DNA from: Chiloscyllium plagiosum
Taxonomy: Eukaryota
Direction: 5' to 3'
Assembly (NCBI RefSeq): GCF_004010195.1
Contig: NC_057732.1
Location: 45,848,098-45,912,097 of the forward strand
DNA: 64,000 nt
Shown here: in pieces, positions 1 to 64,000 of the stretch
How positions within the stretch are numbered: position 1 is the first letter of the stretch
Layout of the letters: each line of letters begins with the position of its first letter
Notes under the pieces: model-generated
The model's input: only the letters and a program-made list of their open reading frames with translations
Told to the model about the DNA's origin: nothing
Database searches by the model: none
Translations under genes and position numbers: made by a program

Positions 1-1333
1 AGGTTTGATTCATAGCAAACAGCTGAAAGAAAAATGATTCTCCATTGGCTTCAGCAGGTCAGAAAAGAAGGTGCTAACTGCAGCATGTGACCCAAAAGCA
101 GTGCACATCCATCAAAGCATGCAATATGCTTCAGAATATTAAAACGACCTTTCCCTAATCCCTGGCATTAACAGTCGTTTTTTTGTTTTTCTTCCCCCTG
201 GTTATTTCTTTCACTTTTGACGCTCCATCTGGCTTGGGGAGCTTGCATCATGAGTCAATCACACTTCATCAAAAAGTCTTGAGCTTCCTTTAACATAGAC
301 AGATGGAGTCATTCAGAATCAAATTAATTTCAGATTAATGCAGTCTGGACTCACTCCAGACTCTCAATGTATTCGATTCTTGAGCCCAGTGTTAGAATCG
401 AACATTCTACTCTCCAGCACGTTGTGGATGAATCAATGGTTTAAATGATGTATCAGCTCCAGCGGCCACATGTGCTGAGAAAATTCAATCCCTCTAGTCC
501 TGTTGGCTTGCTAGGCACTCCACTTGGTTTCGAGGTTGCTGGTTTCCGAGCACATGTGAACGCTAATCCGTAGATATATTGCCACAAAGTAGATATGATC
601 ACCTGTAATGTTGGTAAATGCTTCAAAGTACAGATTTTCAGAAAAATTAAACAATATATATGAGAAATGGAAGATTCATGCCAAAATACAGATGATGGAG
701 AGTACATTTACAAATTTAGCTTGCAATGCATACAATGTATGATTTTAGGGATAGGGTGCTGAATTTTATTTTTTCCACTTGCCTTGTGAAACATCCAGCC
801 ATTATTGGGATCCAACTCCCAGGGTGACCACTCTTATTGAATGACCCTTTGTACATTTAATATCTGTAGATTTTTAATCAATGACAAGACATCACAGTGG
901 GATAATGACAGAGGTCATTTCCCTACCTCATCAAGAGGGCTGAATCAAGACCAAGGAAACTCGGACTTCTGAGATTTAAAGTGGATGAACTAAGGTACAC
1001 AAGATCATTCACTGCAATTTATGAAAAAAATCTGAAACACTATTCCAAAATAAATCTCATCAGCAGAACAAAGGGAGTACGGACAAAATTACATTGAGAG
1101 CTCAGGATGAATCTAATGCACAGGGATTTCAGATTAGAGAGAACTGGAAGAACCTGGAACCATTGAAGGAGTGATGGGGGTAGGGGGGAAGAGACATCTT
1201 TAGGATGGTTCAGCTCCCTTCAGCTGAAGGATATCCTTCAGCTCTGTATCCCCAGTGTCCTCAAGAACTGAGATTATGATCAACCTGCAAAATGGGAAGG
1301 CAGGGAAGTGGTGCATGTATCGAAAACTCTTCT

Positions 1334-1554
1334 AGGAGAAAGTGAGGTCTGCAGACGCTGGAGATCAAAGCTGAAACTTTATTGCTGGAACAGCACAGCA
1401 GGTCAGGCAGCATCTAGGGAACAGAAGACTCGACGTTTCGGGCACATGCCCTTCTTCAGGAAATGAAGAAGGGCATGTGCCCGAAACGTCGAGTCTTCTG
1501 TTCCCTAGATGCTGCCTGACCTGCTGTGCTGTTCCAGCAATAAAGTTTCAGCTT
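1334..1554. mobile_element. Penelope-derived palindromic mini-element (family A), two head-to-head hammerhead-bearing arms
   Basis: Perfect 91-bp inverted repeat 1368-1458/1464-1554 with a GGAAA spacer; flanked by TSD (t)cgaaaactcttct at 1320-1333 and 1554-1567. Confidence 0.9.
1432..1459 (-). ncRNA. Minimal hammerhead ribozyme motif (PLE type)
   Basis: Minus strand reads CUGAAGA-A-GGGC(AUGU)GCCC-GAAAC-GUC. Confidence 0.75.
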
Positions 1555-2380
1555 CGAAAACTCTTCTGCCAAGTAAAGACAATGGAAACATCAGCTCTAG
1601 CAACAAATACATGGACTCACTGACTTTGGTTGCTCAGATAGTCATGCTGCTCCATGAAGATATATAACAATCTCAACCCTATCCAATCATTGTAATGGAT
1701 TCCAAACATACTGCTATATGGTCATCATGGTGAACAGGTGACCTGAAAACCCAGATTCAGGAATGTCCAGCAGTCGGAGTTGTATTGCAGGTTTGCAGTG
1801 ACGTGTGGGTTAGGAGACCAATCACAAGTCATTCAATTGCTAGTGTATTCCACAAATGCCTGGAGACAAACCAACTTCAGAGTCTGGGTTTGAGTGGGAA
1901 GTGGAGAAGATGAGCCTCTGGGTTTTCTCGACTGTGGATCCTGGAGGCATCCTTCCAAATGGCTCCCTGTTCAACTGTGCTGAATTGTTAATAATTTTGT
2001 AGAGATGTTGAAAAGGGCCGTTCTGGTATTTGTCAACAGGCACGCTGCATTGCCAGGAACAGGCTGACATTTCCTGGCCCAGCCTAACCCAAGAATACTT
2101 CCCTTCCTGTGGAGTCAGTGCTCAGGGATGTTCTGTAATCACAGCTGCAGCCACGTGGGAATTGATGACACGTCGTGATTTATCTTTTATTACATTGAGA
2201 CCATGCATAAACAATGTTTTGCTGGTACAGATCTGTCTCAATAAGTATTTTCATAGAGAACCAACCCAACAGTGCAATCTTACTCAGCTGTTTATTGCCA
2301 ACTTTTAAAAAGACAAACAAAACTTTAGCACCCCAAGAGCAGATTTCTCTCTCGCCACAAAGTGTTTAAATTTTCATTTT

Positions 2381-2402
2381 GGGGGGGGGGGGGGGGGGGG
2401 GG
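2381..2402 (+). repeat. poly-G tract (G22)
   Basis: Seen directly. Confidence 0.95.
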
Positions 2403-2539
2403 ATACACTGGAAAATGGAGTCTGGGATATGTCATCAGCAAAAAAGGGAGCAATTCCTTCCATGACACAAAACAGTTGGCTCTTAATACACTTACTGCAG
2501 TATTGGGAGGGTGACAGTCTCTGTCTCTCTAAACGCAAC

Positions 2540-2770
2540 TCCACTGCCTTTCCCCTGACTTGATTATGTGGTGAAATTCTGTCCATCTCAATCCTGAACA
2601 CTCCAATTGTCCCCCCCAGCCTTTCAGAGTGAGAGTGGCAGGAGTTCCAAACTTGTACCATCCTTTGCGTGACAAAGAGCTTTCTGATTCTAGCTCCTAA
2701 ATAATGTAGCTCTAATCCCAAGATGGCACTTTGATTCCTCTTCTTTTGTATTTATCCTATCAAATACTTA
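2540..2770 (-). mobile_element. Old CR1-type LINE 3' fragment
   Basis: Degenerate 'LFVTQRMVQVWNS' resembles the CR1 ORF2 C-terminal FFTQRVV..WN motif. Confidence 0.55.
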
Positions 2771-3569
2771 ACACCTGAAATCAGTCCTCACTTTTCAATT
2801 TGAGACCTGGTTCATCAGGACTGTACTGAACCCTACTTCTTTGACTGAATTAACCATTAATCATTGACCATTAATCATTAAGCATTAATCACAGGCTGCA
2901 CTTATGGGACCAAGAAGCAGATTACTGACCTGGATTGCCTTATAGGCTGCAAGTGATTAAAGCATTGTCCTGTAGACCTGGACTGATCCATGAACTATCT
3001 CAGTAATAGGGACTGACTGGGTAGGTTTAAATTGAATTAACTAAAGAACGACCCTAAAGACATTGGCCAATGAAGAGTCTTTTTTATAAACTCTAATGAA
3101 TAGTTATGGATTAACTCAAGGGTCATTCTATTCATCTAATCTCAACACTGCTGTATACACAAGACCAGTATACAAATGAACTATTAACAGAACTTCAGTG
3201 GCATATCAAGATAATCAGAAGTTCTATTCAATTAAGCAAATCCACTAATGTGTTTAAACTGTTTAAACACATTTAAGTTATTTCCTACTTAACGGTCACC
3301 TTTTAATCACCAAATTACTCAACCTATTCTAACTACAATATTTAAAAAAAACAAGCTTATCAAGAGCTGATGATTTATTTCCTACCAATAAAATTGGACA
3401 ATGGAACGGATTTTGTTAATGTATTCATGGTTTGCATGAGGGTCTCAAACCAGCCTTCAAGACGTACCCACACTTAGCAGATTACGATGCTTCATCTTTC
3501 TGCTCCTGCACACACTCTCTCTCAGGATTTCCTCCACTGCAGAATCATTTGAAAATGTAGCTTCAGTTT

Positions 3570-4440
3570 CCATAAGCACACTGATGACACCTGGCTATAG
3601 CTCACAACCACCTCTCTCCCACCCCTCTACCTCATTGCAAACTCATCAGAATGCTCACTTGGCATCCAGACCTGAAGGGGGAGAAATTTCCTCCAAATAA
3701 ATGAGTGAAGGACTGAAACTACTTTCTTTGATCACCCTCCACAAAATCCGCTCCTTACCTTCTTTGACAACAACCTGCCAGCTGAAGCAAACTATTGGCA
3801 ATCTTGAGCTCACATTTAACCCAGAGATGAACTTACAACCACACGTTCACACCATCATGAAGACCGGCTACTTGCTCCTCCAGGACTTCCCAATTTTGCC
3901 TCTGCTTCAGCTCACTGTACACTCTGCTGTACTTCTTTGTTACCGTGAGACATCGCTATTCCAATGCACTCTTGGCTGACTAACATTTTAGCCTCTGTAA
4001 ACATGAGGCCATCCACTGCTCTGCTGCTCAAATCCTAACTCACACCAAATCCCATTTACCAAGCACCCTCTGCAATTGCTGAATTACACTGGCGCCCAGT
4101 CAAATAATGCCCCCTGTTTGAATTCACATTCTTGCTTTCAAATCCATCTTTGTCATCACATTTACACCCCACGCCCTTTGCGTCCCTCCAATGTTGACAC
4201 CTTGAATATGCTAATTTTAATCACTCCACCATAAGCAACCTTACTTTCAACTGTCTTGACTCCAAACTCTTGAATTCTCTCCCTAAATGTTTTTTCTCTA
4301 GTTTCTCCTTTAAAACTTGCCTTAAAACATAACTATTTGGGTCAATCTTTTGATTGTCTGCTCCAATATCTTTCTTTGTAGTTTGGTGTCAAATATTATT
4401 TGATAATGCTTCTGTGAGGTGCCTTGAGACATTGGGATGC
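3570..4440 (+). mobile_element. Decayed L2-like LINE RT/3' fragment
   Basis: Translation 'NLELTFNPEMNLQPHVHTIMKTGYLLLQD' resembles the L2 ORF2 motif NLGV.FD..L.F..HI..I.K.A.FHL; frameshifted. Confidence 0.6.
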
Positions 4441-4906
4441 TAAGGGAGCAGGACTAACCACAGTTGCCACTTATCCAAAGTCTCTTCATGTTTTGCCACC
4501 ACTTGTGGATCAATGAATGTTTCAGAAGATAATTCATGTCATGCACTGACAAAAACTTGCAGGGTAGGGAGCAGGACAATACGTAGAATTGGAGCCCATT
4601 TTATTCTGAAGCTCACGGAGCTGGCAGGAGTGCTGTGTCAATGATGCATTACGAACAATCGCCCAACTATGACCAGCCACTTCAACACACCATCCTATTC
4701 TCTGGCCAACATTTCTATCTTGGGCTTGTTGCAGTACTCCAACAAAGCTCAGCACAAGCTGGAAGACCAGCATCTCATTTTCCGCCTGGGGACCCTGCAG
4801 CCCTCTGGACTCAATATCAAGTTCAATAACTTTAGGGCCTGAACTCTCCCATATCCTAGTCCCTATTACCACACACCAGGCCTTGTTATCACAGTCAGGC
4901 AACATC

Positions 4907-4934
4907 GACGTTTCGGGCAAAAGCCCTTCATCAG
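4907..4934 (-). ncRNA. Minimal hammerhead ribozyme motif (inverted copy)
   Basis: Minus strand CUGAUGA-A-GGGC(UUUU)GCCC-GAAAC-GUC. Confidence 0.75.
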
Positions 4935-5329
4935 GAATAAAGGCAGAGAGCCTGAAGCGTGGAGAGATAGGTCAAGGCCTCCTCCACCGCCGCTCCCTCA
5001 CCACCAGACGCATGGAAGAAGAACGCCTCATCTTCCGCCTCGGAACACTTCAACCCCAGGGCATCAATGTGGACTTCAACAGCTTCCTCATTTCCCCTTC
5101 CCCCACCTCATCCTAGTTTCTAACTTCCAGCTCAGCACTGTCCCCATGACTTGTCCAGACTTGTCCGACCTGCCTAGCTCCTTTTCCACCTATCCACTCC
5201 ATCCTCTCCTCCCTGACCTATCACCTTCATCTCCTCCCCCACTGACCTATTGTACTCTATGCTACTCTCTCCCCACCCCCACCCTACTCTAGCCTATCTC
5301 TCCACGCTTCAGGCTCTCTGCCTTTATTC

Positions 5330-5357
5330 CTGATGAAGGGCTTTTGCCCGAAACGTC
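5330..5357 (+). ncRNA. Minimal hammerhead ribozyme motif in PLE 3' pLTR
   Basis: CUGAUGA-A-GGGC(UUUU)GCCC-GAAAC-GUC, downstream of the GIY-YIG fragment. Confidence 0.8.
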
Positions 5358-6978
5358 GATGTTGCCTGTCCTTGGATTTTGCCTGTCCTCGGATGTTGCC
5401 TGAACTGCTACGCTCTTCCAGCACCACTAATCCAGAATCTGGTTTCCAGCATCTGCAGTCATTGTTTTTACCTTGTTATCACAGTGTCTGCTAATAAACA
5501 CAATCCATTGTTAGCCATTAACAGTCCCCATAAGTAGCTAATCAGCCTCATAGCCAGATTCTAATCTATTCCTTTGTCTGTCCAACTGTTCTTTTCTCTC
5601 TTTGAGCTCTATCCCCACCTATCATTTACTCCTTACCCCCTCCCCAAACTCTTTATGTCTTCAGCATAAGAACTGACGCTTTCCTAGCTACCACCAGTTC
5701 TGAGGACCCAAAACGTTAACTTTGATTTCCCTTTACAGACGCTGAGCTTTTCCAGCAAATTTCTGCTTATGACCAGAATAAACACAAACAATCATGAAAG
5801 GGAAAAGAATTGCAATGCCAAGGATTTGCTGGTATGCATGTCAGAATAACAAGCACCATTAATGAATCTTCATGGATAAGCAGTTAAAATAATGAGCTTA
5901 CTCATTAACATACTCTCCCCTGTCCAACATACAGCAGTGCTAGCAATGAAGTGAATATCATTTGACCATTTTGAACAATATAATTCGTAACAGCAATTAA
6001 AGAGTTACAGTACAACCAAAACAAAAATCAGATATCCCCCACACAGCCATGCAGTCAAAACAAAACACAGATCTGACAAACTGTTGTGGAGGTCTTATAT
6101 TTGTTCATTGGTTCCTCTTTTTTCCCCAAGACATATTTTGCTTAAGCCACAAAATTGCTTTCTCGATGATGTACCACAACATTCAATTCAGACGACTTCC
6201 AAATAATTCCCAAATCAATCAACACCAATCTCTGCTTGGCTCAAGCTAGTTGCAGGATCGATGGGTTTACTGTATGAAATCTAAAGGAGTCTAGTGCACA
6301 GCAACATAATGGATGGGGCTCTGTAAGGCGAACTTACTGGATGTATACTAATGACATCTTAATTCGGAGTCAATGAGACATTAAATGAGGAATTGGATCT
6401 AGGTTTTACTTTGAATTTCCAGCAGGGGGCAGAACTTACCCCCTTAATTTTGCACCTCTCTCTGGAAATACACCTCAGAGTGACGAGAGTCTACATCCCA
6501 ATAAAAGAACATCGGAGGTTAGGTTAGGGATTCAAAAGTCGGCTTGGAAAAATAAATTTAGATTTGAGTGTGTGTGCCTGAAAATGCTCCTGACCCCCTT
6601 AAAGAAAGGACCGTCCCTTGGACTCTTTCCACTGCCCCCATTTTTCTCTCAACAACTGAGCTCAGAAATTTGTACAACACCAATGACTCAACTGCATCGG
6701 GCTGCTGTACAGTTTGCTTGTTTTGCCGAGCTATCCCACAAAGGAACCTGTTTTTGAGCATGCCTGACCGAGGTTCCAGCCCCGAATCAAATCCTCAAGC
6801 CAATCCAAAACATTCAATTAACTTCAGAAGTGAAATCATTCCTGTTGCTATATCGCCCAGGCGACAAATGACCCAAACACAGAAAAGGAGATAATTCATG
6901 ATTTTATCTGTTTTTGATTGAATGATGGATGTTTTCCAAACGACCAGAATTCTTTGTGCCTCATGGAATGATTTTTAA

Positions 6979-7296
6979 AATCCCTAGTGTGGAAACAGGC
7001 CCTTCAGCCCAACAAGTCCACACTAATCCTCCGAAGAGTAACCCACCCAGCCCCATTCCCCTTATATTTACCTCTGACTAATGCACCTAATCTACACACC
7101 CCTGAACACCATGGGCAATTTAGCATGGCCAATTCACCTAACCCGCACATCATTGGATTGTGGGAGGAAACCGGAAATCTGGAGGAAACCCACACAGACA
7201 CAGGGAGAATGTGCAAGCTCCACACAGACAGTTGCCAGAGGCTGGATTCGAACCCGGGTCCCTGGCGCTGTGAGGCAGCAGTGCTAACCTCTGCCC
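6979..7296 (-). mobile_element. HE1-type shark SINE (tRNA head, V-SINE core, CR1-derived tail)
   Basis: Minus strand has a B-box GGTTCGAATCC, core TGTGTGGAGCTTGCACATTCTCCC and tail GGGCCTGTTTCCACACT. Confidence 0.9.
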
Positions 7297-7851
7297 TGAA
7301 TGATGCAATATGATCTGTAAAATCCACCTCATGAGACAGATTGGATATCAAACTCATGTCTCATTAGACAGAGGATAGTCTGGAAATTAGACTGTTCCAA
7401 ATTTGTGGTGCCATTTTTCCTTTATTCTTACATGGGATCTAGAGCAGTGGGCGTACCATCCCTAGTGACTCTTAACTTGTGAGTCTTGCTCAGCCTTTTC
7501 AGAGGACAGTAAAGGGTCTGGAGTCACATGTAGGCCAGACTTGATAAAGACAAACAGTTCCATTCCTGAAGAACACTAGTGAACCAAACGGGGTTTTAAT
7601 GAGAATTTATGAGAGTTACATATGGGGGCATACAACATTGAAACAGACCATTTGACCCACCGTGTCTATGCCGACCAATATAAACACTAACTACATTAAA
7701 CCCATGTACCTGAATTTGGTCCATGTCCAATTCTGCCCTGGCATTTTAAGTGGTCACCGTCGCCAGGATTAGCTTGCATCAAATTTAAATTTCACCATCC
7801 ACTGTGGTGATAGGCCCACAACATTAACCTGGGCATTCTAGGTGACTTGTC

Positions 7852-8030
7852 AAGATTAGAGTGGTGCTGGAAAAGCACAGCAGGTCAGGCAGCATCTGAG
7901 GAGCAGGAAAATTGACGTTTCGGGCAAAAACCCTTCATTCTGCTCCTCAGATGCTGCCTGACCTGCTGTGCTTTTCCAGCACCACTCTAATCTTGACTCT
8001 AATCTCCAGCATCTGCAGTACCCACTTCTG
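7852..8030. mobile_element. Penelope-derived palindromic mini-element (family A), centre deleted
   Basis: Inverted arms agattagagtggtgctggaaaagcacagcaggtcaggcagcatctgaggagcag; partial hammerhead; degenerate TSD attct(a/g)ggt(g/t)acttgtc. Confidence 0.85.
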
Positions 8031-8121
8031 AGATTCTGGGTTACTTGTCCCATGACATAATCAGTAGGCTGTCATCTTTCCTTCAGCACGCAATGCTTCA
8101 CGGCATATTCTGAATGAGGTC

Positions 8122-8862
8122 ACAGAGTCATAGAGATATACAGCACGGAAACAGACCCTTAGGTCCAACTCGTCCATGCCAATCAGATATCCTAACCTCA
8201 TCTAGTCCTATTTGCCAGCACTTGGCACATATCCCTCTAAACCCTGGCAACATCCTTGTAAATCTTTCCTGAACCCTTTGAAGTTTCACAACATCCCTCT
8301 GATAGGAGGGAGGTCAGAACTGTACACAATATTCCAAAAGTGGTCTAACCAATGTCCTGTCCAGCCGCAACATGACCTCCCAAATCCTACACTCAATGCT
8401 CTGACCAATAAAGGAAAGCACATCAAACGCCTTCCTCACTATTCTATCTACCAGCGACTCTACTTTCAAGGAACTATGAACCTGCACTCCAAGATCTCTT
8501 TGTTCAGCAACATTCCCCAGGACCTTACCATTAAGCATATAAGTTCTGTCCTGATTTGTCTTTCCAAAAAGCAGTACCTCACATTTATCTAAAGTAAACT
8601 TCATCTGCCATTCCTTGGCCCATCGGTCCATCTGATCCAAATGCCATTGTACTCTGAGGTAACCTTCTTCGCTGTCCACTACACCTCTAATTTTGGGGTC
8701 ATCTGCAAACTTACTGACTATACCTCCTATGTTCACATCCAAGTCATTTATATAAATGATGAAAAGCAGTGGACCCAGCACCGATTCTATTGGCACACCA
8801 CTGGTCACAGGCCTCCAGTCTGAAATGCAACCCTGCACCACAACCCTCCGTTTTGTATCCAA
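8122..8862 (-). mobile_element. CR1/HER1 LINE ORF2 RT fragment with internal deletion and 3' tail
   Basis: ORF 8314-8862: VTSGVP..SVLGPLLFIIYINDLD...SKFADD...LEYCVQF; CR1 tail at 8122-8240. Confidence 0.95.
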
Positions 8863-9219
8863 ACTATTTCTGTAGCTAAACTATTCCTTGGGCTCAGAGC
8901 TTACTATTGGTGAGTTGCATGTGATCAGGAGACAGTTCATTACGCCAGAGAGAACAGACATTAGCATGAATCATCAGTCATGATGGCTAGCAATAGATAG
9001 TGAACTCAATGAGCAAACGCTCTGTACCCAGATCCACAATAAGGCAGGAGTCAGCCTTCGGTCGTCTCTTTCAGAATTCATTCATTTCACTGAGAAACAT
9101 CTGAGAATACTGACCAGGCATGCCGCCTTCTGGATAAACATGGTAAAGCGGTTCGGGCACTGGGCAACAACAGAATTTTCAAAGAAGTGATCAGGATGCC
9201 CAAACTGACGTCTTTCCAC

Positions 9220-9390
9220 ATTCCGATGACACTGCAATCCTGTTGCTATAAATTCTGTGATGTATGCTTCTGCCCCAAAACCACCTGAAGCAGCAGCTAG
9301 TGCCTCCAAATAAACCTGTTGGACTATAACCCGGTTTTGTGTGATTTTTAACTTTGTCCACCCCAGTCCGACACTGGCATCTCCAAATCT
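9220..9390 (+). mobile_element. Penelope-derived family B tail with deleted hammerhead stem II
   Basis: Matches family B consensus aaataaacctgttggactataacc...ggcatctccaaatc. Confidence 0.8.
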
Positions 9391-10996
9391 TTCCTAATAT
9401 GGCAGGCTCCTTGCTTTACATGTGGAATAATAAGCACACACTCATCCATTACCATGTTGTCCATGCAGACTCCAATTAAATGTATGCAACTTAAATGAAT
9501 TTCCAGACAAAAGTACAAAAGCCCCTTACTCAAGTTTCTTCTCCCATGAATGTGCTCAGGTCATGAATTGGGACAAACCAAAATCTCCTGGGATAAAAGC
9601 GCTACCTACTGGAATAAACAGGCTACAATTAACTGCTACTTTCACAAAAGGGTGGGCATTTGAGAGAAACTTGGTTCAGGAGGGGGAGACATCTTTGTTT
9701 TTATTAATGCTGCAAATAACAAATCCCCTATAATTACTCTAGACCACAATAATTTCTTGAATATCTGCTAATGAAAAACAGCAATGGGTTTAAAATGGAA
9801 ACTTTAGGCTCGACTAACTTAAAATTAAAAACACATCTTTAAACATCTCGCGTACTCAAGAGCTCGCATCATATGGCAACAATTTTGGAAAGTACACTTG
9901 CATGAAAGACAACATCTATATCATGTTTTGGGTTACCATAGCAGTTTGGAAAATACATCATTGCTGATAATATTTTCATGCTAAGGCAATGTTCTGTTCA
10001 GAATTGTTTTGCCAAGTAATATTTGGAAAACAAAAAGGAAATCTGGTTGTAAAAATATTGGACAAGGGAACAGTAACTTGTAACAAAGATTTTGATGGAC
10101 AAAGTAACTGCCTTATTATATATTTGGAAAAGACTTATCACCTTGGATGGTTACTATCAGTGCTGCTTCCACAGTAAATAAAAAGCGCTTCTTCATTTCC
10201 GATGAAGGTTGTAATATTTCGCCTCTAGAGACACAAGCTTATGACAGGAAAATGGAGTGAGACATGAAACAAGTCAAGGGGCACAGTAACTTTTCCTCTT
10301 GGACAATCACACAAACACAAGAATGATGTGAAAACTTGGCATTTTGTACGTTTTAAAGCTGACTTTATCAAAAGTTTAATCCAGGTGCCAGCACTGAACA
10401 TACACAGTTAGGTATTCATCAATCTGAGTCGATATTGGTTGTTGTTTCTGCTTTTTTTCCAGACCAACACCATTTCAAATTATTTTTCCATTTAATTTTG
10501 TGTCCATCAAGAAGTGGGAATGCTAGTGTTATTGAAAGGAGTATCTATCCTACACTTAACATTCACACCAGGGATCCTAAGAATGGATAAAGCTCATAAT
10601 ACTGGGCCTCAAACCAGTATGACTCTACCTCTATGGACAGAAAGTGAATGGAATCTTTGAATTGAGATGATTGATACAGTGGGCTCCCCTTTGCAATTAA
10701 AACACATTAGTTATTCAGTTCATGTGGACTCTGGAATTCACTGTCTCAGAAGGAAGTGGATGTGGAGGGATTGAATATTTTTAAGGTGAAAGTCAATCGA
10801 CTGCCTTGACTAATAAGATTTTAAATGCATTAGGAGGGGGTGGGAATGTAAAATTCTAGGCACGAACAGATTGGCCATGTTCGTACTGAATGGGGAAGTA
10901 GATTCGAAAAGGGCCAAGAGGCATATCTCTGTACCCACCTTTTATATTCGTGTGTGTTTGGAGGGACTCAATTACCAATCATGCGAACACAGTAAA

Positions 10997-11194
10997 CATG
11001 ATTTGGAGATGCCAGTGTTGGACTGGGGTGGACAAAGTTAAAAATCACACAACACCAGGTTATAGTCCAACAGGTTTAATTGGAAGCACACTAGCTTTCG
11101 GAGCGCCGCCTGATGAAGGAGCAGCGCTCTGAAAGCTAGTGCTTCCCAATAAACCTGTTGGACTATAACCTGGTGTTATGTGATTTTTAACTTT
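10997..11194. mobile_element. Penelope-derived palindromic element (family B)
   Basis: Inverted arms around 11100; TSD gaacaca(g/a)taaa at 10985-10996 and 11195-11206. Confidence 0.9.
11110..11138 (+). ncRNA. Minimal hammerhead ribozyme motif (family B)
   Basis: CUGAUGA-A-GGAGC(AGC)GCUCU-GAAAG-CUA. Confidence 0.7.
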
Positions 11195-11217
11195 GAACAC
11201 AATAAAAGCAGAGTCAG

Positions 11218-11633
11218 GAAGCAGGATGGGCTGTCCGAGAGGTGGTCAGAAGGTGTGTCGGGGGTCCAAGAACTGGTAGGGGCATGGGGGTGGGCTGAGA
11301 ACTGGAAGGGGCATGGAGGCGGGCTGCCTTAGAGTGGCCGGAAGGTGGGAGGGACAGGGGTGCTTGCTGGGTCTGTATTGTATGCACTGTTTTTTATGTA
11401 ATTGGAGTGTCTCGTATGTACAAATGTCATTGTTACTATTTTATAATGATTGAAACTGGGGTTTGAAGTTTGTCCTCACTTCACTGTAAACTGGTTGAAT
11501 GGTGGAGTTTGGGGCCCTGGCTTTGCTGCTCCTCTCCCTCATAAATTTCTGCTTCTCTGTATACAGCTGTTAATGTTAATTGGTTTGTAAACTGTGAATT
11601 GTTTAATAAAATTAATAAACAGGGGAAAAAAAT
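11218..11633 (+). mobile_element. A-tailed non-LTR retroposon 3' fragment (L1/Tx1-like 3' UTR)
   Basis: G-rich then T-rich body, AATAAA plus short A tail, 10-bp TSD gcagagtcag at 11208-11217 and 11634-11643. Confidence 0.5.
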
Positions 11634-12131
11634 GCAGAGTCAGAATCAGTCCGATTCCAGTAAGTCTTCAGATGTGCAGTGTTGCCAAGAAAGGGAGTGG
11701 TTTTATAATTCATCTGTGGTCAAAAGAAGTGTCAAAAATACTCAGCTCCATTCATGTTCAGAAACCTGCTTGTAAACTGGCTGAAATATTTGTCATTACA
11801 GTGCAAATGATACTTGCAAAAACATGGATTTAAACAAAAGCTTCCGCATATATTGCACCTCAGCGTGTCTCGCAGGACATCTTAAAATACTCCAGCCACA
11901 ATGGATTGTTCTCAAGTTGCAAACACAGTGACCAATGTCTGCACAGCAAGAATCCAGAATAAACCAATCACCTGTTGAGATGGGCCTTTCCTTTGGTTGA
12001 GTTGACTGGGGTGAAGCAGGAAGCTCCTTTCTGTGTAAATCATGTCCCAGATTTTTCATCTTCAGCCAAAGGCAGGCAGTGTTTTGGTTATAGCCTCGTT
12101 GAATTATAAAATTGAACAGCACAAAAAAAAG

Positions 12132-12220
12132 CCCTGAAGGGCTCATGCCCGAAACGTCGATTCTCCTGCTCCTTGGATGCTGCCTGACCTGCTGCGCTTT
12201 TCCAGTAACACATTTTCAGC
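12132..12220 (+). mobile_element. Family A PLE mini-element
   Basis: ctgaagggctcatgcccgaaacgtcgattctcctgctccttggatgctgcctgacctgctg; core lacks 3 nt. Confidence 0.85.
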
Positions 12221-12524
12221 AAAAAAAAAGGTCACTTGGCCATTGAATCCAGATTAGGCTTCGGCAAGTCCCCTCATCTTTCCCTGTAGCTTTCTTTTTT
12301 CCTTTACAAACTTCCCTCTTGGAACCACCATCGATTATTGCTCTATCTGATACAGCAATCATAATTCTGACTAATCATTGTGCATAAAAGGTTTATGGCG
12401 ATGTTTTTACTATCTTCCCAATCAGCTTAAATCTGCCATTTCAGCCATCATAAAGTGCTCCTCTTTAATTACTCTAAATTCTCAATTATTTTAACACCTC
12501 TCTGAAATCTGCTGCTCTCCAGAA

Positions 12525-12980
12525 GAATGTGGAAGCTTTGGAAAGGGTTCAGAGGCGGTTTACTAGGATGTCGCCTAGTATGGAAGGAAGGTCTTACGAG
12601 GAAAGGTTGAGGGACTTGATGCCATTTTCATTTGACAGGAGAAGGCATACAAGATAATCAGAGGGTTAGATAAGTTGGACAGTGAGAGCCTTTTTCCTCA
12701 GATAGTGATGGCTAGCACAAGGGGACGTAGCTTTAAATTGAGGGGTGATAGATATAGGACAGATGTCAGAGGTAGTTTCTTTACTCATAGTAGGGGCGTA
12801 GAACATACTGTCTGCAACAGTGGTAGACTTGCCAACTTTAAGGGCATTTAAATGGTCATTGGATAGGCATATGGACAAGAATGGAATAGTGTAGGTTAGA
12901 TGGGCTTCAGATTGGTTCCACAGGTCAACGCAACATCGAGGGCCAAAGGGCCTGTACTGCATTATAAATGTTTATGTTCT
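12525..12980 (+). mobile_element. CR1-type LINE 3' fragment
   Basis: Degenerate 'ALERVQRRFTRM' and CR1 3' UTR. Confidence 0.85.
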
Positions 12981-14008
12981 ATAATTCCATGGAAAACTGC
13001 CACCAAGCCTTCCCACTCTATCCACACATGCAGAATACCTCACCACAGGATACATACAGATAATTTTTTTCTATTCCCTCTCCAAAGCTTCCCTGCCCTT
13101 CCTAAAATATTTCTCTAGTACTCAGGGATGGAGTACTTTTTAATGTAGCATAGTATAGTGGTTACACAGCATCAGGAAATTTGGAACAAAAAGATCTTCA
13201 TTCTAGAGTGCAGAGTCCCGGTCTTCTTCATTTATTCCCACCACCCTTTCTCCATTGGCCCTCACACATCTCCCTCATACCCTCCATTCTCAGCTCTTCA
13301 CCAATCCGCACGAACCATCACACACTCCTTCTACACACATTGGTCAGGCCCTGACATCGTCTGTCGAACACTGTCCCAACTCATTTCCATGTCTTTGTGC
13401 TAACCTAATGCCTACTGATGTCAACCCATACCTGTGTCAACCAATCTTTGCCCTTATATCCTCCATACCAACACGCCCAGTATTCATCATGGAGCGGTGC
13501 GAAAATGATATAAACTTCAAAGTATCTGCTACAGATTTCACTTTGCTGATAAAAACCTAATCACTACACTTAAAACTACTGTACTCACTAACCCATCTTA
13601 AAGTTAGCTAGCCCCCCCTTCATCACATCACCTCTTGGAGTGGTCTAAAAAGCTGTAAATCTACAGCACCCTGCTGTGATAATGATAGGCTGTGCAAGTA
13701 GTCAAGTAGTAAAAATGTGGTAGTGACACCAATTTTCTCTTCAACTCAACACAGCAAGCTAGTTTTTACCCCATAGTTTACAGGGTAGAGGATTTAAGTA
13801 ACTTTGCAGCTGACAGCTCTACAAGCTGTCCTTTACAAGCACTGGCATGGACTCAAAACAAAAATAGTCCTCACTCTAGCAGAAATGGGGTCAATTAGAA
13901 CTCACCACTGAGTTGAATGAGCCTTGCTGGTTTCAGGTTTCCCACATGCATGAGTCACATCTCACCTCTCTGCCTTACCAGCAAAAGTAGGATCAGTTAG
14001 AAATGGAG

Positions 14009-14206
14009 TTGACAGTGTGGTGTTGGAAAAGGAGCAGGAGAATTGACATTTTGGGCAAAAGCCCTTCATCAGGATTCCTAATGAAGGGCTTATGCCCGAA
14101 ATGTCGATTCTCCTGTTCCTCGGATGCTGCCTGACCTGCTGTGCTTTTCTAGCAACACACACTTGACTCTAATCTCCAGCATCTGCAGTCCTCACTTTTG
14201 CCCTCT
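14009..14206. mobile_element. Family A palindromic PLE mini-element
   Basis: Head-to-head cores cccttcatcagga-ttcctaatgaaggg; TSD gttagaaat(g/a)gag at 13996-14008 and 14207-14219. Confidence 0.85.
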
Positions 14207-16369
14207 GTTAGAAATAGAGGCAGGACGTTGAGAACCATTGTCCCAGTAACATTTTGGATAAGATTCCGGATATTCAATACTCCACGAAAATCCAGGCTTT
14301 TTTTATAAATCCCGATGTCCTGACTGCTCAACCAGCTTCAAAGAATGAAGCAGAAACACGTCCAAGTCACTCCTTCCTTGTAAAGGGAGTAGGGGAAGGT
14401 CAAATGTAAAAACATAATCTACCACAGTGGGCTGTGAGCTCACGGTCTTTGGATCATTAATTTAGTCACATTATCACCTCCATATAACCACTACTCTCTC
14501 AGTTCATCTGAAGGAATGTTGTGGATTTGGGCACAAGCCTAGAAGTTTCAAGTAACAGAGTGGTGCACAGACCCAGATGCCCATGTGCCAAGATGACACC
14601 ATGCAGCTAGGCCTGGAATAAATGGGTGGACAGCAGGATTAGAATAACGCCCGTTCTGACCATGCACTTTCACAGAATGACAAACAGATGGAAATGTCAA
14701 TCTCACGCAAAGTACAACAGAAATCTTTTGCATTCAAATGCAGATAAACACAATGTTCAACCGCAACATGATAATTTACATTTTATTGGAAAATAAATTT
14801 GACTCACCAAAATAGGCACATTATACAAAATTATAGTTTCGTTCCAAGTACTCCAATGCCTTAAAGCCTGGTATAATTCATCACACTTATATAACAAACC
14901 ATGTTATTTGTTTATTTTTTGACTTCATGAGATATTGCTTCACAGTGACAATTATCCAAACGACATTATTGTGTAAATTATTGCTAGCTACGAGCTACAG
15001 CTCCCAGTGAAGTGGGCACTGTAATGTGTTTATGGAGAGATAACCTTAACTGCTTTGGCAAGCAGCATGTCTCAATGGCTTCAAAGGTTAGGGGTTAATT
15101 CCATTTAAAAACAGCAGCGATCGGATTTCTGCTCAGCTGAGCCACATCGAGAGGATCGCCATACCTTTATTGTGTTGATCGTTGCCCAATCACAGGAGCT
15201 AATTCATGGTAAAATCAAATCATTGGATGTTCCTCCCCTTCCCCACTATCCCTTGAAGGATTACAAATGAAACTGATATTCCTGACGACGCCAATCCTTG
15301 TTGTGTCACTTCCTTTCATCATGGAGATGGTCATTAAACCTAACAGCCAACAGCAGGGTCAAAGATGAAATACACTCACACACACCAAGAGCCAGATGTT
15401 GCGATATTATGCATGATGTAAAAACAATTGTTTGCCCATTTCAATTCTATATTTCTTGTCTCAGATTTTAAAACGGACACAGGACTGAACTGTAGAATTT
15501 ACAAAGAACATAAGGCGGTCCATTACAGCTGCAAACCTGTAATGCGATGAATCACAATCCAAACTTTTCCACAATGTTCCTCAATCCCTTCATTCTACAC
15601 TTTCCATTGCATCTTGAGCCTGTTCACATTGAAATGGTTTGACCTGACTATGATTTATCTGATTGCTTGGGTCCTTTTGGGGTGACCAGACGCTGCCTAT
15701 TTTCCTGTCTAACAGATGCTTTTTGCAAAGTGAATTCTTCTCCGCAGTGCAGATGTTTTCTTCATTCTAACTATACCTTCAATTAGCTTCAACTCAAGTC
15801 GTGGTAAACGGCTTTCTCCCTCTAGGGAGACAAACTCCACAGTTTTGTTTTGCCTCACCTCTGAGCCAAAAGGGAGCTCGGATCCTCAGGAGGACTCACA
15901 AAGACATAACTTAATTGTGAACTGTCATCTCCCAGTTGCCTTATCTATGCATGCCCTCACCACTGCGCAAATCCCTCATAATTCTTCCAATTCTCACTGG
16001 TATCCTGGTCAATAGCTATTCTTTAACCAGTCACAGCAGTGAAAATCTTTCCATTAGTTGACCGTCCTTTGTGGAAATTTCCTGTACTCCAATTGGTTGC
16101 CTTTTTCCCTATATTGTAACAGGTAACTCCACTTCTACAGCACGTGATTGGCTATTCAAAACAAAATCCTCACCCTTGACCTCTGTGTCCTCCAAAACTA
16201 CTGCCCTTTCCTTTCCAAAATCGTACATTACAGCAGCAACTACATTTCCAAAGCACTTTTGGACATTTGGAGATTGCAAAAGGTCTTACAAAAATTTAGG
16301 TTTGAATTCATACAGATGTCCTTAAGCTCATATAAATATGAACGTGAACTAACCTGATAATCTGGGTTT

Positions 16370-16650
16370 AGAGTGATATGGCGGTGGGATGAATATTAAC
16401 TAGGACATGGGCTCAAAAGCTCAGCATATATTCTCCAAATAAGTGCCCCCTAATATTTACATTGTCTTGAGAGGATGGGGGCTGGAGGAAGAATGGCCTT
16501 AGTTGAATTTCTCATCTGAAAACCAGAATCTCCGACATTAAAGCACTCCTTCAGTACTGGCCAACCTAGACTGTGCTTTAGAGACGTCGCTGGGACTTGA
16601 ATTCCCTGACTTTCCGACTTGCACGTAAGAGATTCACTGAGCCACCTAAT
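16370..16650 (-). mobile_element. Old DeuSINE/SacSINE1-like SINE
   Basis: Minus strand cagtactgaaggagtgctttaatgtcggagattctggttttcagatgagaaatt resembles the Deu-domain. Confidence 0.55.
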
Positions 16651-17177
16651 GCTCCTAATACCATCCCCACTTAGATCAGGCAACTCAGCAAAAAAAAAAG
16701 CAGAGATAAACCTTTAGCTTTTCCTGCTTTGTTAGACTCAGTACCAGATTGAGCCAGAGGGTAGGCATGTCATTTGCTGAAACACCAGCATAAATTGTAA
16801 TTGAACAGGAACCGTCGTGTTCTGTACCATTAACTTTAGTAATAAGTTATCGTGTGATGTGCCATTAGTATAATAAAAAAAACCTGCTCTACTTCAAACA
16901 AAAGTTAATCACCCATGAAAGTGTGTTAAGTTTAATAGAAAGATATTCATCACTCAAAATGTTTAACAGGCGAAGTGCACATCAGCACACTGGCCCAATC
17001 ACTGTCACTTTGTTCCATAAAGCAGACAAAGCCAAACTGTAGAAAGCACCAGAAGTGTAAAGTGACTTGGCCAAGAGCCGTGACTTGGAGTTTTCACATT
17101 CAACCAGGTAGAACTGTGCAATGGGACCCCCACATTCAGGGTGAAACCCCACGTTGTCACATAATCAAAACAGAATT

Positions 17178-17488
17178 CGGCACGGTAGCTTAGTGGTCAG
17201 CACCACTGCCTCATAGCACCAGGGTCCCAGGTTCGATTTCAGCCTCGGGCAACTGTCTGTGTGGAATTTGCACGTTCTCCCAGTGTCTGCGTGGGTTTCC
17301 TCTGGGTGCTGTGGTTTCCTCCCACAATCCAAAGATGTGCAGGTCAGGTGAATTGGCCATGCTAAATTGCCCATAATGGTAGGTGCATTAGTCAGAGGGA
17401 AATGGGTCTGGGTGGGTTACTCTTCAGAGGGTCGGTGTGGTCTTGTTGGGCCGAAGAGCCTGTTTCCACACTGTAGCGAATCTAATCT
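17178..17488 (+). mobile_element. HE1-type SINE
   Basis: A/B boxes, V-domain, tail ctgtttccacactgtag..atctaatct. Confidence 0.9.
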
Positions 17489-19069
17489 TACTCTGCATGT
17501 GGGATGTTGGCAGGTTGCAAAGTGACAGAGACCCAACCAGATCTTCAGTAGATTTCCCTATTTCCTGCTGTCAGATCCCTTAGAGAGACAGAGAAAGATT
17601 GGTCCCTTGGAACCACTTCCCATCCCAAGATGATCATAAGCTTGTCAGCAACAGTGGGTGAAGCCATCATGTCAACATTAATTGGCAATTTGAGCTTCAA
17701 GTGGCCTCTGGCCAGGAAGGCTGTCTAAATGTACGGGGGAAGAGTGTGAATGGCAGAGTGTCCACCCTGTAACTCTCTTGCGCAAATGGAAACCCCCTCA
17801 CTCCACGTCAGAACTCACCTCCAGGAAGGCATTAACTAGTTCCACCATCCACTGCCCTCAGTCATGTTCACAAACTTCAGACGGGCACCAAATCTCATAA
17901 GCTCATGAAGAGAAAACCCATAGCTCGCAGCAATAAGCTAAATAATTATAAATAGTGCCCTTGTCCAAACAAATCATTGCATGGTGCTTCCCAATTGTAA
18001 CTGGACAAACACGGATACAATACCAAAGAAGGAGATAGTATGATATGTAGCAAAACATTCACAAGAGAGGACAGATTTAAGGAGCATTTTAAAGGAAGAG
18101 AGGTGAAAAGTTGAGGAAAATAATTCCAGAACGGGCACGTCTAGAAGACAAGGCCACAAGAGGCCAGTGTTGGAGGAACATAGAGTTCTCACAGGGTTAG
18201 AGGTGGCTATAAAGACAAAGAAGGCTCAAAACTACAGAAAGCTTTGAAGATGAAGATTATAATATTAAGACTGAGGCGCTGTTGGAGAGGAGCCAATTTA
18301 GGTCAGTGAATGATGTGTGAGCACTATTTGATGCCAAGGACCTTAGGTTATTTGCAAAACTGTAATCTATTGAGAAAGCATCAGCTTCAGGGGGCAAAGG
18401 AGAAAACTGCGGGACAAGGATAAAAAAAAATTACCATTCTAATTCTGGAAAAAGTACAAAATGGTTATTAGGTACGCTGAAGAAGAGAGTTCTTGTTTGA
18501 AACAAGTTCCAGTTGAAAGCATGATTGACCCATAACATATACACATTTCTGTAATTATCATGAGATGGTGAAAGACATATCACAGTGTGCTCCACAACAC
18601 AAAAAAAAACTTCAGAAAGGTACTGTAATTAGCTGTCTCTATTTCCTTTCTGCAGCCTCTACAAAGAGCTGTGTACCCTCCTCAGCTGTGCAGCCAACTG
18701 TAGATGGGAGCCTTGCTCTGTCACTGTGGGCTGGAACTGGGATAATTGCTGGCCTTTTCAATCTGTCTCCTTGCATTAACCCACTGGGAAAAGCCTGTGA
18801 CACAAACAGGCACATGAATGGCACACACTGCGCTAAATGCGTACATCAGAAATACTGGGAGGGGCCAGTGGGGGAGAAAAGGAGAAATGGAACTTAAACT
18901 CCCTTCTATAAGTTACATCAAAGAATTTGGCACACACTTTATTTGCATGTTTGATGATGCGATTTTAATCACTAACCTTACTTCTGACCTTGTCTGAATT
19001 CCCTCCACAATAACCCAGCTGAAATAAACTATTGATATAATCTAGTTTACCTCGCAAGGACGCTCTTCA

Positions 19070-19307
19070 CCCTGAGAGAGGGAGATACTGTAGGGTACAC
19101 ACCGCTCTCCCCATTCGGGAGATACTGTAGGGTACACACCGCTCTCCCCATTCCCCTGGGAGAGGGAGATACTGTAGGGTATATCGCTCTCCCCATTCCC
19201 CTGGGAGAGGGAGATACTGTAGGGTACACACCGCTTCCCCATTCCCCTGGGAGAGGGAGATATGGTAGGGTACACACCGCTCTCCCCATTCCCCTGGGAG
19301 AGGAGGT
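19070..19307. repeat. 47-bp minisatellite (about 5 units)
   Basis: Unit ggagatactgtagggtacacaccgctctccccattcccctgggagag. Confidence 0.95.
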
Positions 19308-19419
19308 ATTGTGTATGCCTTGCTCGGTCTAATCACCTTATGATCTGTTTGTCCTTGCATATTAAGCTCTGCCCATACTGCACACAAAAAAAACTTTTCA
19401 TGTTAATAAATCAAATCAA

Positions 19420-20066
19420 TGGAGTAGTGTACACAGCTCACTCCCCGGGAACTGGTATACATGGCTCACTCCCTGCCTCCCTGGGGAGTGGGGTACACTG
19501 CTCTGAATCTGGGGGGGGGGGGGGTACACAACTCTCTCCTCACTCTCTGGAGATTGAGGTACAATGTTCTCTCCCTGCTTCCCCCTGGGGAGTGAGGTAC
19601 ATGGCTCTCTCTCCCCAGGGAGTGGGGTATAGGCTCTCTCCCTGGAGAGAGGGGTACACGGCTCTCTCCCCGTTCCCCAGGGAGTGGGGTACACGGCTCT
19701 CTCCCTGGAGAGAGGGGTACACGGCTCTCTCCCCGTTCCCCAGGGATTGGGGTACACGGCTCTCTCTCCCCGGGGGAGTGGGGTACACAGCTCTCTCCGC
19801 TCCCCGGAAAGTGGGGTACACGGCTCTCTCTCCCCGGGGGAGTGGGGTACATGGCTCTCTCTCCCCGGGGGAGTGGGGTACACAGCTCTCTCCGCTCCCT
19901 GGAAAGTGGGGTACACGGCTCTCTCTCCCCGAGGGAGTGGGGTACACGGCTCTCTCTCCCCGGGGGAGTGGGGTACACTGCTCTCTCTCCCCGGGGGAGT
20001 GGGGTACACAGCTCTCTCCGCTCCCCGGAAAGTGGGGTACTCTGCTCTCTCCCTGCTCCCCGGGGA
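19420..20066. repeat. GC-rich minisatellite, related 28-34 bp units
   Basis: Unit approx. gctctctctccccgggggagtggggtacacg; explains all long ORFs 19262-20183. Confidence 0.95.
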
Positions 20067-20708
20067 ATGGAGTTTATTGTGACCTATAACATCCAAAATA
20101 AGCTGGGTGTATTAATTCATTTCAGACACCAGCCAAACCTTTCCCAGCATGCATCTGAGCTATTTGGTCAGAGAAATAAGTAAGTATCAGTCCCTCAAGG
20201 TACACTTGAGCCTCTCTCCCCCTCCCTGCCCCCTACCCCGGACACCCCTAAAATCAGGGTGTGTCACTGTACTGATGAAGAGAGAGTGACATCTGCTTGC
20301 TGCTTTCCAATCTGAGACACGGTTCTTAACAGGGAGTGCACCCTGTACACAGGGTGTTCCTCTTGTACACAGTTACTGCTCCGTGACCATCCTGTCACAA
20401 CTTAAGGACAGAATTGCTGCCTCATTAGCATGTAAGCCGCAAATGTTAAAAGTGAGATCCACAACAACCAACAGAAAAGGTGTTGTTTTGAAGCAATTCG
20501 GCAATCATTCCTTTGTTTTTGGGCATGGTGGCCAAAGCAACAGTTGTGCTAAAGCAAAGAGTTTCTCACCTCCAGGCTCGAATGACTGGAGTTAGTTTTC
20601 ACGTGGTTTTGGCCTCATCATTAACGAGGCATGTGTGCTGTTTGTCAAGCTGCAGGTCTTTCCTTTTGTAACATAAAATAAAAGCAGCATTTTATTCCAC
20701 TGTCATGA

Positions 20709-20926
20709 TCAAACGTGCTGGCTGCTGATCCCCATGGTCAGCAGGAGATAAAACACACGCTGTCGAGTACAGGACCGGAGGGTAACAACGTTAGAGAAAA
20801 TTGGAAGGGTGGCAATTTGAGAATTCCACTTCGACCAGACAGCACTGTACATCACATAACTGTTGGAAGACAGACTGACTATCATCTCTGCATCTTCAAA
20901 CAACTGATTTAGGAGGGCGTTAAGTT
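20709..20926 (-). CDS. Possible terminal coding exon of an unidentified gene
   Basis: Acceptor attatctcttccag; open frame (E)LNALLNQLFEDAEMIVSLSSNSYVMYSAVWSKWNSQIATLPIFSNVVTLRSCTRQRVFYLLLTMGISSQHV*; AATAAA 12 nt after the stop (20691-20696); several retained CpGs; no family recognised. Confidence 0.35.
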
Positions 20927-21199
20927 CTGGAAGAGATAATACTGAAGTGTACCTTAAGCACCAACCATTATGATGACACATCAACTCATTGGGCAAACAA
21001 CTTATGGTCTTGAAGGAGTTAGACCTACAATGTGGCTCTTCCTCTTTGTCTCTGGAACAATATCTATTGCATCAATGCAACTTGTATGGACTCACTATCA
21101 TGCAATAAACGACATGTTTAAAAACAAAACAGCCTCACATCATTAGATCTTCAGGTGGGTGTCCTTTTACCACAGGAGACCAATCTTCCTTGTTACACC

Positions 21200-21345
21200 C
21201 GAAACTAAAAACCAAAGAACTGTTGATGCTGCATATTACACTTCTGAAGAAGGGTCACTGTATCTGAAATTTTAACTCTGCTTTCTCTTCACTGATGCTG
21301 CCATACTTGCCGAGTTTCTCCAGCTTATTGTTGTTTTTGTTTCTT
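21200..21345 (+). mobile_element. Family C PLE mini-element (degenerate hammerhead)
   Basis: ctgaagaagggtcactgtatctgaaattttaactctgctttctc; flanked by repeated cttgttaca. Confidence 0.75.
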
Positions 21346-21426
21346 GTTACAATCGCAATGGAAAGAGTGCACCAACTAGTGTTATCCAATTATTATTATT
21401 GGCAATTATTATATTCTCATCTGTTT

Positions 21427-21574
21427 CTTTAACCGCCTTTGCATCGATATTGAATAAGTCTGTTTTCAAAAATGTCAATGGTTAATTGTTTATTAAGGTT
21501 TCTATAATAAACAATTAACCATTGACTTTTTAAAAAAAAAGACTTATTCAATATCGATGCAAAGACAGTTAAAG
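21427..21574. repeat. AT-rich long inverted repeat (about 69-bp arms, 9-nt loop)
   Basis: ctttaaccgcctttgcatcgatattgaataagtc...gtcaatggttaattgtttatta / taataaacaattaaccattgac...gacttattcaatatcgatgcaaagacagttaaag. Confidence 0.9.
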
Positions 21575-21636
21575 AGCAATTAAAGAAATTTGCTCTGCAA
21601 AGATCATCTTTACAATGAAAAATAGCTCTAAACAGT

Positions 21637-21940
21637 TTAGATTAGATTACTTACAGTGTGGAAACAGGCCCTTCGGCCCAACAAGTCCACACCGACCCGC
21701 TGAAGCGCAACCCACCCAGCCCCTTTCCCCGACATTTACCCCTTCACCGAACACTATGGGCAATTTAACATGGCCAATTCACCTAACCTGCACATTTTTG
21801 GACTGTGGGAAGAAATCGGAGCACCCGGACACAGGGAGAATGTGCAAACTCCACACAGACAGTTGCCCAAGGTGGGAATTGAACCCAGGTCTCTGGCACT
21901 GTGAGGCAGCAGTGCTAACCACTGTGCCACCGTGCCGCCC
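21637..21940 (-). mobile_element. HE1-type SINE, near full length
   Basis: Starts GGGCGGCACGGTGGCACAGTGGTTAGC on the minus strand; ends (TCTAA)n. Confidence 0.92.
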
Positions 21941-22767
21941 ATTTTTAAAAATGGTTAATTCACAAAGAACAACTATGAACAATATTTGAAAAGTTCCTGA
22001 TGGCTTTCTGTCTGGTGTCCTCGCACACATAGCTAGATGTCACTAGACGTGTAGTTCTCAGTGGGATCTTTGCAAACGAAGTTCATTCAGGACACTGGGG
22101 AAGCATTTCAGGAGCTTCTCAGGAGAATATCTGTGTTAGTTTTCTTTTAAGCAATCTCTCCCAAAGGTCTCAGAAGAATTTTCAAAACAAATTTCATAGG
22201 ATATGTTGGGTGTCCTCTTAGCAGGCTGTGCACCAGCTAAACTCCAAGTATGATCAAAAAGCCACAACTCCTGACAGCCACAAACCTGGACATGTGACTG
22301 CCAACAAACAAGTCCAAGTTGTTAACTTAAGACATGTGACTACTGGTCAGTATCTTTAGAAAGAAGTGTCCTAAATTTCTTTCAATTTTGTTTTTGACAA
22401 AAAACAAATTCATACCTCCCTAGTCTTTAGAGTTCACAGTTTTAATTTTGAAAGAGCTTTCATAACACACTAGACTCCTACCAGCAGAGAGGATGGAGGC
22501 AGAAACTCTGAGAACCATCTTACAATAACAGCCCATCAGAGAGCTGCACAGCCGGAAACCTGAGAGCGTGAGATCTGCCAATGTCTCTCAACCAGGGATG
22601 CCATCTGTTCTGGAGATGACCTTAACACAGTAGACTATGACACAAGAAAAAGATAACTTAAAAGAAACAAGACTGAACACAACTGCCTGGCAGAAGGAGT
22701 CTAATGTTATGCAATGATCTGTTAGAGGTATCAAATTTCAGAGTGGCAGCAGAACAAGGTGAAAGAA

Positions 22768-23110
22768 TGATTTGGAGATGCTGGTGTTGGACTGGGGTGT
22801 ACAAAGTTAAAAATCACACAAAACCAGGTTATAGTCCAACAGGTTTAATTGGAAGCACACTAGCTTTCGGAGCGATACTCCTTCATCAGGTGATAGTGGA
22901 GGGCTTGATCATAACAGAATTTATAGCAAAAATTTGCAGTGTGATGTAACTGAAATTATACATTGAAAAATTGATTGTCTGTTAAGCCTTTCATCTGTTA
23001 GAATACAGTGATAGTTTCACTTCTTTCATGTGTAAATCACAAAACCTTTTTTTTTAAAGTTGCATTCTTGGGTTAGCTGTTAACAATGGTGATAGCTGGG
23101 CAATGTGTTG
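22768..23110 (-). mobile_element. Family B PLE 3' fragment with hammerhead
   Basis: 12-bp TSD aaggtgaaagaa at 22756-22767 and 23111-23122; family B consensus. Confidence 0.88.
22861..22889 (-). ncRNA. Minimal hammerhead ribozyme motif (family B)
   Basis: Minus strand cac-CUGAUGA-A-GGAGU(AUC)GCUCC-GAAAG-CUA-gug; stem I cac/gug pairs. Confidence 0.75.
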
Positions 23111-23231
23111 AAGGTGAAAGAAAATCTTCAAATCCTGGCAATGTGTGCTGGCCCCTGAACTGAATGAAGACATCGGACCAGTGACTTGTGTCAATAGTTA
23201 ACCTCTAACCCAGGGCAGGTACTGCAGGAGC

Positions 23232-23454
23232 AATGATGTGGAGGTGCTGGTGTTGGATTGGGGTGGACAAAGTTAAAAATCGCACAACACCAGTTTATAG
23301 TCCAACAGGTTTATTTGGAAGCACTAGCTTTTTGAGCTGCTCCTTCATCAGGTAATTACTGCCCCTCTAGTTACATGGCAAAGGAGCAGCGCACTGAAAG
23401 CTAGTGTTTCCAAATGAACCTGTTGGACTATAAACTTGTGTTGTATGATTTTTA
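23232..23454. mobile_element. Family B palindromic PLE element (decayed)
   Basis: Inverted arms; TSD actgca(g/a)gagc at 23221-23231 and 23455-23465. Confidence 0.85.
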
Positions 23455-23559
23455 ACTGCAAGAGCTGTTCAACTGTATTGGTCTCAGCTCCACTGGGCCC
23501 AGATTCCTGAGAGTCCTGTGGTGACTGGTTTCAAACAACAAGAGGATGGGAGAGTGGTT

Positions 23560-23780
23560 TGTGTGTGCAATGAACTGCTTGAGGAAGTGGTGGATGCAGG
23601 TATACAAATCCAAATGTCTTTTAAACATTTGTAAAAATCCATGAATAGGAAAGGTTTGGAGGGAAAGGAACCAGAAGCAAGCAGGAGGAACTAGTTTACT
23701 TCAGGACTATGGCTAGCATGGACTGGTTGGACCGATACTCCTTCATCAGGTCTATTTCCATGTTGTATGACTCTATGACG
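23560..23780 (+). mobile_element. CR1/HER1 LINE 3' end
   Basis: aatgaactgcttgaggaagtggtgga...tatgactctatga tail. Confidence 0.8.
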
Positions 23781-23914
23781 ACAAGAGGACAAAAGAAACA
23801 CAAATATACGATCCCAATCATGGAAACATCTTTCCTGGGATGAAATAAACTGGTGGGAAGTTAAAACAGGGTCCAAGACTTCATGCAAAATCAAGGAAAA
23901 TACAATAATACATT

Positions 23915-24205
23915 GGGGCAAAGCCTCAAAATAAGGGATAGCAGATTTAGGACTGAGCTGAGTAGGAACTTCTTCACCCAAAGAGTTGTGAATCTGTGGA
24001 ATTCCCTGCCCAGTGAAGCAGTTGAGGCTGCATCGATGAACATTTTTAAGGCAAAGATAGATTTTTCAACAGTAAAGGAATTAAAGGTTATGGTGGGCGG
24101 GTGGGGAATTGGAGCTGAGTCCGCAAAAATATAAGTCACGATCTTACTGAATGGTGGAGCTGATCCGAGGGGGGTCAGACGGCCTACTCCTGCTCCTTTT
24201 CCTTA
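23915..24205 (+). mobile_element. CR1-type LINE 3' end
   Basis: 'RNFFTQRVVNLWNSLPSEAVEA' motif. Confidence 0.88.
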
Positions 24206-24819
24206 TTATCGCAAGGAGAAGAATGAGCAGCCTGGGGAAGAAACAGCAACCGAATGGCAGCATCGCAATTGAAGGATCAAACACACTCCAACAACAGGAA
24301 TCTTCAAAACAACTCATTCAACTTCTGTTACTCACCCACAATCACTGTCCTTTTTAAACTTTTAATTATCAAAATATTTCTTGGCTATTTCGTTTGTGTA
24401 TGTCCTGTGTAACCAGATTACAAGATAGATTTCAATAAACTAGGCCCCTTTGGCCCTCTTAAATTAATCTCTCCAGAATGCCAACCTGGTCACAGCTGGT
24501 CAGGTGTAGCCACAAGCCAAAAACAAAACAAAACTCCATTCTTTCTGCGTATAACCTGCCTTTAATCAAAAACTTGACAAGACGCCCATCCTCTCTGGGC
24601 CTCCCAGTGTAGAGCTGTATTGTGACAGCTCTGAATAACTCACACCAAACCAGTGGCACCTTTTACATTTGGTCCACGGAAACTACCTCCAGGCTATTTC
24701 ACGCAAGAAGCCACATGCCTACACAAGCTGAAGGATACAGTACTGACATTCCATCCATGCCCTTGTGCTGAAGTTAAGGCACCTCAGTTATCAGGTGTCA
24801 GGTATCAGTTTTCAGGAGG

Positions 24820-24836
24820 TGGGGGCGGGGGTGGGT

Positions 24837-24867
<31 letters not shown>
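24820..24867 (+). repeat. G-rich tract ending in G31
   Basis: Seen directly (G run 24837-24867). Confidence 0.95.
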
Positions 24868-24960
24868 CTGGATTCACAGGATCTTTGTCTGGGTTCAAAC
24901 CTCAGTTCCGAGGCTCAAGTGTATAATTGAGGCTGGCACCTCGATGTGTAGTCTTATTCA

Positions 24961-25180
24961 AGAATAGAATAGAATCCCTACAGTGTGGAAACAGGCCCTT
25001 CAGTCCAACAAGCCCACATTGACCCTCCGAAGAGTAACCCACCCCGACCTATTCCCCTATATTTACCCCTGATGTACCTACCCTATTCATCCCTGTACAC
25101 TCTGGGCAATTTAGCATGGCCAATTCACTGAACCTGCACATCTTTGGATTATGGGAGGAAACCAGAGCACCCGGAGGAGG
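24961..25180 (-). mobile_element. HE1-type SINE, 5'-truncated
   Basis: Tail and V-domain match other copies. Confidence 0.85.
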
Positions 25181-25347
25181 ACAAACTAAACTGTGACCCA
25201 GTTTCCACCTTCATTGAGAGGTAAAACAATCTGCAGCACTGTTCGAAGAGGAGTGGGGAACTACTCCTGCCCAAAACCACCAGGAATAAATTATATTGAC
25301 ATCCACCTTATTGCTGATTGGAGACTCTTGCTGTGTGCAAACTCGAT

Positions 25348-25461
25348 ATAGTGGCACCAGTGTTGGACTGGGGTAGCTACCTGAAGGAGGAGCAGTGCTC
25401 CGAAAGCTAGTGCTTCCAAATAAACCTGTTGGACTATAATCTGGCGTTGTGTGATTTTTAA
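25348..25461 (+). mobile_element. Family B PLE mini-element with near-intact hammerhead (25381-25409)
   Basis: ctgaaggaggagcagtgctccgaaagcta; TSD-like ctgtgt(g/a)caaact on both flanks. Confidence 0.85.
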
Positions 25462-27219
25462 CTGTGTACAAACTGATTGTTGCACTTTGAGAATATCCCA
25501 CATTACAGAAGTCTTGACACGTTGTTGGATATCCCGAGATTGTGAAAAGTTCAATGTCAATTTAAGTGCTTTCTTACTGCGAAAATAGGAACCAAGAATT
25601 GTAAGATCATTGTATTCCACGTGAGGGAATGCTTCACATTAGTTAAAGATAGGACAGCCAATTAACATTGCATTACTGCACTGATTGGTGTAAGTCTAGT
25701 CTGCATGCAAATCAGAACAGAAGCAGATGGTTTCACAAAATAAAAATAATTCATTGAAATTATCAACATTCGTCTTTGTATTCATGCCCAATTTTACTCC
25801 ATCCCTCGTCCAGCGGGGATGTTTAAAATGTAATCTTTGCAACGACACAACACTGGTCTGTTGATAGGCTAAGACTGAGAGAAAAGGGCACTAATTGTTT
25901 CTAGGTTTGTTTTTCCCAGGCACGTATCATATTTATTATCATTAGATTCACAAGGGGAGTTGGTGGCTCACACCCTCTCCAGTGGGTCCTGCCTGGAAAT
26001 CTTCCCCAATACATGCTCAGCTCTCCACAGTCACAAAGAAGGGGTGTTAGCAAGGGAGCCAAGCTTACTCCATCTAATTAGTCTGGTGACAGCCCGAGTT
26101 CACTTTGTTCCTCTACTTTCTGCGATCTTATTCCAAGACCTCTGTGCTTTTTTTCTGCTATTTTGTCCCACGTGCACACTGAAAGCACTCTGCGCACTCC
26201 GTACACAGCATAAAAAAACTCCAGTGACCCTGTCAATGTCTTTGCAAGTCACTACTGCCCCTCCATTTGTTATACAGTTATTACATGAGGCAAATTCTGA
26301 TTACATATCGCCTATTTCTTTTTCCTTCATACTCATTTCGGAGAATGGAGATGGCACACTGGTAATATCACTGGACCCATAATCCAGAAGTCCAGGATAA
26401 CATTGTGGGGCCATGGGTTTAAATCCCAGCATGACAGATGGTGAAACTTGATGGTGAAACTTGAAGTCAGTGAAAATCTGGCTAGCCTAACAGGTACCTT
26501 GTCAATTCTCACAAAAATGTGAATGATTCTATATTAAGAATACAGATTCTGGAATCTGAAACAAGCATCGAAAATGCTGCAAAATCTCAGAGTTAACATT
26601 TTGACTTGTTTTGGACTCAAAATTTTAACTGCTTCTTTCTCCACAGATGCTGCCAGATTTGGGTGACTCTTTACTGCCCTCTGGGCAATTTTCCCTATGT
26701 GTAATTTGTAAAAAAAAGATGCTTCTCATAGAAACATTTTGGTACTACAGCTAAATAAAAATTGAACATACTATTATGCAGTAGCAGAATGTGACATGGA
26801 TTAACATCATGTGCCCTCATACCCACAATCCCCTCAAACCCATCTGGATTGTCATGGTAACTGAACATCTCTATTCATTTGCCTGGGAGGAAACCAAGCC
26901 TCAGGCTCATTCGTGGAGATTCCTCCAACTGTAGGCAACCAACTCCTGGTGCTCCATTGATCCTTCCTGCCACAGACCATGGCACTGTGCAGCCAGTCAT
27001 CGAAAGAAACAATGGGTGGAAGTTACAAAGGCAAATAAAAATGTCCTTCTTTCAGACACAGAAAGCACCATGTGTACTTTGCAATTGATTCCTCAGAGAA
27101 GTTAACAAGCAGCTATAACTAATTTGGACATAATCACAAAATATTGAACCAGAGGATCAGAATATTTGAACCATTAAATTCTCTTCTATGACTACGCAAG
27201 AATATTCTTTCAAGTGGCT

Positions 27220-27301
27220 GATAGTGTGGCCAAGCGATCTAAGGCGCTGGATCCAGGTTCCAGTCTCTAAGGAGGCGTTGGTTCAAATCCCACTTCTGCC
27301 A
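27220..27301 (+). pseudogene. tRNA-Leu pseudogene (Leu-AAG/TAG-type body, anticodon now reads CAG)
   Basis: GATAGTGTGGCCAAGCGATCTAAGGCGCTGGATCCAGGTTCCAGTCTCTAAGGAGGCGTTGGTTCAAATCCCACTTCTGCCA is colinear with vertebrate tRNA-Leu (82 nt, long variable arm); acceptor stem mismatches, D-loop GG>GA, U33>C. Confidence 0.85.
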
Positions 27302-27472
27302 TTTCTGTGGATCAACTGTTACACAGTAGCATGTTCAAATGCCGTGTTAAGCACTTTTGTATTTAAGTTCAAAACAAAAAAAAATGTGGTTTTGCTTCCT
27401 GGAGAATTAACTGTGGTGTGGGAGAGTGCAGACTTTCTCAAAGGGGTCAGTGTCTGTGCTGTCCTGAGCGGT

Positions 27473-27789
27473 GGGCAGCACGGTGGCACAGTGGTTAACA
27501 CTGCTGCCTCACAGCGCCAGAGACGCGGGTTCAATTCCTGCCTCAGGCAACTGTCTGTGTGGAGTTTGCACATTCTCCCCGTGACTGCGTGGGTTTCCTC
27601 CGGGTGCTCCAGTTTCCTCCCACAGTCCAAAAATGTGCAGGTTAGATGAATTGGCCATGCTAAATTGCCCATAACGTTAGGTGAAGGGGTAAATGCAGGG
27701 GAATGGGTCTGGTTGGGTTGCCCTTCGGAGGGTCGGTGTGGACTTGTTGGGCCGAAGGGCCTGTTTCCATGCTGTAAGTCATCTAATCT
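27473..27789 (+). mobile_element. HE1-type SINE, full length
   Basis: GGGCAGCACGGTGGCACAGTGG...GGTTCAATTCC...V-domain...tail. Confidence 0.92.
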
Positions 27790-28534
27790 GACTTGGTTTT
27801 GCGAAATGCAACTTCTCTGCGACATATAACATCAGTGCCATTATTTTTACTACCTGATCAAATAACAGAAAGTAAAAGTACAAGTGTAACAGTCATTCAC
27901 TGCAGATAGGAAACAAAAAGTGCATCATACTAATGCATCCGCTCAAAGAGCAAAACTCCTGACAACTTATTGATGTGAGCCAATACTCCCAAAGTACTTG
28001 GGATCAGTGACAACATTCTTGGTAACACAGGCCAAGAACTCAATGGCAGAGAACACTTTTGAAAATTAAATCGAAAATTATATTTGAAATTATAAAAGAT
28101 CAGTGGATGTACCTGAGGGTACCAACAGTGTGTGAATGCTCCGTAGGTTACCCAAGGTGACCATGAGTGCTCCTGAGGGGACTCAGTGGCTGACACTCCT
28201 GAGATCATTGAAGAATAGTGAAATGCTGAAGGGCACCAATTTAATGAGAAGTTGATAAGCCAACTGTTCAACATTCATTTCAGTGATTTCATAAAATTAA
28301 CAGTCTCACTGAAAATTCTCAAAACATATTTCCCAAATGCTTGCAAACACACAGAGTACCAAAGAGGTGCTTTTGTATAATCCCTTTCTCAGCTCCTGAA
28401 ACATCTGAAAATGTACCAGATAAGATGAAAAATGTCTGAAGTACAAGGATTGTTGTTATCAGCAGTAAATGTGGCAGGCATCTGTGCAGAGCAAGATCCC
28501 ACAAAAAGAATCCAGACAGAAATTCCAGGAAAAA

Positions 28535-28660
28535 CGCAGTTCTGAAGAAGGGTCACGGAACCAGAGTATTAACTGCTTTCTCTCCACAGAAGCCGTCAGA
28601 CCTGCTGAGCTTTTCCAGCAATTTCTGTTTTTGTTTTGGATTTCCAGCATCCACAGCTCT
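28535..28660 (+). mobile_element. Family C PLE tail, degenerate hammerhead
   Basis: cagttctgaagaagggtcacggaacc...cagacctgctgagcttttccagc. Confidence 0.75.
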
Positions 28661-29705
28661 TTCCTTTTTTTTTTACTGTCATGGGGAATCCTGTTTTCCT
28701 GACCAAGACAGATATAAAAAGTCACACTTTTTCACATCAGGATGCATTAACAAAATATACAAGCATTTTAAATATAACTGCAGCTGCTAATGTCTGCAAT
28801 GAAGGCAACTGTCGTCTGATTAAGCACCAAATTTCCTACTTTTCCATCTTGCTGGCTTCCACTATTGGTTACAGTCTGATTGTGGGTTAGATCACAGTCT
28901 TTAAAAATTGTGAACACTCAAGGGAAATGTCTGTAAGAGAGTCAACTCTATGAATGCACTCCAGTTTATAAAAAAAAAAATGCACAGCACTAGCTTGAGA
29001 AAAGCTCTGAGGCATGGCATGTCCTGTTGTGTTACGCATGCATGAGTATGTTGCTTACAAGCTCACGGGCTGGGGGACTATTTACGAATACTATTCCATG
29101 ACACTGTTTAGGGAAAGGATGAAAAGTTCTGATTTGGGCTGGGGCTGGAAGGGGTGTTGGGGGCGGGGGGAATGTTGGGTTGAGGTGTGTGCAGTTGACA
29201 CTTTGGAACCGAACGCTGTGAACGCTGTCTCGCTGCTTTGCCTCTGCGGTCAACATTTGAATACTACACCTAATTCATGTGACATGCCTTCTTATCTGCA
29301 ATTGTCATGGAGGCACTTATCCAGTTAATGTCAACGGTTCAATGCTTCCTTTAAAATAGCAACATTTGCGGACAAAGTGGCTGTGGGATATATTGGAGAT
29401 GACATTACTGCAATTCTGGTGCTAATTAACTCTGAAGACAAGGCCCCAATCCCAAAGTCTTGGTCATGCTTTTGCCCAATGTAAATGCTTCCATCAGGAA
29501 AGTCAAAAGGAGAAAAATTATGCTTAAGTTGCACCCAAAGACTTTCTTTATTATTAAATTAAAAAGGGACACACTGCATCACCAAAAAAAAAACCCAGGA
29601 GGACAATTCCCTGAAACACCATTTAGTTGGTAAATATTCTGAGGATACACTTCTATCACGTGAGAGTAAAGTGGTGAATGATAACAAACCTTGGAAATGT
29701 TCATT

Positions 29706-29995
29706 GAATCCCTACAGTATGGAGGCAGGCCATTTGGCCCATTAAGTCTACATTAACCCTCCAAACAGCATCACAGGACCAGGCCCCTCCACTGTATCCC
29801 TGTAAATCCCACATTTCCTTTGACCAATCCACTTAACCTGCACATCTTGGGACTGTGGGAGGAAACAGAGCATGCAGAGGAAACCCACACATTACAGGGA
29901 GAATGTGCAAACTCCACACACACAGTCACCCGAGAGTTGAATCGAACTCAGGTCCCTGGCAGTGTGAGGCAGCAGTGCTAACTGCTGTGCCGTCC
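29706..29995 (-). mobile_element. HE1-type SINE (older)
   Basis: Homology to other copies. Confidence 0.85.
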
Positions 29996-30304
29996 TAGTG
30001 ATTTAGTGCATTTTCCTGAGTTATTTTAATGTTTAGTGAGAACAGTGTTTTTATCACTGTTTTTATGTACATTGGGTGCAGGTTCATCTGCTGAGTCAAA
30101 CTCATCAGATATTCATTAGCCTCAAAGACATTGGGGTGTTTTTAAACTTAATAATTCAGTTTACTAAGCTTAATTTTTTTTTAAAAAAGGAGTCACTGTA
30201 CAGTCACTCAAGGAACAGCTACAAATCATATGATTAAACATTACATTTCTTTCAATCAGAAGCATGTGGTTTGCGTTTATTAATTTTCTAATTAACATCA
30301 CTGA

Positions 30305-30405
30305 AAAACATCAACAGGAATCACTGGAGAAACTCAGCAGGTCTGGCAGCAGCTGTGAAGAGAAAGCAAAGTTCACGTTTCAGGTCCAGTGATCCTTCTT
30401 CAGAA
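30305..30405 (-). mobile_element. Family C PLE mini-element
   Basis: Minus strand ttCTGAAGAAggatcactggacctGAAACgtgaac...agacctgctgagtttctccag. Confidence 0.78.
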
Positions 30406-30812
30406 AGCTGGGAAACATTACCTGGTTGCTGTTGATTGAGGGAGCCTGCTGTGTATAAATTTGCAGAGACTTTTCACACATTACAATACTGGCTCCACTT
30501 CAACAGAAAAAAAATAATTGTAAAGTACGAGAGAGTGTCCTAAAGGTTGTGAAAGTGCTCCATAAATGCAAGATATGTTTTTCCTTTCAGATATTTAATG
30601 CTTAGAAATAAGATCAAATCACAGCCTAACTATGCGCATGTTCGAGTTCACCATTATTTTGCTGTCTTTTCCAGGGTAGGTCAACTTTGACTAAAGATAG
30701 ATATGACAATATGGAAGTTACATAGAGAAAGGGCCATTCAGCCCATTTAGTTCATGCTGCATGTCAAACTGCATGGTGGTCACTTCCCAGCTGATATCAT
30801 CTCGCCCCACCA

Positions 30813-31160
30813 GGGCAGCACGGTGGCTCAGTGGTTAGCACTGCTGCCTCACAGCACTGGGGACCTGGGTTTGATTCCTGCCTCAGTGGACTGACTGTGT
30901 GGAATTTGCATATTCTCCCCAAATCTGCATAGGTTTCTGCGGAGTGTTCCGGTTTCCTCCCACAGTCCAAAGGTGTGCAGATTAGATGGATTGGTCATGG
31001 GAAATTGCCCATAGTATCCAGAGATGTACAGGCTAGATGGATTAGCCTTTGCAAAAGCAAGGTTACAGGGATTGGTGTGGGGCTTAGTGGAATGCTCTTT
31101 GGAGGTTGGTGTGGACTCGATGGGCCAAATGGTCTACTTTCACACAATAGGGATTCTATC
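30813..31160 (+). mobile_element. HE1-type SINE
   Basis: gggcagcacggtggctcagtggttagcactgctgcctcacagc head and V-domain. Confidence 0.9.
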
Positions 31161-32058
31161 AGCCTGTTATTCTGCTTTCTCCATCACATACTTAGAGGAA
31201 TTTTACTCCAACACCTGGCAAAGGCAGTTGTGTAGCCAAACACAAGTCCAGGGTCAAAACTCTCCATATTCCTCAGTAAGGGTTAAGCAAACGTATTCAG
31301 GGAAGCCGTGTCCCAGTGCGACAAACAGTTACAGAAAGAAGTTTCTTTATGTCAGCCAGTATTTCTGTGCATATCAAAGACAGGTGATGCTAAAAGGAGG
31401 AGGATACGGTGCTCTCAGTGGGTGCCTGCAGTTTGGAGTGACAGCATTGCAATTTAATCCACCTCTTATTTGCTGCGCTGATGGGCACTTTCTGAACTGT
31501 AGGTGGCGGTGGGGGAGGGGGTGGCGGAGATACTTGTCAACATGAACTTTTCCCTATCTACCTAGCCTTGGCATCCCTTCATCCAATCCCCATCACCGAA
31601 CACAGTCACAGTCAACTAGGGCATCTCTTTGTACTGCCCCAGGGCAATCAGCTGACTGACAAAGTAGGACGTTCTCAACCCTAACAGTCATGCTTCACAT
31701 TAAACAATGCCTTTACTATCAGACTGTTCAGGGAGCCTACAGGGGAACACTTGACACAGAAACACAGCACTATTGTTTGCACTACTAGCTCAATGATCCT
31801 AAGTTAGCTAACCAACAAATACAATCCAGCACACTTAATGCTGGAAACTCTGCAGCTCCAGTGTCAAATAGCAAGTACCAGTGCAAGCAGCACTTATCCA
31901 AATGATAACACCCGCAGTTGACAGCATAGCTGACTAGATCTCACACTCGAAGAGTTCTCAAAATGTTTTGACGTATGCGACAAAGAAATAGCTTCCTTTT
32001 GAAACTTTTAAATGCACACTTATTAAAGCTGACAGATCCTTGCATGACCTTACAAGCA

Positions 32059-32206
32059 CAGCAGGTCAGGCAGCATCCTGAAGGGCTTTTGCCTGAAATG
32101 TCGATTTTCCTGCTCCTCGGATGCTGCCTGACCTGCTGTGCTTTTCCAGCACCACTCTAATCTTGACTCTGATCTCCAGCATCTGCAGTTCTCACTTTCA
32201 CCTGAG
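32059..32206 (+). mobile_element. Family A PLE mini-element with short inverted arm
   Basis: TSD cttacaagca at 32049-32058 and 32207-32216. Confidence 0.85.
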
Positions 32207-33030
32207 CTTACAAGCAACCTAACATACTAAAGGCAGTATACATGCTCCGTATGGATGTTAAAGCATACGCACAAACTCTTAAAACTCTGGTGCTTCTGAA
32301 CTGTAGTCTTCAAATTCCAAGCAATCCATTTTCGTTTAAATTCTTTTGTTGAATTTGAGTTAGGCTGCCAAGACCATTGTGTATTGCTGATCTACAACTG
32401 TCCTTGAGAAGTTGTCAGGGAGCGGCCTTCTTGAGCAACCACTGTCCAATCGGAATACAACACTATTGTTCCTTTAACCCAATAAACCCCAAGGCACTAT
32501 AAAGGCATTACCAAACAAAACAAGAGATTCCGCCAGGTTCGAGATATTATGGCAAAATCTTGGCCAAAGCTGAATTTAAAGGAATGTTTAAACGGAGGAA
32601 ATCAAGCTGGAGGGGGTTTCAGAGAGATATCCTCGAGCTCAAGGTCTCAGTGACTGAAGGCATAGACTCCAACCATGGAGCGAAGAAAGCCAGGGACCGC
32701 TCAAACAAATTTGAGGGTTGTGCAAATATCGGCAGCTATAAGCTAGAGTAGAGATCATTGAGGGACTTGAAAATCATCACATTTCCTAAGTGGGAGCCAA
32801 TATAAATTAATGGGCACAAGAGTAATGGAAAGTGGAATTTAGTGCTGGGCGTGCAGAGTGTTGGATGACCTATGGAAGTGGAGGGTCATAGGCAGCACTG
32901 GGTAATGAGGATTTGAGCAGCAGAATATCCCAAGGCACATGTCGATTAGAAACAATTAAAGCTTTAATTGACATGAACCTGTCTGTACTTAACACCTTGG
33001 GGCCTTGAAGTACAGGAGACATTCTCCACT

Positions 33031-33162
33031 CATTCCTGATGAAGAGCGTATGCTTGAAACGTCAATTCTCCTGCTCCTTGGATGCTGCCTGAGTGGCTGC
33101 GCTTTTCCAGCACCACACTACTTGACTCTGATCTCCAGCATCTGCCGTTCTCACTTTCTCCT
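33031..33162 (+). mobile_element. Family A PLE mini-element; hammerhead 33036-33063
   Basis: CUGAUGA-A-GAGC(GUAU)GCUU-GAAAC-GUC: stem II variant that keeps pairing. Confidence 0.85.
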
Positions 33163-33508
33163 GTCTCCATAGGAGAACACGGTACATTACATAGTGTAAC
33201 AATCCTGTTTCAGTAAATGACTCCCTCACAATCAGCAATGCTACAGGTGATCTACTGACATTGGTAGTAGACCAATGGGCAATCTGTAAGTTTCTAAGCC
33301 ATATTTCAAACATATTAAAAAAATGTAGTCAATCATTTGCAACACATGAAGAAAGATCATCCAAAAATTCAAGGGTCTGGAGCCTCAACTGATCACTGAT
33401 ATCTGGTGGTGCACAGTAACAAGTTTCAATAAAACACCTGTATACGTTAAAACTAAGTGGTCACCAGTTTAGAGATAGTCAGAAAGGCATGTTATATAGC
33501 CAGTTGAC

Positions 33509-33548
33509 TGTCTCTCTCTCTCTCTCTCTCTCACTCACACACACACAA
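33509..33548. repeat. (CT)n(CA)n microsatellite
   Basis: Seen directly. Confidence 0.9.
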
Positions 33549-33621
33549 ACTAAATCCACATTGACTTAATGTGCTTGCTTCCGAGACATCGCCCCATGCT
33601 TTCTTAAATATCCAGACTAAC

Positions 33622-33784
33622 CATACGCGCACTCTTGTACAATGCCATAATTTAATAGTCTGTCATATCTCTGGGGTGTCTTCAAGTCATGGCTACTGTT
33701 ACAGTTAGTCAATGAAGAGGTGACACACTGCTCTGAATCTACCTCATTGTCTGATGCTGCTTGAACAGCTCCACGACAGATTAC
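33622..33784 (-). CDS. Possible internal exon of an unidentified gene
   Basis: Acceptor ggtctttttcag, donor G|gttagt; open frame VICRGAVQAASDNEVDSEQCVTSSLTNCNSSHDLKTPQRYDRLLNYGIVQECAY; no homology recognised. Confidence 0.3.
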
Positions 33785-34289
33785 CTGAAAAAGACCAGCA
33801 CTGAGGATGGAGCTCACTGCAGCCTGTTACTTGCAAGGTGACGGGAAACCAACCACAAACAGCAGCAATTTAAAACAAGTAACATTTTTATGATTTTGAG
33901 GCTGTGGAGAACACAAGTTGTATTAGGAAAAGGAACCAGCTCAGTTCGATAAAATGTCTCATCAGTCCCATGTACCTAGTCGTCCTTCTAACTCTTCTCT
34001 CTTCAAAAACACATCCTATTGGCTTTCAACATGTAGAAATGTGCAGCAAATTAATCCAGACGAATCAGGGGTAAAATGCATAGGACTAAGGAGAAGATGA
34101 TAAGCAGTCAGAGTGAGTAAATTAGCTTTTTTCTCTTAATTTCCCATCTAATTCAAAAGGAGCAAAAGTCCCTTCATCACTTACTTTTTCTCAATAACCA
34201 TCTGACTGGAGTTTGCACCAAATCTGCATTCAGTAGAGTCAGCGATAACCTCGGAGGCCTGAATTCTCAAAAGATTAGATTCTAACGGT

Positions 34290-34500
34290 GACCATAAAAT
34301 CTCCTGTTGGAAAAATCCCATCTGATTCACTAATGTTCTGCAGGGAAGGAGACTGCCATCTTTACCTGATCTGGCCTACATATGATTCTGACCCACAGCA
34401 ATGGGGTTGACTCTGAACTGTCCTCTGGGTAATTGGGGGTGGGCAATAAATGCTAGTCTAGCCAGTGAGGCCCTCCTCATGAGAATGAATAAAAAAAAAT
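34290..34500 (+). mobile_element. Old SINE of another family (related copies near 7420-7620, 26340-26520, 46160-46330)
   Basis: Shared core cagggaaggagactgccatctttacctgatctggcctacatatga and tail gggcaataaatgct...gaatgaataaaaaaa. Confidence 0.6.
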
Positions 34501-34587
34501 ACTTCATTCACAGACACAGCTTGCTTTAGGGTAAGATTCAGCTCATGCTGCCTCTAAATTACTCCAGCAGTCCATCATTCTCTCTGG

Positions 34588-34750
34588 AGCAAAAACAGAA
34601 GTTGGAGAAACTCAGCAGGTCTGGCAGCATCTGGGGAGAGAGAAACAGAGTTGATGTTTCACTGATATGACTCTTCTTCAGTTCCACAGAATTTCTTCAG
34701 CACTTTCTGTTTTCATTATATTTTTGTCTCTGGTATTTTGCTTTTATTCT
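34588..34750. mobile_element. Family C-like degenerate palindromic PLE element
   Basis: agaaactcagcaggtctggcagcatct...gactcttcttcag. Confidence 0.65.
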
Positions 34751-35169
34751 TGTTGAGGTCCCTTGCTGTGACATAGTGATTCCATAGTTAAAATTTTGTC
34801 AGAGCCACAGGGATTCTAAACAAAATACTGACATTAGGATTCTGACATTAGGAAGGAGCCCAATAAACATGGTCTCTGGTCCAGGACTTGCTGGTACCAA
34901 CAGGAACAGACATTGCTGCGTACTGCATCCAGTAGAGGGGTCCAGGAATGTCACAGGATCCCAAATAAAGGTGAGCGAGGGAAGAAGTGGAGATTGACGG
35001 TTGGGCTGGGAATGAGGAGAGGGCCTGGCTGTCATCAGAACCCTTTCCTAACGATCAATCCCTCTAACAGGCACAGCTTCCGCAATTCAGAGGGTTGGCC
35101 AAATAACTCCTCTGCGTTGTCCATTTATCAAAATGGCAGCCGTGCTCAGTGGGGAGAGAACTCAAGGAC

Positions 35170-35600
35170 CACTCCAGAGATGTGGGCCCCATACCTTAGG
35201 CTGACAACTCAGCAAGGGAGTGTTGCACAGTCAGAAGGTCAGTGCTGAGGGAGTGTTGCACAGTCAGAAGGTCAGTGCTGAGGGAGTGTTGCACTGTCAG
35301 AAGGTCAGTGCTGAGGGAGTGTTGCACTGTCAGAAGGTCAGTGCTGAGGGAGTGCTGCACTGTCAGAAGCGTTGTCTTCTCAGAAGAGATGAGGCTCTGA
35401 CAGTCCTCTCACACGGATGTGAAAGATCCCAGCAAGAACAGCTCATGTTCTGGCCGAAACGTATCCCTCACCCAGCATCTGAAACAAATAAATCTTGGAC
35501 AGGCATCTATTTTGCTTGTGGGATCTTGCCGTACAGAATTGAGCAGCTGTGTCTCTTGCAATATGAAAGACTCTTGAGATTATGAAGGATAGGTGATCAA
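35170..35600 (+). mobile_element. DeuSINE/SacSINE1-like SINE containing a 33-bp tandem expansion (35216-35369)
   Basis: About 4.7 x gggagtgttgcac(a/t)gtcagaaggtcagtgctga, followed by Deu-domain-like and tail sequence. Confidence 0.65.
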
Positions 35601-35884
35601 TATTCTATTGCTTATCCAGTGCTTGACCAGACTCTCTATAACCTTCCCATCTCCCTCCCTCGATTCCTGCTGGTTGTCTACATGGCAATACTGTGTCTTA
35701 AGAGATGGATTCTGTTCCTGTTTTGCTTGCAGAGGAGTGCTGTCACAGTGGTGCCCAAGTGTCTATTTCAGGCAGGCAGCTGGTAAACAGCTTTGAGTAT
35801 TCACTGCTTTTTGTAAAATAAAAGAATCATGAGTGGGTGGGGTCAGGTACATTGACTCAGAAGACTTCAATTTTGCTTTGTTCA

Positions 35885-36109
35885 TGCAGTAAAGTTGGTT
35901 GAACTATAACACGGTAACTCCGTTCTCGTGCAACCCCGTGTTAAGAAAATTGCATAATAGCAGCACCAGTTAAAGTAACGAGGTTGGAAGTACAATATAA
36001 CCAATACACCTTTAAAAGTTTGCATCTTAGAAATAGTGTCCCTAACTTGTCAATTGTGTTAGAATGAATTCACATGAGCGAAACGGATGTTATAGCAGAA
36101 CGGCCTGTA
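35885..36109. mobile_element. Tigger/pogo-like MITE
   Basis: Right end gttatagcagaacggcctg|TA; degenerate left TIR containing ctataacacg. Confidence 0.5.
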
Positions 36110-37671
36110 GGATCTTGCTGGCTGCTGGAACCGAAAGCTTGAGTCCACTGCTGTCAGAGTGAAGTCTTGGACAGAGAGGCTGCCTCTTCAAAATCAAAAG
36201 GGGCAGTTTGTCTCTCTCAGTGTTTCTCTGGAGACAGATAGCAAGTGAGAACAACAATTCTGTTGGGAAATGGTCTTTGCCAAGCGTGCGTTTATGGGAT
36301 GCTGCCTATAGTGGGACAGTTGATGATTAGTGGTTAAGCAATACATTATGTAATTCAAGAGACTAAAGTTAGGCCAATTCTTTTTTTGCTGTATTTTAAC
36401 TGTGTTGTAAGAATAAAGGGCCTTATACTTCTTAAAAAATATAAAAGTTAGGATCAAGACTATCTCCATAATACACTTGGAGATGGGGCGGTGGGGGGAT
36501 GATGGTGTTCTGGTCTCGTCCACAACAAACTCTAAACCGAGCTCAATGGAGGAGCTGCATTACCCAATCCATCATTTTCACCTGTCCCTATGTAACAACT
36601 TCCCTTCTCAAATCACTTCAAAAGGCAGTTTGTTTGGGAAGGCCACTGTAAAAAACTGCTTTTGGATAGGTTAACCAGAAAGCTGCCACACTCAGCACGA
36701 AACACCACCTTCGGACAAAGGTTGGTCAAAGGGAAAACAAAAATCCTGTCGCCGGGATCTGCTGGGTACCTGCCAACACATCTGATGCCTACGGTTTTAT
36801 TCGCGAGAGTAACAAACATAGCCTGATCCTCATGAGTGACAAGTTGTGTGAGCAGTACTTTGTCAGCATTGACATGCTAGATCAATACTTCCACTAAATG
36901 CCAACTGGAATCTGAGTGGAAAGGCCAATGTCAGTCAACGTTTGACTGACAAACTGCCCTTATCTGAGTGCCTGCACGCCTCATTGACTGAAAATGCAAG
37001 CATTTATCTTGTTGTCAACCATTTAAAGCCTTTCAGCTTCAAAGTAGTTTTTCTGCAACAAGCCAAAAGGTATGTTTTGATGATAAATCTCTTTCATGTG
37101 CAGAGAAATGGCATTCCACGGTCTCTTCACCACCTCCACCATCTTCCCACCCCTCCCCCAGCCCCCCAAAACTCCGCTGTTACTTTCTTGTCCTCATTTG
37201 GAAATGCTGCTCTCCTTGGGACCTGCCGCTCTGCCCAACTTTGCCCAACTTGTCATTCTTAGTCTGTAACCTTAAAAGGCAAGAGGGGCTACTTTTAACT
37301 CAGACCTTCCAGGAGGGAAGCACTGAGTTGTCAGGGATAGATGGAAATGCGGAATTCCAAACGCAAACCGATCAACCATGATCTCAGTTAATCACAAAGC
37401 AGGCTCAAAGGGCCGGATGATTTTGTATATTTATCACAGCTGTTTTATACCCTGCCCGGATTAGGAGAGCGATATCAAGAGGGGTATGTATCCGTGACAA
37501 AACAGGTCAGGTCAAGAGTGTGCCCTGAGAGTTGGCAGGCTGTCTGACTGTGGAAGGCATCACAGCCAGATCAGACTTTACTCTCTTCAGAGTCCCAAAT
37601 ACAACATTTCTCTGGCCAATGTCATTTTACTTCAGAGGGGGAACTCTGACCAATGTGACGACTTTCAGTGG

Positions 37672-37900
37672 GGATAGAGTCATAGAGATGTTCAGCATAG
37701 AAACAAACCCTTCAGTCCAACCCGTCCAGATATCCCAACCCAATCTGGTCCCACCTGCCAGCACCCAGCCCATATCCCTCCAAACCTTTCCTATTCATAT
37801 ACCCATATAGATGCCTTTTAAATGTTCCAATTGTACTAGCCTTCACCACTTCCTCTGGCAGCTCATTCCACAAACGTGAGTGAAAAAGTTGCCCTCTCAC
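37672..37900 (-). mobile_element. CR1/HER1 LINE 3' end
   Basis: 'LWNELPEEVVKASTIGTFKRHL' and tail. Confidence 0.88.
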
Positions 37901-39719
37901 ACTAAACCTACACCCCCTTGGTCTGGATGTTGAGGACGAGTGGAATTGTAGCCTCAGCGAAATTAAGCCCAGCTCAGAGGCAGTCAGGATTCTCATTGGT
38001 GGCTTCCCTCCCTCCCTCCCTTCATCAGTGCCCACTGAATCTTGCTGGAACGTGTATGAGGGGATAGCACACTGACCTCGGAGTCACAAACCACTCCAGC
38101 AGCCACCAATGGTCCCCATTTGCAGTTATCAATGCCCACAGGGCTGATCTTTACCCACAGGAGGGGGTAAAAATAAAAGCCTACAGCAACACTCCGGCGT
38201 GGTACCAAGGGGCTGCCTCAGAGTCTGATGTGATTTTTTTCCAAGGAGACATCAAACTTGCCTTCTCTCTCTCGCTCTCTCTCTCTCTCTCGGTATGTGG
38301 TCTGAAAGATCCTACACACTATTTGGAAGAACAGATGGGGAAATTCTCCCCAGTCTTCAGATAAACGATTTATCCCTCAACTAAGATCACCGAAGCAGAC
38401 TCCCTGCTCTTGATCACTCTGCTGTTTGTTGGAAGTTGCAGAGGCTGGTACAGTTGCAATGACCGCACATTCTCAGTGTTCAAGTGTTTCAACATGTCCA
38501 GAGATGAGCAAAGGTCTTATACAAAAGCAAAAACAAAAACAGAAGTTGCTGGAAAAGCTCAACAGGTCTGCTAGGATCTTGTGTTTTTGTTTCCAATTTA
38601 CAGCATTTGCAGCTCTTTTTGGTTTTTATACATAAAAGCAAACCTTGCTATACTCTAGGACCTTGCGCTACATCAACCTTGCTGAAGACTCTACTGCAAA
38701 GATATTAGCTTTTTTTGCTTTTAAAAACACAAGTCGTTTTTAATTTAGTGATTACTGTACAAGCAGATCGTCAAACAGCAACACAGAATGAGGCTACTCA
38801 ACCCAATGTGTACATGCTAGCTTTTGGAAAAGGTCCCACTGATCTATTGTTTGCACCACATTGCAAAAAAGGAGAAAGTAAAGAATGAATCAGTACCGGG
38901 ATTGGGTAAATGAATCTGCCTTCCAGATAAACAGTACTGGATACTGAAAAGGCCTATACTAAGTTGGCAATGTTACCAAGCCTTCTGTTCCTCTCACTCA
39001 ACAATGCTTCTTTCCTTCACCCCATTGCCCTCCAATACCTATTCACCAGTTGCACAAACTTGCCGTTTACAGAACACAAATGATTAACTGCAAAAGGTGA
39101 ACATTGTCAGGGGCTGGTGTGTGCGCATCTCTGTGTGTGCGTGCGAGTCTCTGTGCGTGTAGAGGAGCCACATAAGTGTCACCCACACCAGCTGATGGGA
39201 TTTGAGTAATGTTATTCCATCAGAATAACTCCATACTGGAGAGCAGATGATGTCAGCTCCTCTGGAGGACTGAATGCACAAGTGTTCACGTCAACTTCAC
39301 ATCACACTTTGAGGTTACATCACACCATATTAAAACAACAGCTTCCTTTCCCAGCAACGCCCCTACTTTTAATTCCATTTGCTTTGTGACTTTACCCGTT
39401 TAGGACCAGTGGTTGAGTGCTGTACTGAATGAACAGATGTCATTGCTCAGGACATGGTCACAGTGAACACCTGGTCTCAGAAACAGAACAACTTCCATTC
39501 AGTCCACAAGCATGACTTCTGGTAGACCAAATCCTCACCCTCGATTTTGCTCTCACAATGATGGCTCTGTCCTCGGCTTACAACAGTGCTCCAGTAAAGC
39601 TGAACACAAGTTCCAGCTCACCACCTCATTTTTTGAGGTTAGAGCAAAAAAAGAGTGGTAATGGGATAAGTAAAGAGTCCAGGAAACAGTAAAAGGCGTG
39701 AACAATGCTGAGTTTAAAT

Positions 39720-40110
39720 ATTTCAGATGGGTGTCATGGTTTCCTCATTTTCTCTGTTGACATCGACCTTCATCTACTTTTTTTTCCACTTCTGCTTTTG
39801 GACAGAACTGTTCACTATCCTGCCTCTCACCCTTCGTCTGGGCCCACCTTCCATTTCTGTACTTATCCCATTACCACTCTCTTTTGCTCTAACCCATCAT
39901 TTCTTTTGTCAACACAGAGCTCCCCAATTTGTTTTTTACTTTTTCACCTCCCCCTTCATTTCACCAAGAGTTACATTTCCAACTTTTCCCAGTTCTGACA
40001 AAAGGTCACAGAACTCAAATATGAGCTCTGGTTTTTATCTCTGTCTGTAGATGCTATCAGGCCTGAAGAGAATACCCAGCATTTCTCTTCGTTTTATTTC
40101 AGATTTCCAT
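39720..40110 (+). mobile_element. Old Penelope-like 3' fragment
   Basis: Pyrimidine-rich 3' region and degenerate family-C tail cagttctgacaaaaggtcacagaactc. Confidence 0.5.
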
Positions 40111-40164
40111 CGTATTTTGCCCTTGGTTAAGTGCCTGCCAGGCTCCTCATCTTATGCAAAATGT

Positions 40165-40545
40165 CACCCAATACCTGAAGGAAGAACACCTCATCTTTCG
40201 CCTTGGGACCTTCCAACCACACGGCATCAACACAGATTTCACCAGTTTCCTCATCTCCCCTCCTCCCACTTCATCCCAGATCCAACCCTCCAACACAGCA
40301 CCACCCTCTTTTACTGTCCTACATGTCCATCTTCCTTCCTGCTCCTCCCTCCTCTCTGACCTATTACCATCAACCCCCTCCTGCATCTACCTATCGTGTT
40401 TCCGGTTCCCTTCCCACAGCCCCACCCTCCTATTTATCTCTCAACTCCCTTCCCTCGCCCGCTTATGCCAGAAATGTTGATTTTCCTGCTCCTCAGATGC
40501 TGCCTGACCTGCTGTGCTTTTCCAGCATCTGCAGTCCTCACATTT
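40165..40545 (+). mobile_element. Penelope-like 3' fragment (GIY-YIG C-terminus plus family A tail)
   Basis: 'LKEEHLIFRLGTFQPHGINTDFTSFLISPPPTSSQ'. Confidence 0.85.
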
Positions 40546-40548
40546 TCC

Positions 40549-40735
40549 CAGGTTAGGTGAATTGGCAATGCTAAGTTGTCCATAGTGTTCAGGGATGTGT
40601 AGTTAGGTGCATTAGTCAGGGATAAGTGTAGAGTAATAGGGTAGGAGAATGGGTCTGTGTAGGTTACTCTTCAGATGGTCAATGTGGACGTTTTGGGCCA
40701 AATGGCCTGTTTCCACACTGTGGGGATTCTATGAT
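40549..40735 (+). mobile_element. HE1-type SINE 3' half
   Basis: caggttaggtgaattggc...ggcctgtttccacactg. Confidence 0.82.
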
Positions 40736-40794
40736 TACTCCTCCTCCCGCACCTAGCTTCACAGCACGTGTACAATTTTTTTCCCAGCTACAAT

Positions 40795-40895
40795 CAGTTC
40801 TGAAGGAGGGTCACTGGACCCAAAATATTAACTCTGCTTTCTCTCCACAGATGCTGCTAGACCTGCTGAGCTTATTCAGCAATTTTTCTTTGTTT
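40795..40895 (+). mobile_element. Family C PLE tail with intact stem II
   Basis: cagttctgaaggaGGGTCactgGACCCaaaatattaactctg. Confidence 0.78.
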
Positions 40896-42086
40896 TGAAC
40901 AATGAAGTCAACTGGGAGTGTGGTTGGAGGGTCATTCGCTTCATTATCCAACTTTACCACCAACAGCTGGTGAGGCAGGGTACATTCAAGGCCAGAGATA
41001 CATTTTTCATCAGTGAGGACATCAAGGGTCATGGTGGAAAAGTGGAGTTGAGGATTATCAGTTCAGCGACCATTTCATTCAATGCCAGAGCAGACTCAAA
41101 AGGATTCAATGCCTACTTTAGCTCTTGCATCTTATACCGCATATCGTCTCCACTCTGGACTTGATGTTATGGGGTGGACATTCACCCTGGCTGGTAGAAC
41201 AAAGCAGGCAGTGGCACAACGGTCACTTAGTGCCAATGTGGGATGCGACCTGTTAGAGATTGCATGGCAGACTCTGCCAGTTTAATGCTATTAGACAAAA
41301 CCCATTTCTTCCCCCTTGTGTCCCAGTGTTTAAAAGCTCGATGGGTATAAGCACTCGATTGGTCGATAATATGAAGCAAGAATCCTTACAGGATTTTCGG
41401 TTCATCTCACTGATTCCATCTTTATCAGCTGCTAAATTGAATCAAGGTCAAAGATGATTTTAGATCAGAGAGCATACAAGAAAACGTGGATTAATGACGA
41501 CGTGACATGGTTAAAAACACAAGGGGGAGAGCATCCAAGCAGAAAGTTCATGGTGAATACTGTTGCTTTCTATTTAAATCTGTTTAACATGTCTGTGCAG
41601 AAAGAGCACCCACACAGGAATGCAATTGAAACATGGCTGGCTGAAAGGAATCTCAAGTCTTCAGCTCATTTACGCATGATACAGCAATGGCTCTCCGCTT
41701 GGAAGATCTCTCACTCCCTCATCTCGTAAAGGAAATCGTGAGGCAGATTATCCGGTCCCTGAACCTGGATAATGTGACATTGTTGCAACACAGAGAATGA
41801 CACTCTCCAGAAACATCATCAGGAAAACCTACCCCAATTTCCCTGCTCAAGCTCCAAGCGACCTCCCCAGGTCAGCTGACTGGAGTCGGCCTCTCGGCGT
41901 TCCCCATTTTTTTGTTGTATAAATTGTTCTGCTTTGAAAGGGTTAATGCAGAGGATGGCTTTGAACCGTGCCCAAAATTATGTTGTCTAACTGACTTGAG
42001 CGGGAAAACAGAAGTGTGTGATCAAATGCCACATGTACCTGATTGTTGTCATAACATGCATCTTGTTTAAGCCAAGCCTTTTCTCA

Positions 42087-42912
42087 TGGGCCAATGGGCT
42101 GAGGAGTGGCAGATGGAGTTTAATTCAGATAAATGCGAGGTGCTGCATTTTGGGAAAGCAAATCTTAGCAGGACATTATACTTAATGGTAAGGTCCTAGG
42201 GAGTGTTGCTGAACAAAGAGACCTTGGAGTGCAGGTTCATAGTTCCTTGAAAGTGGAGTTGCAGGTAGATAGGATAGTGAAGAAGGCGTTTGGTATGCTT
42301 TCTTTTATTGGTCAGAGTATGGAGTACAGGAGTTGGGAGGTCATGTAGTGGCAGTACAGAACATTGGTTAGGCCACCTTTGGAATATTGCCTGCAATTCT
42401 GGTCTCCTCCCTATCAGAAGGATGTTGTGAAACTTGAAAGGGTTGAGAAAAGGTTTACAAGGATTGGAGGATTTGAGCTATTGGGAGAAGTTGAATTGGC
42501 TAGGGCAGTTTTCCCTGGAGTGTCGGAGGCTGAGGGGTGACCTTATAGAGGTTTACAAAATTATGAGGGGCAAGGATAGGATAAATTGATGAAGTCTTTT
42601 CCCTGGGGTCAGGGAGTCCAGAACTAGAGGGCATAGGTTAAGGTAAGAAGGGAAAAATATAAAAGAGACCTAAGGGGCAACCTTTTCACAGAGTGTGGTA
42701 CGTGTATGGAATGATCTACCAGAGTAAGTGATGGAGGCTAGTACAATTGCAACATTTGAAAGGCAAGTGGATGGGTATATGAATAGGAAGGGTTTGGGGG
42801 GATATGGGCCAGGTGCTGGCGGGTGAAACTACATTAGGTTGGGATATCTGGTCAGCATGGACAACTTGGGCAGAAGGGTCTGTTTCCATGCTGTACATCT
42901 CTATGACTATGT
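42087..42912 (+). mobile_element. CR1/HER1 LINE 3' fragment
   Basis: WAEEWQMEFN..KCEVLHFG...; CR1 tail tgtacatctctatgactatg. Confidence 0.93.
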
Positions 42913-42945
42913 GACAAACCAAATGGCTCTCCTGTACTGTGCCGT

Positions 42946-43257
42946 GGGCGGCACGGTGGCACAGTGGTTAGCGCTGCTGCCTCACAGCGCCAGAGATCTG
43001 GGTTCAATTCCCGCCTCAGGCGACTGACTGTGTGGAGTTTGCACATTCTCCCAGTGTCTGCGTGGGTTTCCTCCGGGTGCTCTGGTTTCCTCCCACAGTC
43101 CAAAGATGTGCAGGTTAGGTGAATTGGCTATGCTAAATTGCCCGTAGTGTTAGGTAAGGGGTAAATGTAGGGGTATGGGTGGGTTGCACTTCGGTGGGTC
43201 AGTGTGGACTTGTTGGGCCGAAGGGCCTGTTTCCACACTGCAATGTAATCTAATCTA
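42946..43257 (+). mobile_element. HE1-type SINE, full length, young
   Basis: GGGCGGCACGGTGGCACAGTGGTTAGC...GGTTCAATTCC...(TAATC)n. Confidence 0.93.
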
Positions 43258-43674
43258 AACTAGACCAGCCAGGCCCTTTGGATACCAACCTAAGGGAAAG
43301 ATGGTGGCAGCAAAAATACCCGCTGGGTTTTTCACCAAGGTGATACAACATCAACAATCACATGGACAAGAATGAAACTGACTGTGGAGTTATCAACAAA
43401 ATACCCAGACAAGAGCCTCTGCAGACTGTAAACAGAGCTCATGAGCAAAATTAGCAACTTCCCCTCATCAAAGCACAGTGATTTCTGGAACAAAATGCAG
43501 TGAGTGGAGTTGACTTAATCTCTTTTACAGATTGTATAACATCAATCCCAGTCACTTTCGGCGAAGCAGCGTTTAGGCTTCATTGACAGGGGAGTTATCT
43601 CACCATCTTCAGTCTAGCCAGGACCAACAATGTCACTGACATGCAGCCACATTTGTAACCAGGAACACGTTCAC

Positions 43675-44035
43675 TAAATTTAAGGAGTGACCTTATGGAG
43701 GATAATAAAACAATGAGGGGTATAGATAAGGTGAATTGCAGCTGTCTTTTCCCAAGAGTGGGGAATTTCAAAACATTTTTAAGGTGAGTGGAGAAAGATT
43801 TAAAAAAGACGAGGGCCATTTTTATTCTTTAACACAGCGTCATTCCTGTGTGGAATGAACTTCCAGAGGAAGTGGTGAATGCGGGTACACCTACAATGTG
43901 ATAAATGCTGAATAAGAAATGTTTGGATGGATAGGAGCCAAGTGCAGGCAGGAGGGACTAGTTTAGTTCAGAAACATCATTGGCATGGACTGGTTGGACT
44001 GAAGGGTCTGTTGCTGTGCTGTATGACTCTATGAA
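43675..44035 (+). mobile_element. CR1-type LINE 3' end
   Basis: ggaatgaacttccagaggaagtggt...tgtatgactctatga. Confidence 0.85.
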
Positions 44036-45599
44036 GGACCCTTACAGCTGGAAGAGGATAACATTCCAACCATCAAGATGCTCAAATTAACACTGGTTTT
44101 CTAAGGCAAATAGAGCGAGACACACTTTCACCTGTTCCAAAAGCACTGAAATTTAAAATTCCAGGGGTTAACACCAACTACACTTTGTCCATCAAACCTC
44201 TGACAAGCCATAGTCAACAATACAGATCACCTGAAAACCTCTTGGCAATCCAACAGAGCTCTGATTTGTTGTTATGTTCCCTGTATATAAAGTAAGTAAT
44301 TTGTTTAATTTTAAATGTTACCTCTACAATTACTTGCAAACAAAAAAGACAACAATCCAGGCTACCTTTGAAAGTATACAGCACATAGAAGCCATTATAA
44401 TTCTTAAAGACTGCACCAGGGTAATTGGACAAATATTTAAAACTGTGAACATTTCCAGACGGATCTTCTGAGCAAATTTTAATGAGTGAACATAATTCAG
44501 CAGATCTGCCATTATGCTACTTTATTACCTCTGTTCCACTGGGCTGTAAACAACAATCACAAGATGATTGGAAGACATGGGCATATCTTGTCAAGATGAG
44601 AAATAATCTCTCAATATTGTTTAGCTTATAATAGGAGAACAATTGAGAGCATTGTTTTTAAACATGCAAGATATTTCTTTTCCTATTAAGTCAACTGAAA
44701 TGGAAAATCTGAAAAGTGTTTGACTCAAAATTACAGCGATCACTGCAGGAGAAATCAGAAATGACCGCATTCCAAGAATAGAGACCAGTCACAGCCAAGT
44801 CAAGGCACATTAATGATTGAATGGTAGAGAAAAAATATCTGATGGACTTCACTTATGAGGTGCTAATGTGCATAAAGCTCAGGATAACTGTTCTTAATGC
44901 ACTTAAACGGATTTTATAATTGGGCTCGCTTTAATTTGGAAGTCCGTATAAATAATGAGCTGTGCTAAATCTGCTGCCTTTGTCCACAGCGACAAGCCCT
45001 TGCCTGGGCTATTCACAATTTCATGCCAGGATGAGGGAGCCAGCTTTAGCTGTGCAAACAGCAGGACCAGCCCTGGTTGCAAACAAACACAAGGCCAATA
45101 CGGAAGGGGTTGGAGAATTGCTCTCGACACGACAGATCTGCCAAAGATGGCAGAGTTCAGATCTGGAGAAGTTGCCATGGGAGCAGAGTGCGTTCCTGTG
45201 AAGCTGGATTGCAGTGGTAATACTGAGCTCATTTCCTGTGAGGCTGCTCAGTCGTTGGGGGGGATAACAAAGCTTAATTATTATCGCAGGTTTAATTCTA
45301 TCCTCATCTTTGTCCTTGAGAAGTGGCATGTATCGGTTCATGGACATTCCCAGGTGGGCAGTGGACTTTCAGATAGTAGCTACTACTGTTTAGAATTAAA
45401 ATTTGAGCAGTCTCTTTTTTAGTAGGTGGGGTGAGTAGTAAGAGTGATTCTCAATTTATTTCCCTCTTTCTTTTAGGTTGATGAAATGATGGTTTCCCTC
45501 CCATTCTTGGGAGCTTTATCTTGCTACTGCAAAGAGTATTCATCCCTAGCCACACTGGTGGCCATGGTTATTAACACAGTTGGCTATTTGGTGTGTTCA

Positions 45600-45970
45600 G
45601 CCTGCTCCTCCATTCAGAAGTAGGCCATACAGCTTATCGAGTCTGCTCTGCCAGTGCGATAATGACTGGTCTGAAAATCCTCAACTCCACTTTCCTACCT
45701 TTCTCCCCCTAACCCTTACTGACTAAAAATCTGTTTACCTCAGCTTTGAATATATTGAATAACCCAGTCTCAACATCCCTCTGTAGTAAAGGACGCCATG
45801 TCTAATGTGATAGTAGCCCAACCTTCTCGCCTAGCTCTGATAGCCTTTTGGCTCATTAAGAAACTACTGACCTCCAACTTAAAAATATTCAAGGATTCTA
45901 ACTCCATTGTCTTTTTGGACACGAAGTTCCAATAATTCATGGCGCTCAGGAAAAAAAATTGCCTCATCCT
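45600..45970 (-). mobile_element. Old CR1-type LINE 3' end
   Basis: Tail ggccatacagc...gagtctgctctgcca; degenerate 'FFLSAMNYWN'. Confidence 0.6.
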
Positions 45971-46354
45971 TCAAATGTGCAAACCATAATTTTTAAATAA
46001 TAACTTGTAGTACCAGACATGCACATAAGAGAAAATGTCCTCTCTAAAATACACAGGATTTTTAATATTTCAATCAAGTAGTATTTTATAAGCTGGCAGG
46101 TGTGAGCCACATCTCTACATTATGTTATACTTGTTTGATTTCCAGAAAGATCATCTTTTTTAAAATTCATTCCTAGGATGAGGACATCACTGGCTAGGCC
46201 CATATGTATTACCCATTCCTAATTTCCCAGAAGGCAGTTGAGAGTCAATCACATCGCTGTGGGACTGGAGTCACATGAAGGCGAGACCAGTTAAGGATGG
46301 CAGTTTCCTTCCCTAAAGAACATATGTGAAAATGATTTAAAAATAATAGCTTAG

Positions 46355-46455
46355 CCAGAGTTCTGAAGAACAGTCATATTAGACTCAAAACATTGACTCA
46401 GTCTTTCTCCACAGATGTGCAAGACCTGCTGAGTTTCTCCAGCACTTTCTGTTGT
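46355..46455 (+). mobile_element. Family C-like PLE tail
   Basis: gagttctgaagaacagtcatattagactcaaaacattgactc. Confidence 0.7.
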
Positions 46456-46919
46456 TAGCTCCTCCGGGATAGTTGTTGGGCCAACGTTATTGATCCAAAT
46501 ACCCTTCAACCAGTGCAGGAGACTAATCATCAGAGTTCTCACTCCCTGATCCCTACTGAACACCCTAAACTTGCATGGTTGCTCGCTAAATATAGGCAAC
46601 TAATCTTGCAATGCCAACCACGTTCAAGTAGTTTGCTGCTTCTTTCTACCTTAAGTTCCCTACGTTACAAGAACAGAGCATTATTGACATCCTTATGAGC
46701 AAACTTTGATGGGAGGTGAAGGTAAAAAAGGGAGAAGGTTGGGGGATGGGCTAAAGAAAAATTAATAGGACAAAGAAAATAAATACCCCTTGCGTTGCAA
46801 CGAAAGGCATGAACACACCTCAATATTGCACGGCTTAATAAAATAAAAAGTGGTTAAAAAAATTCCCTGTAGGATTTCACTCAAACATCTAACTTCCAAG
46901 GAACAACCTGGGAGCAAAT

Positions 46920-47040
46920 TACTGCAAATGCTGTATCTGTACTGAAACAAGTAGTGCTGGAGATCACAGCAGGTTCATGCAGCGTCCATGGAGAGAGAGC
47001 AAGCTAACGTTTTGAGCCTCGATGCCTCTTCATCAGATTA
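46920..47040 (-). mobile_element. PLE mini-element, further family (D)
   Basis: Minus strand CTGATGAAgaggcatcgaggctcAAAACGTTagc followed by gacgctgcatgaacctgctgtgatctccagc. Confidence 0.7.
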
Positions 47041-47058
47041 TCATCTTGTCGAGGTGAG

Positions 47059-47188
47059 GAGGAGAAAATGAGGACTGCAGATGCTGGAGGTCAGAGTCAA
47101 AAAGTACAATGCTGGAAAAGCACAGCAGGTCAGGCAGCATCAGAGGAGCAGGAGAGTCGCTGCTTTGAGCATAAACTCTTCATCAGGA
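47059..47188 (-). mobile_element. Family A PLE mini-element
   Basis: Minus strand cCTGATGAAgagtttatgctcaaagcagcgactctcctgct... Confidence 0.82.
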
Positions 47189-47388
47189 TGAACACGTTCC
47201 ACATTTCAAGGTAGAGCTGGTGCATTATTATAGCACCTCTTCCCATCTCACCATCTCTCAATGACTCCACCTAAGTGTGCCATGGACTTGATAAAAAAAA
47301 AGGCCTCCTACTGTGGCTTTTGACAATGTGACAATTACTGACCTGGAGTACAGCATCTTTTTGATCTACTCCTGACATATAGCAGATT

Positions 47389-47609
47389 AGGTTTTGGCAC
47401 AATATTTACATATCTATGGCCTAGGGTAACTGAGCGAGGACCCCAGTTGAAACCACTGTGCCACCGTGCCGCCCACTGTGCCACCGTGCCGCCCACTGTG
47501 CCACCGTGCCGCCCACAAATCGGTGCAGATGAGGCAATCATGACAAGGTTTTGGCACAATATTTACATATCTATGGCCTAGGGTAACTGAGCGAGGACCC
47601 CAGTTGAAA
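47389..47609. repeat. 64-bp direct duplication enclosing 3 x 20-bp SINE-head repeats and a 31-bp locally copied segment
   Basis: 47389-47452 = 47546-47609; (ccactgtgccaccgtgccgc)3 at 47453-47512; 47517-47547 = 48106-48136. Confidence 0.95.
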
Positions 47610-49079
47610 TCCTTTTCATACCATTTCAAATGTAAACCATCCAATGGTGGGGTTGCCATCTCATAGATGTGCTTCTGGAGAGTCTATCAAACCTGCCTCA
47701 AAAGTAAGCAGGAAGCCTTCCCACCATTTACATATTAATTGCAAATATACTGTAAAAGTACTCAAAGAAAATAAAAATAAAAGCCTGTATGCCCTCCTCC
47801 ATGTTTGTTCACCTTTGGGGTCTGGAGGTTAATACTGAATTCCTGCAGATTCCAGAACAAGCCCATGCACAGGAGGTTGGTTTGCTCAGAGATTTGCTGT
47901 TGTTTCTGGTCAGAAAGTCATCTGGGTCAATTTTCAACAGAGTAGAGCTCTGAGTGACTTCCAATGTTCATCGTGACAGGGTCAGAGACTTCTTGGTGGG
48001 CGGTTGTTCACAAGGACAGGGCTGCCCTCTGTTGGAGGTGCAGCCGAGTTTGAATATGGCACTAATCTGTCATGATGCGCAGAAAATGCTGGTGTTGTCT
48101 GTGGAAAATCGGTGCAGATGAGGCAATCATGACAAGTGTTTGAAGATTCATGAACATAATGACATCTCAAAGCTAAATTTTAAACCTTAATACCTCAGTG
48201 ATTGACCGCTCAGTGATTAGATTTCTAGAACAGTAGAATTATTCATTCAGTCTATAACCAAGTGTGGAACCACGCTGAGGATATTGACGAGGATATTGAT
48301 GCTCACTGATATTAACTCAGATCTGAGATTGGAGCCTTCTTGATTGATCATATGTTGAACATTTTCAGTTGGTTAGTCACTGAAATATACATACACAGAG
48401 CTACAGATCTTCTTTAACAATAGAACATAAGCTGAATATACGAAAGAACGGGGAAAAAAAGTGCCAAAGGCTGTTAAAGTAGTTCTTAACACAAAGATCA
48501 ACACAAAAATCAAAACGTTTTCCAATGGCATCTCTCACACAAACTCAATATCAGAGGTTACATGTCGATTTAAACTTTTTAAATCTTAATTTAACCGATG
48601 ATTTCCAAAGTCCTTTACTTCAATTGTTGGCACTGTTTCTTATGATTCGTTTGTGAATCCTTTGGCATAAAACGTTCATAATTCTGATTACTACAACTGA
48701 AAATGCTAATGCAATTTGAACAGTCCTGCCCCAACTCTCCACTCCAGCGAGGATGATTGGCCCTGCCGGATTGACTTGATCCTCATGCTGAAAGAAAAAG
48801 GTTCAAAACCTTTTAAACAGAACTCGGGATTTTTCAGAGCTAAATCTTCGAACCAAATGTGATTTTAAATCAAAACTAAACTAAACTAGTCGCTTTAATG
48901 TATTTACTCTCAGTCGTAAACCTAAGATTACAATCATTGGTCTGTTGACACCATACAGGCTCTCCCAGGCACTCTGTTAATCACCTGCTTTCCCGAAACT
49001 GATGCATTTAGTTCAGTGTTCCAAACGGAGTTGGACCTTCTTAAGAGAAACTTCACAGAACTGACCCACATTTATCTGC

Positions 49080-49370
49080 CATTCATATCCCAGTTCCAAC
49101 CTTCCAACTCAGCACCACCCTCATGACCTGTCCAACAGGTACCTATCTGCTCCGGCCTCCTCTCTGACCCATCATCTTTGCCCCCACCTCCATCCACCTA
49201 TTGCACTCTCAGCTACCTTCCCCCTCAGTCCCACCCCTCCTCCCATTTATCTCTCCACCCCCTCGGCTCACAGCCTCACCCTGAAATGGCTTTTGCCCAA
49301 ACCGTCGATTCTCCTGCTCCTCGGATGCTGCCTGACCTGCTATGCTTTTCCAGCGCCACACTCTCAATCC
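49080..49370 (+). mobile_element. Penelope-like 3' fragment with decayed family A tail
   Basis: Homologous to 5110-5430. Confidence 0.8.
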
Positions 49371-49704
49371 ACCTTCATCTGCCTCTACTTTGAAATCCAA
49401 ACCCCAAAAATGTAATATATTTGTACAATTATACACAATTTATTAAGTTCTTGTGAAGGTCCCAGATCTCCTTATATATATTTTGAAATGATAAAGCAGC
49501 CAGTTCTCAATATAGTCTAATATGAAAACACAACAGCCAGAAGATGTATAACAAATTGCATCTTTAAAACAGTTAAACATGCCAAGACCATTTCCCATGC
49601 AGATAGTCTGACATTGTGTCACTTCAAGAGAGGTTACAGGTGACCAATACTTTGATGAAGCAAGGAGGTTTTAAGCAGTGTGTTTTTAAAAAGAGAAAGA
49701 AGTG

Positions 49705-50010
49705 GAGAAGTGACAGCCTTTTTCCTTGGTTGGTGATGGCTAGCACGAGGGGACAAAGCTTTAAGTTGAGGGGTGATAGATGTAGGACAAATGTCAGAGG
49801 TTGGTTCTTTACTCAGACAGAAGTAAGGGTGTGGAATGCACTGCCTCCAACAGTAGTGGACTTGCCAACATTAAGGGCATTTAAACGGTCATTGGATAAA
49901 CATATGGATGATAATGGAATAGTATCGGTTAGATGATCCTTTAGATTGATTTCACAGATCAGCGCAACATTGAGGGCTGAAGAGACTGTACCGTAATGTT
50001 CTATATTTAG
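49705..50010 (+). mobile_element. CR1-type LINE 3' end (same family as 12525-12980)
   Basis: 'RGWFFTQTEVRVWNALP'. Confidence 0.88.
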
Positions 50011-50224
50011 GCCAGAAATTCTGGAGCTCGGGTAACTAAGTAGTAAAAAGCAGCGATGCGAGTGATGGAGTGACAGAGGTGGGGGAATGCACAACAGGTC
50101 AGAAGGGAAGGAACTGGGAGCTTTCAAAAGGTTGCAAGGCTGGAGGAGGATGCAGAAATTGGGGAGGGCTTTAGCCGAGGTGGGATACAGAGCTATACAC
50201 ACCGGGATGTCCCTGGATCTTAGT

Positions 50225-50635
50225 TAGAACATAAATTTGTATGACACAGGAACAGACGCCTCAGCCCAAGATGTTGGGCTGAACATGACGCCAAATTAAA
50301 CTAATGCCTTCTGCCTGCCCTTGGTCCATATCCCTCAATTCCTTGCATATTCATGTGCTTATCTAAAAGTCCCTTAAATGCCCCAATCATATCGGTCTCC
50401 ACCTACACCCCTGGCAGCAGATTCCAGACTCCAACTGTTGTGGAAAGATACAACTTGTCCTTCACATCTCCTTTGAACTTTCCTCTCTCACCTCAAATGT
50501 ATGCACCCTAGTACTGGACATTTCAGCACTGGGAAAAAGATTCCATCAACCATATCTATGTATCTCATAATTCTGTAGTCTTCCAGCAAGTCTCCCCTCA
50601 ACCTCCACTGCTCTAGAGAAAACAACCCTGGCAAC
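50225..50635 (-). mobile_element. CR1-type LINE 3' fragment
   Basis: 'GLFSLEQWRLRGDLLEDYRIM'. Confidence 0.85.
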
Positions 50636-51769
50636 ACGATGTGGTTCAATGGGCTGCATACAGATGGGTGAGGTTTGGGCAGAGGAGATGTCCTCCCTCT
50701 TCCACTTGGTAGCCAGCAACTCCCACTGGAGGCCGTGCAGCTGAGCATAAACTATCCTTGGTCAAAGGACTGGGAAAAGTGCTGGAGAGAAATACTAATG
50801 GCTTAACTATCCTGTTAGATATTCTGTCCCAGCAAGTAAGGGTTTCAAATCTTTCAAATTCATTTTCCATTCACAGAAAGAAAGGTCACTTTCTGGGGAC
50901 CTGTGACCTAAGCAAGTGAATCCTTTGCAGAGAAATGTGAAATACTGTTTTTGCTCACGAAGCTCAATGACATGACAGCTTAGAAATGAGCAGTGTGCTG
51001 GAAGGTCAAACTTAAAGTGAAAAGATAGACGTTGTTTCCTCATCTCCCTGTGAAACATTCTTTCTATAGTACGTGTAAACACATTTACTGACATGAACTT
51101 GGATTGGTGTGCCTTTTATCAGTAGTCACCCTTAAGTACTTGCTTAAGGACACAGAGGTCAGGAGAGGTGTTCTGCTGCACTAACTGAGTTATACAGAAG
51201 TTAAAAAGTAACCTGGGGAAGGTCAGTCTGCCTTTCTGACAGATTCAAGGGAACAGGTCTGCTCTGATTCTTACATCCTTATGACCAAGCTGCGTCCACA
51301 CCCCCAGATTTAACCTCCCCCCCACCCCCCCACTATTTGCTTTGAGTTGCCTTACAGTTTGGGTGGTGATGGGTACTAAAATAGGATCAAATCTCAAAAT
51401 ATCCTCTCAACATTCAAACCAGAAAACTCCTCACAGCTCCAAAAAGACCATCCTTCTTGGAAACAACTCTAAAAATTCTTTTTATTCTCTGCCCTCAAAG
51501 GTTTGAGCATTTTAACCAGTTTTAAATTCCTCGGTAAGATGTTGTTGCCTATTATTTACCATATTTCCGGGGGAATCCCATTACTTTTTCCTTTAAGACT
51601 TTGACAACAAAACTAAGCCTCTGAGTTCCATCAGCCCAGGCTGAGTGAACAGCAGTCTCACCTCCTGATCAAGTTGCGTTTGTGAGTGTATCAGTACAGC
51701 ACTGAAGGGAGTGCAATACTGCCAGAGGTGTTTGATTTTCAGTTCAGACTTTGAACATTTGCTTTCTAG

Positions 51770-52085
51770 TAGAATCCCTAGAGTATAGGTGGAGACCATT
51801 TGGCCCATTAAGTCTGCACCAGCCCTCTGAACAGCATCCCACTCATCCCTGTAACCCTGCAATTCCCATGGCTGGTCCACTTAGCCTGCGCATCCCTGGG
51901 CACTATGAAGCAATTTAGCATGGCCAATCCACCGGAACCCACACATCTTTGGACTATGGGAGGAAACTGGACCGCCTGACAGACACAGGGAGAACATGTT
52001 AACTCCACACAGACAGTCGCCCAATGCTGGACTCGAACCCGGGTTCATGTGCTGTGAGGCAGCAGTGCTAACCACTGAGCCATTA
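51770..52085 (-). mobile_element. HE1-type SINE inserted in an older DeuSINE-like element (about 51600-52290)
   Basis: SINE head and V-domain on the minus strand; Deu-like cagcactgaagggagtgcaatactgccagaggtg upstream. Confidence 0.85.
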
Positions 52086-53242
52086 CTCCATGGTCTCCTG
52101 CATGTGGAAGCAACCACGTTATAAAGAGGAGCAGATCCTGGTTGCTGTTTATACCTCGTCAACACAACTCAACCTCAATGCTTCCTGCACTAGAACAATA
52201 TCAGCGCTTTAAAGTATTTCGTTGGCTGTTAGTTGCTGTAGGACACCCTGCACCCTGTGGAAAGGTGCTACAGAAATGAAAGTCTGCATGATTTGCTTTC
52301 AGCTAGGATTGCACATTGTTTGGTTTGATTTGCAGACAGCTTCAGGGCTACCAATGACGCTACTTCATTGAAGATTAGAAACAAGAAATTAGTTTCTTCC
52401 ATTCCCCCTGCCCCATATAAAATCCCGATAAGGAATTCCTCCCTTTAGCAGTTCCTTAAACAGAGGAAGACACTTGCTATTGCGTGTGAGCCCTTGGCAA
52501 ATGTTGGTGCATGGAGTCTGTGCATTGTGCCTACCATATACTTCTGGCTCAGGAGGCAGCTTTCACTCTTACTGTCTCTGAGGCATATTGGAAGGATTTG
52601 CAGACTGAGGATACAGCTTTTTGACTCACTTCATCGGGTCAGACTCTAACCCAGAGCTTCTGGTTCAGAGGCAGAGATGCTACCCATTAAGACACAAGAG
52701 ATTCCAAACTGCCCCAATGGCCAATTGCAGAGTAATTCTTTAGACTTTCTGAATTCAAAGTCCATCTTGATATACCAAAGAGATTCAATTCCAATCCAAG
52801 CCATCATTTGGGCCATTTCGACTACAGTTTCAAAGGGCTATTCTTAGCCAATGACCTTGTCAGATTATAACAAAATGGCTGCCAAGGTTATGACATCACG
52901 ACAGGAATGGACTATACCCACTCTATACATTTTGTAATAAACTTCAAAACTCAAAATGAAACAGAAATGACAGAACTAGTGCAGCAGCAGAGATTGTGCT
53001 CATCAAGAGAGCAATATCCAAGCAATACACAAATTGAGCCCTGCAGATTTCTAAACCCATTCGTCAATGAAATTTATATTTTAAATTAATCTAACCATTG
53101 CTCCATGGTTACTGAACAGAGCTCGGTGTTTCACTCCACTTATATTACAGCAACTGTCGAGTTTAGCAACTCCATATACATTCAGCATCAATTTTATGCA
53201 TTTCACCTGGTTCTCAATAGCTCTAAATGGGGCTACTTAATT

Positions 53243-53334
53243 CCTGAAGAAGTGCTTATGCCCGAAACGTCGATTCTCCTGTTCCCTGGATGCTGCCTGA
53301 CCTGCTGCGCTTTTCCAGCAACACATTTCCAGCT
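53243..53334 (+). mobile_element. Family A PLE mini-element; hammerhead 53244-53271
   Basis: CUGAAGA-A-GUGC(UUAU)GCCC-GAAAC-GUC; TSD ctacttaatt at 53233-53242 and 53335-53344. Confidence 0.87.
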
Positions 53335-54830
53335 CTACTTAATTACACCAAGCTCAAAGATTTATTTTGTTTTCCTGAAATACAGTTGTTGGAATCTTCA
53401 TGTACATGCTGCATTCTGAAGTGAAACTCGACCCTGTTTGTTCCATCCACAGAAAGGAAGCCAGTCTGACATGGTTTTGTGAAAGGAAGGGGTTTCTGAT
53501 GAAGGGGTTCAGGAACAATCGTCAACACTGACACCTCACAGCAGGTCTGCCCTGAAAGGAGCAGGTGAAACTGAAGAACATCCAACCACACATTCCAAAC
53601 TGGTGAGGGCCTGTCCAGTGGGAGCCTAACCTCCAAGTCCTTTTGAACCCTTTAACCCTGTGCCAAGACACTGCCCCCACCTGCATTCCCATGCGTTGCC
53701 ATGAGGCGGTACAGCAGATGACTCACTGATGGAAGGCTGCATTCTGACAGGGAGAGTCTTGTGCATTTGGCACTTGTTCTTGCATTGCCTCCATCTGGCA
53801 GCTTGGGTCAGCAGTGACAACACTAGCATCTAAAAGGGTCAATACTCTACACCACCTTAGCCAAGGGCTGAACATCTGTCCATAGATCTCTTTGCAAATC
53901 TCTTTTCAAGAGGGTACTTGGCCTACTTCAGTTTTACAAACCTCCAGCTGTCCTCATGTGCCCCCTCCAAGCTGCCACCTCACCGGTGGTGGTGGATAAT
54001 TCAGTCCCCTGGGCAGTGGAAGTTCCAGCCTAAATGCTTCCACCACTTCACTGTATGCCCTTGCATTAAGATGCTCCCTAAACCTCTTCAGCCAAGCTTT
54101 TCCTCAGCTTAACCTCTTTCTTGTGTTCCGTGTAAGTGGTTGTCTGGTCAAGTGTCTAGAAACTACCCGGGGACACTTTCAAAAAAATAGTTACAAGAAA
54201 AAAACTGCAGGTTTTTGTAGCTAATGTTATCAGTACACCCCATTCCAGGAGCCCTCACCCAAGTGGATTTTCATTAGCGAGAGTGCAATTGGAAACTGGA
54301 ACTCTGTCCCAAGGCACTTGGGTGAATGATACGGTTCGCACTAAGGGGGAGGGAAGCAAGTAATAAACAAGATAGAGACAGGTAGGCAGACAGAAAGGGT
54401 GGGAGGAGGTACATAAGGAGCACAGACACTTGCATGGCCTTAATGGGCTGAATGGCCAACTTTTGTTATGTAAATTTGCATAATTTCAGATGATAATTGC
54501 TGACAGGGAATGCAACTGTGGTGGTTGTGTCAGTGAATTCTGATCCTGTAGCTCTCACCTACTTTCTGGGATTGTGCTGTGGTCACATCCATTGGAACCA
54601 TCTGGAATACTCTGGGCAGATTTACTACTCATTGTCCTCCCTATTGTTATTACTCTAACTTATTGATACCAAATGAGGAAGGATGCTCAGTCAAGTCTCC
54701 AGCAGCAGTAAGATTTGGTCTAGTTTAACAGAATAGGGTTTATTACTTCAAACGTTATAGCTAGTTCCATCACATCAGACTTACATGATCATCTCTTGGT
54801 AGAGCTCATTTCAGACTGAACAGCAAGTAC

Positions 54831-54960
54831 GAGGAGAAAGTGAGGTCTGCAGATGCTGGAGATCAAAGTTGAAACTTTATTGCTGGAACAGCACAGCAGG
54901 TCAGGCAGCATCCAGGGAACAGGAGATTCGACGTTTCGGGCACAGGCCCTTCTTCAGGAA
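54831..54960 (-). mobile_element. 130-bp PLE mini-element (family A) with perfect TSD
   Basis: 14-bp TSD tgaacagcaagtac at 54817-54830 and 54961-54974. Confidence 0.92.
54930..54957 (-). ncRNA. Minimal hammerhead ribozyme motif, intact
   Basis: auuc-CUGAAGA-A-GGGC(CUGU)GCCC-GAAAC-GUC-gaau; stem I auuc/gaau fully paired. Confidence 0.8.
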
Positions 54961-55944
54961 TGAACAGCAAGTACACCTTACTGTTCAATTACATACAATT
55001 TTGCACTTAGAACAGAGTCATCTGAACTGGTTAGCTCCTCCCAGAAATAGTCCTTTGTACACTAATGGGTGGAGTTCATCTTGTGGCATCAGTTAACCCT
55101 TTGAGGAACGAGTAGACTTATACAGCCCTTTCTATCATGGATCTGAGGGAAGCTATCAAGAGCATGAATCAGGCAACTTCCAGGTCAATATTAATATCTG
55201 CACCATCAGCCCAAACATATTTCAGCAAACCAGAGAGAACCGACTCAAACTTGGGATATTGCTGATGGATATGGTTCGATATCACAGTGAATGTAAGTAC
55301 AGAACGACCAGGTGCACAGCATTCAGTCCCTTGAGTCTGCTCCTCCGCTGTTTAATACAATGACGGTAGATCTCCTCTCCGCCTCAACTCCACTTTCCTG
55401 CCCGCTCTCCATAACCTTTCAACCTATTACAGGTACTCATTAAAAGCCTGTCGGTCTATCTCCTCCTTACGTTAAGGCTGGGTGACCTATTCATTGTGGA
55501 GAGGTGCAGGTTTTACAAAACTACATGCAAGGCCATTGAGAATCCTTTAAAACAGAAAATGCATCTGTGTTTCACAATTATGCTTCACGGACTAAAGACA
55601 AGTGTTTTCTAAAAGCATTTCTGACAAAACATAATGCACTTGACAATTCACAGAGTTAGAGTAAGAATGTATGAACACAATGGAGGTCAGAAGACATCAA
55701 GTGGATAACAGACTAAACTTCCACTACTTTCTTGGGAACTTAGCAGGCACATGAAACCCCACAGTGGAAAACCCTCCTGTTTTTTTTGGAGGTAATGCTT
55801 CTTTATCAAGCTGAGTCATGATCCAATCAACTGGATGTGACCATTGTAAAAGCCTTTGGCCTTCACTTTGAGAATGCACTGCCTTTTTCAGGATAAAAGT
55901 TGAGTCATTTCAATTATGCAAAATTTGAGAGCTTTGCAATGACA

Positions 55945-56485
55945 AAAGTCATAGGGCTACACAGAATGGAAACAGTCTGTATAACATTTAGTCCAACTAG
56001 TCCATGCCTATCATAAACCCAAAACTAAACTAGCTCCACCTGCCTGCATTTGGCCAATATCCCTCCAAATCTTTCATACTCATGTATTTATCCAAATGTC
56101 TTTTAAATATTGTTACTGTACCCGCATTCACCACTCCCTCTAGAAGTTTATTCTGCACGCGAACCGCTGTGTAAAAAACACTGCCCCCATGTCTCTTTTT
56201 AATTCTTTCTCCTCACATTAAAAATATGCTCCATAGTCTTGAAATCCCCCACCCTAGGGAAAAGGCAGCTGCCACTCATCTTATCTATACCATTGATGAT
56301 TTTATAAACCTCTATGGTCACCCCTCAACTTCCTGTGCTCCAGTGAAAGAAATCCTAGCCTATCCAGCCTCTGCTTATAACTCAAACCTTCCAATGCTGG
56401 CAGCATCCTTGTAAAACTCTTCTGAACCTTCTCCAGCTCAACAATATTCTTCCTATAACAGGCTACCAGAACTAGACACAGTACA
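55945..56485 (-). mobile_element. CR1-type LINE 3' fragment
   Basis: Reverse complement of CR1 ORF2 end and tail. Confidence 0.85.
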
Positions 56486-56694
56486 ATGATACAAAGTTAT
56501 CGAGTGCCTCACTTTTCAGTGAATTTAGACAGGGGCTTCATTCTACAGCAGTTTAATCATGCAGCTAATGTCCCATGTACTAGCATAGAAAATTGGGTCC
56601 CAGCTGTAAATATAATGCTGCAGTTGATTGCAAGGAGAGGCTTGACTTCATTGCAGCACAGGGGAGTAGGACTTCCTGGCAGCTGATGAGCTGT

Positions 56695-57830
56695 TGTTTG
56701 TAATATATTTTAAATGATTTGGAGTGAAAATGTTGGTGGTCTGATTAGGAAGTTTGCAGATGACATGAAAATTGGGGGAGTTGTGGATAGTGAGGAAGGA
56801 TATTCATCAGTTGGAGGGGTGGGTGGAGAAATGACAGAGTTTAATCTGGACAAGTGTGAGGTGATGCATTTTGGGAGTTCAAATGTCAGAAGGAAGTCTG
56901 CAGCAAGTGGCTGGATCCTTCGGAACACTGAGATACAGATCATGGGATCCAAGTCCTTAGGTGCCTGAAAGTGGCAACACAAACGGATAAGGTCATAAAG
57001 GAGGCATACTGCAGGCGTGCCTTCATCGGTCAGGGCTTGGAATATAAAGGATGGCAAGTCATGTTGCAACTACACAAGACTTTGGCCAGGCCACATTTGG
57101 AGTACTGTGTGCAGTTCTTGTCGCTGCACTACAAGAAGATATGGAGGTTTTGGAGAGGGTGCAGAAGAGGCTACAAGGATGTCACTTGGATGGGAGTACA
57201 TTAGCTGTATGGAGAGAGCAGACGAACCTGGATTATTTTCACTTGAGCATCAGAGGCTGAGGGACTACCTGATGGACATATATAAAATTCTAAAAGAAAT
57301 GGGTAGGGTGGCTAGTTGGAGTTTCTTTCCCAAGTTGGAAATGTCAAATACTAAGGAGCTTGGGTTTAAGGCAACAGGGAAAGTTTCAAAGGAGTTCGTA
57401 AGGTAAGTTTTTATATTAAAAAAAAGGTTAGTAGGTGTCTGATATTCGCTGCCAAGGGAGGTGATAGAAGCAGGTAACAATAGCAATGTTTAATAAACAT
57501 TTGGCAGAACATGAACAGGCAGGTAGTAGAGGGATATAAACCATGTGCAGACAGATGGGATTAGCTTTGAAAGGTATAATAGTTGCCACAGACAACTATT
57601 GGGTCAAAGGCAAAAGTGAGGACTGCAGATGTTGGAGATCAGTGTCTACATTAGAGTGGTACTGGAAAAGCAGAGCAGGTCAGGCAGCATCTGAGGAGCA
57701 GGAAAATCAAAGTTTCGGGCAAAAGCCCTTCATCGTCCTGATGATGAAGGGCTTTTGCCCGAAACTTTGATTTTCCTGCTCCTTGGATGATGGGTCGAAG
57801 GGCCTGCTTTGTATTGTTCTGAGCCAAATG
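56695..57830 (+). mobile_element. CR1-type LINE RT fragment, frameshifted
   Basis: 'LIRKFADDMKIGGVVDSEEG', 'ARPHLEYCVQF', 'EVLERVQKRL'. Confidence 0.92.
57607..57790. mobile_element. Family A palindromic PLE element nested in a LINE tail
   Basis: 41-bp inverted arms 57694-57734/57743-57783; flanks tgggtc(a/g)aagg. Confidence 0.87.
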
Positions 57831-58719
57831 GCCTCCTTCTGTGCTGCATTAGTCTATTATTCTTTCATCTCTCCTTACAGAGATGTTTTAATTGGTGGTT
57901 CTTCATTACTGAAAACCACCAGGCCTCTTGTGATGCAGTGGTAGTGTCCCTACACCTGATTTCAAATCCCTATCTATTCTTAAGGTGCGATACCATCTTT
58001 AAACAGTGTCCACTCACAGCCATCCCATCCCTAGATAAATGCACATGGTCCTTCCCTAATCACGCAACCTCAACATCATTTCAAATCACATTTAAACCTC
58101 AGGGTCTTTTGGTGCACAGATGAGTGAAACTAGGTCACCAAAGTTAACTGGGGCAATGCAATCTCAGCGAGCAAGATTAGAATCAAAATCTGCGTTGGTT
58201 AACAATCCTGAAACAAAACACTCATTCTCAGGACAAACCTTGTGGCAAGAATGCAGTCTCCAATACCAAATCTTGGACCTGATAGATTACAGATTCCACA
58301 AACATAGCCAATGTTAAGCAGGCAGCCATTAGCTTGAACAGAGTTTCCTTGGAGCATTGATGCCTGGCAGAAAGCTGATGGTAATGGTGAAAATTAGCTA
58401 ACACTATTTTAGCTCCTGTTCTCAATTTACAATAAATCCCATTTAGTTTCTTGCCATCATCACCCTCTACAACTAGCTGCGGTTCCTGCCTTGGATATTT
58501 AGTTAACAAAAGTACTCATATCTGCAACTGAACAGTGAGCAGACAAATTGAAACACATTCTCCTGCAGCTGAATCTGGGGACATTACGACTATGACCTGG
58601 CATATAGTACACAGGCCTCAAGTCTCGGCAATGCACCCAGGTCCTACAAACATCGGAGTAGGAAAATCTCAGACAACGCTTCACGCAGTCGTGCAAGGTC
58701 ACTAAAAATATCCAAGCAG

Positions 58720-59020
58720 GGACTAGAATTCCCTTCACAAAAGGCAGAAGATTGCAATGTGGGGAAGTTGTATGAAACATGCATCAAGTCTTGGTTAGAC
58801 CACATCTTGAGTACGGCATGCAGTTGTCTGGTTGATCATGTTGAAACAAAAAGAAAATGCAGGGACTGAAGAAGGTTTACAGGAATATCAGCAGAAACAG
58901 GGGGGGTACATGGGTCAAGCTGCATCTCTGTTCATGTTCTTAAAAAAAGGCTGAAGGTTGATCTAATAGAGGTTATTAAAATTTATGAAATGCAGAGTGA
59001 ATACAGAGAGAATGTTCCAC
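58720..59020 (+). mobile_element. Old CR1-type LINE fragment
   Basis: Degenerate 'LVRPHLEYGMQL'. Confidence 0.65.
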
Positions 59021-59082
59021 CTCTGATGAACAGTCACCGAGGACGCAAAATATTCACTCTGTCTTTCCACAGAAACTGTTAG

Positions 59083-59270
59083 AGACAAAAAAAAACTGCA
59101 GATGCTGAAATCCAAGGTAGACAAGCAGGAGGCTGGCAGAACACAGCAAGCCAGGCAGCATCAGGAGGTGGAGAAGTCAACGTTTCAGGTGTAACCGCTG
59201 TGTTCTTCCAGCCTCCTGCTCAACTGCCTTTCCATAAATAATAGCAGATTTCCAACATCTGCATTGTTTT
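59083..59270. mobile_element. PLE-derived palindromic element, further family
   Basis: actgcagatgctg...agcaggaggctggcagaacacagc / gctgtgttcttccagcctcctgct inverted; partial GAAACGTT core. Confidence 0.65.
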
Positions 59271-59569
59271 GCGTTTATTATTAACGCAGACAACATCTCC
59301 TGTTGTGGGGCGGTCAAAGCTAGGGCTCACCATTGCAAGAGTCATCTACAAATCTGAGAAAAAAAACAGCCTTCACTGAACAAGTGTTAAGAATATGGAA
59401 CTCACTACAGTAGGAAATGGTTCAGGGATGTGTGGGCAACTTACTGCAGATGCTGGAATCTGTACTGGAAATGAAAAACACTGGAAATCACAGTGGTTAG
59501 GGACAAAAAAAACGCAGATGCTGGAATCCAAGGTGGGGGGGAGAGGTGGAAAGAGAGAGTGAGAGAGAG

Positions 59570-60810
59570 GGGCATGAACTTGATTGAGTTTTTTTGAAGA
59601 AGTAACAAAGAGGATTGATGAGGGCTGTGCAGTAGACGTGATCTATATGGACTTCAGTAAGGCATTCGACAAGGTTCCTCATATGGGAAGCTGGTTAGCA
59701 AGGTTAGATCTCATGGAATAAGGTGAATAAATTGAATAAATCCAACTAGCATTTGGATATAGAACTGGCTCAAAGGTAGAAGACAGAGGGTGGTGGTGGA
59801 GGTTGCTTTGACTAGTGGTGTGCCACAAGGTCCGCTAGTTTTCATCATTTATATAAATGCTTTGGATGTGAACACAGGAGGTATAGTTAGTAAGTTTGCA
59901 GATAACACCAAAATTGGAGGTGTGGTGGACAGTAAAGAAGGTTACCTCAGATTACAACGGGACCTTGATCAGATGGGCCAATGGGCTGAAGAGTGGCAGA
60001 TGGAGTTTAATTTAGATAAATGCGAGATGCTGCATTTTGGAAATGCAAACCAGAGCAGGACTTATACACTTAATGGTAAGGTCCTGGGGAGTGTTGCTGA
60101 ACAAAGAGACCTTGGAGTGCAGGTTCATAGCTCCTTGAACATAGAGTTGCAGGTAGCTAGGATAGTGAAGGCAGCGTTTGGTATGCTTTCCTTTATTGGT
60201 CAGAGCATTGAGTGGAGGAGTTGAGAGGTCATGTTGTAGCTGTACAGGACATTGGCTCGACCACTTTTGGAATGTTGTGTGCAATTCCGGTCACCTTCCT
60301 ATAGGATGAACGTGATGAAACTTGAAAGGGTTCAGAAAAGATTTACAAGGATGTTACCAGGGTTGGAGGGTTTGAGCTATGGGGAGAGGCTGAATAGGCT
60401 GGGGCTGTCTTCCCTGGAGCATCGGAGGCTGAGGGGGTGACTTTATAGATGTTTATAAAGTCATGAGGGGCATGAATAGGATAAATAGACAAGGTCTTTT
60501 TCCTGGGTGGAGTAGTCCAGAACTAGAGGACATAAGTTCAGGGTGAGAGGGGAAAGTTATAAAAGGGACCCAAGGGGCAACTTTTTCACACAGAGGGTGG
60601 TGCGTGTATGGAATGAGCTGCCATAGGAAGTGGTGGAGGCTGGTACAATTGCAACATTTAAAAGGCATCTGGATGGGTATATAAATAGGAAGGGTTTGGA
60701 GGGATATGGGCCAAGTGCTGGTAAATGGGACTAGATTAGGTTCGGATATCTGATTGGCGTGGATGAATTGGACCAAAGCGTCTGTTTCCATGCTGTACAT
60801 CTCTATGATT
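59570..60810 (+). mobile_element. CR1/HER1 LINE RT and 3' end
   Basis: DVIYMDFSKAFDKVPH; TSGVPQG...FADNTKIGG...; stop codons and deletions. Confidence 0.95.
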
Positions 60811-61724
60811 ATATTTGTCATTTTCACTTTGATTCAGGGATGCATGCTGCGATGGAGTGATAAGAGAAGGGGAGGTTTACGAACATGGATTTAGACAAGG
60901 AACAACAAGAGGAGGTTGCAGTGCAAATACTGGTTGGCTGAAGGGCCTGGTTCTTTATGCTGCAGATCCTGTGCAAATTGTAACCTTACGTTCTACTGGA
61001 GGGATGGAGTTTCTGAAGAAAACATTGGCCAGGCAGTTGTGTGCGGTGGAAGGGGAGAGAATAGGTCAGTTTCCAAACTGATGACCAGAGCCAGGTCATG
61101 GGGTCACCAACATCTGCAAGTTCCCCTTCACGTCACTTACCATCTTGACTTATTTTGCATTAATTTGTGGAGTGTACGCATCGCAGGTTTGGGGCACCTT
61201 TGAAACTGGACTCTGAATCATAGCACCGTTCCTCATTGTTACTGGAATGCCCTTCCTAACAACACCGTAAATGTTATCTACACCACACCAATTGGAGCAG
61301 TTCAGACTGGCAGTTCCATTACACCTTCTTCAGTGTAACTACGAGTGGACGATAAACATTGGCCCAGCCAGCGGTGCACACATCCTGTGAAAGAATCAAA
61401 CAACATTGGCACAGATGGCTTCACCCCCTCAGTGACTGGGATCGAAAAGAAAATACCAGGACTCCTGGTTCCTTCCGGCTTGACCGACACCATGTGGATG
61501 GGAAGTAGGGGCCAAATCGATGACATTGCTCCCAATGTTCCAGCAGCTTCCCGACTCCCATTCTGAAAGCTCACTCAGGTGAAGCGCTATATCAGAAGGC
61601 AGAAAGGCAGTCCACCCCCTACAGGCAGTGGAATGCCTCAGGATAGCCTGGATGCAGGACTTGGGGACAGAGGTCAAAATGGACAGTTACGGAATCCATA
61701 CCTCTGTCTGTGCCCCTAAAAAAA

Positions 61725-62160
61725 GTTTTTAAAAAAATCACAACGCCAGGTTTTGTCCAACAGGTTTATTTGAAAGCACAAGCTTTTGGAGAGCTGCTCC
61801 TTCATCAGGTGTCTGGTGAGGTTGAGCTGTCACTTTTTTTTAATATATTGATAAAACTTTAAGTTATCTTGGGGCTATAACTGGAAAGTAATTTTGGGAT
61901 TTACATAATCAATCAAAACCTGCATCCTCATTCTAAGTGATTAAAGATTTTACAGCAATCTAGGTTTGTTCAGTACATCGCAGCAGTTGTATGACACTTT
62001 GATCTTTTGCTATAAATTCTGTGTCCTATAATCCCCGCTCTACTAACTACCTGATGAAGGAGCAACGCTCCGAAAGCTAGTGCTTCCAAATAAACCTGTT
62101 GGACTATAACCTGCTGTTGTGTGACTTCTAACTTTGTCTCAGTCCAACACCGGCTCCTCA
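61725..62160. mobile_element. Family B PLE with inverted partial pLTR
   Basis: Inverted arm 61725-61810 versus 62050-62135; internal region homologous to 22890-23110. Confidence 0.87.
62051..62079 (+). ncRNA. Minimal hammerhead ribozyme motif (family B), intact
   Basis: uac-CUGAUGA-A-GGAGC(AAC)GCUCC-GAAAG-CUA-gug. Confidence 0.8.
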
Positions 62161-62707
62161 GGGGTCCAAAAGAAACTCTCAGCCTCCAATGCTTGGCTCT
62201 GATCAGAACCAGGTCTCGCTGATAATTGGATCAAGCTGAAGTAATTTGGAGAGGTGGACTCTTGGGGATTGGATCAATACTGCGGTTCCCTAATAGTAAT
62301 TTTGTATTCTCCTGCTCTCTCTCTTTCCCATTTACACAGATTCTCATTAGAGTTGAGCTCTGAAATTGTGAAGCGTGGAAACATTAGAAGGATTTTCTTT
62401 CACTCATTCTCACCCTCCACTGAATGACTGGGGTGAAAGAGTGCCTTTTCAGTTTGGAGTTAATGTTACCGTTGGAATAACTCTGGTTGAGTATCTCAGT
62501 TCTTTCTGTATATAGACTTCACAAAAACTGTGTGTGTAGCTCATTTCTAGGGCTCGGAGTAAAAACTCGAGGAACTAACACGGAACCGTGTTTTGCATGG
62601 AACAAGCTGCATTTGGTTTCTCTGCCACCTTCTCAATATGCTTTTATGTTCTCTTTTAGGTTCAGCCTTTGCACATGATTCCGCTTTTATTTATATTTGA
62701 AGCCCTG

Positions 62708-63122
62708 AAGATTTACAAGGATGTTGCCAGGGTTGGGGGAATTTGAGCTATAGGGAGAGGCTGAATAGGCTGGGGCTGTTTTCCCTGGAGTGTCGGAGGC
62801 TGAGCGGTGACCTTACAGAGGTTTACAAAATTATGAGGGGCATGGATAGGGTAAATAAACAAGGTCTTTTCTCTGAGGTGGGCGAATCCAGAACTAGAGA
62901 GCATAGGTTTAGGGAGAGTGGGGAAAAATTTAAAAAAGATCTCAGGGGCAACTTTTTCACGCAGAGGGTGGTGTGTGCATGGAATGAGTTGCTAGAGGAA
63001 GTGGTGGAGGATGGTACAATTACAACCATTGGTTGCTGGCAGGTGGGACTAGATTGGGTTGGGATATCTGGTCAGCATGGACAAGTTGGACGAAGGGTCC
63101 GTTCCGTGCTGTACATCTCTGA
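62708..63122 (+). mobile_element. CR1/HER1 LINE 3' fragment
   Basis: 'SYRERLNRLGLFSLECRRLSGDL...FFTQRVVCAWNEL'. Confidence 0.92.
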
Positions 63123-63439
63123 CTCAGAATTTTGTTTGAAAATGTCGGTCATTTCACCGCAACCCCCAGTTCGGAAAAGGTACGACCCCAAGCAAGGGTG
63201 AAGGGGGCACAGGTTCTCTCCAGGATACATTACCCAGAGTCATCCCCTACCAGGCGAGAATAGTGCAGGGTATTGGTATTAGAATGCCCATTTTACACTT
63301 CTCCCCAACCAAACTCTCCATAGGCTTTAGCAGAGAGACATGGGACAAACCTCTGACCAGAACCCACCATTGCACCCTCAAGCAAAGTTCAGTAAAAACT
63401 CACATGTACCACACCAGAGATTGTCAGTTGCTATAACGG

Positions 63440-63715
63440 TGTCTGTGTGGAGTTTGCACATTATCCCAGTGTCTGCATGGGTTTTCTCCGGGGTGCTCTG
63501 GTTTCCTCCCACAGTCCAAAGATGTGTAGATTAGGGTGGACTGGCCATGCCAAATTGCCTACAGTGTTCAGGGATGCAGAGGCAAGGTGGGTTAGCATTG
63601 CGAAATGCAAGGTTACAAGGCCAGGTCGTGGGTGGTATTGGTGGGATGCTCTTCGGAGGGTCGGTGTGGACTCAATGGGCTGAGTGGCCTGCTTCCACAC
63701 TGTAGGGATTCTATG
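63440..63715 (+). mobile_element. HE1-type SINE, 5'-truncated
   Basis: V-domain and tail. Confidence 0.85.
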
Positions 63716-64000
63716 ATCATTGGACAGCCACACCCAGGAACAGATGTCAGACCATTCAGTCCCTTCAAACTGCTGCCCCATTCAACTCAAGAGGCAGGTC
63801 TGTGCCTTCACTTTGCCCATTCCCATCCCACCATTGTTTCCTGGACAGTGACCAGCTGAGGAACATGGGCCACTCTCCAAGGAAGAGCAGACATCGCGTC
63901 CTGCTGTCTTCACCACTGTTTATTCCAGCATTAAAAGAGACAACCTGGTCACCCAGTTGTTTTTTGTAGGAGCTTGCTGTGTCCAATTTGGCTGCAATGT

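Follow-up and report, generated by a model that had tools for sequence, protein, structure and literature searches.

The analysed window, a stretch of 64,000 nucleotides from the genome of the shark Chiloscyllium plagiosum to which all positions below refer, contains numerous short copies of a hammerhead motif, and the question it raises is whether these copies form a repertoire of working ribozymes or are the remains of the mobile elements that carried them. A profile search revealed 42 hammerhead-plus-tail units at 34 loci, which make up 7% of the window; part of the hammerhead core is present in 39 of these units, and the same search of the reversed window gave no matches. An earlier note on this DNA had counted more than 20 insertions, which are real but too few. 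All 12 positions cited there contain the described motif at exact coordinates, with the specification that those on the minus strand (1432, 4907, 54930, 22861, and 30374) represent N17, the corresponding C3 residues being at 1459, 4934, 54957, 22889, and 30403. Results of our analysis indicate that the unit copies are dead, short ends of Penelope retrotransposons, present at an unusually high density. We consider it likely, with a probability of about 0.82, that they are 5'-truncated 3' ends (pLTR plus tail) of endonuclease-containing Penelope-like elements (PLEs), in which the hammerhead has been kept by selection acting on master elements, the copies themselves being fossil.

The assignment of the motif as a minimal type I hammerhead of PLE terminal repeats is supported by descriptor matches, shuffled controls, and consensus features. 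A strict scan identified eight intact cores, with C3 at 1459 (-), 4934 (-), 5330 (+), 11110 (+), 22889 (-), 33036 (+), 54957 (-), and 62051 (+), whereas 200 shuffles gave 0.03 on average and never more than 1, and the published minimal-hammerhead descriptor gave five matches, in families A and B, and none in 500 shuffles. Family C fits this descriptor only by reconstruction. A scan of the window with Rfam covariance models at E<=10 gave 23 matches, none of them to a hammerhead family. The units represent three families (A, B, and C) and at least five lineages, including A2 and C2. They lack a stem III loop, have a stem II of 4-5 bp, and contain an extra A after A9 in all 20 aligned copies; the G10.1-C11.1 pair is formed in 19 of these copies and the palindromic 15.2-16.2 pair in 17. 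Similarly, the metazoan PLE hammerheads described by Cervera and de la Pena in 2014 (PMC4209133) are of type I, with CUGANGA-H, G10.1-C11.1, and GAAA-N-N'-UH, an extra base after A9, a palindromic loopless stem III, and a short stem I, although many of their stems II are longer than those in the window. They also occur mostly as solo copies, form opposite-strand pairs, and comprise several families per genome. No chondrichthyan, such as the source of the window, is among the 56 rows of Fig. S3 of that study.

Base pairs were counted on motif-anchored rows, because MAFFT had shifted families A and B by one column relative to each other. The covariation between families that had been claimed is confirmed by compensatory double changes at six stem pairs (2.1-1.1, 2.2-1.2, 10.2-11.2, 10.3-11.3, 10.4-11.4, and 15.2-16.2), which come from only about five lineages. 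While stems I, II, and III covary between lineages, no lineage has a change in the catalytic nucleotides or the NUH site, which indicates selection for the fold in the master elements. The core described earlier as invariant is thus invariant in lineages but not in copies, as 24 of 38 units have retained G12. The uuc/gaa stem I ascribed to family A occurs only at 54957, the usual form (five of nine copies) being 2 bp followed by a U-U mismatch, and the family C motif holds as a reconstruction, since none of 12 copies is intact.

Family A is represented in the window by insertions of several forms. Its head-to-head insertion at 1334..1553, flanked by a 14-bp target duplication (1320-1333/1554-1567), has a long minus-strand arm with an intact core (C3 1459, N17 1432) and tail, and a short plus-strand arm; the arms are identical at 90 of 90 positions, and the core is masked by the other arm. 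Other head-to-head insertions of this family are those at 7852..8032 (no complete core, 17-bp duplication), 14009..14203 (both cores mutated, 16 bp), 32059..32202 (incomplete core, 14 bp), and 57611..57790 (stem III mutated, 11 bp). The solo units are at 12130..12216 (+; starting within the core and ending at the short 3' end, with its own target duplication), 53243..53334 (+; C3 53244, core intact, mismatch in stem II, 10-bp duplication), and 54831..54960 (-; C3 54957, N17 54930, duplication of 14-17 bp), the last being the best-formed hammerhead, with a 4-bp stem I. The unit at 49081..49368 (+) retains about 200 nt of UTR, and part of its core is deleted. Lineage A2 comprises solo units at 33030..33163 (+; intact core at C3 33036, stem I broken by the loss of pair 2.1-1.1) and 47059..47192 (-; C3 47186, core mutated).

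Family B includes head-to-head insertions at 10997..11194 (12-bp duplication, intact plus-strand core at C3 11110) and 23232..23454 (11-bp duplication, cores mutated), as well as units at 9226..9393 (+; with upstream UTR, core partly deleted), 22768..23110 (-; about 220 nt of UTR, intact core at C3 22889 with N17 22861, 12-bp duplication), 25355..25461 (+; C3 25381, A9 mutated, preceded by an inverted tail piece), 61729..61811 (-; solo, C3 61808, G12 mutated), and 61880..62159 (+; with UTR, intact core at C3 62051). Family C units are at 21238..21345 (+; C3 21244, stems II and III decayed), 28537..28646 (+; C3 28542, decayed), 30305..30411 (-; C3 30403, core intact, N17 mutated to G), and 40770..40906 (+; C3 40800, core mutated). 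The C2 units are at 34586..34712 (-; C3 34681, with a short inverted piece) and 46358..46462 (+; C3 46363, G12 mutated), and a C2-like one at 46924..47047 (-; C3 47036, G12 mutated). The profile search additionally detected a family C fragment at 26612..26661 (+), a family C tail fragment without hammerhead at 38528..38577 (-), and two old divergent units, C-like (+) and A-like (-), at 59012..59198.

The nature of the carrier is indicated by GIY-YIG remnants at four of the 34 loci, two of family A and two of family C, where the pLTR lies 3' of an ORF whose terminal GIY-YIG domain was recognised through homologues. The location of the hammerhead 3' of GIY-YIG remnants, proposed in the earlier note, is thus correct for families A and C, although only the C-terminal end of the domain is present. 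An old family C element has its remnant at 4645..4842 (+) and its decayed hammerhead, with an internal deletion, at 5700..5783 (+; found by profile search). Inside it sits a family A element, flanked by a 15-bp duplication (4881-4895/5471-5485), which consists of an inverted 5' arm at 4896..4971 (-; intact core at C3 4934, N17 4907; identical to the forward copy at 76 of 76 positions) and a forward part at 4972..5470 (+) with the remnant (to 5113), a pyrimidine-rich UTR, an intact core at C3 5330, and the tail. A second old family C element, at 39548..40084 (+), contains a remnant at 39548-39616 and a decayed hammerhead at C3 39995, and a second family A element, at 40157..40548 (+), contains a remnant, a UTR, and a hammerhead without the 5' core; its remnant is 64% identical to an RT-GIY-YIG protein of Rhincodon typus. 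In family B, no GIY-YIG remnant was found within the window, so its link to PLEs rests on insertion anatomy.

On their own, the remnants gave no match in a Pfam scan, but a profile built from three of them matched 399 proteins; of 20 relatives scanned, nine contain Pfam GIY-YIG at E<0.01 and only two reach the curated cut-off. The family A and C remnants are related to elasmobranch proteins composed of reverse transcriptase (RT), zinc linker, and GIY-YIG endonuclease, in support of an elasmobranch host. The longer relatives encode an RT, a C-x4-C-x2-C linker, and GIY-YIG; the zinc-finger linker separates RT from endonuclease in all seven long relatives examined and belongs to the region upstream of the window's remnants, and the telomerase-like RT of the relatives' ORF is absent from the truncated window copies. 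Judging by these relatives, the carriers probably belong to the zinc-linker (Neptune-type) group. Word-based searches for related proteins were negative for the family C remnant (0 of 10 candidates) and for the antisense frame of a family A unit (0 of 1), and a protein atlas search gave no usable match. The window contains no full-length element, no PLE RT remnant, no tandem pLTR pair, and no direct pLTRs around an ORF (partial tandem). An MLPDLL frame downstream of the ribozyme, considered as an ORF start, was ruled out, having no match in 187 fetched proteins.

The anatomy of the insertions is that published for PLEs, namely an inverted 5' copy, a 30-40-nt tail at one end, and a target duplication. 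Target duplications of 10–17 bp were found at 14 of 26 loci tested, including all eight two-armed (head-to-head) insertions (11-17 bp), in each of which only one arm is long; at the six family C loci tested, no clear duplication was detected. The insertions have a one-sided tail of about 36 nt. Of 22 measured 3' ends, 17 are at two sites, about 85 or about 125 nt downstream of C3 (C3+119-127 for the long end), and these ends are identical in long and short copies. Eighteen of the 28 5' ends of families A and B are within 10 nt of C3, in a window picked after the data had been seen and with the arms of one insertion not being independent, and none is at the cut site. The too divergent 59090 unit was excluded from end counts, and the final hot-spot test excludes a local copy at 23727 and all of family C. 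Tail-only profiles, to which pieces shorter than about 30 nt are invisible, gave five more weak matches (E 0.06-0.33, decoys 0.44-0.7); the hot spot is therefore not explained by overlooked copies consisting of tail only. The pile-up of 5' ends at the 5' edge of the ribozyme rather than at its cut site, possibly a new observation, points to run-off copies of uncut RNA.

Such insertions would arise if an RT-endonuclease cut staggered nicks 10-17 nt apart and reverse transcription started at either of the two internal positions, located about 85 and 125 nt 3' of C3. The RT would then read through the uncut ribozyme and mostly stop just past it, on the simplest reading because the RNA begins there; priming at both nicks would give a head-to-head insertion with one long and one short arm. 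The 5' hot spot could be explained equally well by a start site, a stall of the RT, a splice junction, or fold-back priming as proposed in PMC3846280. The Poseidon element PAc of Anolis carolinensis (Frangieh 2024, PMC11167929) likewise has its hammerhead in the pLTR and a tail bounded by two RT start sites; its RT start, 111-118 nt into the ORF beginning at stem II, fits C3+119-127 in the window. In contrast to PAc, which belongs to the Penelope/Poseidon clade, the relatives of the window's remnants have the zinc linker characteristic of Neptune and Nematis, and no intact ORF is present in the window.

The same ends bear on another origin, in which the unit would be a non-autonomous SINE- or retrozyme-like element copied from short masters by PLE proteins and not a truncation product. 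It would account for the solo units with their own target duplications (12130, 53243, and 54831) and similar 5' ends, and for short units being far commoner than ORF remnants (34 loci vs. 4 remnants). Moreover, non-LTR retrozymes (PMC7229834; bioRxiv 10.64898/2026.07.22.740005), like the window units, are short non-coding repeats with type I hammerheads that derive from pLTRs, and they were found in one sampled chondrichthyan. However, they are tandem repeats, often with canonical hammerheads, while the window units are dispersed, single or head-to-head; neither tandem arrays of the unit nor complete hammerheads in consecutive tandem units, as in retrozymes, were found in the window. Since, additionally, the 5' ends are spread over about 15 nt, seven of the 28 A and B arms reach further upstream, and long and short copies have the same 3' ends, we regard this origin as rather unlikely and favour truncation of PLE 3' ends.

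The fate of the copies after insertion can be read from their substitutions. Private substitutions affect 12 of 334 core positions (3.6%) and 48 of 1560 tail positions (3.1%; ratio 1.17, 0.63-2.17; tails below 70% identity left out), whereas shared ones affect 0 of 334 and 88 of 1560, respectively. After insertion, the core decays neutrally, at the pace of the tail, like junk. An apparent conservation of the core in divergence from the family consensus (3.6% vs. 11.5%) was rejected, because subfamily differences inflate the tail figure; family B alone showed no difference.

The suggestion that the copies cut host intronic or other nascent transcripts is therefore unsupported. Three cores (22889, 54957, and 62051) are complete and unmasked, dimers could form in trans at high copy number, PLEs have expanded in whale shark introns, and the depletion of Xenopus retrozymes in genes hints at a cost. 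Nevertheless, in addition to neutral decay, four of the eight intact cores are masked by an antisense arm, the free cores have no intact same-family partner nearby within the window, and the closest intact same-family, same-strand pair is 3.5 kb apart with both members masked. For each of the eight cores, folding energies place the double hammerhead 6-30 kcal/mol above the minimum for the dimer, as regards secondary structure only. A crude exon scan of the window gave no convincing host exon or gene, and Pfam had no matches in 150 of 565 unmasked stop-free segments. In vitro, published single minimal motifs are not cleaved (PMC4209133), and eight of nine Xenopus dimers remained uncut. Working ribozymes of this kind are thus very improbable, and the copies appear to be fossils, mostly unable to cleave host RNA. 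The conserved intronic hammerheads of amniotes are Rfam HH9 and HH10. They are also of type I and in vertebrate genomes, but they are few and conserved, unlike the many neutrally decaying copies of the window.

In master elements, the motif might be kept mainly as a non-catalytic signal (a protein-binding fold, promoter, or RT stop), with cleavage incidental: the anole element inserts in vitro without cleavage and its RNA-seq lacks cleaved ends, the window copies appear to come from uncut templates, and the ribozyme is missing from some PLE clades. Such a role would hardly explain the constancy of the catalytic nucleotides and NUH site beside covarying stems, or the finding that the anole motif cleaves with the PLE protein, which it needs, and shows C3-G8 rescue (PMC11167929). 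We consider it unlikely; for cleavage, the hammerhead of the master element probably requires either dimer formation or the protein of the element.

Previous work has already described the ribozyme class and its carrier, as well as solo copies and the diversity of families (PMC4209133), and with six families in coelacanth, eight in Xenopus, and 16 in Acropora, the family diversity suggested to be undescribed is not new. The density may be. In this one window, there are 78 descriptor matches per Mb (25–182), as compared to about 1.4 in coelacanth and about 6 in Xenopus (PMC4209133), i.e., about 13–57 times the published counts if the window is typical. The window is thus richer in such motifs than published counts for vertebrates, but the idea of a working repertoire is unsupported. 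If the window is typical of a 3.2-Gb genome, the estimate is 80,000-580,000 intact minimal hammerheads. We tentatively propose, as a possibility that we hold doubtful, a genome with at least 100,000 intact minimal hammerheads, resulting from a PLE transcript that starts a few bases 5' of the ribozyme and from internal priming within its first ~130 nt, which together would mass-produce ribozyme-sized run-off insertions; two start sites primed from both nicks would make the long/short head-to-head hairpins. Such a number would exceed any count found in print, again if the window is typical. PLE priming would then be recorded in vivo in shark genomes, and these would amount to a natural deep mutational scan of the minimal hammerhead. 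At this density genome-wide, sharks would give hundreds of thousands of dated copies, which would let transposon selection be told apart from host selection, make the loss of sense-strand cores in introns testable, and allow PLE reverse-transcription starts and stops to be mapped in vivo.

In addition, the head-to-head copies are predicted to be a major source of long double-stranded RNA. The microRNA-like Rfam matches in the window correspond to these head-to-head hairpins.

The hammerhead motif is present at all twelve sites named in the earlier note. A strict scan (CUGANGA, stem II of at least 4 bp, GAAA, one palindromic pair, UH) yields eight intact cores in the window, named here by the position of C3 (1459-, 4934-, 5330+, 11110+, 22889-, 33036+, 54957-, 62051+), with a mean of 0.03 matches in 200 dinucleotide shuffles of the window. 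The published minimal-hammerhead descriptor, used as printed in the supplement of PMC4209133, matches five of them (1459, 11110, 22889, 54957, 62051) and nothing in 500 shuffles. Profiles of the hammerhead plus its tail detect 42 units (20 of family A, 10 of B and 12 of C; no decoy matches) at 34 loci, which cover 4,603 bases or 7.2% of the window; none of the 12 family C units is intact by the strict scan. The copy at 5330 has a 17-bp tandem repeat (5358-5402) in place of the usual sequence directly after the cleavage site. The 19 nt at 23733-23751, embedded in another repeat, exactly match family B sequence at 22873-22891, private bases included, and are a local templated copy, not a separate insertion.

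The claim that the stems keep pairing between families is borne out by covariation in a pair-by-pair comparison of 20 motif-anchored copies. In stem I, families A and B have C-G at pair 2.1-1.1 and C has U-A; at pair 2.2-1.2, A and C share U-A and B has A-U. Pair 10.2-11.2 changes from G-C to A-U in one A subfamily and again in one C subfamily; among the 20 copies, pair 10.3-11.3 is G-C or A-U, 10.4-11.4 is C-G, G-C or U-A, and 15.2-16.2 is C-G or G-C. We count eight or more compensatory events, in a set of about five lineages that is too small for a formal test. Family A has a weak stem I (2 bp followed by U-U in five of nine copies), and none at 33036. In family B, stem I at 25373-25415 may reach 5 bp if a single U is bulged; an identical CUA site and a near-identical stem I occur in the Marsupenaeus japonicus row of a published alignment. 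In UGAUGA-type family A monomers (5330-5360, 4904-4934, 33036-33066), predicted pairing of the 5' core with the cleavage site gives a fold that would be inactive and might serve as an off state.

We assign the carrier of these units as a Penelope-like element (PLE). Four units are preceded by peptide remnants on the + strand, two of family C (4645-4842 and 39548-39616) and two of family A (4970-5113 and 40157-40306). A Pfam scan of the remnants gave no match; a profile built from three of them found 399 proteins, and among the 20 scanned, nine contain GIY-YIG at E<0.01 (two pass the curated cut-off), six are without any domain and the others have different domains. A second search with one profile match returned 41 proteins, the best named ones from Hypanus, Mobula, Rhincodon and Rhinoraja; the query is a ray protein too. 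Longer relatives of the remnants combine GIY-YIG with reverse transcriptase (RT) motifs and a C-x4-C-x2-C linker; a linker of this type between RT and endonuclease is characteristic of Neptune and Nematis. The remnant at 40157 shares 64% identity with a whale shark protein. These matches support an elasmobranch host, which may be a shark or a ray. A link to GIY-YIG is seen for families A and C; for B no ORF remnant was found within the window, and B has the insertion anatomy described next.

This anatomy, with target duplications, paired arms and fixed 3' ends, is typical of PLEs. Duplications of 10-17 bp (above the 95th percentile of a random control) occur at 14 of 26 loci tested, including all eight head-to-head pairs of opposite-strand arms, each with exactly one long arm. 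The two arms of an insertion are 86-100% identical, even at sites where both depart from the consensus, which indicates the same or a sister template for both. At 4645-5783, an old family C element is interrupted by a young element of family A whose 15-bp duplication is perfect; C therefore predates A at that site. In 17 of 22 cases the 3' end lies at C3+79-90 or C3+119-127. PMC11167929 describes cutting of both strands by the anole enzyme and RT starts at two internal sites bounding the tail, 111-118 nt into the ORF whose beginning is stem II; this translates to about C3+119-126, in agreement with the long 3' ends. Starts at two internal sites, as in anole, would set the two 3' ends. A cut template would give copies beginning at C3+28/29; there are none, and the nearest 5' ends are at C3+33-35.

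Of the 28 arms in families A and B, 18 have their 5' end within 10 nt of C3, about 19 times the stop rate of the flanking sequence (P=2e-11, although the arms are not independent), as do 6 of 11 single-arm insertions alone (P=9e-5); ends were partly read by eye, and the 10-nt range was picked after seeing the data. The simplest reading is run-off of RT at the 5' end of an RNA starting there. Long A and C copies, and not those of family B, carry at C3-4 an initiator-like YYANWYY, which we take to be the initiator consensus and which 1.2% of positions match. A splice junction could also create the hot spot: long copies have YAG after pyrimidines 2-18 nt upstream, and in Drosophila the intron ends at helix I (PMC4209133). 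An RT stall, or fold-back priming as proposed in PMC3846280, would be other ways of arriving at such ends. Downstream of the ribozyme, A and C tails (e.g., 33080-33110, 21290-21320) have in common a block of about 30 nt with an open frame from ATG; the block also resembles a branch point, pyrimidine tract and acceptor, and the B tail has a comparable acceptor-like stretch. The block is possibly a protein-binding site, an ORF start or an intron end.

Compared with the family consensus, non-CpG substitutions (core 12/334, tail 201/1744) make the core seem conserved. Conservation after insertion was rejected, since the effect vanishes once shared and private substitutions are separated. Substitutions common to several loci, which mostly reflect master lineages, number 0/334 for the core against 88/1560 for the tail; for substitutions private to one locus the figures are 12/334 against 48/1560 (ratio 1.17, 0.63-2.17; P=0.61), in a test biased towards conservation because seed copies were chosen with good cores. 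Judged from these substitution patterns, selection acted on the transposon and not on inserted copies, a handful of which may still be under selection. The core described earlier as invariant is so for shared substitutions, but not across copies: 14 of 38 units have lost G12, which lies within a CpG, 13 of them by a change to A.

With the entire insertion folded, P(G10.1-C11.1) is 0 at 1459, 4934, 5330 and 11110, four of the eight intact cores, because the opposite arm pairs with the core. In all eight, the double-hammerhead fold is 6-30 kcal/mol less stable than the minimum-energy dimer fold (folding energies without tertiary terms). Three motifs are free and complete (22889, 54957, 62051), and none has an intact same-family, same-strand partner within 50 kb. 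In published work, single minimal motifs did not cleave and multimers cleaved weakly (PMC4209133), the anole motif cleaved only with its own protein, was dispensable for insertion and left no cleaved ends in RNA-seq (PMC11167929), and Xenopus dimers cleaved in one of nine cases (bioRxiv 10.64898/2026.07.22.740005). Copies able to cleave are probably few. Cutting of host intronic transcripts, as envisaged in the earlier note, is unsupported, given neutral decay, the masked cores, the lack of partners within 50 kb and no host exon found, either by a crude exon scan of the window or by Pfam in 150 of its 565 unmasked stop-free segments.

The hammerheads in the window are real, correctly read and of a known class, in a little-studied lineage. 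Their features are not new: PMC4209133 reports the minimal motif and every feature that the earlier note listed, describes mostly solo copies and also opposite-strand pairs, gives about 4,000 copies in six families for coelacanth and 9,000 in eight for Xenopus, and includes no chondrichthyan row in its alignment. Other sources report 16 families with more than 6,000 hammerheads for Acropora, as many as 120,000 retrozymes for axolotl (PMC7229834), one chondrichthyan with hammerhead retrozymes (bioRxiv 10.64898/2026.07.22.740005) and Penelope elements in whale shark (bioRxiv 10.1101/443036; PMC8455134); related papers are bioRxiv 10.1101/2021.04.23.441226, PMC2377424, PMC6765202, PMC6155905, PMC5680766 and PMC2911107. 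In the literature covered (few subscription papers, Repbase outside its scope), neither a shark minimal-hammerhead count nor a description of 5' ends clustering at the ribozyme was found. Descriptor matches in the window reach 78 per Mb (Poisson 25-182). With genome sizes of 2.9 Gb for coelacanth and 1.5 Gb for Xenopus, this single window, picked for hammerheads, has 57 and 13 times their respective densities; extrapolated from it to 3.2 Gb, the whale shark size, the figure would be 80,000-580,000 copies.

Other repeats include LINE RT fragments at 8317-8880 (-) and 59763-60221 (+), both Pfam RVT_1, and near 42086-42915, 55938-57263 and 62708-63125, presumably CR1/L2-like. A 300-340-bp repeat that may resemble the elasmobranch HE1 SINE occurs about ten times, including at 6976-7293, 17178-17493, 21634-21941, 27451-27793, 29696-29991, 30813-31159, 42924-43261, 51770-52082 and 63440-63721. 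At 21422-21579, about 150 bp of AT-rich sequence form an inverted repeat that is unrelated to the hammerhead units and possibly a MITE. Minisatellites of 31-46 bp and 33 bp occupy 19080-20070 and 35215-35369, respectively, and a 47-bp G run lies at 24821-24867.
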